NCBI GenBank assembly: GCA_963777605.1
Contig: CAVZRV010000031.1
Location: forward strand, 128,001-192,000
Reading direction: 5' to 3'
DNA from: an uncultured Acidobacteriota bacterium
GTDB taxonomy: Bacteria > Acidobacteriota > UBA6911 > RPQK01 > JAPXNP01
DNA length: 64,000 nucleotides
Position 1 is the first letter of the stretch. Each line of letters starts with the position of its first letter. This document shows, piece after piece, positions 1 to 64,000 of the stretch. Under the pieces are notes generated by a model. That model saw only the letters and a list, made by a program, of their open reading frames with translations. It was not told where the DNA came from and did not search any database. Position numbers and translations under genes: made by a program.

Positions 1-76
1 TTTCCTCGAGATTCCCCCATTGCTCGAATCGGTGAGCCTGAGGCAGGACAGGCTCCATTCCAGATTCTCCAGCAGT

Positions 77-1324
77 TCAAATCTGGTCCCAATCCAGTTT
101 CGGGTCCATTTCTTCGTTGGAGGCCATCATCTCGTCCCAGGTAACTGGATCGCCCCCCCTGGCAGCCGCCATCCGGCCGAGAATTGCCGTTAATGTGGTT
201 TGGGCCCCCTGCTCCGCTTCATTGAGGTACTTCCCGTCCACGATACTCTGGACGAAAGACTTCGCCTTCTCTCCATTTGCATCCGCGAGGTTGGCTGCGT
301 CATCGGCCCCGAGTTTCCAGGCAGACTTGCCATGGATTTGCATCGGACCGGTGTAGTGCGACTCGGAAACTCCGTCGGTCCCGAATAGTCGCTGGCAAAC
401 ATCGCTCCAGCCACTGTCGAACTGGGTCGAGCTGAAGGTCACATGAACATCGTTCGGATAGAAATAGGTCAGGTTGTAATGATCCCAGCAGTTGCCCTCA
501 TCCTGGCGCACTTTGCGACCGCCACCGCCGGAAGCTTTTAATGGCCGGGATCGCAGCGCCCAGTTGAAGATGTCGAGAACGTGAATCCCCTGGTCAACTA
601 GAATTCCCCCTGTCAATTCGCGGTAGAAGTACCAGCGGCGCAGTTTTCTTTCGGCGGGCGATGCATTGGGCCATTCCGGTAGCTTGAGCCCGCTCGTGTA
701 GTAATACCCTTGTCCGCAGACAATCGTTCCCAAGGCTCCTCGGTGAATCTGGTCGACCAACTTGACGAATGGGGTGGCTTTTCGGATCTGAAAGCCCACG
801 GCCAGGCTCTGTCTGTCGCCCAAGCTACTGCCAATCGCGAGGTAACGCTTCGCTCCCGCCACGTCAACGCCAGTCGGTTTCTCCGAGTAAACATGCTTCC
901 CCGCGGCAATCGTGGCCTCGAGGTGCATCGGGTGCAGGAAATCGGGGCTAGCGATGATGATGGCATCGAGTTCCGTTGAGACCGCCATCTGTTGATAAGC
1001 ATCCCTCCCCTTGAAGAGCAGCTTGCCGTCGATCTTTGAATGCCCACGCGAAGACCCCAGTTCGTCGAAGTGACTCTTGGCCTCCGACAATCGATCTTCG
1101 AACATGTCTCCGAGCGCCACGATTCTCCCGTCCGGATGTTGCAGCATTGATTCTGCGTCAGTGGTTCCTCGGTGACCGCAGCCAAGCAACCCGATCCGAA
1201 TGGCCGAGTTCGCAGCTGATCCTCTCACTTGCCCCGACTTCACGATCGACGCACTTGTAACGGTTGCACTCCCAATCTGGAGAAACCTCCGACGGGTGAG
1301 GTCACCCCCTGTCAATGAACACAT
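77..1324 (-). CDS. Gfo/Idh/MocA family oxidoreductase with Tat signal peptide
   Basis: TRRRFLQ Tat motif, IGLLGCGHRG Rossmann motif, HVYSEKP, GGILVDQGIH; ATG at 1324 has a GGGAGG RBS. Confidence 0.9.
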   Translation of the reverse strand: MCSLTGGDLTRRRFLQIGSATVTSASIVKSGQVRGSAANSAIRIGLLGCGHRGTTDAESMLQHPDGRIVALGDMFEDRLSEAKSHFDELGSSRGHSKIDGKLLFKGRDAYQQMAVSTELDAIIIASPDFLHPMHLEATIAAGKHVYSEKPTGVDVAGAKRYLAIGSSLGDRQSLAVGFQIRKATPFVKLVDQIHRGALGTIVCGQGYYYTSGLKLPEWPNASPAERKLRRWYFYRELTGGILVDQGIHVLDIFNWALRSRPLKASGGGGRKVRQDEGNCWDHYNLTYFYPNDVHVTFSSTQFDSGWSDVCQRLFGTDGVSESHYTGPMQIHGKSAWKLGADDAANLADANGEKAKSFVQSIVDGKYLNEAEQGAQTTLTAILGRMAAARGGDPVTWDEMMASNEEMDPKLDWDQI

Positions 1325-1514
1325 AGAAAGCCTCCCATTCAGTCTGATTCGAATCAGGACATGGACCAGTTCTCTCACTCCAGTGACACGTCCGCCGCTT
1401 AAATCTAGTCAGGAATTCTGAATTCACCGTACGACCACCGAAGCCCATCTGTCAAATTGAAAGGAAGCATGCAATCCATCTAAATTTGAGATTTCATTCA
1501 TGATCGGCACAGGC

Positions 1515-1577
1515 GGCACTGTAAAGTTGACTCGGCGAGGACGAGAGAAGGCCCAGAGCAGGCACTGTTAACTTAAG
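1515..1577 (+). mobile_element. Two orphan IS6-family terminal inverted repeats
   Basis: GGCACTGTAAAGTTGA (1515) and GGCACTGTTAACTTAAG (1561) resemble the left and right ends of the IS6 copies at 9034, 14283 and 55481. Confidence 0.6.
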
Positions 1578-1599
1578 GGGGGGAAAGGCAACCGCTTCG

Positions 1600-2028
1600 A
1601 ATCGCGCGGCCGACCGGGCCGCGGTCGCCGACCGTCTTCATTCTCTGGCGATCCATCTCCTGCGCCGGATCCGGAGGCACGACGACGCGACGGCCGTTCC
1701 GGCGCCGTCGCTCTCGGCGCTATCGGTCGTCGTTTTCGGCGGACCGATGACGCTCGGCGATCTCGCCCGCGCGGAGCAGGTCCGGCCGCCGTCGATGACG
1801 CGCGTGGTGCAGGACCTTGAGGCGCGCGGGCTCGTGGCGCGCGACCCGGACCGCGAGGACAAGCGCGTCACCCGAATCCGCGCGACGGCGAAGGGGCGGA
1901 GGCTGATGACCACCGGGCGCAGTCGGAGGATTCACGCAATCGTCGAGATGCTGGATGGAGCGGGGCACGACGACCTTCGCGCGATCGAACACGCGATCGA
2001 CCTGCTCGAACCGATCGTGAAGAGGTAG
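1600..2028 (+). pseudogene. MarR family transcriptional regulator, 5'-truncated
   Basis: Frame reads VADRLHSLAIHLLRRIR...LSALSVVVFGGPMTLGDLARAEQVRPPSMTRVVQDLEARGLVARDPDREDKR; no start codon between it and the IS6 ends. Confidence 0.75.
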
Positions 2029-2105
2029 CTATGGCCCGGGACCGTATCAAAATATGTACCATGAGAATACTTTCAACTTCGGGGCGGGCTGACGGGGTTC
2101 CCGAC

Positions 2106-2660
2106 GAGGACTGTTTTCCCGACCCTGAAGATTGGACTGCTTTTCCCCGTTCAGGACCTCGATCCGGCCGATCTGGACCCCCGATTCCGGGTTAGATCGG
2201 CTTCCCCTTCGGACTGGCCAACCGTATCAGATTCATAGCCGTCACCAGGTCGCCGACCTCCAGCGTCTCCTTCGCCCATCCCCACAGCCGGAACCGCGTA
2301 AAACCAAGATTCCGTTTCAACATTCCAAATCGGGTCTCCACCTCCCAGCCGCGTCGTTTCCTCAACGCCACTCCTTCCTCCGACGTCAGCCGTTTCCGAA
2401 CCTTTGCCTGATGCGCCCCGAGTGACCCCCGTCATGCGGACTCTGACTCAGCGAATACCCCACAATGAACCCGTTCTCCGTCCCGATCTGCAGGTTGTAG
2501 ACCGCCCGTAACTCCCCACTTTTCATGCGCATGAACGTCGCCCAGGATCCGTCTTCGAGTACGAGTTCCGTTCTCCTAACTCCGCCTCCTGCTCAAGCTT
2601 GCGCACCTGCCGACGTCGCTCCTGCCTCCCCTGTGGCTTCTGCTCAAGCAGAAGCATGAG
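2106..2660 (-). pseudogene. IS1182-family transposase remnant (internally deleted)
   Basis: Manual minus-strand translation: ATFMRMK..ELRAVYNLQIGTENGFIVGYSLSQSPHD and RKRRGWEVETRFGMLKRNLGFTRFRLWG..MNLIRL; GAGGACTGT end at 2106. Confidence 0.75.
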
Positions 2661-2799
2661 ACCAGTTATCCGAGAGCTGCCCTAATAAAGGCATTTCTAA
2701 ACCGGAGTGGACCTTTCAAACACGAAAACCAGAAGGAGATGGCCATGAGTCTAGACAATATGATCGGGCGAATGTGGCACCGCGCCAAACTCTTGTCGG

Positions 2800-3690
2800 T
2801 CAACGTTCGCGCTCAGCTGACGTGCGGCGGTCGCGGGAGTGGACTCGTTGTCGGAAGGCGGCTACAGCTTTCTTGACGGTGTGTCTTGCGTAGTAGCGGG
2901 GGTTGGTCTTGTCAGAACGAAACTCGGCCATGGCGGTGATGATCTTTTCCTCGGGGACTCCTCGGGCCAGGGCGCGCATGGCGTAGGCCCAATCTCTTTC
3001 TGATTGAGAGCGGTGGCCGTCGGGGGCTTGGCGTTCTCCGGAGATCGGGGAGAGCTGCTCGGGGGTGAAGCGAGGGAATTGGTCGGGGCGGTAGATTTCG
3101 TCGGAGAGTTTCTCGGCCGTGACCCGGTGGGGCGGGTCGTACTTGTGGTTGAGGAAGCCGGGGATTCGGAGGACCCGGGACGAGTCGGTTGCGGCGGGGT
3201 CGGCTCCGGTTTCCCGAACGAGAGCGCGCTGGATGCCTTCGGCCTGGTCTGGTTCGAAGCCGTCCGTCTTCCAGATGATCTGGTACTTTCCGACTGAGCT
3301 CTGGACGACATAGTTGGGGGTCGGGATGTCGGGTCGTTCCAGCAGGCGATTCAGCGCTTCGGGGCCGCCGTTGTCCAAGTCCAGATAGATGTGGCGGATG
3401 GTGCCGATGTCCTCCTTGGTGCGGCCGGTTGCCTGGGGCCGGAGGGCATTCATGGAGAGATAGACTTCGTAGCGGCGGGAGTTCATGAAGCGGAGCCACC
3501 GCTGGAAGTCATCGGCGGCGATCCGCTCGGTCGAAGCAATCCGCTGAACGACCCCGCCATGTCTTCGGTTGACGAGGACGAGCGCGACTCGGTCTTTGGG
3601 TTCGAAGTTGTCGCGGATGTAGGCGGCAGCCGTTTTCGAGTCGTTCTCTTGGTCTTTCAAAGTGTCGGTTTGTGAGGTCCGGTCACTCAT
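2800..3690 (-). CDS. RepB'-type DNA primase domain protein (AEP superfamily)
   Basis: YLSMNAL, IRHIYLDLD, VVQSSVGKYQIIW, DPAATDSSRVLRIPGF motifs; C-terminal SQSERDW helical domain; ATG 3690 overlaps the upstream ATPase stop. Confidence 0.85.
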   Translation of the reverse strand: MSDRTSQTDTLKDQENDSKTAAAYIRDNFEPKDRVALVLVNRRHGGVVQRIASTERIAADDFQRWLRFMNSRRYEVYLSMNALRPQATGRTKEDIGTIRHIYLDLDNGGPEALNRLLERPDIPTPNYVVQSSVGKYQIIWKTDGFEPDQAEGIQRALVRETGADPAATDSSRVLRIPGFLNHKYDPPHRVTAEKLSDEIYRPDQFPRFTPEQLSPISGERQAPDGHRSQSERDWAYAMRALARGVPEEKIITAMAEFRSDKTNPRYYARHTVKKAVAAFRQRVHSRDRRTSAERER

Positions 3691-4654
3691 GGTCTGCTCC
3701 ATTTCGGCGGTACAGGACTTGGAGTTCATACCGGTCCCGTCCCGGATCGTAGTGTTGGATTTCGAGGACCTCCGCAACCTGGCGCCTACCCTTTCGTCGT
3801 TCGATGTGCAGGAGGAGATGGATCGAGTCGGCGATGCTGCTTCGGACGGCCGTGTAGGGCAGCTCGACTCCACTTTGAAGCACACAGCTTGTAAAGCGGG
3901 CGACGGCCTGTTCGGCTGAGTTGGCGTGGATCGTCGAGAGCGTTCCGGAGTGGCCAGTGTTGAGCGCCTGGAGAAGATCAAAGGCTTCCCCGCCCCGCAC
4001 TTCGCCCAGGATGATCCGATCGGGCCGGTGGCGAAGGGCCGCCCGCAGGAGATCCCGAATCGTGACCGCCGGCAGTCCCGGATGATCGCGGCGGGCCTCG
4101 AGGCGGACCAGGTTGGCCTTATCGATCTGGATCTCTGCCGTATCTTCGATCAGGATCAATCGAGACGATGCGGGGACAAAGGCGGTCAGTGCGTTGAGCA
4201 GCGTCGTCTTACCGCTCGCCGTACCGCCACTGATCAGAATGTTCTTCTCCGATTCGATGGCCTGTTGCAGTGTTTGGAGAAGATCGGTGGTCAGTGTGCC
4301 GATGCGGATCAGCTCTTCGGCGGTAAAGCGCTTGTTGTGGAACTTCCGGATGGTCAAGGTGGTCCCACCGATCGAACAGGGAGGAAAGACCGCGGCGACT
4401 CGCGAACCGTCTGGAAGCCGCGAATCGAGGATCGGCTTTTCTTCGGAGATCTCGTCGTCAAGGGCCCGGGCGATGTTTCGGGCGGCAATCTGCAGGCTCT
4501 TCTCCGAGATCTCGACACCACGGACCGGCTCCACCAGGCCGTGTCGTTCGATGAAAACGCGGGAAGGGGCGTTGATCATGATCTCGCTGACTTCCGGGTC
4601 CCGGATCAGGTTTTCGATCGGTCGAAGAAAGGGCAGGATCACATCAAAGCTCAT
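3683..4654 (-). CDS. VirB11/CpaF family secretion ATPase
   Basis: Walker A GGTASGKTT, LIEDTAE, ALRHRPDRIILGEVRG, GHSGTLSTIHANS. Confidence 0.92.
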   Translation of the reverse strand: MSFDVILPFLRPIENLIRDPEVSEIMINAPSRVFIERHGLVEPVRGVEISEKSLQIAARNIARALDDEISEEKPILDSRLPDGSRVAAVFPPCSIGGTTLTIRKFHNKRFTAEELIRIGTLTTDLLQTLQQAIESEKNILISGGTASGKTTLLNALTAFVPASSRLILIEDTAEIQIDKANLVRLEARRDHPGLPAVTIRDLLRAALRHRPDRIILGEVRGGEAFDLLQALNTGHSGTLSTIHANSAEQAVARFTSCVLQSGVELPYTAVRSSIADSIHLLLHIERRKGRRQVAEVLEIQHYDPGRDRYELQVLYRRNGADHE

Positions 4655-6651
4655 CCGATTTCTCCCCGGTCGAGCTGTTCGAAGTAGCTCGAGTTTCGGT
4701 CCCGAAAGTAGGGCTTCAGGTAGCAGTAAGACGGCGGATGGGGATTGAATCCGTCGTAGGCCAGGACAATCGACTGGGCGTTTCGAAGCTCGGCGAAGAT
4801 CTTCGCTTCGAAGACGGCGTCCCGGACGACGCTGTAACTTTTGCTGGCGCTGACACTCGACTTGTGGGCCGTCGTGCGGCCGGTGAGCACACTGACCCGG
4901 GCATCCTGGCCGTGCTCGGAGAGGTTGTAGTGAAGCCGCAGCTGTTCTTCCTTCCCGCAGAGCTCGCTGGCCACCCGGGTACTGAAGTCGTCGGAAAGGG
5001 CGAGGAAGATCTTGGTGCGGAAGGTCTGAAGCAGCGTCCGCCAGGATTCCCCGGGCAGGGTGGATCGAAGCGAACTGATGCTCTGCGTGGCGACAATCGG
5101 AATGCAGCGGGCCTGCCGGGAAAGACTGAAGAACTTCTCGTCACCGGTCGGATCGCTCTCACCGACGGTGGCGAAGGAATGGTACTCGTCGCAGAGGAAC
5201 AACACTTCCCGCCAGTGCCGCACGTCCTGGGATTCGATCCTGGGGATCCGGTCGAGCATGGCCCGCTGGAAGTCCTGTTTCAAAAATGTGCCGATTGCTC
5301 GGGCCAGGCCCGGATTGGCTGAGACGGGGAAGTTCAGGGCACAGACTTTCCCCTGTTCGATCAGATCGGAGAAGGGCGGCAGCGGCTTGCCGTATCGGCC
5401 GTCTCGGTTCTCTTCCGGGTCGTAGCATTCCTTTGGGGGACAAAACGTTCTCTTTACGGCCGGGTTGTCGTCGAAAAGCGAGAGGAAGACGGAGATTCCC
5501 TCGACGATGGAGGTTCGGAGCTTCGGCTCGATCCGCATCCAGTCGTGAAAGAACCATCGCTCGACGGCGGCGAACTGAGCCTGTTTGTCCTCCCTGTCCT
5601 CTTGGGACGCCCCTGCGGTCTCGGTCTGGATTTCATACTGGATGCCGCGGCGCTCGAGTTGATCGACAAGGTCTTCGGTCAAAGGCGCCTTGAGCCGGTT
5701 CGTCTCCGGATCCATCTCGAAGGGGAGATCTTCGAGATGCTCGTGATCGAGAAAGGCGTCCGGGTGGATCATCAGGGTGGTGGTCTCGCGAAAGCGGTGT
5801 CGGCCCTCTTCGATGCGCTTTTCGAGAAGATCGGGATTAATGGCGCATTCGTAGACGTCGAAGAGCGTGACGTAGTCGTAGACGACCTTGTGGAGCAGGA
5901 TGATGAACTTGACGAGGTTCGTGTAAGCCTGTTGCCAGAAGGGCTCCTTCCCTTTCCCGAAGAGGTTGTTCAACAACGACGCGATCCCGTAAGCCAGGGC
6001 GTAGGCTTCGAGATCGTTGTGAAGCGGGTTGTAGCGATACTCGGAAGTGAGGCTCATTTCGACGTAGTCGTCGGCCCGGCCGTATCGAGTCAGGATCTCG
6101 TTCACCTTGTGGCAGAAGTCCCCTTTGACTTCGAGGACCAGGCCGCTCGGCCGCCGTTCGGGATCGCTTGCCCGGTAAGCCAGGATCTGCTCGGCAAAGG
6201 GAACCATGCAGCAGCTTGTCTTACCCGTCCCGGTCGCCCCGAAGATGGCCAGTCCGGTAAAGAGTCCCCGCCGGGGGATCATCAGCCAACGGGGACGCTC
6301 GGCCGGTACAGGCTTTTTGGGATGGTGGACTTCACCGAGGACGAGGTAGAGCTCGTTGCGTTCTGTGGGTTCGACATAGTGGGGCAGGCGTCCTTGGAGG
6401 GTGTCGCTGTTTCTTCGGACGAGGAAGATATAGGCCAGTGAAAGCGTGGCCGAGGTCACGATGAAGGGCGAAGTGAAGGAGAGCGCGACATAGATCAGTT
6501 TGAAGGCCAGAAAGAGTCGCGGGCGTTCCGCGCCGATGAGTTCAAGGACCGGGTTGTCCTTGGGAAAGGGGAGCCAGTACTGGACCAGGACCGTCGTTGC
6601 AGCGGCAACGAGGAAGCTCACGAATGGTTTGTTCTCGTAGAGTCGCTTCAT
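4651..6651 (-). CDS. VirD4/TraD-like type IV coupling protein
   Basis: Two N-terminal hydrophobic segments, Walker A GATGTGKT, Walker B-like FLCDEYH, IVATQSISSL. Confidence 0.85.
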   Translation of the reverse strand: MKRLYENKPFVSFLVAAATTVLVQYWLPFPKDNPVLELIGAERPRLFLAFKLIYVALSFTSPFIVTSATLSLAYIFLVRRNSDTLQGRLPHYVEPTERNELYLVLGEVHHPKKPVPAERPRWLMIPRRGLFTGLAIFGATGTGKTSCCMVPFAEQILAYRASDPERRPSGLVLEVKGDFCHKVNEILTRYGRADDYVEMSLTSEYRYNPLHNDLEAYALAYGIASLLNNLFGKGKEPFWQQAYTNLVKFIILLHKVVYDYVTLFDVYECAINPDLLEKRIEEGRHRFRETTTLMIHPDAFLDHEHLEDLPFEMDPETNRLKAPLTEDLVDQLERRGIQYEIQTETAGASQEDREDKQAQFAAVERWFFHDWMRIEPKLRTSIVEGISVFLSLFDDNPAVKRTFCPPKECYDPEENRDGRYGKPLPPFSDLIEQGKVCALNFPVSANPGLARAIGTFLKQDFQRAMLDRIPRIESQDVRHWREVLFLCDEYHSFATVGESDPTGDEKFFSLSRQARCIPIVATQSISSLRSTLPGESWRTLLQTFRTKIFLALSDDFSTRVASELCGKEEQLRLHYNLSEHGQDARVSVLTGRTTAHKSSVSASKSYSVVRDAVFEAKIFAELRNAQSIVLAYDGFNPHPPSYCYLKPYFRDRNSSYFEQLDRGEIG

Positions 6652-6734
6652 CGTTCGGGCTGGATCTGGTTTGTTGGATGGCTGGTCTTTCCCCAGAGAC
6701 TTCGAGAAGTGCGCTGAGAGGATTCGACCTTGGA

Positions 6735-6870
6735 GGCAAGCAGGGATGCTTGCCCTACGCTGTAGCGAGTCTTGGGGTGGGCGGGAGCGACCCTGGCCGA
6801 ACCTTCGGGGGAGGAGTTAAGGTCTGGGCGCCTCAGGCGCCCAATGACCGGGGTCGCTCCCGCCCACCCC
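6735..6870. promoter_or_regulatory. Hairpin-rich non-coding segment, candidate oriT/ssi origin
   Basis: 20-bp perfect inverted repeat 6774-6793/6851-6870, inner 8-bp hairpin 6825-6843, 8-bp hairpin 6735-6754; function inferred only. Confidence 0.5.
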
Positions 6871-7029
6871 ACGACCCCGCGAAGCGCCCAAACGGACGCG
6901 ACGCGGTTTCGGAAGGTATTGATATCTCTTGGACTTGGCCTTATCGAGCGGGTGACAACTGCGGTGACATCTACGGGGACACCTTGATTCAGACAAGTCG
7001 TCACCCGTCCTGCCTCTGCAGGAAGTGAT

Positions 7030-8050
7030 TTAACGCCTGGTAAAGGTGTCGAGAAAGTCATAATTGTGCTCCAGGAGAAAGGTCCGAAAGTCCACAGAAA
7101 TCGGAAGCCGGAAGGCTCCGTGATTCCGGATTCTCTCGGAGACCGCTTGATCGCCAGCCGCCTTCCAGAGTCTGAACAGGGACTCCGTGTCGGGGCCGTT
7201 AAAGAGTCGGCGAGCTCTCTTCAGACGGATCAATCGGTCCCGGCTCAGGGACTGAAACTGTCTGGTTTCGTAAAGGTGCTCCAGGCGGAAGTACTCGAGG
7301 AGTCCGGCAGCGTAGGTCTCGTTTGCGGCCTCGGAGTTGAGCAATGCGACGAGGGATTTCACTCTGCGCCTTGCCGCCTGGAAATGTCGTTTAGTGTCTG
7401 CAATGAAGAAGAGCCGAAGCGTGCCCAACTGACTGAACAGTCGGCTGTACTGGTTGAGAAACGTGTCGAAGCCCGCCGGCGTTCGAGGCCCCGGGTCGAC
7501 GTAACAGAAGGAGACGACAGGCGAAGAGTCTGCGTCGGCAGACGAGACAAAGAGGGGAAACTTCTCGATGAAGTAGCGGATGGTTTCGTCATCCGAGTGC
7601 TTCGATGAGTAGACTTTCCTCGGTAGAAGATCCGGCGAGATCTTCCCGTGATTGGCGAAGTAATCGACCTTCTCGCATTCGGTGGCCAGGTAGGTTCGCT
7701 CCGGATGGGCCAAGACGAAATCGAGTGCCATCAGTTTGGTCTTGACGGCCGAGGGAGATCGCTGGCGGCGATTGCGGTTGTTCGGATCGCCGAGCGCCTC
7801 GAAGAGCGGACGGGACGAGAGGTGAAAGACGCCGGTGTTGTTCGGAAAGACCGTGACGCGGCAGTGGCGGTTGGCCGCCATCCTCTCGACGAGTTGGACC
7901 ACAGCCTTCCCTTGCCGGCAACCGACGAACCGTCTGTACTGGCGCCGCACGAAGTAACCGCCATGAAGGGCTGCGAGTGTGAGAAAGGCGGCCTCCCGCT
8001 CGTTGTACCCGAATTGCTGTAATGCTTCGATCGCGCTGCTGATGGGTCAT
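7030..8050 (-). CDS. Conserved hypothetical protein of conjugative module (frameshift near 8030)
   Basis: ATG at 8050 coupled to the upstream stop; after a one-base shift reads IEALQQFGYNEREAAFLTLAALHGGYFVRRQY into ORF 7030..7950. Confidence 0.65.
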
Positions 8051-8967
8051 CACCTGAGGATCTCCGCAGTGAGTTCTCGTTCGTCTTTGACGGTGGAACC
8101 GGACGAACGGGAGGTGCCGGCAAAGTAGATCTTGAAGCCGGCCAGCCGCTTTTGAGCGAGTTGACCGGGACGGTAGTGCTCGGTTGCCAGTTCCAGATCC
8201 CGATGGTCCAGTTCACCGTCCCGCCTCTCATATTCAATCCGTAGATCGGGGAAGGCGACCCGGCCTCGAACGATCGGCAGATCATGACGGCTGGAGACCT
8301 CCTTCTGCTTTTCTCGGAGTGCCGCGTCGTCTCCCCGGTGTCGCAGTTTCGAAAGCGGCCGAAAGACCTTCGCTTTGAGCTCGTAGTCCAGAACGAGGCG
8401 GCGGATCTTTCCTCCCTCGAGTCGGATCTTTTCGGCCTCGAGTTGATACATGCGGTAGATGGCGGCGTCATGGCGTGCTTCAGCCGGTTTGACGAAGCCG
8501 GAGTAAAGCTTCTGGTTTCCCAAGCGGGATCCCGGGTCTCGGGGTGACGGTTCAGGAAGCGTGCGCCTTGACGGGTCAGGACGACGACGTGGGTAGCGAT
8601 TTCCGGTCGGCAAGACGAGGCGAATCCGGCGGGCAAGGCGCTGACGGATGAGGTTTCGAAGATCCTGTTCGGCCTGGGATCGGTCCCCCTCGTAGCGGAA
8701 ATCGACCAGGTCCCGAACATCGATCATTCGGAACCGGCCGATTTCCGTCATTGTCTCGAGTTCGGATTCCCGCAGCTCGAAACTTCGATTCCTTGACCAA
8801 CGGCGCTCGCGGGCGTTCGACCGCGGATCGTCTCGAACCGGCCGTTCAGTTGGGGGCGTGCGCGGAAGGTCTTTACTGTCGGCAGCGCCGCCCGCACGAG
8901 ACGGGGACCGGCGGTTGGGCTCTTCGCGAAGATCCGGGTGAGGCTCGCGTTCCAGACGTCCCCTCAT
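8050..8967 (-). CDS. Replication-relaxation (Replic_Relax)-like protein, wHTH plus PD-(D/E)XK-like domain
   Basis: HDAAIYRMY, FPDLRIEYE..DLELATEHY motifs; GGAGGA RBS before ATG 8967; probable compensating frameshifts near 8530-8600. Confidence 0.55.
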   Translation of the reverse strand: MRGRLEREPHPDLREEPNRRSPSRAGGAADSKDLPRTPPTERPVRDDPRSNARERRWSRNRSFELRESELETMTEIGRFRMIDVRDLVDFRYEGDRSQAEQDLRNLIRQRLARRIRLVLPTGNRYPRRRPDPSRRTLPEPSPRDPGSRLGNQKLYSGFVKPAEARHDAAIYRMYQLEAEKIRLEGGKIRRLVLDYELKAKVFRPLSKLRHRGDDAALREKQKEVSSRHDLPIVRGRVAFPDLRIEYERRDGELDHRDLELATEHYRPGQLAQKRLAGFKIYFAGTSRSSGSTVKDERELTAEILR

Positions 8968-9033
8968 CGTTCCTCCCGTAGACGCTCGCTGAGTTCCTCG
9001 GAGATGCTCTGCCCAGATCTCAACTGTTTCTCC

Positions 9034-9829
9034 GGCTTTGTCAAGTTGAGCCGTGGTCAGCGTGATTAGCGACAATTGCTCCATGAAACCCAACTACAGG
9101 GGCCACCGCTTCCCTCCGGAAATCATCAGTCACGCTGTGTGGCTATACCATCGGTTCACGTTGAGTCTACGTGATGTGGAGGACCTGCTCGCCGAACGTG
9201 GAATCGCCGTCTCATACGAGGCGATTCGATACTGGTGTGCAAAGTTTGGGCCGACTTATGCTTGTTCCCTGCGACGGAAACAGGGGCGGCTCGGGGACAT
9301 CTGGCACGTCGATGAACTGTTCATTACGATCAGGGGCGAACGCCACTACCTGTGGCGGGCGGTCGATCAGGACGCCGATGTCATCGATATTCTGGTCACG
9401 AAGCGCAGAGACCGTCGGGCCGCTCAACGCTTCTTTCGAAAGGCACTCAAGCACCAAGGCCGGGTGCCTTGGCAGCTCGTGACTGACAAACTTCGGAGCT
9501 ATTCAGCCGCCCATCGTGAGGTCTTTCCGTCCGTAGTGCACCAAACGGGTCAATACCAGAACAATCGGGCCGAAGTCTCCCACCAGCCAACTCGTCAACA
9601 AGAACGCAAACTGCGTGGCTTCAAGTCTGTCGCTCAAACGCAACGCTTTCTTTCGGTGCACGGCGCCGTTCAGAACTGGTTCAGAGTAGGGCGTCATCTG
9701 CTCAAATCCAGGCACCACCGACTGCTTCGAGAGCAGGCCTTTACGTGCTGGAATGAGGCAACGTGCGTTTATTAGAAGGAAAGGTGAAAAGCCTGATCTG
9801 CGCCGCTATCGCCTTAAGTTGACAATGCC
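9034..9829 (+). mobile_element. IS6-family insertion sequence, apparently intact
   Basis: Left end GGCTTTGTCAAGTTGA, right end TTAAGTTGACAATGCC, 796 bp, full transposase; no flanking direct repeat seen. Confidence 0.92.
9083..9775 (+). CDS. IS6 family DDE transposase
   Basis: HRFPPEIISHAVWLY, WHVDE, YLWRAVD, LVTDK, NNRAEVSHQPTR. Confidence 0.95.
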   Translation: MKPNYRGHRFPPEIISHAVWLYHRFTLSLRDVEDLLAERGIAVSYEAIRYWCAKFGPTYACSLRRKQGRLGDIWHVDELFITIRGERHYLWRAVDQDADVIDILVTKRRDRRAAQRFFRKALKHQGRVPWQLVTDKLRSYSAAHREVFPSVVHQTGQYQNNRAEVSHQPTRQQERKLRGFKSVAQTQRFLSVHGAVQNWFRVGRHLLKSRHHRLLREQAFTCWNEATCVY

Positions 9830-10045
9830 CGCCGGAGAGCTCCAAGTTGGTTCCTTTCCAGTCGGTGCCAATCAGTGACTTCTGCCAATCCAAAATCGAT
9901 GAACCGTTACCGAGGCCTTGCTCAAGGCCGCTGCGGAGGCCCCTATTCTGCCTGGTGGCGTTTCTGGGGTATGGTAAGGCTGGATCTCAAGGAACGGACG
10001 TGCGGGAAAGCTGGGAAGTTGGGCGAGGGAAAGGAGAGTAAGAAT

Positions 10046-10540
10046 GTGAACCGACTACGAGCGATCAGATTTCTTCTGATTATTGTCTTCTGTGCGGCCT
10101 GTACTCCAAATCAGAAGAATTCCCTGATTGAGCGAAACAAGGAACTCGTTCTCACCATGAATCATGAAGTGTGGAACGAAGGAAACCTGGCGGTGATCGA
10201 AGAGCTCTTTTCACCCGATTTTGTCCAGCACTTCCTGCCTGACGGTTCTGACTTAAAGGGCATCATTGCCTTGCGCGAGGAAATAACGAAGCACAGGGAG
10301 GCATTTCCAGATTGGAGCGAACATATCAACCATATTGTGGCAGAGGATGATCTTGTAGTTATACAGTTCGAGTCATCTGGGACCAATCTTGGAAGTTGGC
10401 TCGGCCACCCTCCAGCCGGCAAGAAAGTGCGGATAAACGAATTTTCCATACTGAGGGTCGACAACGGCAAAATCGTCGAGCAGTGGTTGATGCCCGACCT
10501 ATTCAATCTGCGACAACAACTCGGCGTTGATAACCGATGA
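10046..10540 (+). CDS. SnoaL-like ester cyclase family protein, possible lipoprotein
   Basis: VWNEGNL..EELFSPDFVQH, AFPD, AEDDLVV, GKIVEQW; hydrophobic N-terminus ending CAAC; GTG start with AGGAGA RBS. Confidence 0.8.
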   Translation: MNRLRAIRFLLIIVFCAACTPNQKNSLIERNKELVLTMNHEVWNEGNLAVIEELFSPDFVQHFLPDGSDLKGIIALREEITKHREAFPDWSEHINHIVAEDDLVVIQFESSGTNLGSWLGHPPAGKKVRINEFSILRVDNGKIVEQWLMPDLFNLRQQLGVDNR

Positions 10541-10779
10541 GAAGCGTGAACAGTTCGTCAGAAGTGACATGGCTGGCCGGGCTTGTCCGCGCTTCGGCTT
10601 CACGTTGAGCTGCGGGGCGGGCAACCTCCGGAACTCGCTGCTCCTCAGGGTTGTGCCCAAATCGTGCCCGCGAGGATCTCATCTAGTCTCACTCAATCCG
10701 ACTCCAGCCAAAGGTCAGCGCAAAAGCCGACGCAGATTCTCTTTATTTTTCAATGGCTTACAGAATCAGGCGACAAGGT

Positions 10780-10823
10780 TTCTAATCCGTAGGCCGCGCG
10801 TTCGAATCGCGCCGGGCGCGCCA
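10780..10823 (+). tRNA. 3' half of tRNA-Arg(UCU), an att-site duplication rather than a functional tRNA
   Basis: TTCTAATCCGTAGGCCGCGCGTTCGAATCGCGCCGGGCGCGCCA gives anticodon loop, T-arm, acceptor 3' strand and CCA; 5' half absent. Confidence 0.85.
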
Positions 10824-10856
10824 CTTTCCCGCGGTTGGGTGCTTCTGGGTGCGCGT

Positions 10857-11115
10857 TCACTTTTCCTTGACCTCCGGAATTTCCGCATCGAGCCGATCCA
10901 CTTTCCGGGCGTTCGACTCCTGAATCCAGTGGGTGTACGTATCCAGGGTCATCGTGTTCTTGCTGTGGCCGAGTTGCCTCGAGACGTAGAACACGTTCGC
11001 GCCGGACAGGAGCATATGGGTCGCGTAGGTGTGTCTCAGGTGATGAATCCCTCTCGGACGGACCTCCGCTTTCTTGAGGAGAAGGTCCCAGCACTTGTGT
11101 CGAAAATTGGCATAC
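10857..11115 (-). pseudogene. Tyrosine integrase C-terminal fragment
   Basis: IHHLRHTYAT, RQLGH, TLDTYTH catalytic motifs; ends 33 bp from the tRNA fragment. Confidence 0.85.
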
Positions 11116-11386
11116 CTCGACGGAGCACAGAACATTACCCTGGTTGGCTCCCAAACGGCGGGGATAGACGGGAACACCACGCGGTTAGCGCTTGCCCGAT
11201 GGTGGACAAATGGTCTTCACGGGGATGCGCGTTCTTTTCGGCGACCACCGGCAATTCGAAAGGATAGGGATCACGCCGGATGGCGAAGTCAAACCCACCA
11301 TCGAAGGATTGCGTAATGGTGTCGATAAGGTGCTCGAAAAGGCAGCCCAAGTGCTGAAGGAGAACTCGGCGAGTCAAGGCAACTGA
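11112..11386 (+). pseudogene. S41 family peptidase C-terminal fragment
   Basis: LVGSQTAGIDGN / LPDGGQMVFTG..GITPD.EVKPTIEGLRNGVDKVLEKA, with one frameshift. Confidence 0.65.
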
Positions 11387-11406
11387 AATGAACCAGGGAG
11401 GAGACC

Positions 11407-11560
11407 TCAGTCGGAAGCCGGTGGCTCCTGGAGTTCCAGGATCCGCGAGTAGGCGAGATCGGCGACCTTGGCGAGGGCGAGGAGGTCGGCGCGGCTGAAG
11501 CTGCGCGAAAACTTCCACGAGTCGCCGTCCTTATAGAGGCGCTCGCAGGTGACCGATTGT
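11407..11560 (-). pseudogene. Fragment of small mobile-element-associated hypothetical protein
   Basis: VTCERLYKDGDSWKFSRSFSRADLLALAKVAD pattern; N-terminus missing. Confidence 0.4.
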
Positions 11561-11661
11561 CGGATACCTCCCGAATTTTTGTTCGTCCAGCAAGGCCCGT
11601 GCATTCGTCGAAACAACTCGGCTATCTTGCTCTGAATTCCTAAAGTGTATACAGTCTACAG

Positions 11662-12343
11662 ATGAATGCGGCGACTACAACAGCCGTGCCCCTGAAGCAG
11701 GTGAATATCAGCGAGGCTGCGGCGGACGCTGTCCGCGAGATGATCATTGACGGCCGGCTTGCCCCGGGCGCGCGGGTCAATGAAGTGCGTCTTGCCGCGG
11801 CGCTAGGCGTGTCGAGGACGCCGCTGCGCGAGGGACTCCGACTTCTCGCCGCTGAAGGCGCACTCGACGCCGCGCCACGCCGCGGCTTTTTCGTCCGCTC
11901 CCTGACGGTGACAGAGCTTGAAGATCTGTACGCCATCCGGCCGTTGCTTGACCCCGAAGCATTGCGTCTGGCCGGCGTGCCGGCGCCGGCGCAAATCGCG
12001 CAGCTCGAAGAGCTCGATCGCACGCTTTCCTGCGGCGAAGGGCCCGAAAGCTGTGGACATCGACGATGAATGGCATCTTGCGCTTGTCGCCGGCTGTCCG
12101 AACCACGTCCTTTTCGACCTGATCAGGGGCATTATGGCGCGGACGCGCCGCTATGAACTTGCACTTGATGCGATCGAAGAAGGAACGTGCGGCGCGCCAG
12201 TGCGGATCATCAAGCCATCATCGCGCGCGCTGAAGGCGGGTGATCTTGAACGAGCGTGCGCAGCGCTAAAGTGCAACATGCGAAGCGGAAAGGCGCCGAT
12301 TATCGAATGGCTTGAAGAACGTGAGCGCGAGGGAACACGATGA
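11662..12343 (+). CDS. GntR (FadR/FCD) family regulator, frameshift near 12030
   Basis: GRLAPGARVNEVRLAAALGVSRTPLREGL HTH; DDEWHLALV FCD motif in the second frame. Confidence 0.85.
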
Positions 12344-14172
12344 GAATTTATTGTTCGCTTATCGGTCTTGGGTTGCTCATCGCCTCGACCGTCGGCGCAA
12401 CCAGCAGCAGCGGAAGACACCCTGATCGGACTTTGGGCGATGCGCGTTGAGTTCAGGCGGCAGGTGAGCGGCGATCTTGTCGTGCGCCGGACTCAAGGCG
12501 AATGGCGCGGCAGGGTCGGCGAGTTCGAAGCGCGGGCCGCACTTAACGGGGTGACGGTCCTCCTTGAATTCGCGGGCGGCTCCGGCGTCTTTCGGGGCAA
12601 GCTCACCGACGACGGAAGCGAGATTGACGGGTTTTGGCTCTCACAGCCTGGAGAGGCGAACGGTCTTCGTGATCCCGGCGGCACCGGCCAGCCATTTGTT
12701 TCGCCGCTCGTGCTGAATCGGGCGGACAAGAACCGCTGGAAAGGACGGATTCCTTCTTTCCCGGAGCAATTCTCTCTGTATCTCAAGGTATTCAAGAGGG
12801 ATGATGGAGCGCTTCGGGCCGCTTTCCGCAATCCGGAAGCAAACTCGATCGGTGGCGTCTCGAGATTTCTCATCAGGCGAAAGGGCGATGAAGTCGCGTT
12901 CGGCCTGCCCGGAGAGAATGGCGATTTTGACCTGAAAGGCGAGGCGCGCCTCCTTCACGGACCCGATAGAATCAGACTGTTCTGGCCCGACCTGAACGGA
13001 GAGATCGAGCTCCACCGCGCCAATGACAAGGAAGCGACGGGTTTTTGTCCTCGCCCGTCAAGGGAAACCCGGTATCGATACCGAAAACCCGCTGACCTTG
13101 GCGACGGCTGGAAAACGGCCCGCGCGAAAGACGTCGGCCTTGATGAAAAGGCGCTCGGAAAGGCGGTGCAGGCGATCGTCGACGCTGATCCGGCTGCGCT
13201 GCGGCCTCCTCTCATTCACTCGCTCCTGATCGCGCGGCGCGGCAAACTTGTGCTCGACGAGTATTTCTTCGGATTTGACGCAAAGACGCCGCATGATCTG
13301 CGTTCGGCCAGCAAGACCTTTTCATCGGTCATGTTAGGTGCGACGATGCGTGAAGGTGTCTCGATCTCCCCGGAGACAAAACTCTATGATCTCGTGGCAG
13401 ATATGGGACCGTTCGCGCATCCCGACGCCGGCAAGGCGAAGATCACGCTGGCTGATCTGATGACCCATACGTCCGGTCTCGCCTGCGATGATAATGACGA
13501 AGCTTCACCCGGCAATGAGGAAACGATGCAAAGCCAGGAAGAAGAGCCAAACTGGTGGAAATATGCGCTCGATTCTGCCGATGGCTCATGATCCCGGGGA
13601 GACCTATGCCTATTGTTCCGGCCGGCATGAACTTGATGGGGGCGGCCCTGAAGACAGCGACAGGAATCCCCGTTCCGACGCTCTTTGAACAGGCGATCGC
13701 TCGGCCGCTCAAATTCGGGCGATGGTACTGGAACCTGATGCCGAGCGGTGAGGGCTATCTCGGCGGCGGGGCCTATATACTGCCTCGCGATCTCCTGAAG
13801 CTTGGCCAGACCTATCTCGACGGTGGTGTCTGGAAAGGAACGCGCATCGTTAGCGCGAACTGGGTCAAGGAATCGACCACGCCGAAAATCGAAATTACGC
13901 CGGAGACGACAGGACTCTCGCCCGACGATTTTGCCAATGTCTATATCGGCGGTGCGGATGGCTTTGCCTGGCATCTAAATCCGGTGCATTCGCGCGAGCG
14001 AACCTACGCGGCCTATTCTGCGGCCGGGAACGGCGGCCAGCAATTGATCGTTGTTCCCGAGTTCGATCTTGTCGTTGTCTTCACCGGGGGGAACTACGGG
14101 CAAGGAAGCATTTGGCTGCGCTGGCGCGACGACATTGTCGGCGGCGAAATCATTCCGGCAATCAACAATTGA
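12340..14172 (+). CDS. Serine hydrolase, beta-lactamase class C family (frameshifted)
   Basis: RSASKT (SxxK), LMTHTSGL, YAYCS, PRDLLKLGQ, GNGGQ; split near 13570. Confidence 0.85.
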
Positions 14173-14282
14173 TCAGGTTAGACGAATCCCTCGTGGCCCT
14201 CTCCAAAGGATCGCTCACTCAACCGGAGCTTCGGCGGCGGGACTCTTGAAGGAAATCCACAGCGGGCCAACCAGCCGACGCA

Positions 14283-14666
14283 GGCACTGTCAAGTTGATG
14301 GGCTCGTTGAGAAAATACAGGAATGAACTCGCTCTTCAAAGGTCATCGTTTTCCTGCTGAGATCATTGGTTATGAAGATTCAGGGCCAACAGTTCTATCT
14401 TTGGAGAGCAGTCGATCAGGATGGCGATGTTCTCGACATCCTGGTAACCAGGAGGCGAAACACGAAAGCAGTTAAGCGGTTCTTCCGTAAGGTGTTGAAA
14501 GGACAAGGGAAACCGCCGTGGAAACGGATCACCGACAAGCTTAGCAGGCTACTCCGCGACAGAGCTTTCTCCCATTGGAGAGAGGTGACCTGCGCCCGCT
14601 GAGCAGCACTCTGCCGGGGCGTTTTCTGTCTCCAAATCTCATGGCCACCATTAACTTGACAGCGCC
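14283..14666 (+). mobile_element. Internally deleted IS6 derivative
   Basis: Left end GGCACTGTCAAGTTGA, right end TTAACTTGACAGCGCC; YLWRAVDQDGDVLDIL fragment. Confidence 0.85.
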
Positions 14667-14674
14667 ACCCAGTC

Positions 14675-16371
14675 TTATTTCGGATTGGACAAAGCGATCG
14701 AATCCTCGATGCCCTGGCCTTCAACAACGCGATAGATGTGTCCTCGCTTCACATGCTCGAGCGTCTGGTTCACGCCACTCGGCCATTTGAGAAGAATCCT
14801 GTCCGCTGTGTCACATTGCCCGAGACCCACGTGCAGGCGCAGATCATTGGCGGCGAGATAGCTTGCGGCAGATTTAACCTCCAATACCTGCTCGTGCCCA
14901 GAACATTGCACCTCAACGCGCGTCCCGATCCCATCGCGGTTGCTCTTCGTTCCCTCCAGTTTCAGAAGGAAGGAGCCCTGCCGCTGCCCGACATCGTTCC
15001 GAAGAATGGATGGCGCGCTGTCGCTGTTGTTTATGACCACATCGACGTCCCCATCATTATCCAAATCACCGAACGCAGCCCCTCGGCCAACCGTACGCTG
15101 ACTCAACGCCCCCCAGGTTCGTCGGTGACAAGATCGAAGCCGTCCCCGTCATTGTGGAACAACAAGGTCGGACCGTCGTGAGTACGGTCCGGTCGGTAAC
15201 GTTCGATGTCGTCGAGGATGTGCCCGGTGACGCCGAGAATATCTAACCTCCCATCATTGTCATAATCAAAGAATTTAAGGCCGAATATCACATACTGAAA
15301 GGAAGGTTCCAGCACACCAACCAAGCCGGCCTGATCTTCAAAGAACTTGGCCTCGTAGCTTTCAAACACCGCAATGCCCTCATCGGAGAAATTTGAGACG
15401 ATGAGGTCGAGCCAACCATCCTGGTTGAAGTCTCCGAAGTCGGTCCCCATCCCGGCCCGGCGCGTACCATCCATGCTGTAACTGACACCATAAATGGAAC
15501 CCATCTCCTGGAACGTCCCATCTCCCTTGTTCTCAAACAGAAAGTCCTTGTGGCGATCATTCGCGACGAAGATATCGATCCATCCGTCGCGGTTGAAATC
15601 ACCAATCGTGACGCCGAGGCCCTTTGCCTTCGCAGAACTCACGCCGGCGTCACTCGACACATCCGTGAAGGTACCGTCGCGATTATTACGATAAAGAAGA
15701 TCAGGTATCGGAGGAAAGAGATCAGGGAGACAATAGCTTCGCCACCCGGCGCTCTCGTTGCCGCAGAAGGGACCCTTCGCGACTTCCCACTCGAGATAGC
15801 GGCATACGTACAGATCCAAGAAACCGTCGTTATCGTAGTCGAGAAAGGCCGCACTTGTGCTCCACTTCCCTCCCTTAACGCCTGCCTCTCCTGTAACATC
15901 ACGGAATCTTCCGTTACCCAAATTCTGAAAGAGCTGATTCGGACCGAACTTCGTCACATAAATATCCACGTCGCCGTCGTTGTCGTAGTCGCCGACAGCA
16001 GCGCCGAAACAATACCCGGCCGATTCGAGTCCAGCTTCTTCAGTGACATCCACAAACCTGAAGTTCCCGTCATTTCTATAGAGGCGGTTGGCGTATTCAG
16101 GGCCTGCCTTGCGGAGTGAAGGAATCTCGGCTCCATTCAGAAAATAGAGATCCAAATCTCCGTCACCATCGTAATCGAACAGGGCACAACCGGACGCAAA
16201 CGGCTCGATGAGCTCTTTTGTGCCCGCAGCCCCGGTATGGTGCCTGAATTGATAACCGTGCAAGGCTCCGGTCATGTCGGAGAAGATCGTTCTGTCGGCG
16301 GGAAAAACCTCCGGGAAATACAGGGCACTGAGGAACAGTAGAAGTGCAGAGAGTCTCCAGCGATAAGACAT
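14675..16371 (-). CDS. CRTAC1 family protein (FG-GAP repeats plus ASPIC/UnbV), frameshift near 15105
   Basis: Signal peptide, repeated DYDxDGDxD motifs, SNRDGIG..RLHVGLG UnbV domain. Confidence 0.9.
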
Positions 16372-16469
16372 TCCTCAATCCCTTCGATCACTGTGCTTCA
16401 AGGTTGTGCCAGCTCTGTACGAGATTGCTCTGCTCCTCGGTGAAGGTCACGTTCACTCTCAGAACTCTT

Positions 16470-17510
16470 CTACGGTAAACCAAAGGTCAATCGAGTCATC
16501 GCTGGGCAATCACTGAGCTTGTGAGTTGCCTCGTAGCGATCTAATTTACCAAGGAAGTCCGCCCACATTCGATCTTCATCCACATCCGTGATCCAAGAGA
16601 CCGTCTGACCGGTCTCGGACATCTGGAAAGACAGGTCATCCATCAGTTGTGGCCGAGGATGAGTGACCGAAGAGGCCATTCCCATAAGGTAGGCGAGGGT
16701 AATATTGTCCCAGATGATCCACGGGCGTGAAAAATCATCCTGGCGCAAGGGTTTGATGAAACGATAATACCACCCTTGAAACTCGGTCCACAGCCATTTG
16801 CCAATCGGGCCGCGATCCTTGAGCATGGCTCCCGCCTCTTTGAGGCTGAGAGCCAGATTCTGGCGGCAAACATCACCGGCCCCGACCACGAGGGGTACGG
16901 GAGAGGCCAAGATCAATTGCATTGCCGCAGGGTCGTTCTGAATATTAAATTCCTGTCCCTGCGGAGGCTTGTCCCAGCTGCTGAAACCCATGTCTACAAT
17001 CCGGATGCGATGGACAATAGCGGGATCCTTCAGGATGGCCGACGCGATATCGGTCGCTGCCCCTATGGCCACCACCTGCAAGCGATTGGAAGCATCGAAG
17101 GGCTTGGACGCTTCGATCAAAAACTCCATCCCCGCGCTCTGCCTGGGAGTCTTTCGATCCTCGAGAGGAGAATCCGCACCGGCGAAGAGCGGAGGGTGTT
17201 CGGTCATGTTGAGTCGTTGCTCCACGATGTGACGCAGAATTCCATAGCTGGTCTGCCCGGCTGGTGAAGCTATGCTGGGGGCATGGGCGGAGATAATGCC
17301 CTTTACGTCGAACTCAGGGCTTAGCAGCAAATAGACAATCGCCCACTGATCGTCCACTTCATTGCCGACATCAGTCGAAAGGACGACCGGGATTCTTTCA
17401 GCACCCAGAACCTGTCCGGTGCTAATCCAGGCAAATAAGGCAAGAGCGAAGAACAGTGAGATAAGCTTGGTCGGCCGTGTTGAGGAATTGGGAGAAATGT
17501 TGGACATCAT
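16470..17510 (-). CDS. Exported nucleoside hydrolase (IU-NH family)
   Basis: STDVGNEVDDQWA, IGAATDIA, EFNIQNDP, WIIWD; N-terminal signal peptide. Confidence 0.85.
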   Translation of the reverse strand: MMSNISPNSSTRPTKLISLFFALALFAWISTGQVLGAERIPVVLSTDVGNEVDDQWAIVYLLLSPEFDVKGIISAHAPSIASPAGQTSYGILRHIVEQRLNMTEHPPLFAGADSPLEDRKTPRQSAGMEFLIEASKPFDASNRLQVVAIGAATDIASAILKDPAIVHRIRIVDMGFSSWDKPPQGQEFNIQNDPAAMQLILASPVPLVVGAGDVCRQNLALSLKEAGAMLKDRGPIGKWLWTEFQGWYYRFIKPLRQDDFSRPWIIWDNITLAYLMGMASSVTHPRPQLMDDLSFQMSETGQTVSWITDVDEDRMWADFLGKLDRYEATHKLSDCPAMTRLTFGLP

Positions 17511-17745
17511 AATAACTCGCATTCTACCATCAGACGGGGCATTGACTTTCACGAAAAAGGTTCCCTGGGACAGAGTTTCCAGGATCGTATGATCGCACAC
17601 GAAAAGGAGTACATGGCCAAGGCTCTGCGACGTAATGAAGGCGCTGCCATGGAAATGACTCTCTCGTTCAATCTTGCACTCATGTCTTTCGGATAACCAT
17701 GTATCTCCGGCCACCTAGGCGCGTCGAGAAGAAAGAGAGAACTCG

Positions 17746-18663
17746 CTATTTCGTATAGAAATCGGCCAACTGTGCTCGTGTTGGCAGTGATGGCTGCGCG
17801 CCCAGGCGGGTCACCGAGAAGGCCGCGACCCGATTGGCAAACCTGATGGCCTCACTTATGACCAAACCCTCAGCAAGCCCGCAAGCCAAAGCTCCGTTGA
17901 ACGCGTCTCCGGCTGCAGTGGTATCGACCGCCTTGATGCGGACCGATGGAATCTGTTCGCAGTCATCTTTCGTCACCAGAAAGCACCCTTCAGAACCCTT
18001 TGTGATGATGACTTGCCCGACGCCTCTACCGATCAGATAAGCGCCGGCATCTCTCGCCGTCCTGAGATCCGTGGGCTTGACACCAGTGAGGTTTTCAATC
18101 TCCGTTTCATTCGGTGTTATTACCGAAATGTCTCTGAGAAGCTCATCATCAAGATCTCGAGCGGGTGCGGGGTTGAGGATGACTCTAACCCCGGCCTCGC
18201 GGGCGAGTCTCGCAGCATGTTTTACGGTTTCCAGGGGGATCTCCAATTGCGTCAACAACACGGAGGCGGTGCTGATCGCGTGCTTCGCCCGGTCAACATC
18301 TGCAGGACTTAGGTGACTGTTTGCACCGGAAGCCACGGCAATGACATTCTCACCTTGGCGATCAACCAGAATCAAAGCAACTCCAGAAGGATGAGATTGG
18401 TCCTGAACTATGAAATCTGTACAGAGACCCTCGTCTCTGAAACCCTGAAGCCCCCGATCACCAAAAATGTCCGAACCGACCCGGGCCAGGAAAATTACTT
18501 CGGCTCCCAATCGTGAAGCAGCCACGGCTTGGTTGGCACCTTTCCCTCCCGCCACCATGACAAACTCCTCCCCTAAGAGGGTTTCCCCTGCGACAGGAAG
18601 TCTGGGAAGCTTGACCACCATGTCGGTATTGGAACTCCCGGCAACCACGATTTTCGGTCTCAT
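17746..18663 (-). CDS. rbsK: Ribokinase
   Basis: GSSNTD, GGKGANQA, NPAPA, PNETE, DTTAAGDAF PfkB motifs. Confidence 0.95.
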   Translation of the reverse strand: MRPKIVVAGSSNTDMVVKLPRLPVAGETLLGEEFVMVAGGKGANQAVAASRLGAEVIFLARVGSDIFGDRGLQGFRDEGLCTDFIVQDQSHPSGVALILVDRQGENVIAVASGANSHLSPADVDRAKHAISTASVLLTQLEIPLETVKHAARLAREAGVRVILNPAPARDLDDELLRDISVITPNETEIENLTGVKPTDLRTARDAGAYLIGRGVGQVIITKGSEGCFLVTKDDCEQIPSVRIKAVDTTAAGDAFNGALACGLAEGLVISEAIRFANRVAAFSVTRLGAQPSLPTRAQLADFYTK

Positions 18664-18737
18664 GTTTCCTCCATTAAGAACACTGGATTACCATCCTCAG
18701 AGCCGCAAATGAGTTGCTCTCAATCGTGCTCGCAACA

Positions 18738-19694
18738 TCACTTCGGCCCAGAGGCGGCGCCTCGGAACACAAGTTTCCAGTGATCGGATAAGGTCGGCTC
18801 CGTATCCGTTCCTTGCCGATCTAAATACTCCAGATGGCCGCGTGCGTCCTGAGTTCTTCCCATTCGGATCAGTGTTTTCCCCAACTGGTACTGCGTGGGC
18901 CCATCCTCAGGATTGAGTTCGACAGCCCTCTCAGCCGTCCTCAGAGCATCATCCGTTTGTCCCAGCGCAAGGAAAGCTTGGCTCAAATACCTACAGACCT
19001 CTGCTGAGCCATTCTCCACCGCTTCTGCAGCTTGAAACTCGGCCAATGCTTCCGTCCAATCTCGATGCAATGCATAAATCTTTCCCAGTTGGAAATGACA
19101 GTAGAAGTCCTCAGGCGAACGCTTCAAACCTTCCTGGTAGGCAACCTTGGCCTCGTCGAAATGGCCGTATGCGTGATGTGTCAAGCCCATGTAATACCAT
19201 GACTGAACGTCGTCTGGGCTCAACTCCAGCGCCTTTGCGAAACATGCAATTGCACCGGCGCCATCGCGCTCATCCAACTTTATCAGTCCCAACATTCGAT
19301 AGACCTCGGGCGTCTCCTCGTAATGTAAAACATTGGTCAGAACCTGAATTGCCTGAGCACGCTCACCTCTGCCGAGACAGAAACGGGCCAGATTGACAGC
19401 AAAAAGAGAATTCCCGGGCGACAACTCCAAAGACCTTGTGAGGTTCTTGAGCGCCTCTTGATCGTCGCCCTGCACGGCAAAGGTCAACCCGAGAAGGTGG
19501 TGGGCGGCAGCGTCTCGAGGTTCCTGTTGCAGGTACACTTGAAGCCGCCGCACGACCTCCTCGTAGTGTCCGTTTCGAAACTCGGACAGGGCATCGTGGA
19601 TGACATCGGCATCCTGGCGTGCAAGCAACCCATCGAAGGCAATACCGACTATCACAATGAAGATGGAGACTATGCAACGGTGTACTGACAACAC
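18738..19694 (-). CDS. Exported TPR repeat protein
   Basis: Multiple TPR motifs (AHHLLG, ALELSP, QYQLG); signal peptide. Confidence 0.85.
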   Translation of the reverse strand: MLSVHRCIVSIFIVIVGIAFDGLLARQDADVIHDALSEFRNGHYEEVVRRLQVYLQQEPRDAAAHHLLGLTFAVQGDDQEALKNLTRSLELSPGNSLFAVNLARFCLGRGERAQAIQVLTNVLHYEETPEVYRMLGLIKLDERDGAGAIACFAKALELSPDDVQSWYYMGLTHHAYGHFDEAKVAYQEGLKRSPEDFYCHFQLGKIYALHRDWTEALAEFQAAEAVENGSAEVCRYLSQAFLALGQTDDALRTAERAVELNPEDGPTQYQLGKTLIRMGRTQDARGHLEYLDRQGTDTEPTLSDHWKLVFRGAASGPK

Positions 19695-19708
19695 AATCCT
19701 GCCTAATG

Positions 19709-20863
19709 CTATGGTTCCGCAACGGACCGGTTCTTATCGGCGATGATATCCTGCTCTTCCTGCTGGTGCTTGGCTTTGAGCTTCTGAAACAACTGAAACT
19801 CGGAACGCGCGCGCTCGGTGCTACCAATCTGGCTGTAGATTTGAGACAGCATATCGTGCGGTTGCTCCCTTTCCGGGTCCAGGGTGGCTGCCCGATCCAG
19901 GCTCTCAATGGCGGAGTCAAGGTCCCCTCGTGCCCGAAAGACCGAAGCTAAATCAATATGAGCATCAACCAGATCCGGGCGGATCTCAAGAGCTCGCCTC
20001 AAATGGCGTTCCGCATCGTCAAACTTGCGCAACCCTAAATAGACTGCTCCGAGAAGATAGTTCGACATGGGATCATTGGGACTAAGCTCCAGCTCCGCCT
20101 GAAGGTGCTTTAGAGCGTCATCGAGCCGTTGGTTCTCCCAGTAGACTTCGGCAAGAGAATAGTGGAGTCCCGGTACTCCCGGATTATCGGCGATCGCCTT
20201 TAAATACTCTGCAATCGCCGGTTCGATGTGGCCCTGGCTTCGCAGGAGCTCCGCCTGAAGTTGCCGCAATCGGTAGGAGCGGGGAGAAATTCGCTTGAGT
20301 TCCTCGAAGGTTTGAATTGCGAGAAGCATCGAAGCTTGACCCTTGTAGTACAAGGCATCGACACTGCCGGGCTCCTTCTTGAGCCACTCAGCAAGAAAGG
20401 GAATGGCCTTCTCGAATTCACCCGTCTTCACCAGAGCCACGGCGAAGTGCTGAAGGAAGACAGGATCTCGATCCTCAAGGTCGGGCAGTCCTTGAAGAAC
20501 CTCAACACACTTCTTAAACTGGCTCAGGTTGAAGAGCGTTAAGCCAACGAGTCCGCGGGCCGAGGTGAGTGAAGGATTGAGTTCAACCGCTTTGGAGAGG
20601 TGGTCAAGAGCCTGCTGATACTTCTGTTGCATATAAAGAGCCAGGCCAAGATTCGCGTGCACCTCAGCCACGTAAGGTCTCGCCGCAACAATCTTTTCAA
20701 GCGCAGCCTGGGCTTCTGCAAAGTCTTCGGACTGAAGCGCCCGCTGAGCCTCTTCCGATAGGAGTTGAAGTTCCGGATCGCTCTGAGCGCTGGCTGTTCC
20801 GACCCAAGGACTCGTCAGCAAGAGGATACAAATATATGACCCTATGGCCGTCCATCGAATCAT
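19709..20863 (-). CDS. Exported TPR repeat protein
   Basis: VHANLGLALY, AVELNP, LHYSLA motifs; signal peptide. Confidence 0.85.
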   Translation of the reverse strand: MIRWTAIGSYICILLLTSPWVGTASAQSDPELQLLSEEAQRALQSEDFAEAQAALEKIVAARPYVAEVHANLGLALYMQQKYQQALDHLSKAVELNPSLTSARGLVGLTLFNLSQFKKCVEVLQGLPDLEDRDPVFLQHFAVALVKTGEFEKAIPFLAEWLKKEPGSVDALYYKGQASMLLAIQTFEELKRISPRSYRLRQLQAELLRSQGHIEPAIAEYLKAIADNPGVPGLHYSLAEVYWENQRLDDALKHLQAELELSPNDPMSNYLLGAVYLGLRKFDDAERHLRRALEIRPDLVDAHIDLASVFRARGDLDSAIESLDRAATLDPEREQPHDMLSQIYSQIGSTERARSEFQLFQKLKAKHQQEEQDIIADKNRSVAEP

Positions 20864-22623
20864 TGCGAGTCCCTCACCGCAGGTACACTGACTGCCGGCT
20901 TCTTACAGCTCGGATCGGGTCTTCCCTCTGTGATCTCCACGAACTGATTGGCTTCGAGATTCCGAAACGTCTGCACCGCGCCTGAGAGCCACTTCACCTG
21001 GAGTTCATCGATCTTGTTATTTGTACCCAAACCGAAGTTGATTCGAGGGTCGTTGCTGGACAGGAATCCACCGGCCTGATAAGCCGGCTGGGTTTGGGTC
21101 AGTTCACCTGACCGCAGCTGAAGCAGCGCACCAAAGCCGTCACGATTCCCCTTGGTTCCTCTCAGCCGCACTGAGAGCCAGTTGCGTCCCGGTTGAGCTT
21201 TGCAGATTAGGAGACTCGGGAAATCGTCGAGGTTGTTAACCACGATATCGATATCCCCGTCATTGTCGAAGTCTCCGAACGCCGCCCCGCGACCCACCCT
21301 CTTGACGAGGAGATCACCGCCAATCTGCTCCGTCACGTCTCGAAACGTATGGCCCTGATCGTTGTGTAAAATCTGAGGATGCTGCTTATAGCCGGAATCC
21401 ATTTGCCAACTTTCGATCCCGGGATAAACATGACCATTTACAATGAAAGCATCCTTCCATCCGTCCTGATCGACATCTAGGAACTTCAAGGCGAAACCAA
21501 CCATCTGCCAACTCACTGACATCAGGCCCATATCGACTGTAACGTCTTTGAAGAAACCTCCCCCGACATTTTGGTAGAGGGTATTGCAGTCGTCTGAGAA
21601 GTTGGCCACGAACAAATCCAGGAGACCGTCGTGATTGAAATCATCAACGTCTGCTCCCATACCGGATTGCTCCCGACCATCTCCACTGTACCCACATCCT
21701 CTTATAGCTCCCTCCTCGTCGAAGGTGCCATCTCCAAGATTGTGGTAGAAAAGGTTCGGAGTGGCATCGTTGGCCACAAATACGTCTAGCCAACCATCAT
21801 CATCGAAGTCGGCCCAAATCGGAGTGAATCCGTAGTACCGGCGTTGTTCAGTGCCAAACGCTTGCGTCGTTACGTCGGTAAAGGTGCCGTCCCCGTCATT
21901 GCGGTAAAGCCTGTCCGGCAGTGCATCCAGGCCACGGGGGCCGCATTGGACAGCTATACCACGGTACTGACAATAGCGGGTGCTACCCCGTGGAGGGACC
22001 TTGTCCTTCTTGAAATCGATATAGCGAGCCACATACAAATCAAGGTCGCCATCCTTGTCATAGTCCCCCCATGCCGAGCCTGTACTCCACCCGGGAACGT
22101 CGATGCCAGTTTGTTTTGTAACATCGGTGAAGGTTCCGTCGCCATTGTTTCTATAGAGGACGTCAGGTCCAAAGTTGGCCAGATACAGGTCGGCATCCCC
22201 ATCGTTGTCATAGTCTGTGGATGACGCACCCATTCCCCATCCAGGATTACCCGTGCCGCTTCTCGCGGTAACATCTTCGAAAGTGCCGTCGTGCTTGTTT
22301 CGATAGAGCGCGTTTCTTGGCACCTGCACATTGTCAGCGATCTGCGCACCTTGAAGTTCAAACGTTGTACCGTTGACGAAGTAGATGTCCAGCCAGCCGT
22401 CACCGTCGAAATCAAGAACGGCAACACCGCCTCCTTTCGATTCCACAATGTAGTCCTTTTCAGGACCCCCACTCATATGCCTGAAGGTGATTCCTGCCTC
22501 GACTCTACGATCTGTGAAGGCGAATTGCGGGACAAGGTCATTCCCGGTTACTGCGGCAACGAAGAGTATCAACGTGATGGAAAGAAGAGTAAATGGACCG
22601 AGTTGCAGAGTGTCTTTCTTCAT
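20860..22623 (-). CDS. CRTAC1 family protein (FG-GAP plus ASPIC/UnbV)
   Basis: DFDGDGWLD repeats, GRGAAFGDFDNDGD, NRDGFGA, RINFGLG. Confidence 0.92.
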   Translation of the reverse strand: MKKDTLQLGPFTLLSITLILFVAAVTGNDLVPQFAFTDRRVEAGITFRHMSGGPEKDYIVESKGGGVAVLDFDGDGWLDIYFVNGTTFELQGAQIADNVQVPRNALYRNKHDGTFEDVTARSGTGNPGWGMGASSTDYDNDGDADLYLANFGPDVLYRNNGDGTFTDVTKQTGIDVPGWSTGSAWGDYDKDGDLDLYVARYIDFKKDKVPPRGSTRYCQYRGIAVQCGPRGLDALPDRLYRNDGDGTFTDVTTQAFGTEQRRYYGFTPIWADFDDDGWLDVFVANDATPNLFYHNLGDGTFDEEGAIRGCGYSGDGREQSGMGADVDDFNHDGLLDLFVANFSDDCNTLYQNVGGGFFKDVTVDMGLMSVSWQMVGFALKFLDVDQDGWKDAFIVNGHVYPGIESWQMDSGYKQHPQILHNDQGHTFRDVTEQIGGDLLVKRVGRGAAFGDFDNDGDIDIVVNNLDDFPSLLICKAQPGRNWLSVRLRGTKGNRDGFGALLQLRSGELTQTQPAYQAGGFLSSNDPRINFGLGTNNKIDELQVKWLSGAVQTFRNLEANQFVEITEGRPDPSCKKPAVSVPAVRDSQ

Positions 22624-24446
22624 GGCTGGTCCTTGGGAAAGTCCTGAGCCTTCAGCTGTTTCATCCTTTCCCGGATTCTATCCTGAACCTGCTTAAACTG
22701 CTCGAGCATTGCACGGGCTTCTGCTGTGCGTCCCTTCTGCATAACCTGGCTCAGCAAGTAGTAAGAACTCTCGAAGTCCGGATTGGCTTCGATCGCATGT
22801 TCAAGCAGGCCTTGAGCTTCATCCAGCTTAGAGTCTCCGAAATAGATGCGGGCAAGCTCGAAAAGAGCGGGCGCGTGAGTTCCATCCAGGGCAAGAGAAC
22901 GCTGCAATTCAATTGTGGCCTGATCTTTCCTTCCGAGTTGGCCGAGAACAAGTCCCAACTGGAAGTGGTACAAGGGGTTATCCGGATCCAGTCTCATTGC
23001 CTCTTCGTAGTAGGGCAGTGCTCTCTCCCGATCTCCTGAACTGGAGAACGAATGCGCCATCAGAAAGTGGGCCTGTGCCAACGACGGCTCCAGGCTCAGG
23101 ACGCGAGCAAGGGTATCGCGCGTTTCCTCAAATTTGCCGAGATTGTAATAGCTCATGCTCAAAGTGAAAAGGTAGCGGGCCATCCCTGAGAATCTCGAGA
23201 GATGGCTCTCCAGGAGTTGGATCACCTCAGGATCTTCGCCGGGGACTGCAGAAAGTTCGAAAGTACAATGAAGGGCTGTTCATTGGCCTCCGGTCGTTGC
23301 GTCGCCGCTCTCGCCGTCTCCTCGGCCTTCTCCCAGGAATGGAGCGCCAGATAGCTTTGCATCAGGCCTTCCAGTTCCCCGAAGGACAGAAAATTGAGGG
23401 GTTGCGGCTCCAGTAGCGAAATCACGTCCGCGTAACGCTGCTCACTTACGCACAACTGGGCCAGCCTCGCCCTAGGGAAGGATCGTCGGGCCAGGATACT
23501 AGACCGGCCCTGAGCGCTCTGATAGCCGCCTCAGGTGGTCCGCCGGCAGCCCGGCAGGACTCGACGAGATCCAAGAAGAGCTTTCTGTCCGAAAGTTGTG
23601 GGCCGTATCCTCAAGAATCTTGAGCGCCTCCCTTGGCCGGCCCGTCTTCGTAAGCGAGGCTGCCATAAGCTGCGCGTCAATTTGATCCTCGATCGCGTGT
23701 CCTTCCAGAAGCGGAGGCACTTGTTCAAAGGCGCCGAGCCGGAACAAGCTGACAGCAAGCAAATGCTTGAGCTCTTCATTGCCAGGTTCCTGCGCAAGGC
23801 CTGTTTTCAGAACGCGCGCTGCTTCCTGGTAAAATCGTGATCCAAAAGCACCTTTCCGAGATCAACCCTGAGCGAAGGTGATATCTCAGGCATCCGTTCC
23901 AGGGCAGACACCAATTGCTTGGCTTCTGGCGCCCGACCTAGACTCAAAAGACCGTGGAGAAGGGGAATCGCGATCCCAACATCGTGAGGTTGTAAAGCGT
24001 GCGTTTTCTGCAAGCTCTGTACGGCTGCGCTCATATCTCCTTGGTGCATCTCAAGGATGCCGAGGTTGTAGAGCGCGCTGGGGATAGTCGGCTGGATCTG
24101 AATGACTCGCCGGTAACTCTCGATAGCCTGGGGTTCCATTCCAAGCTGAAAAGGCGGCCGCCAGCATCATCCAAGCCAAGACGGACTCAGGCTCAAGACG
24201 GACCGCCTCTTCCAGCAGAGGACGTGCGCCCCGAGGCTGGCCCTTCTCGAGCGAAGTCCGTGCCTGTCGCAGCAACTGCTGAAAGGAACCGTCGACTTGG
24301 AGAGCGAATGCGGTTGGAATGAGCACGCACAGCAAAGCAAAGCCGGAAAGCAGCGACTTGAATAAGCGAGAAGTTAAACGCAAGTCGATCGCAGAAAACG
24401 GCCGCGGGAGTAAACAGTGGAAGATCAAGTGCACAGACCTCCCCAC
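22620..24446 (-). CDS. TPR repeat protein, multiply frameshifted
   Basis: TPR motifs distributed over ORFs 24051..24446, 23807..24139, 23499..23762, 23222..23455, 22620..23225. Confidence 0.7.
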
Positions 24447-24622
24447 GTCGGCACAGGACTGCGGACATGGACTACGGTAACGAACGCATTAAAGTATACC
24501 CCGGACCTAGGCACCAGCGTCATGATCAAGCACCCTTCTGATTCTTGAACCGTACCTAACACCAATTACGCCCTGTCAAATATAATAGAGCTCCACACCA
24601 TCTCTAGCGGTCGTGAACACGA

Positions 24623-25672
24623 TCAATGTGTCCCAATTCGTCCACTCGTCAGACGGTCGACAAAAAGATTAATGAAACGCTCCCAATTCAAGTCATACTG
24701 AACTCGGATCCTCTGCGCGCCTTCTGCTCCTGGCCACACCTCGGTTCCACCAACTGAAACACCGTAATTGACTCCTTGATTAATATCGACATCAACATAT
24801 AATTCCTTGGTCATAACCAAAGACGGATCGATGAGACTGGCTACCGCAACCTGATCATACATTAGGTAATGAGAGGACATAGCTTCTTCCCGCTGGAATT
24901 GCGCCGTCATCGTCTCCCGCAGCAACTGAGTACTGGGATTAGAGACGCGCACAATCCTTTCGAAGTCCTCCTTAGAGAATCTAGTCTTTCGCGAGACATT
25001 CAACGGGGACAGTTCGATTGGAATGCCAGACCGTAGGACGATGCGAGCGGCCTCGGATCAACCCAGAAATTGAATTCGGCATTGGGCGTCACGTTGCCGG
25101 CACCATCCGGCAGTGAAGCGACTGCTCCTCCCATTATATATAGACTCTTTACAGCCATGGCGAAGTCAGGGTCTTGGCGAATCGCCATAGCAATATTGGT
25201 CAGAGGTCCGATGGCCACGATGGTGATCTCGTCCCGATTATCCAGTACCGTCCGGACGATGAAATCGACGGCAGTTCTCACTTCAGGTCTTGTTCTGGCG
25301 AATTCGCCAAGAGGGGGATCTGGGGGTCCGTCCTTCCACCACTCGCCATGTTGCTTGAAGGAGAACTCCGAAACTTCGTGGATAAGTGGCATGTTTGCAC
25401 CGGGATAGACCGGCGTTTCTCAGCAACTCGACGCCCTCAAGGACCTTGAGGGCGTCGGCGGTGGCCTGCTCACGGCTCTTGTTTCCTGCCACGGTCGTGA
25501 TCCCCAGAACCTCGATCTCCGGGGAGTTGAGCGCCAGGAGAAGGGCAAGTGCATCATCCTGCGGCGGAAGGGCGAAATCCGTATCGAAGATTACCCTATG
25601 AGGCTGGGCAAGCGTCACGGTCAGGAAGCCCTGAACAAGTAACAACGGGAGTGTCAGAAGAAGGCGATTCAT
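24623..25672 (-). CDS. Exported nucleoside hydrolase, frameshifted
   Basis: IFDTDFALPPQDDALAL, ITTVAGN, IGPLTNIA, GNVTPNAEFNFWVDP, MYDQ; three frames. Confidence 0.85.
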
Positions 25673-25797
25673 GGTGCCTCCGAACGAAAAGTGGGACCGA
25701 GAGTCCGTGTTGGCCGAGTCTTGATCCACACAAGATAGTACCGCTTTTCATGGTTCGTGGGAACCTGCTCAACGCCAATTACATCCTCTTCCTGGTA

Positions 25798-25822
25798 GGG
25801 AAATGTAGTTGACGTCGGGGAG
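25798..25822 (+). repeat. Terminal inverted-repeat-like motif, copy A
   Basis: GGGAAATGTAGTTGACGTCGGGGAG, identical at 47567-47591, inverted (23/24) at 47153-47176; preceded by TA. Confidence 0.8.
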
Positions 25823-26009
25823 GAATCATCATCCGGGGCACTTCCTCTGGCCTTGTGCGGCACGAAAGGTGGTCTGTTCGTACAGGTCGGCCAAAACCTT
25901 CAGTCGTTTTCTCGACCGCAAGACTTGCCGATCCTTACACCCGCTGAAATCGCGATGTTACACAGATGCGTCATTCCTTGGGTCGCCAGCCTTGCGGCGG
26001 TTGCCAGGG

Positions 26010-27264
26010 TCAAGAACTAGCCCGTTCTTTCGGCTTTCGAGAGAGGTAGAGCCGGCGATGCTGGCGCGGCGTGATGCCGGTGAGGGCCCGAAAGCGGCGG
26101 TTGAAATAGCTTTGGTCCGTGAAACCGACTTCGTATGCGATCTCGGCACAGGACAGCCGGGATTCCTCCAGCAAACGCTGGGCCTCGCGGATTCGCATCT
26201 CGTGAACGTGCTGCAGGATCGTCCGGCCCGTCCGTTCCTTGACCAGGTGAGCGATCCAAAGGTGCTCAGTCGGACTTCGTCGGCCAGGTCCTGGAGCCGG
26301 ACTTCTTCCTGGAAATGAGCGGCAATGTAGTCAAGCACCCGGGCAACACCCGGATGACCGCTCTCGAACCCCAACAGGTAGATGGTGTTCATAAAGTCGT
26401 CCAGGGCGTTCTTGACGACGTCGAGAGGTCCTCAAAATCCCGGGCGGCGATGATTCTCCGTCCAGCGGTGGCTGCTCTCGATCAAGAATCCCAGATGAGC
26501 GCTGTCCTGGCCCGCAGTCCGGACCAGGTAGCCCAGCATCTCGATCATGAGCGCACGCACCACGACCAGGTCGGGAGACTGGAGGAAGACCGCGCCGAGA
26601 TATCTATTCAGCAGCTTCCGTGCCCGCTTGCGGTCTCCAGAGCGGATCAGTGAGAGCAGCACACGCTCCTCCCGGAAGGGGAATTCCCGTTCCCCCCTTT
26701 CCTTCCGGCAATGGATCTCATCGGCGATCTCCCTCTGCTGGAGCGCCCACTCCCGGTTTTCGTCGAGGAGCAGAGCGGACCAGCCGCTGTCCGCATAGAA
26801 GAGCGCACAGAGTCGATTCGCAGCCTCCTGCGTCCGGACCTGCGGCCAAGCGGGAAGCGCCTTGACGAACTGGAGAGCGGCGGCGCGGGATGCTCCGCAG
26901 GCGACCAGATGGTTAGTGGCCTCCAGGCGGTCCTGGGTTCGTCCTCCGCCACGACTTCTCCACCGATCAATCCGCCTCTCGGCCGGCGGCCTTCGACGAG
27001 CGCAACCATCCAGCTGACGATCCCCGGGGCCAGGAAGTAGGTGCAGGGTTCTCCCCAACGAATCGACTCCTGCAGGGCGTGGATTCGCGTCCTTCTCAGG
27101 AAGGGCAGATCGTCGATCGGTTCCGGCCGACCGGCAAGAATCTCTCCATCCGGCCCCATGAGCCTCGGATGGACGTCATACTCCCTCTCGTACGCCGAGA
27201 AGGTTTGCTCGACCGCATTCAGCATCTGTTCTGGCACTCCGGCCGATCTCCCGCGGCTGCCCAC
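26010..27264 (-). CDS. AraC family regulator with N-terminal sensor domain, frameshifted
   Basis: LDYIAAHFQEEVRLQDLADEV and EIAYEVGFTDQSYFNRRFRALTGITP; divergent from mtaCB. Confidence 0.8.
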
Positions 27265-27368
27265 AGACTCAAAAGAGGAGCCAAGGCAGCAAAATCGTCT
27301 TAGTTCTAGCCATTCTGATCTATCCGCCGCGTCTGCACAACGGTAGAGTCTTGGCAGGGAGGCGAACC

Positions 27369-27998
27369 ATGGCTCGGATTAGTGAGCTCTTCGACGCAGT
27401 CATCGCGGGGAACCGGAAGTCCACCGTTCAGATCGTCGATCAGAACCTGAGGGAAGATGGTGATCCCTCGGATCTGCTCGAACAGACCATGATTCCAGCC
27501 ATGCGGGAAGTCGGCCGCCGATTCTCGCGGGGGGAGATCTATGTCCCGGAAATGCTGATCGCCGCCCGGGCCATGCAGGCCGGCCTCGACCTGCTCGAAC
27601 CGGCGCTTGCAAGGAAAGGGACACGGATTCGGGCAAAGGTCGCCATCGGCACGGTGAAAGGCGATCTGCACGACATTGGGAAGAACCTCGTCGTCGTCAT
27701 GCTCAAAGGCGCCGGCTTCGAGGTTGAAGACCTGGGGGTGGACTGTGCGGTTGAGAAGTTCTCCCAAGCCGTGGATCGGGGCTTCACAACGCTCTGTATC
27801 AGTGCGCTGCTCACTACGACGATGCCCTCCATGAAGACCGTCGTGGACCGATTTCGCGACCGGCCCGACGTCAGGATCGTCGTGGGCGGGGCCCCAGTCA
27901 CCGGCGAGTTTGCCCGCGAGATCGGGGCAGACGGGTTTGGAGAGGATGCCAATGAAGCCGTTCAAGTCGTCGAACGGCTGCTCGAGCCCGCATCGTAG
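27369..27998 (+). CDS. mtaC: Corrinoid (B12-binding) methyltransferase protein, MtaC-like
   Basis: Cap domain VGRRFSRGEIYVPEMLIAA; GDLHDIGKN (DxHxxG), SALLTTT, VGGAP. Confidence 0.9.
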   Translation: MARISELFDAVIAGNRKSTVQIVDQNLREDGDPSDLLEQTMIPAMREVGRRFSRGEIYVPEMLIAARAMQAGLDLLEPALARKGTRIRAKVAIGTVKGDLHDIGKNLVVVMLKGAGFEVEDLGVDCAVEKFSQAVDRGFTTLCISALLTTTMPSMKTVVDRFRDRPDVRIVVGGAPVTGEFAREIGADGFGEDANEAVQVVERLLEPAS

Positions 27999-28031
27999 TG
28001 GTCCCGGGCGGCTGTCGGCGCGGAGGAGAAA

Positions 28032-29408
28032 ATGACCGGACTTGCTATCGAACGTCTGGAGGACTTCATCTTCGGCAGCGCTCCGAAGCCGGTCCGTTGC
28101 GGAACCGGCCTGGTGATCGGCGGTGGACGAGTGGTCCCCGAAATCAACTTCACCCTTCCGTCGATCGACATCTGTGACGAGACCTGGGCCGAAGTGCGGC
28201 GGCAGTACGAAGAGATGATCCGGTCGGTACTGGAGAGGGCCGTGGAGCTCGAGACGCCGGAACTGCTGGTCGAGTTCGAAACGCTGCCGCCCATGACGGA
28301 CCGGCCCGAGTGGGGATTGGAGATTTCCGGGCTGCTCTCGGAACGGATGGCGGAATTTCACCGAAGATACGGCCTGCGGACCGCCCTGCGGCTGACACCG
28401 AACGACACGCGGGAGTTCGAACGCCCTCCGCGAATGCGTTCGAACGCACACTGGGATCACATGCTCGAGCTCTTCAACAAAGCGGGAAGCTGGGGGGCCG
28501 ACCTCCTCGCCGTGGAGTCCACCGGAGGGAAGGAGGTTTGCGACGACGCCCTGGTCGAGGCGGATCTGGCCAAGATCGTCTTCGCGCTCGGAGTTCTCGG
28601 AGCCCGCGATATGGAATTCCTCTGGCACCACCTCGTCGACGCGTGCCGGTCCCAGCACATCGTGCCTTCCGGAGATACGGCTTGCGGGTTTGCCAACACG
28701 GCGATGGTGCTGGCGGACCGGAGGATGATCCCCCGGGTTTTTGCGGCGATCGTCCGGGTCGCGTCGGTTCCAAGGAGCCTGGTGCCGTACCGCATCGGGG
28801 CCGCCGGGCCGAGCAAGGACTGTGCCTACGAGGGTCCCTATCTCAAGGCGATCGCGGGCATCCCGATCTCTATGGAGGGCCGGACCGCCGCTTGCGCGCA
28901 TCTCAGCCCGCTGGGCAACGTCAGCCAGGCCGTCTGCGATTGCTGGTCGAACGAATCGGTTCAGAATGTTCAGATGCTGAGCGGGCGGGCTCCTCGGATG
29001 TGTTTGGAGCAGCTTGTCTACGACTGCCGCCTGATGAACACGGCGCTTTCCTCGTCACCTACTCAGGCCAGGCTGTTGAGGGACTGGCTGAGCGATTCCG
29101 ATGCCCCGCTGGATCCCCAGGCCTGGCTGCTGAAACCGGACGTCGTCCTCCGAATATCCGAACAGATCGCCCGGCTCAGCGATCCCTACCTCCAGACGCT
29201 GGCCGCCGTCGGCGCCAGCCTGCAGGAATTGAAGACGGCTTTGGGTTCGGGGCGGCTGCGTCTGCCCGAGCGAGAGCGTCCCTGGCTGGATCGAATGTGC
29301 GACGAGTTCGCAAGACTTCCCGAAACCGAAGACCGAATCATCGAGAAGATGCTTGCCGACGCCTCCGTTGCAGGACGCATTCTGCCTGCCGAGTACGGGA
29401 TCGGCTGA
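28032..29408 (+). CDS. mtaB: Methanol:corrinoid methyltransferase MtaB family
   Basis: VESTGGKE, GDTACGFANTAM, GPSKDCAYEG, PISMEG..ACAH, DCWSNESVQN MtaB motifs. Confidence 0.9.
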   Translation: MTGLAIERLEDFIFGSAPKPVRCGTGLVIGGGRVVPEINFTLPSIDICDETWAEVRRQYEEMIRSVLERAVELETPELLVEFETLPPMTDRPEWGLEISGLLSERMAEFHRRYGLRTALRLTPNDTREFERPPRMRSNAHWDHMLELFNKAGSWGADLLAVESTGGKEVCDDALVEADLAKIVFALGVLGARDMEFLWHHLVDACRSQHIVPSGDTACGFANTAMVLADRRMIPRVFAAIVRVASVPRSLVPYRIGAAGPSKDCAYEGPYLKAIAGIPISMEGRTAACAHLSPLGNVSQAVCDCWSNESVQNVQMLSGRAPRMCLEQLVYDCRLMNTALSSSPTQARLLRDWLSDSDAPLDPQAWLLKPDVVLRISEQIARLSDPYLQTLAAVGASLQELKTALGSGRLRLPERERPWLDRMCDEFARLPETEDRIIEKMLADASVAGRILPAEYGIG

Positions 29409-29422
29409 GGCGGTCTGGTTCG

Positions 29423-30838
29423 TTATTGTTCTTGTTCAATCACCTTGAGTACATTTTGTGCATTATCAAGGTGAGCCTCATCCTTACCGAGTGTCAGGTA
29501 TTTCTGCAACAATTCACGTGCTCGGCTTCGATCTTTTGCATCGTAAAATAGGCCCATTCCCAATTCGTAGTAGCCTTCTGCGAATTGAGGATTCACCTCC
29601 AACACCTTCTCAAAGGCCTTGTGAGCCCCCTCCTGATTTCCTTTTCTCGTGAAGTCCTTTCCGAGCTCGTAAAAGCCCTGGTCCAGTCGTTTTGACTCCG
29701 ACTCCAACTCCCACTCCTTTTGCAGGGCCTCAAAGCCGAGCGCATACTGCTTGAGCCCGAAATAGGCTCTTGATCTCTCTCCCCAGAAGGCGGATGAATT
29801 GGCGTCGACGATGACGTCGCGAGAGTCATTCAACATGTCTAAAGCCTTCTGATACTGGGACTTGTTGTTGAGCTCTTGAACCTCGGCCAAAGCCGATGCG
29901 GACTTCTTCGCTGCCATCTGACTCTGGAACTGAGCAATCTGTTCTCCAAGGGCCCTGTACGACTGGTTCTCTGGGTCCAATGCCAGTGCCCTTTCCAGAG
30001 CGGTCTTGGCCTCTCCGACGCGCCCGAGCTTGGCATAGGCAACGGCCATACTGAAATGCAGTTGGGCATTCGACGAGTCGATTTGAACTGCCTCCTTGAG
30101 TCCCTTCAGGGCGGCCTCGTAGTCTTCGGCCTGCATCGCCGCATTCGCTTCTGACACGGCCCGTCTGACCGGTAGCGAGTCGAGGAGCTGGCTGGCGGAC
30201 TGGTACAGCCGCTCCAGCGAAGCGTTCTCGACGCTCTGCAGATCCTTGAATGCGTTGAGGATCTGCAGCTCTTTCCGAAGGCTCTCCTCGGACTCGTCCC
30301 AGCGGTTCAGACGTCCGTAGATTACGGCAAGGTTATGATAGACGAGCGGGTTGGACCGATTGATTTCGAGTGACCGCTCAAGCGCTTCCTTTGCCTCAGC
30401 AATCCGACCCTGGTTGAGAAACTCACTGCCTTGCTTTGCGTACTCTTCACTTTTCGCCAAGACCTCAGAGTCTTGGAAATAGAGCTTTTCGTCAGAGTCT
30501 CCCCGTTTCAGGTTGAGGGTTACTGTCTCTTGAGCTTGATCCTTCATGCGGAGAAACTCAAAGTAAGCGGGCGTGAAACCGTCTACCTGAGTCCAGACTC
30601 GATAGACGCCGGCATTCAGCTTATCGAACCGGGCAAGTCCTTCGCTGTTCGTCTTTGCGTCGTCAGCCTTACCATTATTCAAGCACTGCAGGTATACCTT
30701 TATACCCTTCAGTGCTCGACCATCCTGATCGATGCACTTGACTGAAATGAGCCCCGATCCTGCAAACAAAACCTGGCAAAAGGCAAAAAAGTAGGCTAGG
30801 CCAACAAGAGACCGCAAACACCTCTGTTTATGTCTCAT
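29423..30838 (-). CDS. Carboxypeptidase-regulatory-like domain plus TPR protein
   Basis: N-terminal DQDGRALKG..TNSEGLARF..GVYRV beta-sandwich followed by TPRs. Confidence 0.8.
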   Translation of the reverse strand: MRHKQRCLRSLVGLAYFFAFCQVLFAGSGLISVKCIDQDGRALKGIKVYLQCLNNGKADDAKTNSEGLARFDKLNAGVYRVWTQVDGFTPAYFEFLRMKDQAQETVTLNLKRGDSDEKLYFQDSEVLAKSEEYAKQGSEFLNQGRIAEAKEALERSLEINRSNPLVYHNLAVIYGRLNRWDESEESLRKELQILNAFKDLQSVENASLERLYQSASQLLDSLPVRRAVSEANAAMQAEDYEAALKGLKEAVQIDSSNAQLHFSMAVAYAKLGRVGEAKTALERALALDPENQSYRALGEQIAQFQSQMAAKKSASALAEVQELNNKSQYQKALDMLNDSRDVIVDANSSAFWGERSRAYFGLKQYALGFEALQKEWELESESKRLDQGFYELGKDFTRKGNQEGAHKAFEKVLEVNPQFAEGYYELGMGLFYDAKDRSRARELLQKYLTLGKDEAHLDNAQNVLKVIEQEQ

Positions 30839-31276
30839 TCTCTACTTCTCCTGGCTTAACATTGGGACAAGAATCTCTCTTGACATAGCAAACACCCATC
30901 CTGGTCTGCTTAAGGGGGTGTCCTTCGTCTTGATCGGGACACGGTGTCGACCAGGATTGCGTGAGCGTAAGATCAAATTGGGTTACCACTCTCACGTTCC
31001 AGGATGTCGTGAGTAGCCGCGTGTTGAAACCACCCCTTCGAGTTTACATCATCACCCGTCCGACGAGTAACTGCCGGGTTCGTGGGGCTCGTCGTCGCGG
31101 TTGCACTCCCTCGATCTGCGGGAGTGGCGTGCCCGCGGAATTCTCTCAACCCTGATGTGACGGATCGACGTTTCTGCGTTATCCTATGCAGGACCACTCA
31201 CGAGGCGTTTGCTCATTAGGCCTGCGATCCGCCTCTCCTCGGAGCGGTCGGCAAGACCCGGAATTGGAGAAGGCTG

Positions 31277-32217
31277 ATGGGTGCTGGAGTTGGCATCGAA
31301 TCACGGGTTCTCAATGAGATCAAACGAGCCGCGGGGGGGATCCGTCGACGGGTGATGGAGCACACCATCCTCCACAACGGCGGTTACCTGAGCCAAGCCT
31401 GTTCCTCGGCTGAAATTCTCGCAAGCATCTACCTGAAGATCGCGCGTCTGGGCAGGAGCACCGCTCCGATGGTCCCTCCGCCCTTCCAAGGGGTTCCATC
31501 AGCCTCCCAAATCGGCTATAAAGCGGGCGGAGCCTACAACGGCGCCCGCGATCCGGAGTTCGATCGTTTCTACTTGAGCCCGGCCCCTTACGCTCTGGTT
31601 CTCTACTCCACGCTCATCGAGGTTGGACGTGTGCCTCCGGCCAGCCTCGACCAGTTTAATCAGGACGGTAGCACAGTCGAAATGATCGGCGCGGAACATT
31701 CGCCCGGTTTCGAGATGATGGGGGGGCTCTCGCCCAGACCCTGAGTCAAGCTGCCGGTATTGCGCTGGCGCGCAAGTCAAAAGGACAACAGGGACGTATT
31801 TGGTATCCCGTCTGATGGGGAGTTCCAGGAGGGTCAGACCTGGGAGAGCCTGCAAACCCTGTCGCATTACCATCTCAACAATCTCGGTGTTTATGTCGAC
31901 ATCAACGGTCAGCAGTGCGATGGAAGGACAGAGAACGTCATGCAGATCGAACCTCTCATGAAGCGGATCGAGGCGTTCGGCGGCCGGGTGTTTGGGGTGG
32001 ACGGACACGACATCAGAGCCCTTGTTGAGCCATCGCAGTTGGCGCCTGACGGTCGCCCGCTCGTGGTCCTTTGTTACACCAACCCCTGCAGAGGTGTTCC
32101 ACTTCTTGAGAAGCGACGACAAAGCTCCACTATGTGCGCTTTGCCTCCTCGGAAGAACGAGAGGAATATCGCGATTTTTATGAGTCAGTGATGAAGAACC
32201 TGGAGACGGGAGAATAG
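31277..32217 (+). CDS. Transketolase-like N-terminal (ThDP-binding) subunit, frameshifted
   Basis: SDGEFQEGQTWE..N ThDP motif, DGHD; atypical GGYLSQACS. Confidence 0.85.
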
Positions 32218-32220
32218 GCG

Positions 32221-33237
32221 ATGGAGATCGTTTCAAGAGTTCACGCCAAGAATCTCGTGGGCTGGGCGAAGGACAAGCCGGAAGTCGTCGTTCTCGGCCG
32301 ATTTGACGGGTTCCACCGAGATCGATACGTTTAAGGATACCTATCCGGACCGATTCTTCTCGATGGGAGTCGCCGAGCAGAACATGGTCAGTCTGGCAGG
32401 CGGGCTCGCCCGCGAAGGGTACATCCCGTCCGTACACACCTTCGCCGTGTTCATCTACCGGCAGGCCTTGAACCAGATTGTGAGTTCGGTTGCCTATTTC
32501 GAATCTCCCCGTTAAATTTTTCCAAAACTCCCTTGGCCCGGAATCACGACCCCAGGCGGTGCGACTCATCAGGCAATCGAGGATGTTGCCGTCATGCGCA
32601 CAATACCAAATATGACGGGTGTCCTGAGTACTTGGGGATGCAACGGAAGTAGAAACCGTGCTCGACGCGGTCTTCGCTCTACCCGGCCCGGTATACGTGC
32701 GAATGCTCCGCGGTGAGATGCCCAGGTTGTTCCCTGTCGAGGAACCACTCGTGGTGGAACCATCCGCGTATCTTGCATCAGGGCCAGGACGTAACCCTCA
32801 TTACGGCCGGGATCTGCACCGAAGAGGCATTGCGCGCGATCGCCATTCTAGGTGGGAAGGGCGTCTCCATCCACCACTTGCACGTATCGACGCATAAGCC
32901 ATTCACGAATCCGGTGATCCTCGAGGCGGTTTCCAAACCGCGCTACGGTGTCATAACATTGGAAAACCATTCAATCTGGGGTGGACTCGGAACGGAGGTG
33001 GCGGAGGTGATGGCGACGAACGGAGTCGGAAAACGCCTCGTTCGCGTTGGGCTCCGCGATTCGTTCGCCCACGGTGGAAGCCGGCCCTACCTGATGAGGA
33101 AATTGAAAATCGATGCCATGGCCCTTGTGCTCCATATCGAAGAGATGATTGGCATGAGGCTCGGAATTCGAGAGGAGGATCTCGAGCGGGTGCGAATCGA
33201 ACCGTTCGACAACATCGCGCGAGTGGAGGCATTGTAG
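32221..33237 (+). CDS. Transketolase-like C-terminal subunit, frameshifted
   Basis: DRFFSMGVAEQNM, GATHQAIED, PVYVRMLR, TLENHSIWGGLG. Confidence 0.85.
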
Positions 33238-33245
33238 AGCACGCT

Positions 33246-34395
33246 ATGAACGAAAGGTTGTTTGGCAGCGAGCGTTTCACGGTTTCCTATCTCCTCACGG
33301 GCGACAACCGGCTGGCGACCAAGAGAAAGGCCAAGGACATTTGCTACGAGAAAACGGTTGAGTTTCCGAGCGACCTCATTCCAGATGGATTCATAAAAGA
33401 CCACGTGGTCGGCCGCGTGGAAGACTTTCAGCCAGCCGGTCAATCCAGATTCCGGGCCGTCATCAGCTATGCAGTTGAGACGGCGGCGGGCGACCTCGTT
33501 CAACTGCTAAATGTTATTTTCGGAAACATCAGTCTCGGGAAGGCAGGCATCAAAGTGGAACGGTTCAACTTGCCCGGCAGCCTGTTGGCCCGCTTTCGTG
33601 GGCCGCGCTACGGAGTACGTGGCCTGCGCAACCATCTCGGCATCGCCGACAGGCCCCGGGTCTGTGCTGTGCTGAAACCGATGGGCCTCTCGCCCATCGA
33701 GCTCGCGGAGCAAGCCAGTCAGTTTGCGCGGGGTGGGATCGACATTGTCAAGGATGATCACGGTCTCACCACCAAGTGTTCGCCCCATTTGAGGAGCGCG
33801 TTGCGCGCTGCGTCGAGGCTGTGGCGAAGGTCAATCAAGAACATGGAAGTCAATGCCGTCCTCGACGCACCGAATGTGACGGGGCCGAGCGATCAGGTTA
33901 CGCTTCTCGCGCGTCGGGCCAAGGCCGCCGGCGCGGGCGCCCTGCTGATTTGTCCTGGGACTTGTGGGCATCGATGCTATGCGAGTCCTTGCGCAAGATG
34001 ACTCGCTGGCTTTGCCCATAATGGCCCACCCTTCTTTCTGGGGGAAGCTTCGTCACAACACCTGAGAACGGATTGAGCCACTTCGCCCTATACGGCCAGA
34101 TCATGCGCCTCGCGGGCGCGGACATGACGATCTTCCAAACTACGGCGGCCGCTTTTCGTTCGAGATTCTAAGAGGAATGCGCCGAGATTGTTGAGGGATG
34201 TAGGTGCGGGATGGGTGACGTTGCGACCATCTTTCCGGCACCGGCTGCGGGGGTACTACGACCGATCGGGCTGCCGATCTGGTGCGAGTCTATGAGAAGG
34301 ACTTTGTCTTGATTGTCGGTCGAGGCGTGCAGCGGCGGAGTTTCGACCTCGTTGAGAATAGTCGCCATTTCCTCAGCATCCTGAATGGACTGTGA
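33246..34395 (+). CDS. RuBisCO-like protein (form IV, DeepYkr-type), frameshifted
   Basis: QLLNVIFGNIS, GPRYG, LKPMG, GIDIVKDDHG, FAPFEERV, MAHP, RLAGAD, YGGRF; closest recalled homolog is the R. rubrum MTRu-1P isomerase RLP. Confidence 0.88.
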
Positions 34396-34439
34396 GATCC
34401 TCTATTTCGACCATTTCGGCAAACCCTGCGACTTCGGGT

Positions 34440-34590
34440 GTAACGCCTGGAGCCTTCGGCCTCCCGCAGCTTGCGGATGGTCGGTTCCGGACTATGTGGC
34501 TTTTTTGCCATTTCCGAGTCTCGCTGGCCCCTTTCTAAAGGCCGGTTGAACAACTCAACATACAACCTGGATCAGTTTCCGGGGAGCAGA
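34440..34590 (-). mobile_element. IS3-family left end with OrfA N-terminal remnant
   Basis: TCTGCTCCCCGGAAACTGATCCA end; MAKKPHSPEPTIRKLREAE. Confidence 0.7.
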
Positions 34591-34615
34591 CTAGAAATGC
34601 ATAGGCTCTCCCGGA

Positions 34616-35829
34616 TCAAGGAGGATCTTGCTCGCTGACGTTCCCGGCATTCTTCTCCACGAATGACTGCCCGTGAGGCATAGGTGAAATCTGGAAAAGA
34701 TGAGCCAGCGTTTGCGCCACATCATAGAAGCCTTTGCGAATTCCAAGATCCTTTGCCGGTAGGCCGGGGCCATAGAGCAGGATGGGAACGTATTCTCTGG
34801 TGTGATCGCAACCTTCGAATGTTGGATCATTTCCATGATCGGCGGTGATAATCAGGATGTCCGATCCTCTCATGGCGGCGATCAGCTGTCCAAAAAATAG
34901 ATCGGCTTCTTCCAACGCCCGGGCGTAGCCGACTGGGTTCCTCCGGTGACCGAACAACATGTCAAAGTCGATGAGGTTAGCGAACACAAGTCCGTGGTCG
35001 AGCTGGTTCGCCAGTTCAAGTATCGCTGATTGGGCTTCACAGTTGTTGAGGACGTGTATCGACTGAGAAATGCCTCGACGCAGAAAATATCATCAATCTT
35101 GCCCACACTCACCACATGGATTCCATGTTCCTTCAGACGATCAAGAATCGTAGTCCTCGGCGGAGGAAACGGAAAGTCCCGTCGATTCTCCGTGCGTCTG
35201 AAGTTCCCCGGCCTCCCCAGGAAAGGCCGAGCAATGATACGCCCGACACGATACTCATCACAGAGTCTCCTCGCAGTGGAACACGCCTGATAAAGTTCCT
35301 CCAGAGGTATTACTCCCTCATGCGCAGCAATCTGGAAGACAGAATCGCCACTTGTGTAAACAATCCAGGAGCCTTCGCGCATTTGACGTTCGCCCAACTC
35401 CTCAATGATCGCCGTCCCACTCGCTGCACAGTTACCGATGATTCGCCGACCTGTCTCCGCCTCAAACATTGCAGTGAGTTGTTCCGGAAATGATGGAGAC
35501 TCCTTTCGAAAGACCGTGAAACCCGGTCTGAGGAGTAGACCTGCTATTTCCCAATGCCCAGTAACGGTGTTTTTTCCTCGGGAGACCTCTTCCATCGCGC
35601 CGAAAGAGGCAAGAGGCTGAACGGATGCGGAAACTCCCTGAACCGCTAGGCACTCGGGGACGGCGGCGGCGGCCCTGCCAAGCCCAAGGGTCTCGAGCGT
35701 TGGTACGCGGAGCGAACCTGCCGCCTGGGCCGTATGTGCGAGGGTATTGGCTCCTTCGTCCCCATATTCCTCAGCGTCCGCAGCAGCACCAATCCCAACA
35801 GAATCGAGTACGACCAGAAACACCCTCAC
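34616..35829 (-). CDS. deoB: Phosphopentomutase, frameshift near 35050
   Basis: VLDSVGIG, TVTGHWEIAG, YTSGDSVFQIAAHE, GRIIARPF, ANLIDFD..GHRR, ADHGNDP, DHTRE. Confidence 0.93.
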
Positions 35830-36062
35830 GATAGGTCACTCACACGCGTAAAGTGAACTCGGGACTCACGAATCTCTCCGAGAGAATAGTCATGAAAAAG
35901 GACAGCCGATGCGCTATTTGGCAACCGGCACCCTCTTACATCGCAGCGAGTACCAGTCTAGCATTAATAGTCTGCGGTAAGAACGTCTTTTCAACAAGAT
36001 CTTGAAAAACCGAACGATGCCCTATGCTTGAGTATAGCGTGTTGGATCACTCGCGGTCAGAC

Positions 36063-37711
36063 ATGAAGCGTCTTCGTGCAATGAGGTGCACCAAGATTTG
36101 GCTCGCTTGATCATTAGGCTCACTACGATGTACTTTTTGCCTCCTCCTCTCTCTTGGTATTTTCTATCTGAAGTCCACTTCAGACACGCGATGAAAGACC
36201 GCCAGGAAGAGGCAGAGGACTACTACCGAAAATGGTTGACTCGAGATGTCGTCTACATCATATCTGACGAAGAGAAAGAGGTTTTCGCTAAGCTGACAAC
36301 GGCGGAGGAGCAGGAACGCTTCATTGAGCAGTTCTGGTTTCGGCGCAACTCGGATCCCACGACCCGTGTGAATGAATACAAAGAAGAGCACTACCGTAGA
36401 ATCGCCTACGTGAACGAGTACTTTCAGAGTGGGATCCCGGGCTGGGAAACCGACCGGGGCCGGATTTACATTATCCATGGACCCCCGGATGAAGTCGAGT
36501 CGCATCCATCAGGTGGCAGCTACAAAAGACCCTATCATGAAGGTGGGGGATACACTTCGACATTTCCTTTTGAGATATGGGAGTATCGACACATCGACGG
36601 AATTGGAGACGATATTGAACTCGAGTTTGTGGATAGTAGTCAGTCTGGGGAGTTTCGGCTGGCCCTTCTTCCCGAAGAGAAAGATGCGCTGCTCAATGTC
36701 CCTGGTGCGGGTCTCACTCTTGCTGAAAGCCTCGGCTGGGCTAAGAAGTCGGACCGCCCCTATTTCTCGCCTGGAACGAATTACCCTTACCAACACCCCA
36801 GAATCCAGGACGATCCGTTTATGCGATTCGAAAGATTATTCAGGAGTTCGGGCTCCCGCGAAGATTCGATACAAGGATCTGCAGCAGCTTGTCAAGACGA
36901 ACGTTGCCTTCTCCAACCTTCCCTTCAACGTGCAGATTGATTATCTGCAGTTTGATACAGAGAAAGCTCTGGTGCCTGTCACCCTGGAATTTCAGAACCA
37001 CACGCTTACATTTGCTGCAGCCGGAAACAATGTAACGGCGAAAGCCGCCGTGTACGGCGTGGTCACCTCCATCGGCAATAGAGTTGTCTACGAATTCGAT
37101 GATGATTTTCAACTTTCGTACCCTTCAAGCATTTGGCCCAGGTCTTGAAGGGACGCTCCCTCTACCAGCGAATGATTCCTTTGGACACCGGAGGGCGCTA
37201 TAAGCTCACATTGATTGTCAAGGATCTTAATACCGGGAATATTGGAGTCTATGAAGGTGCGATCGTTACGCCTCGATACCTTGCTGGCAAGCTTGCTCTA
37301 AGCTCCCTTATTTCGGCTGCGTCCTGCGTCGAGATCGATCAGGCTTCCGCTGAGCCGGGAATGTTCGTCTTAGGAGACTTCAGGGTTTACCCGAATACAG
37401 AGAGGCTCTTCTCCCAGAATCAGACAATAGGTCTCTATTTTCAGATCTACAATGCGACCTTGGATCAAGCCTCTCAAATCCCCTCACTCTCTGTTTCTTA
37501 TCGAATTTCTCATGGGTCTGAGACAAGGTTCGAGATCTTGGACGACTCGGGAGAGTTCCTACGAATCTATCGGGGAGGTCGAGTAGCTGTGGTCAGATCC
37601 TTTGATGCATCGAGCCTTGGTTCTGGCGCCTATCGCATCGACATCAGCGTGCAGGACAAGATCTCAGGCGAGGAGAAGAGCATAGAACAGGCATTTCGGA
37701 TTGGCTCTTAG
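36063..37711 (+). CDS. GWxTD domain-containing protein, frameshifted
   Basis: WLTRDVVYII, FIEQFW, EEHYRRIAY, PGWETDRGRIYI.HGPPDE. Confidence 0.88.
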
Positions 37712-37881
37712 CTCATATGTCTCGCTATTTCCCGTTGGGAACTCGCCATCGTCTCTGCTTCCTCCGCACGGACTCCGCGATATGAGGTGGTCCCACTTGG
37801 GACTTCATCTACATTTTTGCGCATTCGGCCACCGTCTAGGGCGAGGTCCCTTGGAGAACTCCGACCACTCGGCCCATGGGT

Positions 37882-38904
37882 CTATCCCCATGGCGGCTGG
37901 CTCGTCAGCTGAATCAGCGCTTCCAGCGTCGTTTCCTTCTGGCGTTCCGAAACGGTCAGGTGCCGATGTTTACCTGTTTCGTTTTCTTGAAAGCTGGTGC
38001 GTCCTTGCTGGTCGACACTGACTATTCCCGGTCTGGAGAATCCGAAGTAGCCGCGATTTGGACGGACGGCGAACTGCGTAACCGGCATAATCCCACGTTG
38101 GTCGGTCGTAGGGCATCGGGAGATTTGTAGGCCCGATAGGCGTCTGCGATGGGATGGTTCTTCACATAGCCGAAGTCTTCTTCGATGCTGACCGCTGGAT
38201 AGGGGATCGCATGACCGATCTCAAAGCCGCTGAATACGATCTCTGTGGGCCACGTCGAGAACACCTTTTGCGGCCGAATCACGGTCGACGAAGACATTGA
38301 ATTCTGGAACCTCTTCCAAGAAATTGCCGGCCATTGCGGACAGCATGCGGACCTTCAAGCGGACCGAGATACCGGCCCCGACAGCGGGCTGATCGCGTCG
38401 GGGCTCGTTTCCAGAAGAGCCGCGAGATTCGTGCTGAAACCCACCTGGACGATGACGACCGAGCCGTCCTCCGATCCGGCCAGAAGGCGCCGCAAAAGTG
38501 TCACGGCATCTTCCGCATCTTGGTTCTCGACGAGGTCGTGTGGATAGATATACTCACCGCCCGCATCCTTCGCCAATCCTGCCTGCAGGAGTACAGAGAA
38601 CTCTTGGCGGCCCTTGCCATGGTGAACGACACCAATCGGGATGCCGCCACGTCCGTAAAAGGTATTGATGGCGTCGACAAAGGGAGCACCCATCGGGTGC
38701 TCTTTTGTCAGGAGGTCACTCCCAACAAGTGACATTCTCCGCGACTTTCAAGGGCGTGAATCACCCCAAGGGCCAAGGCATCGTCGATATCATTTCCCAT
38801 GTCGGTGTCAAAGATAAGTTGGTACTGAGCCTCCGTACAGATGAGGGCTCGTGAAGGCCATTATCGAGAATGTCTGTCGCAGCCCCACTTCGGAATCGGG
38901 TCAT
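37882..38904 (-). CDS. Nucleoside hydrolase, heavily frameshifted
   Basis: Manual translation LIFDTDMGNDIDDALALG, VQVGFSTNLA, FSGFEIG, DRPTWD. Confidence 0.8.
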
Positions 38905-39215
38905 AATTCACCTTCTGTCTTCGGCTCTGCGAGCCGGACTGTTGCGGAGCCGCATCCCCTATTGTGGAACTGAGTTCGAGAAGACGCGCCGACGCTTCTT
39001 CCCCGCGACATGCAGACTCGTCAATTTCATTTCAGATGCTTTCCGCCTTGGATGATGCGTACAGATCCCGATAGACTGAGGCCCATCTCATTCCTTCGCT
39101 CGGGCTAGGATCTGCGTATTAGAACGATTTCTCGATGCTTTGACCACTTCATATGGTAGGCAGGCCATCCGAAAAACCGCACTAATGGGCCCGGATTTTC
39201 CTGCCGCGCAGACTC

Positions 39216-40221
39216 CTAGGTTTGTCGCGAGACGATGATGAGACCAAGGCCCAATATGAAGAGGGCGAACATCAATACGATCAACCGGTTCGTGCCGCGG
39301 GGAGCCTCCCTGAATTCCTTCCACACGAACACGCCCCAGAGCGCGGCAACCATGGTTGCCCCCTGGCCCAATCCGTACGAGATGGCAAATCCCGCCTGCC
39401 CGGAGGCGATGATGCTGAACATCATGCCGATTCCCCAGATGATGCCACCTAAGACCCCGACGGCGTGGAGAGGCGCCGATCCTCCGAAGTAGTCGGCGAA
39501 AGAAACCAGGACGACCTACGAAAGGTCTCTTCATAATGATCGTATTGAAGAGCAGATTACTGCCGAAAAGTCCCAGCGAGAACATAAAGACGGCGGAGTA
39601 CGGGGTCCAGCTTTCCTGGCTCAAGGTTATTGAAGTTCAGCGACATCGAAGCTGCTACAAAACGATAGAAGAAACCAGCCAGGATCCCGCACAAAACCGC
39701 CAACACAAGCCCCTTGGAGCCACTATCCGCAGTCTCTTTGGGCAGTCTCCGGTAGGCGATTGCATCTAAAACGATGGCCGCCGTCACCAAGGCAACCCCA
39801 AAAAACAGAACTAACGGAACCCCCAGAGGAGTGGCGAGATCAGGTGATGAGGACCCCAAGAACCAGAGCCAAACCGATTCCTACCGGGAAAGCCACCGCC
39901 ATGCCGGCAATCGCAATCGAAGCCACCAGCAGGATATTGGCCGCATTGAAAATAACACCGCCGAGAGCAGCGGAGACGAGATTCAAAATATGCCCTGCGC
40001 CAAATCAACAAGAAACCCCCGCCCTCCAGCGCCGACACTTCCGAGTGTCAAAGCGAACAACGTCAAGACGCAAGGAGGACGCCGATTGCATAATCCCAGT
40101 AAAAGAGCTCGAAACGCCAGTCTCTGGCTGCCAGCTTCTGCGTATTCGCCCACGATCCCCAGCAGAGCATGGTGATCAAGCAGAACACCACAGCCCATAA
40201 GTAACTGTCCAACACAAACAT
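39216..40221 (-). CDS. GRP/DMT-family sugar (ribose-type) transporter, frameshifted
   Basis: MLCWGSWANTQK, FELFYWDY, AISYGLGQGATMVAALWGVFVWKEF. Confidence 0.8.
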
Positions 40222-40378
40222 GCGCGCTCCCTCGTCTCACTGCCATCGACCGAGCGGTGCAAGCCATCCGTCCGCTGTCGCTCGACCCCTACCGTGTTCT
40301 TTTGCCGTCTCCCGCCCGCATGTCTCTTGCGGGCGGGAGTCTGAGGAGGTGTACGCAGCCCTGTGTGTCCTCGAGAGT

Positions 40379-43300
40379 CTAGAAGTTGAGTTTAAGACCA
40401 AATTGGATATATCTCGGATTTCTCGCTGACGTAATCCGGCCGAAGTTCGGATCATTCGCCGTCATGCCCAAGCCCACAAACTGAGCATGGTTGAACGCGT
40501 TGAAGAACTCCGCGCGGAACTGTAACGACATCGCTTCCTTTAGGCTGAAATACCTCTGAAGGCTGAAATCCCAATTATTGACCCCAGGTCCGATGATCGT
40601 TCCCCTCCCACCATCGCCCAGTGTCTCCGCGGGTGGAATAACGAAGTCCGTAACATCGAAGAAGGGGAATAGCGTGGGCTGCTTTCGGATATCATCTTTC
40701 AGAGCGTCACTGTTACCAGGTCCAATCCGCGTAGCAGGCTGCATGCGGCGTCCGCCAATGCGAGCCAAGTCACCTCCGATATTCCGGCGTTTTCGCCTGG
40801 CCACCCATAAACGTGGCGATTCCACTGAATTGCCAACCATTTATAATACATTCACCGGTCCAGACATGTCCCCGCCTAGCTTCATCCCGGCCGAACAGAA
40901 TCGTAAATGAAGCTCACTAACGCCGATGCCTCGAATCAAGGAAGCGGGACCTCGCAACTCCTTGATCGTCCCGGTAATATCTCGCTAAACGTATTCATCC
41001 GGGCTTCCATGTCAAGGGCCTTTCCAATGTGTAGGATGTGAATAACGCGAAACCGTTCCGAAGCGGTCTGTCAACCCAACGTTAAGACCATTGTAGTTAG
41101 ACCACCCATTGTTCATCGAAGTCAGAATGTCTCCAAAACCCGAAAACGGCCGCCTGTCCTCCATAGGGACTCCCGGCTCGGGTGGTGGCATATTCATCAT
41201 GCAAAGGCGATTCAACTTCACCCCCGTTGAACCAACATAACCCGCCTCAATGAAAACCGGCCACATTCCTCTGAACGTTTACATTGTACTGGGAAACATA
41301 CGGAGTTCGATTCCAAGGTGACGTTGTGTTGGGAGATGTGCTCCGGGATAAATTCAGGTGAAGGATACATCCCGTTCACCTGATATGTTGGTGTCGGTCG
41401 AGTATTGTTCGAGGACGCAATCTGAGTGTTGGGTGGGTTAGAAACCCCCCAAAACTGAGTTTCATTGAGACCAATCAGGTCGTAAAAAATTCCATATCCT
41501 GCTCGGATGACTGTCTTCGAAGAGGGACTATCGCAAGACCATTCGTGGTGCGAAGTTGTTGCGATCAGGTTCGAATAGGGCGCCCTGCACATCAACGTAT
41601 TTCAGCGTATTGAGGTCGAGATAGTTGAGTTTATTGTTCTCTTCCGACATCGGCTCAGATACTTGAATGTAAACCAAAATAGGCATTCAAATTCGAGGTT
41701 AGCTTCCAGTTATCTTGGCCATATAGTGAGAAATCTGTGTTCCGGAAGCTTCCGGAGCTGTCGCCGATAGACTGATTGGTGAAATCAACAGTCCCAACAT
41801 GAACTCGGGCATGGAATCTCCCGTATAGTACCCCACGAAGCTAAGAGAGGGAGCGCTAGGAAAGTCGTTGTCTATGGCGAAGCGACGAGCCTAGATCCAT
41901 GCCGAACTTAAGGCGAGGATCTCCCTTGACATAGGAGACGTTTTCGTTGACCTGGAACAGGTCGTCGACTGTCTCCTGAGTCTGGGCAGCCTTGCCCGAT
42001 TCCCGAATAGGTGAGCGGCTTGAAACCGGGAAGTGCAAAGTGGCGGCTTTGGTGGTAGGGTTCTGCACACCGAACTTGTCCAAGATCTTCCCCGTATGCT
42101 GCCTCCGGAACACTGTAGTCCAGATTGCGATTGTAGCCGAGCCGGAACTCATTAACGAAACTGGGACCAAAGAAGTGAATTACTGGAGACTGAAAGACTG
42201 GTCTCCAAGAGGCCTATTCAAACCGTATCCCTCGAAAAGCGAAGGTGAGGTCAGGGGTTCTCCACCCAAGAATACTTAGCGAACATCCGGTCCGACTCTG
42301 TAAGGTCGATATCGACCTTGGCATGGATCTCGTCACGGTCGCTAGGCTGGAGTCCCTCGCGGCCATAATTTAGACTCGGATCAAACTCGCGATTCGGCGC
42401 CGGGTAGAACGGCGCGACATTTCCCATTACAGCGTCAAATCGGTCGACGGGTATCCGATTATCCGGGAAGGGTGCTCCGGTCGTAGGATCAATAATCTCA
42501 TGGTCGAACTGGCCCGCCAGGTTTTCGGTGAGGGAACTCGCCCAGGTAGGTGTTTGCCAGTCGCGACCGATAGCCTTCATAGCTTCCGAAGAAGAAGACC
42601 TTGTCTCGAATCACCGGGCCCCCGACGGTCCCACCAAACTGATTTTGCTTATATCGTGGTTTCTCCGAACCGTCAAAGAAGTTCCTCGCGTTCAGCTTGT
42701 CATTCCGGAGGAACTCGAAGAGGGAACCGTGGAACTCGTTGGTCCCTGATTTGATGATCGTGTTCACAACCGTTGTTCCCCAACCCTGGTCGGCCGTGAA
42801 AACATTCCGTTGAACATTGAACTCCTGAATTGTGTCAATTGAGGGTCGAAATCCCGAACCACCCCAACGAGGGGAACGCGTCTCGATACCGTCCAGGAGA
42901 TAGCTGGTGTCGGTCTCCCGCAGGCCAGCGACCACCACCGACATGTCGGATCGGCTTGTCCAAGAACTCACCGGTGAGATGGCAGAGTGAATTTGCATAA
43001 CACCGGGAGACAGCTGGGCAAGCTGGATGAATTCCGTCCGTTGAGCGGCAACTCGACGATTTCTTTCGCTGTGAGAACACTGGTCATGGCAACGTCGTCC
43101 GACTGCACAACGTCGGCAGCCGCACTTACCTCAATCGCCGTGCTGACCTCGCCTATACTGAGTGGCACATTGACGGTACGCCTCGTTCCTACCAGAAGCG
43201 CAATATCGGATGCCACGAACGTCTTAAAACCTTGAAGTACGGCCGTCAGCTCATACGTTCCCGGGTCCATTCGCGGGAAAATATAGCGGCCCAAGTCATC

Positions 43301-43490
43301 ACTTAATGCCGTGCGGGCCGCATTCGTCTCCACATTCCGCAACGTCAGTTCGACGCCCGGAATAAAACTCCCCTGTTGGTAGAACCGCCCCCAAGATGTC
43401 TCCGGTGGTCGACTGAGCAGTGGCGAACCGGGGCAGCAAACAAAGAACGGTGAGAGCAACAAGCAAAAACAGAAACTGCGGCCTTCTCAT
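40379..43490 (-). CDS. Oar-type TonB-dependent outer-membrane receptor, heavily frameshifted
   Basis: N-terminal carboxypeptidase-regulatory domain, LPLNGRN, KSGTNEFHGSLFEFLRN, QNQFGG, C-terminal FRAEFFNAFNH..PRYIQFGLKLNF. Confidence 0.85.
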
Positions 43491-43749
43491 GAGAAATCCC
43501 CTCCCCTCGAACGAGACTGGCGCGAATTGTCTTATTTCACACTTATATTAGTTCGGGGTAACTGGCCAGTCAAGAACTTTTTGTGGTAACAGTACAGAAA
43601 AGTTTCCGTGGTGGTGGTGGTGCTATTCTTCCGATGGTATACTCGGCGGGATCATTGGATCCAGCTTCCGTCAATGCAGCCGGATTTTCCAGAACCGGGA
43701 GACAACGGCTGTTGGGACGGTGGCGGAACCGCACTAAGAGGGGGTTGAG

Positions 43750-44864
43750 ATGGAGACTGGAAAGGATCGGATTCTCAAAGCCTTCACTCATGTTAACCAT
43801 CGGTGGCCCCGACCAACATCGAGGGAATCTACAACCTCGAGGCGTTCTTGAAGCGATTCCAGGTTCGAAGTAAGGAGTCTGTCCGACTCCGCCTGGATGT
43901 GGACGTTTTCAGCGCTCGCCCGGTCTATTTTGGTCCAAACGCACGCATGCGTTTGGATGCCTTTGGTGCGCCTGTTGATGAAGTATATGGAACTGATGGA
44001 GTCGGCTACGGAGTGGGTAGAGACTACCCACTCCGTGAAGCTACGAGTCCCGCGGACGTGGAGAGATTTCCCTGGCCTAGTCCTGATCACTTCGACTACG
44101 AGGTTGCTTCCCGCTTACTGGCCCGCCTACCTGCCGACAAGGCCAAGCGGATTGACGGGAAGTACGGAGTCGCTAGACGGGGCAGGATCACGAGGCGGCC
44201 GCGGGAGGGGGGCCCTGGTTGCCCCTGATTTGCAATCTTTTCAATCTCTTTGGCATGGAAGATACGCTGATTAACATGGCTGTCCAGCCCAAGCTCATTG
44301 AAACGGCAATCCGCAGGACTCGAGGAGTTTACGGTTGAGTTCTTTGGAAGGCTCTGCGAGGCCACCCGAGGGCAGGCGGAAATCGCTTACTATGGGGACG
44401 ATTTCGCGACCCAGAGGGGACTGATGATATCCCCGGAGCACTGGCGGCGATTCCTGAAGCCTACTTACCGGAAGGTCTTCGAACTGCTGAAGAGCTACGG
44501 ACTGAAAGTGTGGTTCCACAGCTGTGGGCAATTCCGCCCCGTGATGAGCGACCTGATTGACATCGGCATGGACGTGTGGGAGACCGTGCAGACTCACCTC
44601 CCCGGAAATGAACCCGAGATCCTGAAACGAGAATACGGGGAGCATATCACTTTCTATGGAGGTATCAGCACGCAACGAACCTTGCCGTTTGGCACGGTTG
44701 ACGACGTGCGCAGGGAAGTCCGTGAACGCATTCGAGTGCTGGGCCGGGGCGGCGGCTACATAGTGGGGCCGGATCACGGGATCATGCCGGACGTGCCGGT
44801 CGAAAACGTGCTGGCGATGTTCGACGAAGCGAGGAAGTTCAGTTTTGACTCTCCTGCAGAGTAG
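43750..44864 (+). CDS. Uroporphyrinogen decarboxylase family protein (URO-D/MtaA/CmuA superfamily), frameshifted
   Basis: GDDFATQRGLMISPEHWRRF, WFHSCG, FYGGIST, GGGYIVGPDH, PVENVLAM. Confidence 0.85.
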
Positions 44865-44965
44865 GTATGGGGCATCTTCCTGGCGCGGACATTGTCCAGT
44901 CTGCGAATTCCAGGGTCGCCGCTCACCACTAACCGTTATTCTTAATCAATTGGGGAGGGCGTGAA

Positions 44966-45985
44966 ATGATCAAAGAGTCTTCGTATCGTGGAACCACTCG
45001 CTGGGCCCTGTTCAGCCTACTGAGCTTGTCTCTCGCCGGTTCTGTTCCTGTTTCGGCGCAGGGGAAGATTCCCGTCATCCTCTCGACCGACGTGGGTAAC
45101 GAGATCGACGATCAGTGGGCGATTCTCTACACACTGTTCAGCGATGAGTTCGAGGTTCTTGGAGTCATCTCCGCCCACGCGCCATCTATTGCCCCCCCTG
45201 CGGGTCACACAGCCTATCGGATCCTCCGCGATATTGTCGAAGAGCGACTGGCTATGGATGTTCATCCCCCACTATTGGAAGGGGCGAGTTTCCCACTCGA
45301 GAGCAAGACCGCCCCTCAGCCCAGCGAAGGCGCAAGCTTCATCGTTCAGGCATCTCAGGGGTTCTCTGAGAACACTCGCCTTCGAGTATTGACAATTGGA
45401 GCGGGAACCGACGTCGCCTCGGCTCTCCTGATGGATCCGTCGCTTTCGGGCCGTATCCAAGTCTTGCTGATGGGCTTCGACGAGTGGCCCAAAGGAGGGG
45501 ACGGATTCAACATATTGAATGATGTCAAGGCAGCCCAGGTCATTTTTGAGTCGAATGTACCCATCGTTGTGGGTTGTGCGACAGTCTGCACCGAGAATCT
45601 CGGGCTGAAGTGGAACCAAGCGAAGGAGATGGTGAGTGAGCGCGGTCCCGTCGGGCGGTGGCTCTGGGACGAGTACCAAGCCTTCTATTATAGATACGTC
45701 AAACCCATGAGGATGGACGACTTTTCGAAGCCGTGGATCATTTGGGACACCATCGTTGTGGCTCATCTTCTGGGCTTTACGCAACACGCAACCTATGACC
45801 GGCCTGTGCTGAATGACGACGTCAGCTTCAGCCCCGGAGATCGGAAGAAGCAAATCACCTGGATCACCGATGTCGACGAGGAAGGTATGTGGGCGGACTT
45901 CCTCGAGAAACTGGACCGCCACCAGAGGACCTATTCGGTCGGCCCTTATCGTTTTCGGACTCGATTGACTTTTCTAATGCCTTAG
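44966..45985 (+). CDS. Exported nucleoside hydrolase
   Basis: STDVGNEIDDQWA, FNILND, WIIWD; signal peptide; paralog of 16470-17510. Confidence 0.88.
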   Translation: MIKESSYRGTTRWALFSLLSLSLAGSVPVSAQGKIPVILSTDVGNEIDDQWAILYTLFSDEFEVLGVISAHAPSIAPPAGHTAYRILRDIVEERLAMDVHPPLLEGASFPLESKTAPQPSEGASFIVQASQGFSENTRLRVLTIGAGTDVASALLMDPSLSGRIQVLLMGFDEWPKGGDGFNILNDVKAAQVIFESNVPIVVGCATVCTENLGLKWNQAKEMVSERGPVGRWLWDEYQAFYYRYVKPMRMDDFSKPWIIWDTIVVAHLLGFTQHATYDRPVLNDDVSFSPGDRKKQITWITDVDEEGMWADFLEKLDRHQRTYSVGPYRFRTRLTFLMP

Positions 45986-46086
45986 GACGGGTCACCCGAC
46001 ATCAGTTGGACTCTCTCTTGTCAGGTTTGAATCCTCAAAACCCAATCTGTCTTCGATCTTAAGGGGTCGCAGAACTGGAGGAAGAA

Positions 46087-47087
46087 ATGATGCGAATGGG
46101 CGCCTTCCCACTTATCCTTGTCTCGGCAATGCTGGGAATGCTGAGCGGTCCACCGTCGGCTTCAGGCCAGCCAGCGGACCCTGAAACGAAGATTCCTGTC
46201 TTCCTCTCGACTGATGTTGGGAATGAGATGGACGACCAGTGGGCCGTTGTCTACACGCTTCTGAGCCCAGAATTCGATGTGCTCGGGGTCGCCTCAGCTT
46301 ATGCCCCTCGATCCCGGCGCCTGCTGGCTTTGTGGGATATCAGCTTTTGCTGGATATCGTGGAAAACCGCCTGGATCTGAAAACGCACCCCCCTCTCGTA
46401 GAGGGCGCCAGCCAACCTCTGCCCGACTCGACAACTCCCAGGAGAAGCCAGGCTGCTCTTTCGATCATCGAGTCATCGCGGCCATTCTCACCGCGAAACC
46501 GGTTGAATGTCATGGCCATCGGTGCGCTGACGGACGTCGCTTCCGCAATCCTGCTCGATCCGTCCATTGTGGAGCGAATTCGGGTGATCGATATGGGGTT
46601 TAACAACTGGCCGGCAGGAGGGGACCTTTACAACATCATAAACGACATTCCCTCGGCTCAAGTCGTGTTCCATTCTAACGTGCCGGTCGTTGTCGGTTGC
46701 GCCGATGTCTGTCGTGAGAGTCTTTCAGTTGACTTTGCGGAGGCCAAGACACTGATCAGCAGCAGGGGGCCGATTGGGGACTGGCTCTGGGAAGAGTTTA
46801 CCGCTCACTATTTTCGCTTCGTCAAGCCGCTCCGGGTCGACGACTTCTCCAACAAGAAGGTGATCTGGGACGTCATCGTGATCGCCTATCTGCTGAATAT
46901 GACAGATCACGTAACCCATCCTCGCCCCGCGGTCGAGGACGATGCTTCGTTTGGGCCGCTCAGACCGGACAGTGAGGTGACCTGGATTACCGATCTCGAC
47001 GAGAATCGGATGTGGGCCGACTTCCTCGCGAAGTTGGATCGTTTTCAAAAAACTCACAGAATTGGGTCCGCGGATCAAAGGGATTAG
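46087..47087 (+). CDS. Exported nucleoside hydrolase, frameshift near 46305
   Basis: STDVGNEMDDQWA, YNIIND, VIWD; signal peptide. Confidence 0.85.
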
Positions 47088-47152
47088 TCCGACAGAGCCG
47101 AGGTTGAGCCCAGTGATCCGGAGCCCCGAGGCCATACGGGAAAGCCGGTGCG

Positions 47153-47176
47153 TCCCCGACGTCAACTACACTTCCC
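47153..47176 (-). repeat. Terminal inverted-repeat-like motif, copy B
   Basis: Reverse complement GGGAAGTGTAGTTGACGTCGGGGA; followed by TA at 47177-47178. Confidence 0.8.
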
Positions 47177-47179
47177 TAT

Positions 47180-47557
47180 CGCGCAGCAGGGCCTTTCGTC
47201 GAGTTTCGTCAATGTGACGGTTTGTGCCCTGCGCTTTCTCTACCGGGTGACGTTGAACTGCGACTGGAACATCAAGCGACCCGCCCCACGGACTGGTGGT
47301 TTCCGGGGCGCGGAAACGATCGGCCTGTTTCCTCGAACACGGTCCAGGGCGTGTGTCGCAAAGCCGCCCTGGCCTCGGGGCTAAGAAAGCGGGTCACCCC
47401 TCATTTCTTGCGCCATAGCTTCGCCACCCATCTCTTGGAGGGCGGAGCCGACCTTAGAAAGATCCAGCTTCTGCTCGGCCACCAGAGCCTTGCCTCAACC
47501 GTCCGCTATACCCACATGGCGCTGCAGCAAATTCCGCAGACTGCTCAGCGACAATAA
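47180..47557 (+). pseudogene. Tyrosine recombinase fragment (type found with IS91-like transposases)
   Basis: [11 protein letters not shown]; [41 protein letters not shown]. Confidence 0.85.
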
Positions 47558-47591
47558 CATTTCCCTGGGAAATGTAGTTGACGTCGGGGAG
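47549..47591. repeat. Back-to-back terminal-repeat-like motifs (copies D and C)
   Basis: CGACAATAACATTTCCC-T-GGGAAATGTAGTTGACGTCGGGGAG; D matches the motif 14/17. Confidence 0.7.
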
Positions 47592-47659
47592 CAGACGGCG
47601 AACCCGCTGGACTCACTCCCTGAACTCGAAGGCTAATGGGGCGTCCGACTCTGGAGTTG

Positions 47660-47905
47660 GAGGGACTCGCCGAGCCGCGAGGCTTCGTTCACATTCGCTA
47701 CTATGGATTCCTGGCCAATCGCCATCGAGCAGAAAACCTCTTCGTTTACCGTCGTTTACTGGCGGAGCAACAGGTCGTCGCGGCAGGCTCAATGGCGGGG
47801 GAACCCGGCAGCGGTTTCGAGACGCCGGCCAGCCTCGATCTGTCGATGTGCCCTTTCTGTCAGCAAGGGAAACTGTTTCGCGTCGAAACCTTCTCGGCAG
47901 CGTAG
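47660..47905 (+). pseudogene. IS91-family transposase C-terminal fragment
   Basis: PRGFVHIRYYGFLANRHR..CPFCQQGKL. Confidence 0.8.
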
Positions 47906-47952
47906 CGGGCCAGACCAAGACACTTCAAGGGGATTCGAAGGAACCTCGCCGG

Positions 47953-49075
47953 TCACCTCCGGCCTGCCATCTCGGGGTACAGTTCCAGGATGCCTTCCTC
48001 AGATGCTCGGCAGATCCCGCGCTCCGTGATCAGCCCCGTCACCAGACGGGCCGGGGTCACGTCGAAGGCATAGTTGGCTGCGGGACTGGAGGCCGGGGTC
48101 ACCAGCACAGATTCGACCTTGTCTCGGACAAGCCCGTCCACCCATTTCACTTCCGACTCACTCCGCTCTTCGATCGGGATTTCTTTCACTCCATCGCGCA
48201 AGACCCAGTCGAAAGACGAGGAGGGCAGGGCGACGTAGAAGGGGATGTTGTTGTCTGCGAGCGGCCAGCGCCTTCAGGTAGGTGCCTATCTTGTTGGCTA
48301 CGTCGCCCGTATACAGGGTTCGATCCGTTCCCGTAATGACCATGTCCACCCGTCCATGCTGCATCAGGTGGCCGCCGGCATTGTCGACGATCACGGTGTG
48401 AGGGACGCCGTGTTGGCCCAGTTCCCAGGCCGTCAGGCCCGCTCCCTGATTCCGGGGTCGCGTCTCGTCGACCCAAACGTGAACCCGGATTCCGGCGTCA
48501 TGCGCCTCGTAGATCGGGGCAGTGGCGGTTCCATAGTCAACAAAGGCGAGCCATCCCGCGTTGCAGTGAGTGAGGATGTTGACGCGCTCGCCCCCCTTCT
48601 TCGAGCGGATCTCCTCAATGATCCTGAGGCCGTGTTCTCCGATTCGCCGGCAGTACTCCGAATCCTCGTCTGCAATCCTGTCGGCTGTTTGCCGCAGAGC
48701 GTGGATCATCCCATCGATGCCCAGAACCCTGTTCAGCACTCCGACCTGCCGGTTCACGGCCCACTCCAGATTCACGGCGGTCGGCCGGCTCTCCTTGAGT
48801 CTGCGGGCACTGGAGTCCATCGCCTCCAGAAACGCATCGTCCGAACACCGTGGTGAAGTCAGCCCGCCCAGGTACATTCCGTAACCTGCGGCTGCTCCGA
48901 TCAGCCCCGCCCCCCGAACATGCATCTCAGAGATTGCGACGACGACCTCATCTACGGTTCTCAGGTCTTCAATTACAAACCGATGCGGCAGGTGACGCTG
49001 ATCGATGATTTGAACAACGCTCGGGTCGTCCTTCTTCCGCCAAATTGTTCGAAAGTGCTGCCCCTCGACCTTCAA
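47953..49075 (-). CDS. mtnA: S-methyl-5-thioribose-1-phosphate isomerase, frameshift near 48260
   Basis: MHVRGAGLIG, RPTAVNL, THCNAGWLA, DETRPRNQG, GDVANKIGT, NYAFDVTP. Confidence 0.93.
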
Positions 49076-49149
49076 TCGTCCGTCCCCTTCCTTGGCGCTC
49101 CCTGTCGCATTAATTTCGTCTAGTGTCGCCTTGCTGAAGTAGATTACTT

Positions 49150-49530
49150 AATTTCCGAGCGTGAGCCATGCTGTGCGCATGCCAGGACGTGCCCCTGAAA
49201 TCGTGCTGACCGCCGAAAAACCGTTTTCGAGAAACACGGTGAAGGCGTCGAGCCTCGCCTTAGCAGGACGTTCTGCGACGCTATCCGGGTCGGGAGCTGC
49301 ACGTGATCGTCGACAATGGCTCGTTTCATCGCAGCTGGGAAACCAGCGACTAGGATCGCCAAAACAAGCGTCTGAATCTTCATTACAACCCGACCCATGC
49401 CAGTTGATTGAATCAGATCGAGATCTGGTTCGGGAATCTGACCCGCAAGATCGTCCACCGTGGCATCCTCTAGTCCAGAGAATAGTTGGTGGCCAAATTG
49501 ATCGATTTAGTCCCGACCTACAATCCCGAG
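49150..49530 (+). pseudogene. IS630-family transposase C-terminal remnant
   Basis: HVIVDNGSFH..YNPTHAS*LNQIEIWFGNLTRK. Confidence 0.75.
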
Positions 49531-49539
49531 GCCCGTCCC

Positions 49540-49845
49540 TTTATGTGGACATGATCCGGTCTCAGGTATCCCTCTTCGAGCTCGCTTTCCTCGTGCCGCG
49601 CCAACTGACGAAACGCCGGAGTCCAGTTCCCCACGCAACGTTCCCGCAGATCACTTTCCGCCTGCACTTTGGAATGAACGCCCGTGATACTTACACTCCC
49701 ACTTCGTGCGCTGTAGACTGCTGTAGTTCGTCATTGAAGTCCCTTTCGTGATGCTTTGGTCGGCTCACGAAGAGACTTCTCAAATCAGATTTCCGAAAAT
49801 GTCAAACTTCGGCTGCCTCCCCGGCAGAACCGGAGGGACTCCCGA
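49540..49845 (-). mobile_element. tnpA: IS200/IS605 left end with TnpA N-terminal remnant
   Basis: MTNYSSLQRTKWECKYH..FIPKCRRK..PDHVHI (HUH); left-end hairpin CTCCCCGGCAGAACCGGAGGG. Confidence 0.8.
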
Positions 49846-49851
49846 TTTGGC

Positions 49852-50742
49852 CTAGATCGACTTCAACGCAGTCGCGTTCCAGATCTTCCCCTCACCTTCA
49901 ATGGCGCGCTCTATGTCCCGAAGGGCCAAGGCGACGTAGAGTGCGTCCACAATTGTGCTTTGGGCGATCCTCGAGGCGATCGTTTCCGAGCGGGTTTCAC
50001 TGGAGACACTCAACAATGTGACGTCCGCGTACTCCGTAATCGGGGACTGCGCATTCCCGGTGATGCATATTGTTTGACCCCCATTCCTTTTTGCTTCAGC
50101 CATCGTAAGGACCGGGTCACTGGAACTACCGGATTGGGAAATACCAACCACCACATCTCCCGGCCGGATGAGAGCGGCTTGCATAAGCTGCAGGTACGAA
50201 TCGGTCTCGGCGCGGCAATTAAGCCCCAGACGAAACAAGAAATTGTACATCGACTGCACGATCAGCCCCGGAGTGCCCACTCCGACCAGCAGGATCAGAC
50301 TCGACTTTGCTCCTTCAAGCATGTCGACTGCTTTCTCAAATCCCTCCAGGTCAAGAACCTCCATCGTGTCCTTAAGGGCCTGGATATTCGCCAGAAAGAC
50401 CTTGCGGGCAACGGTAGGCGGGGTGTCGTCCGCGGCCAGATCATCGTGAATGACCTGTGTCGGAGATGCCATGTCCCGCTCAACGGCAGGCTTCGAATCG
50501 GTATACCCGTGAAAACCCACCGCTCGGCAAAATCGTAGCACGGTCGTGTCGCTGACACCGCATTCGCGGGCAACCTGCGCCATGGACAAGCGGACAATCT
50601 GCTGGCTGTTCTGAAGAACCCAGGAGGCAACGTCCGACTCCGCCCGAGCTAGACCGGGAAGGTGACTGCGAATTTGGGACAGAGCTTTCAAGCTCGAGAC
50701 CGAAGGGGCCACTCCACCCGCCAATGTTGTTTCCTCTTCCAT
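49852..50742 (-). CDS. RpiR/MurR family transcriptional regulator (HTH plus SIS)
   Basis: VARECGVSDTTVLRFCRAVGFHGY, ISQSGSS, ITGNAQSPI, SRIAQ. Confidence 0.92.
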   Translation of the reverse strand: MEEETTLAGGVAPSVSSLKALSQIRSHLPGLARAESDVASWVLQNSQQIVRLSMAQVARECGVSDTTVLRFCRAVGFHGYTDSKPAVERDMASPTQVIHDDLAADDTPPTVARKVFLANIQALKDTMEVLDLEGFEKAVDMLEGAKSSLILLVGVGTPGLIVQSMYNFLFRLGLNCRAETDSYLQLMQAALIRPGDVVVGISQSGSSSDPVLTMAEAKRNGGQTICITGNAQSPITEYADVTLLSVSSETRSETIASRIAQSTIVDALYVALALRDIERAIEGEGKIWNATALKSI

Positions 50743-51011
50743 GGTTCTCACTCCGTCTTCAGGACCCGGACAATGGGACTGTCTTCCAAGGCAATCCTCA
50801 ACCCACATTCCGGCCTCTGCCACACCCCAGACCTTTTCCCCGTCCAACTTTCGGGGAACCGCCCCCCCCAAAAAAATCTCAATGGCAAGCGTCAAGGTAG
50901 CAGTATACTGCCCAGATAATCAGGTGCATGTCGTGGTACCACTTTCACCCGTTCAAACTCCGAGGGCACAGCAGCCGCTCGCTCAAGCTGGGCAGCAGCG
51001 ATCCGCCGTTG

Positions 51012-52047
51012 TCAATCGAACAGTTCCGGCAAGGACTGCGAATAGGGCGGCGTCACAATGCCTCTCTCCGTGACAATTGCGGTAACCAGTTCGTGAGGAG
51101 TGACGTCGAACGCAGGACTTTGGCTCGTGTGCCTTCCGGCGCCGTCTGGATTCCGCCGCATCGCGTCACTCCTCGGTCTTCCGCTCTTCGATCGGGATCT
51201 GTTTTCCGAAGGGGTATCCATGTCGATGGTCGGTGTCGGAGCCGCCACGTAGAAAGGGACCTTAAAGTAGTGGGCGAGGATCGCCAGGCTCAGCTTACCT
51301 ACTTTGTTCGCCACGTCCCCGTTTGCCGCTACGCGATCCGTGTCCGTGATCACCGCGTCGACTTTCCCCTGAGAAAGCACCACTCCCGCCGCACTGTCGC
51401 AGATCAGTGTGACGTCAATCCCCGCCGACTGTAGCTCCAGAGTCGTAAGTCGGGCGCCCTGCAAATAGGGACGGGTCTCATCGGCGTAGACTCTCATGTT
51501 CCACCCTCTCTCCTTCGCCAGAAACATGGGAGCGGTTGCAGTTCCGTAGGCTGTCGCAAGGCTGCCCGCGTTGCAGTGAGTCAGCAGACTCACCCCGTCG
51601 CCGATCATGGTCAGGAGGTTCTGACCGAATTCCTTGCAGATCTCCGCATCCTCCTGAAAGATCCGGTTCGCCTCCGCCTCCAAGACTCTCCTCTTTTCGC
51701 AAACCGAGAGGGATTCGAGCCGGTTCACCTTCGTAAGCATTCGATCAAGGACCCAGGAGAGATTGGCTCCGGTGGGACAAGCTCAGGCGAGAAACTCGGC
51801 ATGCCCTCTCAAGGTTCGCATGAATTTGGCATGACCGATCTCTCCCAGATCCCGGACGCCGAGGCAAAGGCCATACGCGGCTGCAATCCCGATCAGCGGC
51901 GCCCCGCGCAGTTCCATGTCCCGAATCGCCCGGAACACCTCTGCTACGGAGTTCCTGGGATTGTACTGACGTGTCCGGAAAGTCGAGTTCGTTCAAGACA
52001 TAGAGTGTCCATCCCTCCACTCGATTTGTTTCAGCCCTCCTGACACA
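51012..52047 (-). CDS. mtnA: Second methylthioribose-1-phosphate isomerase (MtnA/DrdI-like), frameshifted
   Basis: [47 protein letters not shown]. Confidence 0.88.
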
Positions 52048-52049
52048 TG

Positions 52050-53281
52050 CTCTCCATTTCTGAGTTCTCTCTCGAACTGGAGCACCCGGGACGGATTGAT
52101 CAGGCAATCCTCCGCCCCGCAAATGCCGTCACATCCTCGATATCCGAGAATGAGTGCCGATTCATGACCAGATCTTCACCCAATTCGAGGATCAGCGTTT
52201 GGACCCTCTACGCCTTTCAAGGTCTGCGATCCATCGACATCGACATTGTGCGCGAGACCGCATGGCGGGATCATGACGATACCTGCATAGCCGATGGTGT
52301 CCACAAACAGGTTCCCATGAGGGTCTCGCGAAAGCCAACCGCCGTGGTCATGCTGTCGCGAGCGTCCTTCTCCCAATTCACTTTGAACTTCTGGTCGATT
52401 CCGGTAAGTCTCGTTGATCGTTCCCAACAAGTACTTCGATAGTCCCGATCTCTTCGGCCGGATTGTCCTTGCCGTTCCAGGAGACATAGTTGATGAGGAG
52501 ATTACCGATCAGAAGCCCGGGATCGAACGCAATTGGCCCGAAGAAGGCAAACTCGGAATCGAAGGCCTTCGTCCGGGTCTCGTCTGCGAAGATCACCCAG
52601 AGTGCAGGTCACCGTCCCAGGAATCTCTGCAGCCGTGAGAGCTTGCATTAGAATTTCGAGGCCTCCAACCGCAAACAACTCTTCTTCCAAAACACTCTTT
52701 GAGTAGCGTCTCAAGCAGTACTCACGTTGTTGCGCGGGCAATCGTAGTAGGATCGGTAAAGATCAGGTCCTCTGTGATACAATACAGCACTGGGTTAGTC
52801 AACTCCTTTACCAGTCGCTTCTTTTCTTTTGGATCTCTATGCAGGTCGGAAGTTAGAGAGCACATTGGCCATGAACGTCGAGATTTGATCCGCAAAACGT
52901 GGATATTTCTTCATTCGGATCGTGCGGCCACGCAGCACTCCTAGGCCAGACAGATCTTCCATAACAATGAGAGCCATCTCTTCGTCGATTCGATGACCTT
53001 TGGAACAAGACCCGGAGCCAATTCGTCCTGGATTTGAAGTGCCTTCCCTTCGCGAACCGCGCGACTTAGGTCCAGGGGCCACTCCTCTCCAACACATCGG
53101 ACATAGGGCAACGCCTGTTTGACGACTAGAGATTCTCCGCTCCCCGCCCTCCGGACACGGAAGACCAAGTGATGTTTCCGTCGCCGATTTCTTCAGCGGA
53201 CCACGGAGCTCCCCCTGACGCAACGTCCAGGCGCTGCACGTAGTCAGCACAACTCTTTTCGTCGAGGGTTTGATAGCTCAT
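52050..53281 (-). CDS. mtnK: S-methyl-5-thioribose kinase (MtnK/DrdK-like), heavily frameshifted
   Basis: EEIGDGN, VVKQALPYVRCVGEEWPL, VMEDLS, ITEDLIFTDPY, DSEFAFFGPIAFDPG, GLAHNVD. Confidence 0.88.
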
Positions 53282-53402
53282 CCGGAATTCTCCATAGCGT
53301 CTCAACAACTAGGTCGGTTCGGAGCAGCAGTACATCCCTGGAGCATCCTGTGAAGCAGCACCACAGCTAAAATAGTGCGCCAGGCACCGCCGTCAAGCCC
53401 CG

Positions 53403-53436
53403 ACCACCCTCGACGCAGAGCCATTCCGAGGGTGGT
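53403..53436. terminator. GC-rich hairpin between the dGTPase 3' end and the mtnK promoter region
   Basis: ACCACCCTCG-N14-CGAGGGTGGT perfect 10-bp stem; no clear U-tract. Confidence 0.3.
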
Positions 53437-53537
53437 GGAAGTGCGGCAGGCAGAAGTGTCCACCGCTGAGGGCAACGCTTTAAGCGGCTGGGCCTGATGA
53501 CCCGAAATGTCTCACTTTCGAGCACAGCGGGGTTACG

Positions 53538-55029
53538 TCAGTATTGGCCCAAGACCCAAAACGGCTTAAATATCGTCTGGTAGTTCTCCGATGTGAGACG
53601 AGCGAAGAATTCGCCAGCATAGCGATCGGTCATTCCGGCGATGAAGTCGCAGATTACTCTGACTCTTTGACCGTCGGTGCTGGTCTGGCCAAGCTGTTCA
53701 CGCAGTCAGCCGGAGCAACTGATAGCCATGCTCATCGGCAAGGAATCGAAGATCTCCCTGACTATCTTCCCTCCCCTGAAAGCGACGATCTTCAGCCGAT
53801 TCGAGTTGATGAGAAGGACGTAAATCAAGGCTTGGGACCGGATCCGAAAGCGCTCCTCGGGCTCGACCTCGACTTTTGACGCCTTTGGACAACGATCATT
53901 GAAGATGAAACGCACCGCGCCATCTCCGACAAGGGGACTCGTCAATTGCGAACGAAAGAAGCCACTTCGCGCGCGTATTTCCGCCAGCCGATGCGCAGAG
54001 CCCAGCGCCCGAGGTCCGGCTGTCTTCCATTTTGAATCAAAGCCCAGGAAATCCTCATGAAATGCATCTAGAATGATCTGACTCACCTGGCTGGCGTCAG
54101 TTTTCCCAGTCCCTGGACGGCCCGAGTTCATCGGTGGTTCGGCGAGCGACCGCTTCCAACACCTCATCTCCGGGAAACAGTATTTCTAGGGGGAGCAACA
54201 GTTCCCCCTTTAGCGCGTCTTCCAGGTCATATGTTGAGTAGGGGATATCATCGGCAATATCCATATCTGGCATTCGAGCGTCTTCATCGCGCCTCTGCCC
54301 CACCCGACATCTTTTCGGATCCTTGACACAACAGCGGCCTCTGAAGGGTGTAACCCTTTTCCACTTTCGCTTCGCCAGCGTTTGGAGCCCCTTCATAACG
54401 AATCTCCCGATCGTACTTGAGGACCGCTGCGAGACTCCTCGCACACAGGTCAGCCCGCAAGCTGAGTGCTGTCCTTTACTGTCGTACCAGCGGGGCCTGT
54501 TCTTGCGGCGGCCACTTTGGAAAAGCTGTTTGGATGGATCGTCTAGTTTCTTTTCCAAGCGGCTCAGAAGCCGGAGTGTTTGCGCATTCCCCTCGAATCC
54601 TTCGGCTCCCCCCGTCCTCTCGATCATAATTCGGTTAAGGGCATCCTCTCCGGTATGCCCAAAGGGAGGATGTCCCAAGTCGTGAGCAAGGCCAGCAAAT
54701 TCTACGAGATCCAAGTCCAGCGGACAGCCCAGCTCTTCGAGCATCTGGAAGTTCAGTTTGACCGCGATGCTTTTGGCGATCTGAGCGACTTCGAGAGAAT
54801 GGGTCATGCGATTCCTGAAGAAGTCGGACTCGAGACCGGCAAACAGCTGGGTCTTTCCTTGAAGTCTTCTAAAGGCAGGAGCCTGGATGAGTCGAGCATA
54901 GTCTCGTCGGAATGGGGAGCGCCAACGACCTCTTGGAAGATCGCAAGCCTCATCCAGCAACGGTAGGACCCGCAGATAATCCCCACGAGAATAGAGCAGG
55001 CTATTAATTGTGTTCACGAGATGTGGCAT
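53538..55029 (-). CDS. dgt: dNTP triphosphohydrolase (dGTPase family), frameshifted
   Basis: [69 protein letters not shown]. Confidence 0.9.
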
Positions 55030-55321
55030 CCGAGCAGGACTCTACCATTCGGCGAATGTTTCCAATCCTTCCGGCATCCGGAATTCTCGGCGCGACTTCA
55101 AATCGGATCGAAGGGACTCGTGGCACCGGCGGAAAGGAACTGTGCAATCTCCATCGATCCGGATTCTTTCCAGTCACTTTGAGGACTGTTTCGAAGTGAT
55201 CGTACCATCAGCGTTCGAGCCGACGCGAGTACCAATTTGTTTCCCGGCAAGGAATCAGAAAGTTCCTGTTCGCGGGAGTCAGCAGGGCGCGATCCATCGG
55301 CACGAAGCAGCCAAGTTCTCA

Positions 55322-55480
55322 CTCATAACGGCCGAACTCTTCGACCAGGGGATAGAGGGGTCTCCAGGTTCGTCGGAAGTGTGCCGGGGGGCCACTGAGC
55401 AGGCAGAGCTAAGGATGTACACTCCTCCAGGCATGGCGACGGAAAGCCGTCTCCGCACATCCTCTCGGATGAGGGTGTAA
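55322..55480 (-). pseudogene. C-terminal fragment of a second URO-D family protein, truncated by IS6
   Basis: IREDVRRRL..PGGVYILSSACSV..NLE..VEEFGRY; abuts the IS6 left end. Confidence 0.6.
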
Positions 55481-55824
55481 GGCACTGTCAAGTTGATGGG
55501 CTCGTTGAGAAAATACAGGAATGAACTCGCTCTACAAAGGTCATCATTTTCCTGCTGAGATGATTGGTTGTGAAGATTCAGGGCCAACGGTCCTCTCTTT
55601 GGAGAGCAGTCGATCAGGATGGCGATGTTCTCGACATCCTGGTAACCAGGAGGCGAAACACGAAAGCAGCTAAGCGGTTCTTTCGTCGCCTCTTGAAGGG
55701 GGCAAGGCTCTGTTTCCAACAGGGGCTCGTTACCGACAAACTGGGCAGCTGCCGTGCCCCTCATCGAGAGTTCCTCCCGTCAGTTCCCCTTTTCTCGCCC
55801 TCAGCGAGTTAAGTTGACAGTACC
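55481..55824 (+). mobile_element. Internally deleted IS6 derivative
   Basis: First about 200 bp near-identical to the 14283 copy, including the same deletion; right end TTAAGTTGACAGTACC. Confidence 0.85.
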
Positions 55825-56177
55825 CGCTCCACTCTTCAATGAAGGCAATGGTACAGTGAGTCGTTTCACGGCGGTCTCCTGGGGGTAGCGAGTCAGATTG
55901 AAAAGGTCGATTAGGCGACGGGTTGGGCGAGTCATCGTGGACTCTCCTCGAGTCGCGTTGTTGATGAGCCATCGTCGCAACGAGGGGGTTTTTGGGGGCC
56001 TGCAGGATCCATGTTGGTTTCTTCGGGGGATCTGTGAAGAGCGTAAATCGTTGTTAGGAAAGCGTTTGCTTGGTACAGAAATCGCTCAATGGCTGCTACT
56101 GCGCTACGCTGCCGGGCAGCAAACAATCCAATTGCCTTCGTGGAGGGCATCCAAATGAATCATCGAACGGAATCCAA

Positions 56178-58398
56178 ATGAACCATCGACGAACTCTCGC
56201 CTGGGGTTTAGCCCTGCTGTGCCTGCTTACCGCCTCCAACGCCGCTGCCGAAGACGAGCGACTGACGCTCGACTGGATATACAGCGACGAGGGCAAAACC
56301 GCGACGGCGATGCCGGAAGTCGTGTGGATCGACTCGGGCCAGGCCCTGCTCTACGATCAGCAACCCCCTAAAGCGGAACGAACGATCGAGTCCTTCGATC
56401 CTGGAGCGCGGATACGCGGGTGAAGCAGGTCGATCCGAAGAAAGCCCTCGCAAGCCTCACGGATCTGCTCGAGCCCGAAGAGCCGCTCGAGGAGCTCGGT
56501 TGGCCGGACGCCATCGACCCGAAGGGGCACTGGGGCGCCTACGTGAAGGAAGACGTCTCTTCCTACTCGATCTCGACAGCTCGGAGTTCGTCGCGGTCAG
56601 CGTCACCGACGCGGAGGAGAAGTCACCCCACTTTTCACCCGACGGCAGCCAGTTCGCCTTCGTGCGCGCCAACGATCTCTACCTCTACGACCTCGAAACC
56701 CGCAAGACCAAACGGCTGACCGAGGACGGCACCGACAGCCTCCTGAATGGCACCGTCTCGTGGGTCTACTGGGAGGAGATCTTCGGCCGGGCCGATCGGG
56801 GCTACGAGTGGGCCCCGGACTCGAAGTCGATCGCCTACCTACAGACGGATGAGTCTGCCGTCGGTCTCGCGAGTTTCGTCGATTTCGAGCCCAACCTTCC
56901 GAGAGTCATCCATCAGCGCTACCCGAAGACCGGTGAGGCCAATCCGCGCGTGCGCGCAGGCGTGCTCGATCTCGACAGTGGCAAGACGACCTGGGTTGAC
57001 CTGGGGGTCTACCCCTACGAGTATCTGGTGCGCATGAACTGGCTCGCCGATAGCACGCGGCTCGCGGTTCAGACCCTCGACCGCCCCCAGACGACTCTCG
57101 ACCTGTTCCTGGTCGATGCGGCGACGGGCAAGGTGAGTCACCTGCTCCGCGAGACCGATCCCGGCTGGGTTAATATCAACGACGACCTCCACTTCCTGGA
57201 CGACGACAGCGGCTTCTTATGGGTCTCAGAACGGACCGGCTACTCCCATCTCTATCTCTATGACATGACCGGCAAGCTGGTGCGGCAGGTGACCCAGGGA
57301 GACTGGGCACTTCGTGCCTCCGCCGCCGTCTTCTGGGCCCGCAAGGCCGTCGCTCACGTGGAAGGGGATCAAGTCTTCTTCACCGCACTCGAGGCGTCGT
57401 CGATCGAGAAGCATCTGTACCGGATCGCGCTGGACGGCACCGGGATGAAGCGCCTCTCCGCCGAGAAGGGAACCCATCGGATCCTCTTCCGGCCCGACGG
57501 CAAGTACTACCTCGACGAGCACTCCGCGAACGAGCGGCTCCCAGAGCTGGTTCTGCGCCGTGCCGACGGTGTGGCCGTCCGGACGGTGTCGACATCGCAA
57601 CAGGATCGGCTCGAGCCTTTCAATCTCCAGCCGCGCCAGTTGTTCGAGATCGAGGCCGCAGACGGCTTCCATATGCCGGCGATGATGCTCAGACCGCGCG
57701 GTTTCGACCCCACGAAGAAGTACCCGGTCGTCATCTATGTATACGGCGGCCCCTCGGCGCCGACCGTCTCAGATAGCTGGGCCGGAACGCCTCGAAACTA
57801 TGTCGAGCAGATGCTAGCCGACCGCGGATATGTCGTGCTCTACGTCGACAATCGCAGCGCAACGGCAATCAGCAAGTCACTCGAGAACCGGATCCTCGGC
57901 GACGGCTACGGCTCGGTCGAGCTAGGGGATCTGCTGGACGCCGTCACGTGGCTCAAGGCACAGCCCTACGTCGACCCGGAACGCGTCGGCATCTGGGGCT
58001 GGAGCGGCGGCGGCTCGTACACCCTGCTCGCGATGACCAGCTCGCAGGAATTCCGCGCGGGAGTCGCTGTCGCGGCAGTCACCGATTGGCGCTACTACGA
58101 CACGATCTGGGCCGAGGCCTACATGAAGCGGCCACAGGACAACCCTGAGGGCTACGAGAAAACCTCCCACGCCGAGCGGGCCAAGAATCTCCACGGCCGA
58201 CTCCTGCTGGTTCACGGCACTTACGACGACAACGTGCACCCGCAAAACGCCTGGCGTTTCACCGACGAACTCATCAAGGCCGGGATTACATTCGACATGA
58301 TGATCTACCCGATGCGCAAGCATCCGATCAAAGACGACGAGGCGCAAATACACCTGTACCGGACGATGCTCGAGTTCTGGGAGCGGAATCTGCACTGA
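56178..58398 (+). CDS. S9B dipeptidyl peptidase IV family, frameshifted in the 5' part
   Basis: WVYWEE, YPKTG, YGGP, GWSGGG nucleophile, DDNVH, YPMRKH. Confidence 0.92.
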
Positions 58399-58780
58399 GG
58401 ACGATCTCAGCTTCGTCTGCTTCGAAAGGCTCAGGACCTTCTGGAATTGACGGTGCGGACTGGAACGTCGATGGCGGATCGGTAATCGTACACAGCAGCC
58501 GAAGAGCGGAGTCGGCCGTCCGTAGCGAATGTCATCCGAGAGCTGGCCACTGAACGTGCTGACGGCGATTTCAGAAAGCCCAAAGACGAACATCGCCTGG
58601 AAGCGCAGGTCCTGCGAGTGTTCCCTTTCTGGCCACCCCTAATCTGTTCGCCTTCAGGCCAAGATAACAATATCTTTCTCGAAATGGGTTGGGGCGCATT
58701 GTAAAGCGGCGGCTGTCAGGCAGTCGGGGTTGACTCTAACAGTGAGGGAGATTAGCGTGCAGTTCGGAGGCACGATTTTT

Positions 58781-60205
58781 ATGGGGCAGACTCGATTTGC
58801 TGTCAAGGGGATGATCCTGGTCGCATGCATGCTTGTGGCTTGCGCGGCCCTCTTCACGGGTTTCATCGGCTTTTCCACCGGCCGACCCGTCATGCAAAAG
58901 CAGACCACACCAAATTTCGTGATCATTTTTCTTGATGATTCCGGATGGGCGGATTTCAGGCCGTTCGGGAATCCAAGATACCCGACCCCCAGTGTCGATC
59001 GGCTGGCGTCGGAAGGCTCTCTATTTCGCAACTTCTACGTCCCCCAAGCGATTTGTTCCGCCTCGCGAGCCGCACTGCTGACCGGGTGCTTTCCGGGCCG
59101 AACGAAAATGTTTGGCGCGCACGGCCCCAATGCGCGAGGGGTAGACCCGAAGTTTGCCACCATCGGAGAAGTCCTGCGGCGCGCAGGGTATGCCACTGCC
59201 GTCTTCGGGAAATGGCACATCGGAGATCAACCGGAGACGCGTCCACCGGCCCGCGGCTTCGATGAATCAAGTGGACTGATGTATTCCAACGACATGTGGA
59301 AATATCATCCCGAGGATCCGGAATACTGGGGGAAATATCCGCTGCGGTACTGGGAAAACGGAAAAGTCACCATTCCGGAGGTGACTCCGAAAGATCAGAT
59401 GATGCTCACCACCTGGTACACGGAAAATGCGGTCGATTTCATCGAGCGGAACAATAACCGTCCGTTCTTCCTGTACGTGCCACACAACATGTCCCATGTT
59501 CCTCTGTTCGTGAGTAAAAAGTTCCGCGGCAAATCGGGTGTGGGCCTCTACGGGGACGTCATGATGGAGCTCGACTGGTCAGTAGGCCAAATCATGGAGG
59601 CGCTGAAAAGAAACGGCCTCGAGGGGAATACCATGGTCATCTTCTCGTCGGATAACGGGCCCTGGTCGGTGTACGGCGATCATGCCGGAACAACCCCGTT
59701 TCGGGAAGCGAAGGGCACCTCGTTTGATGGTGGTGTTCGATCAGCGACCATCATGAAATACCCGGGAGCGATTCCGGCAGGCATCGTATCTGAGTCCGCA
59801 CTCTGCTCCATCGATATCCTGCCAACGATTGCGTACCTGGCTGGCGCCGATTTGCCGGAGAATCAGATCGATGGTTTAAACGTGTGGAAGCTGATCTCGA
59901 ATCAGCCCAAGGCGCGGAACCCGCATGCCTATTACCCGCTGTCCACCGGGGAACACTTCGAAGGGATTATCTCGGGCGACGGAAAGTGGAAATTGCACCT
60001 TCCTCACTCGTACAGGCACGTGGTGCAGTACGGTGAGGACGGCTTCGCGGGTAAATACGCGCAACAAGAGCAAGAGTTGGCGCTCTATGACATGGAAGCC
60101 GATCCTTACGAACGGATGAATGTGATTGGGGATCATCCCGACATCGCCGAACAGCTCGAACGACTTGCCGAACAGCACCGGCAGGAGTTCTATGCCGGAG
60201 AATAG
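58781..60205 (+). CDS. Sulfatase (Cys-type arylsulfatase)
   Basis: PNFVIIFLDD, CSASRAALLTG, GKWHIG, SDNG. Confidence 0.93.
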   Translation: MGQTRFAVKGMILVACMLVACAALFTGFIGFSTGRPVMQKQTTPNFVIIFLDDSGWADFRPFGNPRYPTPSVDRLASEGSLFRNFYVPQAICSASRAALLTGCFPGRTKMFGAHGPNARGVDPKFATIGEVLRRAGYATAVFGKWHIGDQPETRPPARGFDESSGLMYSNDMWKYHPEDPEYWGKYPLRYWENGKVTIPEVTPKDQMMLTTWYTENAVDFIERNNNRPFFLYVPHNMSHVPLFVSKKFRGKSGVGLYGDVMMELDWSVGQIMEALKRNGLEGNTMVIFSSDNGPWSVYGDHAGTTPFREAKGTSFDGGVRSATIMKYPGAIPAGIVSESALCSIDILPTIAYLAGADLPENQIDGLNVWKLISNQPKARNPHAYYPLSTGEHFEGIISGDGKWKLHLPHSYRHVVQYGEDGFAGKYAQQEQELALYDMEADPYERMNVIGDHPDIAEQLERLAEQHRQEFYAGE

Positions 60206-60210
60206 AGCCC

Positions 60211-60325
60211 GAAGAAGTCGTCCAAACGATAAAACGAAACCTGAAGGTTGAGTGGGTCGAAGCGCAACGCGAAGACGTGAAAGCCGGGATTTGCGCAGCA
60301 GTAAATGGCGTTCTCCGGGTGACAC
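60211..60325 (+). pseudogene. Short remnant resembling type I restriction HsdR C-terminus (DUF3387)
   Basis: EVVQTIKRNLKVEWVEAQREDVKAGICAAVNGVLR. Confidence 0.45.
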
Positions 60326-60427
60326 ATGTCGGATCGCTTCCATAGGTTGAATGTTCTGAAAGCCCTGCGGTAGGGACACTGGCCTCTCACGGAGCCTGGA
60401 TTTTACGAGCAACGTCCCTGGAACCAC

Positions 60428-60700
60428 ATGCCCAGCACCGAGGACAGAAAGATCACTTTTCAGCGTTTGAAGGAAATTTACGAAGTGAGCAGATATCCGA
60501 AAGGAAGATCGGTTGACGGGAAAGAATTTGTACCTCTCGAAAATCGTCGTCCTGACTTGAGTTTCATGATCGAGCGTGAAGAATCTTTAGAGCTGGAAAA
60601 ATACCGGGAGAGGCTGGACGAGATGATTAGAGACTATGCGAAAGTAAATGACCTGGAGGATTTTGCAGGTCGGCAAAGTGAAATCGACTATGATGAATAG
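60428..60700 (+). CDS. Hypothetical protein
   Basis: 90-aa ATG ORF with charged, protein-like composition. Confidence 0.4.
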   Translation: MPSTEDRKITFQRLKEIYEVSRYPKGRSVDGKEFVPLENRRPDLSFMIEREESLELEKYRERLDEMIRDYAKVNDLEDFAGRQSEIDYDE

Positions 60701-60833
60701 CTAATCGTCGTAGTTGTCGTTGGCGTGCCTCAAAGCTGGATCGCAGACCTTTCTGGCTTGCAGACTCCTAGCCCTTGCTGTACATGAGACTCTTAATACT
60801 GTCCAGCAACGTGACCGGGTGAAGGGAGGCTTG

Positions 60834-61852
60834 ATGAAGAAAGGGCATGATCCCCTGAAGCTGTATGACGGGCTGTCCGGAGCGATGCCCTTTGTCTCCT
60901 CTTTTCTCGATGCCTCCGCCGTGATCCACCTCGCTGTTCTGAGCCCCGACGGCGGGATGCGGCTAGTAAACCGGACGCTTGCCGACTGCCTCAAGGCAAG
61001 TCCGGAGGAGTTGGCAGGCCAGAGTTTTCTGGATTTCTTGACCACCCCGGACGGAGAGACTTTGACCCGTCGGCTTGCGTCGCCGGACGCCTCGTGCGAC
61101 GAAGAATTCCTCTTGAATGTAATCGACACCGACCAGATTCCGCATTCTCTTCGCTTCCGGATTGCGGCCATCGAGGGCGGCTTTCTCGTGCTGGGCGAGC
61201 CCCCGCAGCTGGAATCGTGCTGCGCAAGGACTTCCATATCTTCACCACCTCAGATGTCAGGGAGGCCCAAGACCTGTTTGCCTCAGAGACGCTCTTCTCT
61301 ATGGTCATTTCCGATCAGCGGATGCCGGTGATGACCGGAGCGGAGCTTCTTGCCAGGGTGGCCGAAATCAGCCCCGATACCGCCCGCATCCTTCTCACCG
61401 GCTACGCCGATATCGAAGCCGTTATCGAGGCGGTCAACCAGGGGCAGATCATTCACTATATAACTAAACCCTGGGATGCGGACAGATTGCTTTCCCTGCT
61501 CAAACCCATCGCCGAAAGGCATGCCCTGCTGCAGGAAAACCGGAAACTTATCCGGCAGCTGGCCGAGATCAATGCACTCTCAAATGATTCTGCGGCACGG
61601 ATTGAAGACTTGGAAAAGGTACGATCAACCGTCGAGTGTGAAAACCAGACCCTGAAGGCAGCCTACAAGCAGTTGGATACATCGTTCTGGCACCTGCGCA
61701 AGATCCAGGAGGTCCTCCCCATCTGCATGGGATGCCGCAAGGTCAAGACTGCCGATGCCTCCTGGGAGGATGTGGTCAGCTTTCTGAAAAATAACTCAAT
61801 GTTTCTGAGCCATGGCTATTGTCCGGACTGTGAACAAAGATTACTGGAGTAG
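60834..61852 (+). pseudogene. PAS-domain protein joined by deletion/frameshift to a response regulator
   Basis: PAS-like VNRTLADCL..EELAGQSFLDFL; receiver VISDQRMP..LLTGYAD..YITKPW lacking its N-terminus; C-terminal LPICMGCRK..SHGYCPDC. Confidence 0.7.
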
Positions 61853-61894
61853 TGCCCAGGATACATCCACCGGTTGAAAAAGGAGGAGGACTCC

Positions 61895-62050
61895 ATGCCA
61901 ACAACACCTGTGAATCAGGCAAAAACCGCACCACCGAAAACTGCACCTGAAAAGGACACGGTCCTCGCAGACGCCCTGCGCCGGGAATATCTGCAGGAGA
62001 TCCTGGCAGGCAGGCGTAAAACCGCCCTGGAACTTCATTTTGGAGATGAA
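61895..62050 (+). pseudogene. Possible B12-binding cap-domain protein remnant
   Basis: LRREYLQEILAGRRKTALEL after a strong AGGAGG RBS; resemblance stops abruptly. Confidence 0.3.
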
Positions 62051-62651
62051 CTGGAAGAACTGGAGAAGTTGGGTGCGTCCAGTGTGAGATTGGGGCCTCG
62101 AAAGCGAATCCAGGGAAGGATTGCGCGCCGAAGGCGCAAACTCATTCTGAGCCCGGGGCAACCGCCCCGGGACTCGGTTGATTGGATCGCAAAGTAGCGC
62201 TGAAAGCGCGATTCAAATACCCCCAGAGGCGTAACTTCGCCTCTCGGATTCCTTTGGGCCCGTGAATCTCGCACGTGGCCGGAGCGGGACTGAATCGCAC
62301 TTTCAGTGCTGCATTGCCGTCTCGGCTCCCATTCCCGGATAAACCGGGCATGGAGAGCCAGCAGCCGGCGCAACTGTTCCAAAGATTCGTCTTTCTGGGA
62401 AGCCACCGACTGGGCATTGTCGAGAAACGCCCCCGAACCATGTCGAGTACGTCTATCAAATTGGCCCACCGGCAACTCCGAATGACAAAAATCACTGACA
62501 ACCCAGGGCTCTCCAGTCCATCATCCATTCCGGATTGGAGAAACTCTTCGGGCAATGAATCCTGCCCACACTCCAGATTTGTTGCGGGAGCCTCGTTCCC
62601 GCCTGAGCAACACTGAGCCAACGCTTCGGACGATGCCACTTCGGGAGTCAA

Positions 62652-63386
62652 GTGAAGAACACAGAATCCGGGTCGAATCGGCTGACCAGTAAACCCGCTG
62701 AGGTCTTGGCACGGGTGCGCCTGTTTCGGGGGCTGGGGGCCGAAGAATGTACAGAGGTCATCAGTCTTGCCCGTGTTGTCCCTATGGGAGCCAATCAGTA
62801 CTTCTTCAGTCAAGGCCAGGCGGCGACCGTCCTGTTTGTGCTGCTCGCCGGAAAGGTAAAGGTTAGTCAAATCAATGCAGAAGGTCATCAGATCGTACTT
62901 CGCTATGTAGGCGCAGGCGAGACGTTCGGCTGCGTCCCCCTCTATGGAGGCACCGAGTATCCGGCCACCGCCGAAACCGTCACTCGATGTCGAGCGCTTG
63001 GATGGGACCGCCCTGTAATGGATCGTCTCATGAAGAACTATCCGATCATCACTCTCAACGCGCTGGAACTCCTGGGTGAGGAGTTGTCCGAGCTCCGCAC
63101 CCGCTACATGGAGCTCTCCACTGAACGAGTGGAACGACGGGTTGCGCGAGCGCTGCTCCGATTGGTGAATCAAGCCGGTCGGAAGGTCGACGAAGGTGTG
63201 CTGATTGACTTCCCGCTTTCCCGTCAAGATCTTGGAGAGATCACAGGGACGACCCTCCACACGGTAAGCCGCATCGTCAGCCGCTGGGAAGAGGCGGGGA
63301 TTGTCGCCACCGGCAGGCGACGATTCGTGATCCGCCGACCGCACGGACTCGTTTCGATCGCCGAAGACCTGGAACGAAGAGAATAA
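62652..63386 (+). CDS. Crp/Fnr family regulator, NnrR-like
   Basis: GETFG, YPATAE, TERVERRVARALLRL, FPLSRQDLGEITGTTLHTVSR. Confidence 0.9.
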   Translation: MKNTESGSNRLTSKPAEVLARVRLFRGLGAEECTEVISLARVVPMGANQYFFSQGQAATVLFVLLAGKVKVSQINAEGHQIVLRYVGAGETFGCVPLYGGTEYPATAETVTRCRALGWDRPVMDRLMKNYPIITLNALELLGEELSELRTRYMELSTERVERRVARALLRLVNQAGRKVDEGVLIDFPLSRQDLGEITGTTLHTVSRIVSRWEEAGIVATGRRRFVIRRPHGLVSIAEDLERRE

Positions 63387-63522
63387 CGCCCTTCTGTGAC
63401 CCCAAATGCCCGGAAATCACCGATCGCTGAGAAGGATATTTGACCGGTCAGGAGCGACCGCATGAGAGCGCAGCCTGTTGTGATCCCAAAACCCCCAACT
63501 TCCCAAGATAAATTCCTGCAGT

Positions 63523-63536
63523 TTGACCGCGCGCAA
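63523..63536 (+). promoter_or_regulatory. Candidate NnrR/FNR-type box
   Basis: TTGACCGCGCGCAA (TTG-N8-CAA, right half cgCAAag) upstream of the DUF1858 gene. Confidence 0.55.
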
Positions 63537-63562
63537 AGAACCGCGACTCAAGTTCCTCTATC

Positions 63563-63835
63563 GTGGCAATTGAAGTGAAGGAAACGACGAGCGAAAACAT
63601 TCCCACCTCTGCCTGGACGGTCTCCGACGTCATCGCCCGATGTCCGGAGTCGATCTCGGTCTTGAACGGTCTCCGAATGGCATGCGTGGGATGCGTCATG
63701 GGGCCGTTCGAAACTTTGGGCGAGGCGGCCGAAGCCCATGATCTCGACCCCGAAAGGCTCATGGAAAGAATTCTTGAAGCCCAGGAACTCAGGAAAATGA
63801 ATCGTGCGACGCGGAAGATCAAGCGCTCGAGATAG
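63563..63835 (+). CDS. DUF1858 domain protein
   Basis: TVSDVIARCPE..MACVGC..FETLGEAAEAH. Confidence 0.8.
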   Translation: MAIEVKETTSENIPTSAWTVSDVIARCPESISVLNGLRMACVGCVMGPFETLGEAAEAHDLDPERLMERILEAQELRKMNRATRKIKRSR

Positions 63836-63904
63836 ACAGATTAGAGACACGGCCCTGGAGGACCGGCGCTCGGGAAATTCTCACTCAGGAAGGAAGGATA
63901 GACG

Positions 63905-64000
63905 ATGGCTTTCGTTATCACTGAGCCCTGTATCGGAGTGAAGGACACGGCATGTGTGGATGCCTGCCCAGTGGACTGTATTCACCCTCGCGCCGACGAA
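63905..64000 (+). CDS. fdxA: Ferredoxin (7Fe/dicluster FdxA type), partial at window end
   Basis: MAFVITEPCIGVKDTACVDACPVDCIHP. Confidence 0.9.
   Translation, partial: MAFVITEPCIGVKDTACVDACPVDCIHPRADE

Follow-up and report, generated by a model that had tools for sequence, protein, structure and literature searches.

A recurrent MtnK-MtnA-split transketolase-RuBisCO-like protein gene set within a probable accreted island of a likely acidobacterial genome

The known routes of methylthioribose and 5-deoxyribose salvage employ an Ald2 aldolase or a cupin methylsulfurylase, and MSP enzymes are reported to be able to process ribose (Nakano 2013, cited in PMC6302742). In the window (the whole 64,000-nucleotide stretch of DNA analysed here), an accessory block of about 41 kb and uneven GC holds the genes considered here. 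The initial annotation had read these genes as one pathway: methylated or methylthio nucleosides are hydrolysed in the periplasm, the sugar is imported and passes through MtnK, MtnA, a DeepYkr RuBisCO-like protein (RLP) and a transketolase (TK), and MtaB, MtaC and a URO-D protein take over the O- or S-methyl group. The gene types that it named are all present between 14.7 and 53.4 kb, as judged from Pfam, NCBIfam and solved structures, with the fifth nucleoside hydrolase (NH) being weak. The single pathway is not supported, as MtaC-MtaB and the hydrolases are separate elsewhere and the genes form independent modules in one accessory block. We consider it probable, if well short of certain, that the block is an accreted island of at least three independent modules, at the core of which lies an as yet uncharacterised form of methylthioribose or 5-deoxyribose salvage.

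The block is bracketed by two copies of a 221-nucleotide direct repeat (14282 to 14502 and 55480 to 55700; 93% identical, 41,198 bp apart), an element also found in contigs C35 and C30, and runs on into chromosomal flanks within a 528-kb contig. Inside are IS and repeat elements, some of them multi-copy, and a C-terminal fragment of a phage integrase (47117 to 47554, plus strand; Pfam). Among the modules, GC varies between 0.51 and 0.63 (genome: 0.588), and a crude scan of the module promoters found no common operator motif. Genes unrelated to scavenging are interleaved: an FG-GAP/UnbV_ASPIC protein in two pieces (14678 to 16374, minus strand), TPR, FG-GAP/ASPIC and TPR genes lying among the scavenging genes (18741 to 24488, minus strand), a CarboxypepD_reg and TPR protein (29426 to 30841, minus strand) and a GWxTD-domain protein (36038 to 36937, plus strand), all assigned by Pfam, and a dGTPase/HD-domain protein assigned by profile matches (53615 to 55041, minus strand).

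The region from 14164 to 58719 is duplicated: contig C16 carries a second copy of the block with 96.8% identity, including the right-flank DPP-IV gene; the 22-24 kb stretch diverges by about 14% between the two. Indels of 1 bp split most block genes and account for 325 of the 374 gap events between window and C16. As the frameshifts lie at different positions in the two copies, most of them are assembly errors; MtaB is intact in the window, and the TK, the URO-D protein, MtnA_b and the receptor are intact in C16. The assembly of the block is thus duplicated and error-laden, and some gene decay may come on top, given that long open reading frames cover 0.52 of the block versus about 0.8 of the genome.

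At the core of the island are genes for MtnK, MtnA, a split TK and an RLP. MtnK, a methylthioribose kinase, is heavily frameshifted (approximately 52130 to 53413, mapped from C16, minus strand); its C16 piece scores 311.7 bits on TIGR01767, above the cut-off of 275, and there are matches in the window too. It adjoins MtnA_b, a methylthioribose-1-phosphate isomerase (51015 to 52202, minus strand; TIGR00512, 421 bits in C16, cut-off 279), while MtnA_a (48161 to 49147, minus strand) is a partial, divergent isomerase of the same family with an IF-2B domain, 306 bits on TIGR00512 in the window and 37% identity to MtnA_b. The N-terminal TK subunit (31220 to 32188, plus strand; two pieces, intact in C16) was recognised by profile and motif matches and has the split-chain TK 6yak as its best solved relative (2e-32); the C-terminal subunit, also in pieces (32195 to 33234, plus strand), has Transket_pyr and Transketolase_C domains and NCBIfam matches. 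The TK contains the motif GGYLSQACS, and three motifs of its subfamily are invariant in 11/11 orthologues. The RLP (33270 to 34392, plus strand; about 375 amino acids in several pieces; Pfam, NCBIfam) scores far below the MtnW cut-offs, and its probable assignment to the DeepYkr class comes from its best solved relative, 3qfw (2.3e-51; 178 bits versus 147 for an MtnW-type protein), which we take to be the DeepYkr RLP of R. palustris. The TK-RLP pair (31-34 kb) and the MtnK-MtnA pair (48-53 kb) are 17 kb apart in the window and on opposite strands.

In other bacteria, these genes recur as a unit, and no other combination in the block does so. The full mtnK-mtnA-tkt-tkt-rlp operon is annotated in all four plasmid regions fetched, from alphaproteobacterial plasmids, and is also present on the metagenome contigs L115, L119 and L120, which bears out the proposal that MtnK, MtnA, the DeepYkr-like RLP and the split TK belong together. 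Of the 22 plasmid records whose RLP is at least 41% identical, 20 have the gene of the N-terminal TK subunit at a distance of about 2 kb from it. TK and RLP are adjacent in 13 of 80 metagenome RLP loci (43 of the 80 are under 5 kb), the 13 all having at least 47% RLP identity. Among 400 sampled genomes of the phylum, five contain a close RLP, and the pair is adjacent in 5/5. MtnK and MtnA were found nearby in only 3 of the 11 TK-RLP loci with usable flanks, and MtnK in none of the five phylum genomes; what else surrounds TK-RLP in other genomes differs from locus to locus. Few if any of the sampled genomes carry the key genes (close RLP, 5/400; MtnK above the cut-off, 0/400; NH3 type, 2/400), and in this one sense their clustering is not chance.

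Judged from protein families, the core would serve the salvage or catabolism of 5-substituted riboses, for example 5-methylthioribose or 5-deoxyribose. MtnK would phosphorylate the free sugar at C1, MtnA would isomerise the product to the ribulose-1-phosphate, the RLP may shift this to a 1-substituted xylulose-5-phosphate, and the dedicated TK may cleave the latter to glyceraldehyde-3-phosphate and a two-carbon fragment; the substrates and the chemistry of RLP and TK are conjectural. Profile searches found no MtnN/Pfs above the cut-off in the genome, but MtnP and a housekeeping MtnA are present elsewhere in it; the MtnK of the block therefore adds an entry for free sugar, which is presumably exogenous.

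Such sugar may be delivered by a second module, which would scavenge nucleosides and ribose. NH1 (16473 to 17714, minus strand; PF01156, 84.7 bits) is a predicted secreted homologue of IU-type hydrolases with a weak relation to RihA/YbeK, and NH2 (24626 to 25747, minus strand; PF01156) is an IU hydrolase in three frameshifted pieces. NH3 (44933 to 45982, plus strand; PF01156; 52% identical to NH1) and NH4 (46084 to 47084, plus strand; one frameshift; PF01156 family search and a signal-like N-terminus) are predicted secreted paralogues. Five hydrolases, at least four of them with signal peptides, had been proposed: four are clear, with N-termini that look signal-peptide-like by eye, and the fifth, NH5, is a divergent gene in pieces (approximately 37885 to 38747, minus strand) with a weak PF01156 match below the cut-off (E-values 2e-4 to 7.5e-4 in C16, 4e-4 in the window) that has kept the stretch EFNV..D..AAKVF. 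The type of NH1, NH3 and NH4 is distant from characterised hydrolases (E-value 4e-8). The other parts are the ribokinase RbsK (17749 to 18687, minus strand; PfkB, 239 bits; ribokinase 4x8f, 2.4e-75), the phosphopentomutase DeoB in two pieces (34619 to 35835, minus strand; Metalloenzyme domain; 3m8w, 1.1e-72), a very hydrophobic GRP/RhaT/GlcU-like membrane transporter in pieces (39091 to 40288, minus strand; weak TIGR00776 match, 23.7 bits) and a TonB-type outer-membrane receptor in pieces (40382 to 43486, minus strand; OMP_b-brl_4 and CarboxypepD_reg), which is an 814-amino-acid open reading frame in C16. The idea that the hydrolases feed MtnK gains some weight from the missing MtnN/Pfs and from the need of MtnK for free 5-substituted ribose. 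Against it, two canonical IU-NH genes lie elsewhere in the genome, and the hydrolases travel apart from the MtnK/RLP set: they accompany it in 0/4 plasmid regions and 0/2 NH3-type loci, and the one hydrolase among the 80 RLP-related metagenome loci is separated by an unrelated gene.

The third module appears to be a methanol:corrinoid methyltransferase unit that stands by itself and has no relation to the other two. It consists of a frameshifted AraC/PocR-type regulator (25961 to 27378, minus strand; 42-48% identity to locus L001) divergent from an MtaC-like corrinoid protein (27162 to 27995, plus strand; B12-binding and B12-binding_2) and MtaB (27999 to 29405, plus strand; PF12176, 526 bits), the sole copy in the genome besides that on C16. 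The strand of the regulator is inferred, as its minus-strand pieces in the window have no Pfam match; in L001, which shares the gene order AraC/PocR-MtaC-MtaB, an intact minus-strand frame of 438 amino acids overlapping the matched stretch carries HTH_18 and PocR. MtaC and MtaB have a GC of 0.63, 8-10 points above their neighbours (0.53-0.54). MtaB shares 51-54% identity with its counterparts in Acetobacterium and Eubacteriaceae MAGs of the acetogen lineage, which suggests methanol as the substrate, and 78% with that of an acidobacterial MAG whose gene order is the same. Among 80 related MtaB loci (35 of at least 20 kb), the recurrent neighbours are MtaC (46/80), URO-D (25/80), RACo, DUF1638, AraC/PocR and CobW; NH, RbsK, TK, RLP, DeoB, MtnA or RpiR were found at 0/80. 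Reciprocally, MtaB, MtaC and URO-D are absent from 80 metagenome and eight genome RLP loci and are not annotated in the four plasmid regions. MtaCB is thus independent of the other modules, and the proposed corrinoid capture of the methyl group is not supported.

The single pathway, which we regard as very improbable, could appeal to the presence of every part within 39 kb, to a genome without a detectable RACo and with MtaB confined to the block, and to the URO-D/MtaA-family gene (43797 to 44861, plus strand; family profile matches; intact with 375 amino acids in C16). The latter has an H-x-C motif and immediately precedes NH3-NH4, from which no terminator-like site separates it, but its product is weakly MtaA-like (MtaA 4ay7, 2.1e-10) and at other loci URO-D never adjoins an NH (0/25, 0/2 and 0/7). 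The separate regulator, GC and probable substrate of MtaCB and the mutual absence of corrinoid and RLP genes from each other's loci weigh against it further. Separate origins and regulation and accretion around repeats were largely found for the corrinoid module and the hydrolases, not for the MtnK-MtnA-TK-RLP core. The low coding coverage, the IS elements and integrase fragment, an estimated genome contamination of 5.68% and the rarity of block genes in the phylum would suit a decaying block whose frameshifts reflect true pseudogenisation, or an assembly artefact joining DNA of different organisms, with no working pathway at all. We find this quite unlikely: window and C16 break at different sites with each gene intact in one copy, their predominantly 1-bp gaps do not resemble the divergence of coding sequences, the block is continuous with its chromosomal flanks, C16 carries the DPP-IV gene of the right flank as well, and an acidobacterial MAG has a closely related MtaB in the same gene order.

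A more serious competitor, if still an improbable one, is that TK-RLP, and perhaps MtnK and MtnA, use an ordinary or different sugar, so that the block would simply serve the breakdown of pentoses and nucleosides, for instance with ribose converted via ribose-1-phosphate and ribulose-1-phosphate to xylulose-5-phosphate. RbsK, DeoB, the sugar transporter and an RpiR-family regulator (HTH_6 and SIS; 49855 to 50919, minus strand; Pfam) within the block fit this, as do the low RLP scores on MtnW, the reported use of ribose by MSP enzymes, and a sugar ABC transporter and SorC-type regulator that adjoin the cassette elsewhere. However, MtnK exceeds the equivalog cut-off for methylthioribose kinase, xylulose-5-phosphate would need no dedicated TK with an altered active-site motif, and some TK-RLP pairs are flanked by sulfur and methionine genes (sulfite reductase in L104, PALP and an alpha/beta hydrolase in L110).

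Salvage of methylthioribose or 5-deoxyribose thus remains our preferred function for the core, and it would differ from the known routes at the step taken by the TK. Profile searches found neither Aldolase_II nor Cupin_2, the alternative exits, in the block. The rhizobial cassette of the plasmid regions also encodes an aldolase/dehydrogenase fusion, and the TK may therefore not simply replace the aldolase. In the block described here, a split TK, in which Tyr occupies the position of an active-site His of solved transketolases, would stand in the place of the Ald2 aldolase or the cupin methylsulfurylase.

The gene set claimed in the initial annotation is present between 14.7 and 53.4 kb of the window, as judged from an ORF listing and from searches of Pfam, NCBIfam and solved structures. 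Of the five nucleoside hydrolases, NH1-NH4 score over the PF01156 cut-off and have N-termini that, judged by eye, resemble signal peptides, while NH5 stays below the cut-off and is only weakly hydrolase-like. From 25.7 down to 14.7 kb, the minus strand carries, in this order, NH2 (an IU nucleoside hydrolase split into three pieces), TPR genes, an FG-GAP/ASPIC gene, two TPR genes, a ribokinase (solved ribokinases matched at 2.4e-75), NH1 and a second FG-GAP/ASPIC gene. A frameshifted AraC/PocR regulator gene is divergent from the adjoining genes of MtaC and MtaB, and a CarboxypepD_reg-TPR gene separates these from the two subunits of a split transketolase (TK_N and TK_C) and the RuBisCO-like protein (RLP), at 31220-34392 on the plus strand. 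Convergent with the transketolase-RLP set is a phosphopentomutase (DeoB; solved-structure match at 1.1e-72) with a GWxTD protein beyond it; the intergenic region between the two contains a perfect 8+8 palindrome with a 5-nt spacer (35988-36008), which may be an operator. A TonB-type barrel, a GRP-like transporter and NH5 are on the minus strand; the URO-D-family gene, NH3 and NH4 are on the plus strand (43797-47084), with an integrase fragment after NH4, inside the block. The minus strand then has dGTPase, MtnK, MtnA_b, RpiR, a repeat and MtnA_a in this order. The repeat between RpiR and MtnA_a (49581-49856, about 200-280 bp) has copies of 83-88% identity on contigs C27, C10, C25 and C51. Close to identical copies of an IS6/IS240-type transposase (9050-9772) are present on C17, and several contigs have more distant copies.

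In the ORF listing, frameshifts break most genes of the block, and long ORFs cover 0.52 of it versus about 0.8 elsewhere in the genome. The block is assembled twice, on C31, the contig of the window, and as a second contig of the same genome, C16 (44.6 kb). C16 corresponds over its entire length to window positions 14164-58719; the two are 96.8% identical and differ by 992 mismatches and 439 gap positions. C16 includes the chromosomal right flank, whose DPP-IV gene diverges from that of the window by about 5%. The positions of the breaks differ between the two: only the window has an unbroken MtaB, and only C16 has unbroken forms of the two transketolase subunits, URO-D, MtnA_b and most of the receptor. 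For every gene, C16 therefore offers a second reading, and its ORFs were taken as the better text for several of them. Were the broken genes pseudogenes, the frameshifts would be genuine; we consider this reading improbable because the two copies are broken at different sites and differ mostly by 1-bp gaps (325 of the 374 gap events are single-base gaps). A simple homopolymer-error model was rejected as well, since the indels do not cluster in homopolymers: such runs hold 77 of the 374 events and 15% of the bases. Random 1-bp error is the best reading of these indels, and we read the block and C16 as poorly polished copies from two strains. The many frameshifts in the block are taken as assembly noise that can be read around with the help of C16. 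In the TPR stretch at 22000-24000, comparison with C16 shows 288 mismatches and 73 gap positions over 2 kb, against 4-108 mismatches per 2 kb elsewhere in the block. Either the TPR gene is hypervariable or recombined, or repeats are misaligned here.

The enzymes for 5-substituted riboses score above their family cut-offs: MtnK reaches 311.7 bits on TIGR01767 (cut-off 275) and MtnA 421 bits on TIGR00512 (cut-off 279). The two MtnA paralogues share 37% identity and may serve different 5-substituents. The best solved relative of the RLP is the 378-amino acid chain 3qfw (2.3e-51), which we take to be the DeepYkr RLP1 of Rhodopseudomonas palustris; it ranks ahead of MtnW-type enolases and shares a K-D-D-H stretch with the RLP in the alignment. 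The RLP is a putative member of the DeepYkr clade. With about three quarters of the RLP as query, scores stay below the MtnW equivalog cut-offs (NF007095, 190 bits versus 409; TIGR03332, 152 versus 514). Neither the block nor C16 has a class II aldolase (PF00596) or a Cupin_2 domain: genome matches to the former are confined to contigs C8, C27 and C7, and the nearest cupin is outside the window, at C31:208711.

The order TK_N, TK_C, RLP is found in the window, in all five genomes of our phylum sample with a close RLP and in all four plasmid regions fetched. Of 80 metagenome RLP loci, many so short that neighbours would fall outside them, 13 have the split transketolase ahead of the RLP, all with RLPs at least 47% identical; in 20 of the 22 plasmid records with an RLP at least 41% identical, TK_N is about 2 kb from the RLP. 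The four plasmid regions (from Brucella anthropi pOANT04, Shinella, Mariluticola and Rhizobium rosettiformans) all carry an mtnK-mtnA-tktN-tktC-rlp operon with a sugar ABC transporter and an aldolase/dehydrogenase fusion alongside; the cassette (L181-L184: NC_009672.1, NZ_OZ000535.1, NZ_CP090961.1, NZ_CP032406.1) comprises nine conserved genes. Annotation of its transketolase subunits varies between transketolase and DXP-synthase N-terminal domain protein. MtnK and MtnA accompany the transketolase-RLP set on three metagenome contigs too, in two gene orders (L115; L119 and L120), and on a fourth contig MtnA adjoins the RLP. In the window, mtnK-mtnA is about 17 kb away from the tkt-rlp genes and on the opposite strand, so that the cassette is not contiguous; the five phylum genomes with the transketolase-RLP set all have MtnA elsewhere and none has MtnK. 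A sulfite reductase adjoins the transketolase-RLP set in metagenome locus L104, and a PALP enzyme and an alpha/beta hydrolase do so in L110, which hints at a link to sulfur or methionine metabolism. Beside RLPs that lack the transketolase, neither a cupin nor a conserved partner was found among the loci examined; the neighbours are all unrelated (ribonuclease, HAD, sulfatase, aldehyde dehydrogenase, UDG, CN-hydrolase).

The motifs NGGYLSQACS, SPxHYAL and VEMIGAEHSPG are invariant in all 11 aligned transketolase orthologues, including the C16 copy, and on these sequence criteria the split transketolase is a subfamily of its own. In transketolases, the histidine of the G-H motif and the next histidine take part in donor binding. 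Compared with solved transketolases, the split transketolase (window 31330-31360 and orthologues) has Tyr in place of the His of the G-H motif, and alignment gaps surround the next His. The mtnK-mtnA-tktN-tktC-rlp plasmid operon is annotated yet uncharacterised in the literature searched, where we also found no description of the combination of transketolase-RLP with MtnK/MtnA; an earlier mention is possible. MtnK-MtnA-transketolase-RLP is a recurrent and apparently uncharacterised cassette, a variant of the shunts that salvage S-adenosylmethionine by-products.

The corrinoid genes have a different context. The window MtaB scores 526 bits on PF12176, and the adjoining MtaC has both a B12-binding and a B12-binding_2 domain. 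MtaB is 51-54% identical to MtaB of Acetobacterium and of Eubacteriaceae MAGs, and its nearest locus (78% identity) is in an Acidobacteriota MAG. Together with the receptor type, this locus points to Acidobacteriota as the phylum of the genome. Scanning one genome per species returned 80 MtaB loci of 51-78% identity that span 1.6-21.4 kb, 35 of them at least 20 kb. Tblastn with every window protein detected MtaC at 46 and URO-D at 25 of these loci; the nucleoside hydrolases, RbsK, transketolase, RLP, DeoB, MtnA, RpiR and the pieces of MtnK were detected at none of the 80. Recurrent MtaB neighbours identified by neighbour clustering are MtaC, URO-D (several paralogues), the corrinoid activase RACo, DUF1638, AraC/PocR and CobW, and the order AraC/PocR-MtaC-MtaB is common to the window and the acidobacterial locus L001. 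Likewise, neither MtaB, MtaC nor URO-D was found near the RLP at 80 metagenome loci, 8 genome loci and 4 plasmid cassettes. Since MtaB loci lack the ribose genes and RLP loci lack MtaB, MtaC and URO-D, MtaC-MtaB is a separate, self-regulated unit, with methanol as the most likely substrate, and would be a bystander to the sugar routes. In this genome (96.7% complete), MtaB is confined to the block and RACo was not found; the sole MtaA-like gene is the URO-D gene 15 kb from MtaC-MtaB, a weak match (51-60 bits) below the NCBIfam cut-offs. The initial annotation had joined all of these genes into one pathway in which the corrinoid proteins capture the methyl group of the nucleoside. This interpretation is partly supported: the sugar part survives as the recurrent cassette, the corrinoid part finds no support in the gene neighbourhoods on either side, and a unified pathway with corrinoid methyl capture is very improbable. 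The MtaB clade of the 80 loci (L001-L080) spans MAGs of Acidobacteriota, Sumerlaeota, Verrucomicrobiota, Kiritimatiellia, Planctomycetota, Armatimonadota and Bacillota; the literature searched held nothing on its role in these mostly heterotrophic lineages.

NH1, NH3 and NH4 are paralogues (52-55% identical) that are distantly related to characterised hydrolases. In their DxDxxxDD motif the first Asp is replaced and two residues are inserted, with the later Asp residues kept. The URO-D gene, directly upstream of NH3-NH4, has kept its H-x-C motif and is without close relative (27-41% identity). The searches for URO-D beside a nucleoside hydrolase, and for a nucleoside hydrolase beside MtnK or RLP, covered 80 + 80 + 8 + 2 + 7 loci and the 4 plasmid regions: URO-D adjoins a nucleoside hydrolase at 0 of 25, 0 of 2 and 0 of 7 loci, and neither of two loci of the NH type elsewhere has block genes nearby. 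On plasmids, the NH3 type has two matches, both distant. At the metagenome RLP locus L112, an NH2-like gene is two genes off, with a uracil-DNA-glycosylase gene between. Because the genome has no MtnN/Pfs over cut-off, and has its MtnP (C27:575238-575957) and a housekeeping MtnA (C11:123979-124962) outside the block, MtnK needs free sugar from outside, which the secreted hydrolases could supply; the presence of two canonical IU nucleoside hydrolase genes outside the block makes this a weaker argument.

A 221-nt direct repeat found at positions 14282 and 55480 flanks 41.2 kb that include these genes, and the same element is present on other contigs; there is no tRNA in the 64-kb window. The first 9 kb of the window are repeated on C35 with 91% identity. 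The GC content of AraC-MtaC-MtaB is 0.63 versus 0.53-0.54 in its neighbours, that of transketolase-RLP is 0.58 and that of MtnK-MtnA 0.57 (genome 0.588, standard deviation 0.023 in 3-kb windows). In our phylum sample of 400 genomes, the NH3 type is found in two, a close RLP in five and MtnK over cut-off in none; 40 nearer relatives yielded one weak match to the RLP. A crude scan of 12 intergenic stretches for shared operators returned one 11-mer common to two regions and the palindrome between DeoB and GWxTD, an outcome that we count as uninformative. The 39-kb gene combination is an accreted mosaic and not a single pathway.

Based on family scores, MtnK would phosphorylate free 5-methylthioribose or 5-deoxyribose and MtnA would convert the product to the ribulose-1-phosphate. 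The RLP would then move the carbonyl to give a 1-substituted xylulose-5-phosphate, by precedent of the DeepYkr enzyme (PMC5893883). The split transketolase would cleave this to glyceraldehyde-3-phosphate and a C2 fragment, a step suggested by its conserved adjacency to the RLP and its altered active site. RbsK and DeoB would handle plain ribose and pentose-1-phosphates. It is possible, if somewhat doubtful, that the Tyr-for-His transketolase and the RLP form a third exit from methylthio- or 5-deoxyribulose-1-phosphate, to glyceraldehyde-3-phosphate and a two-carbon thio or deoxy fragment, coupled to secreted hydrolases and TonB-type uptake. If true, this exit would be a third way to dispose of S-adenosylmethionine by-products, in addition to the Ald2 aldolase and the cupin methylsulfurylase; the island route would use exogenous 5'-methylthio and 5'-deoxy nucleosides as sources of carbon or sulfur, and a widespread, generically annotated cassette of rhizobial plasmids, Acidobacteriota and many metagenome contigs would have a function.

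The block resembles several known systems in parts. Like MtaABC of methanogens and acetogens, it has MtaB and an adjoining MtaC with both B12 domains, but the activase was not found in this genome, the weak and distant MtaA-like gene is paired with hydrolases and the host belongs to a heterotroph-type lineage. The MTA-isoprenoid shunt of Rhodospirillum rubrum and Rhodopseudomonas palustris consists of MtnP, MtnA, a DeepYkr RLP that isomerises methylthioribulose-1-phosphate to methylthioxylulose-5-phosphate, and a cupin methylsulfurylase (PMC5893883). The block shares with it an MtnA-family isomerase and an RLP nearest to 3qfw, for which the same isomerisation is expected, but entry is by MtnK rather than MtnP, the cupin is absent and a split transketolase is joined to the RLP operon. 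In the DHAP shunt for 5'-deoxynucleosides, MtnK or MtnP and MtnA are followed by Ald2 (PMC10986504, PMC12632272); entry by MtnK and MtnA, exogenous 5'-deoxy or methylthio sugars and the theme of scavenging are common to both, but the block has RLP and transketolase instead of the class II aldolase, whereas the rhizobial cassette has both an aldolase/SDR fusion and transketolase-RLP. The Hyphomicrobiales plasmid operon has the same five gene families (RLP 43-46% and TK_N 53-56% identical) with identical transketolase subfamily motifs. In the block, however, the set is divided into TK-TK-RLP and MtnK-MtnA-RpiR-MtnA, with 17 kb between. The ABC transporter and the aldolase/SDR fusion are both absent; instead, genes for a TonB receptor, a GRP-like transporter and secreted hydrolases lie close by.
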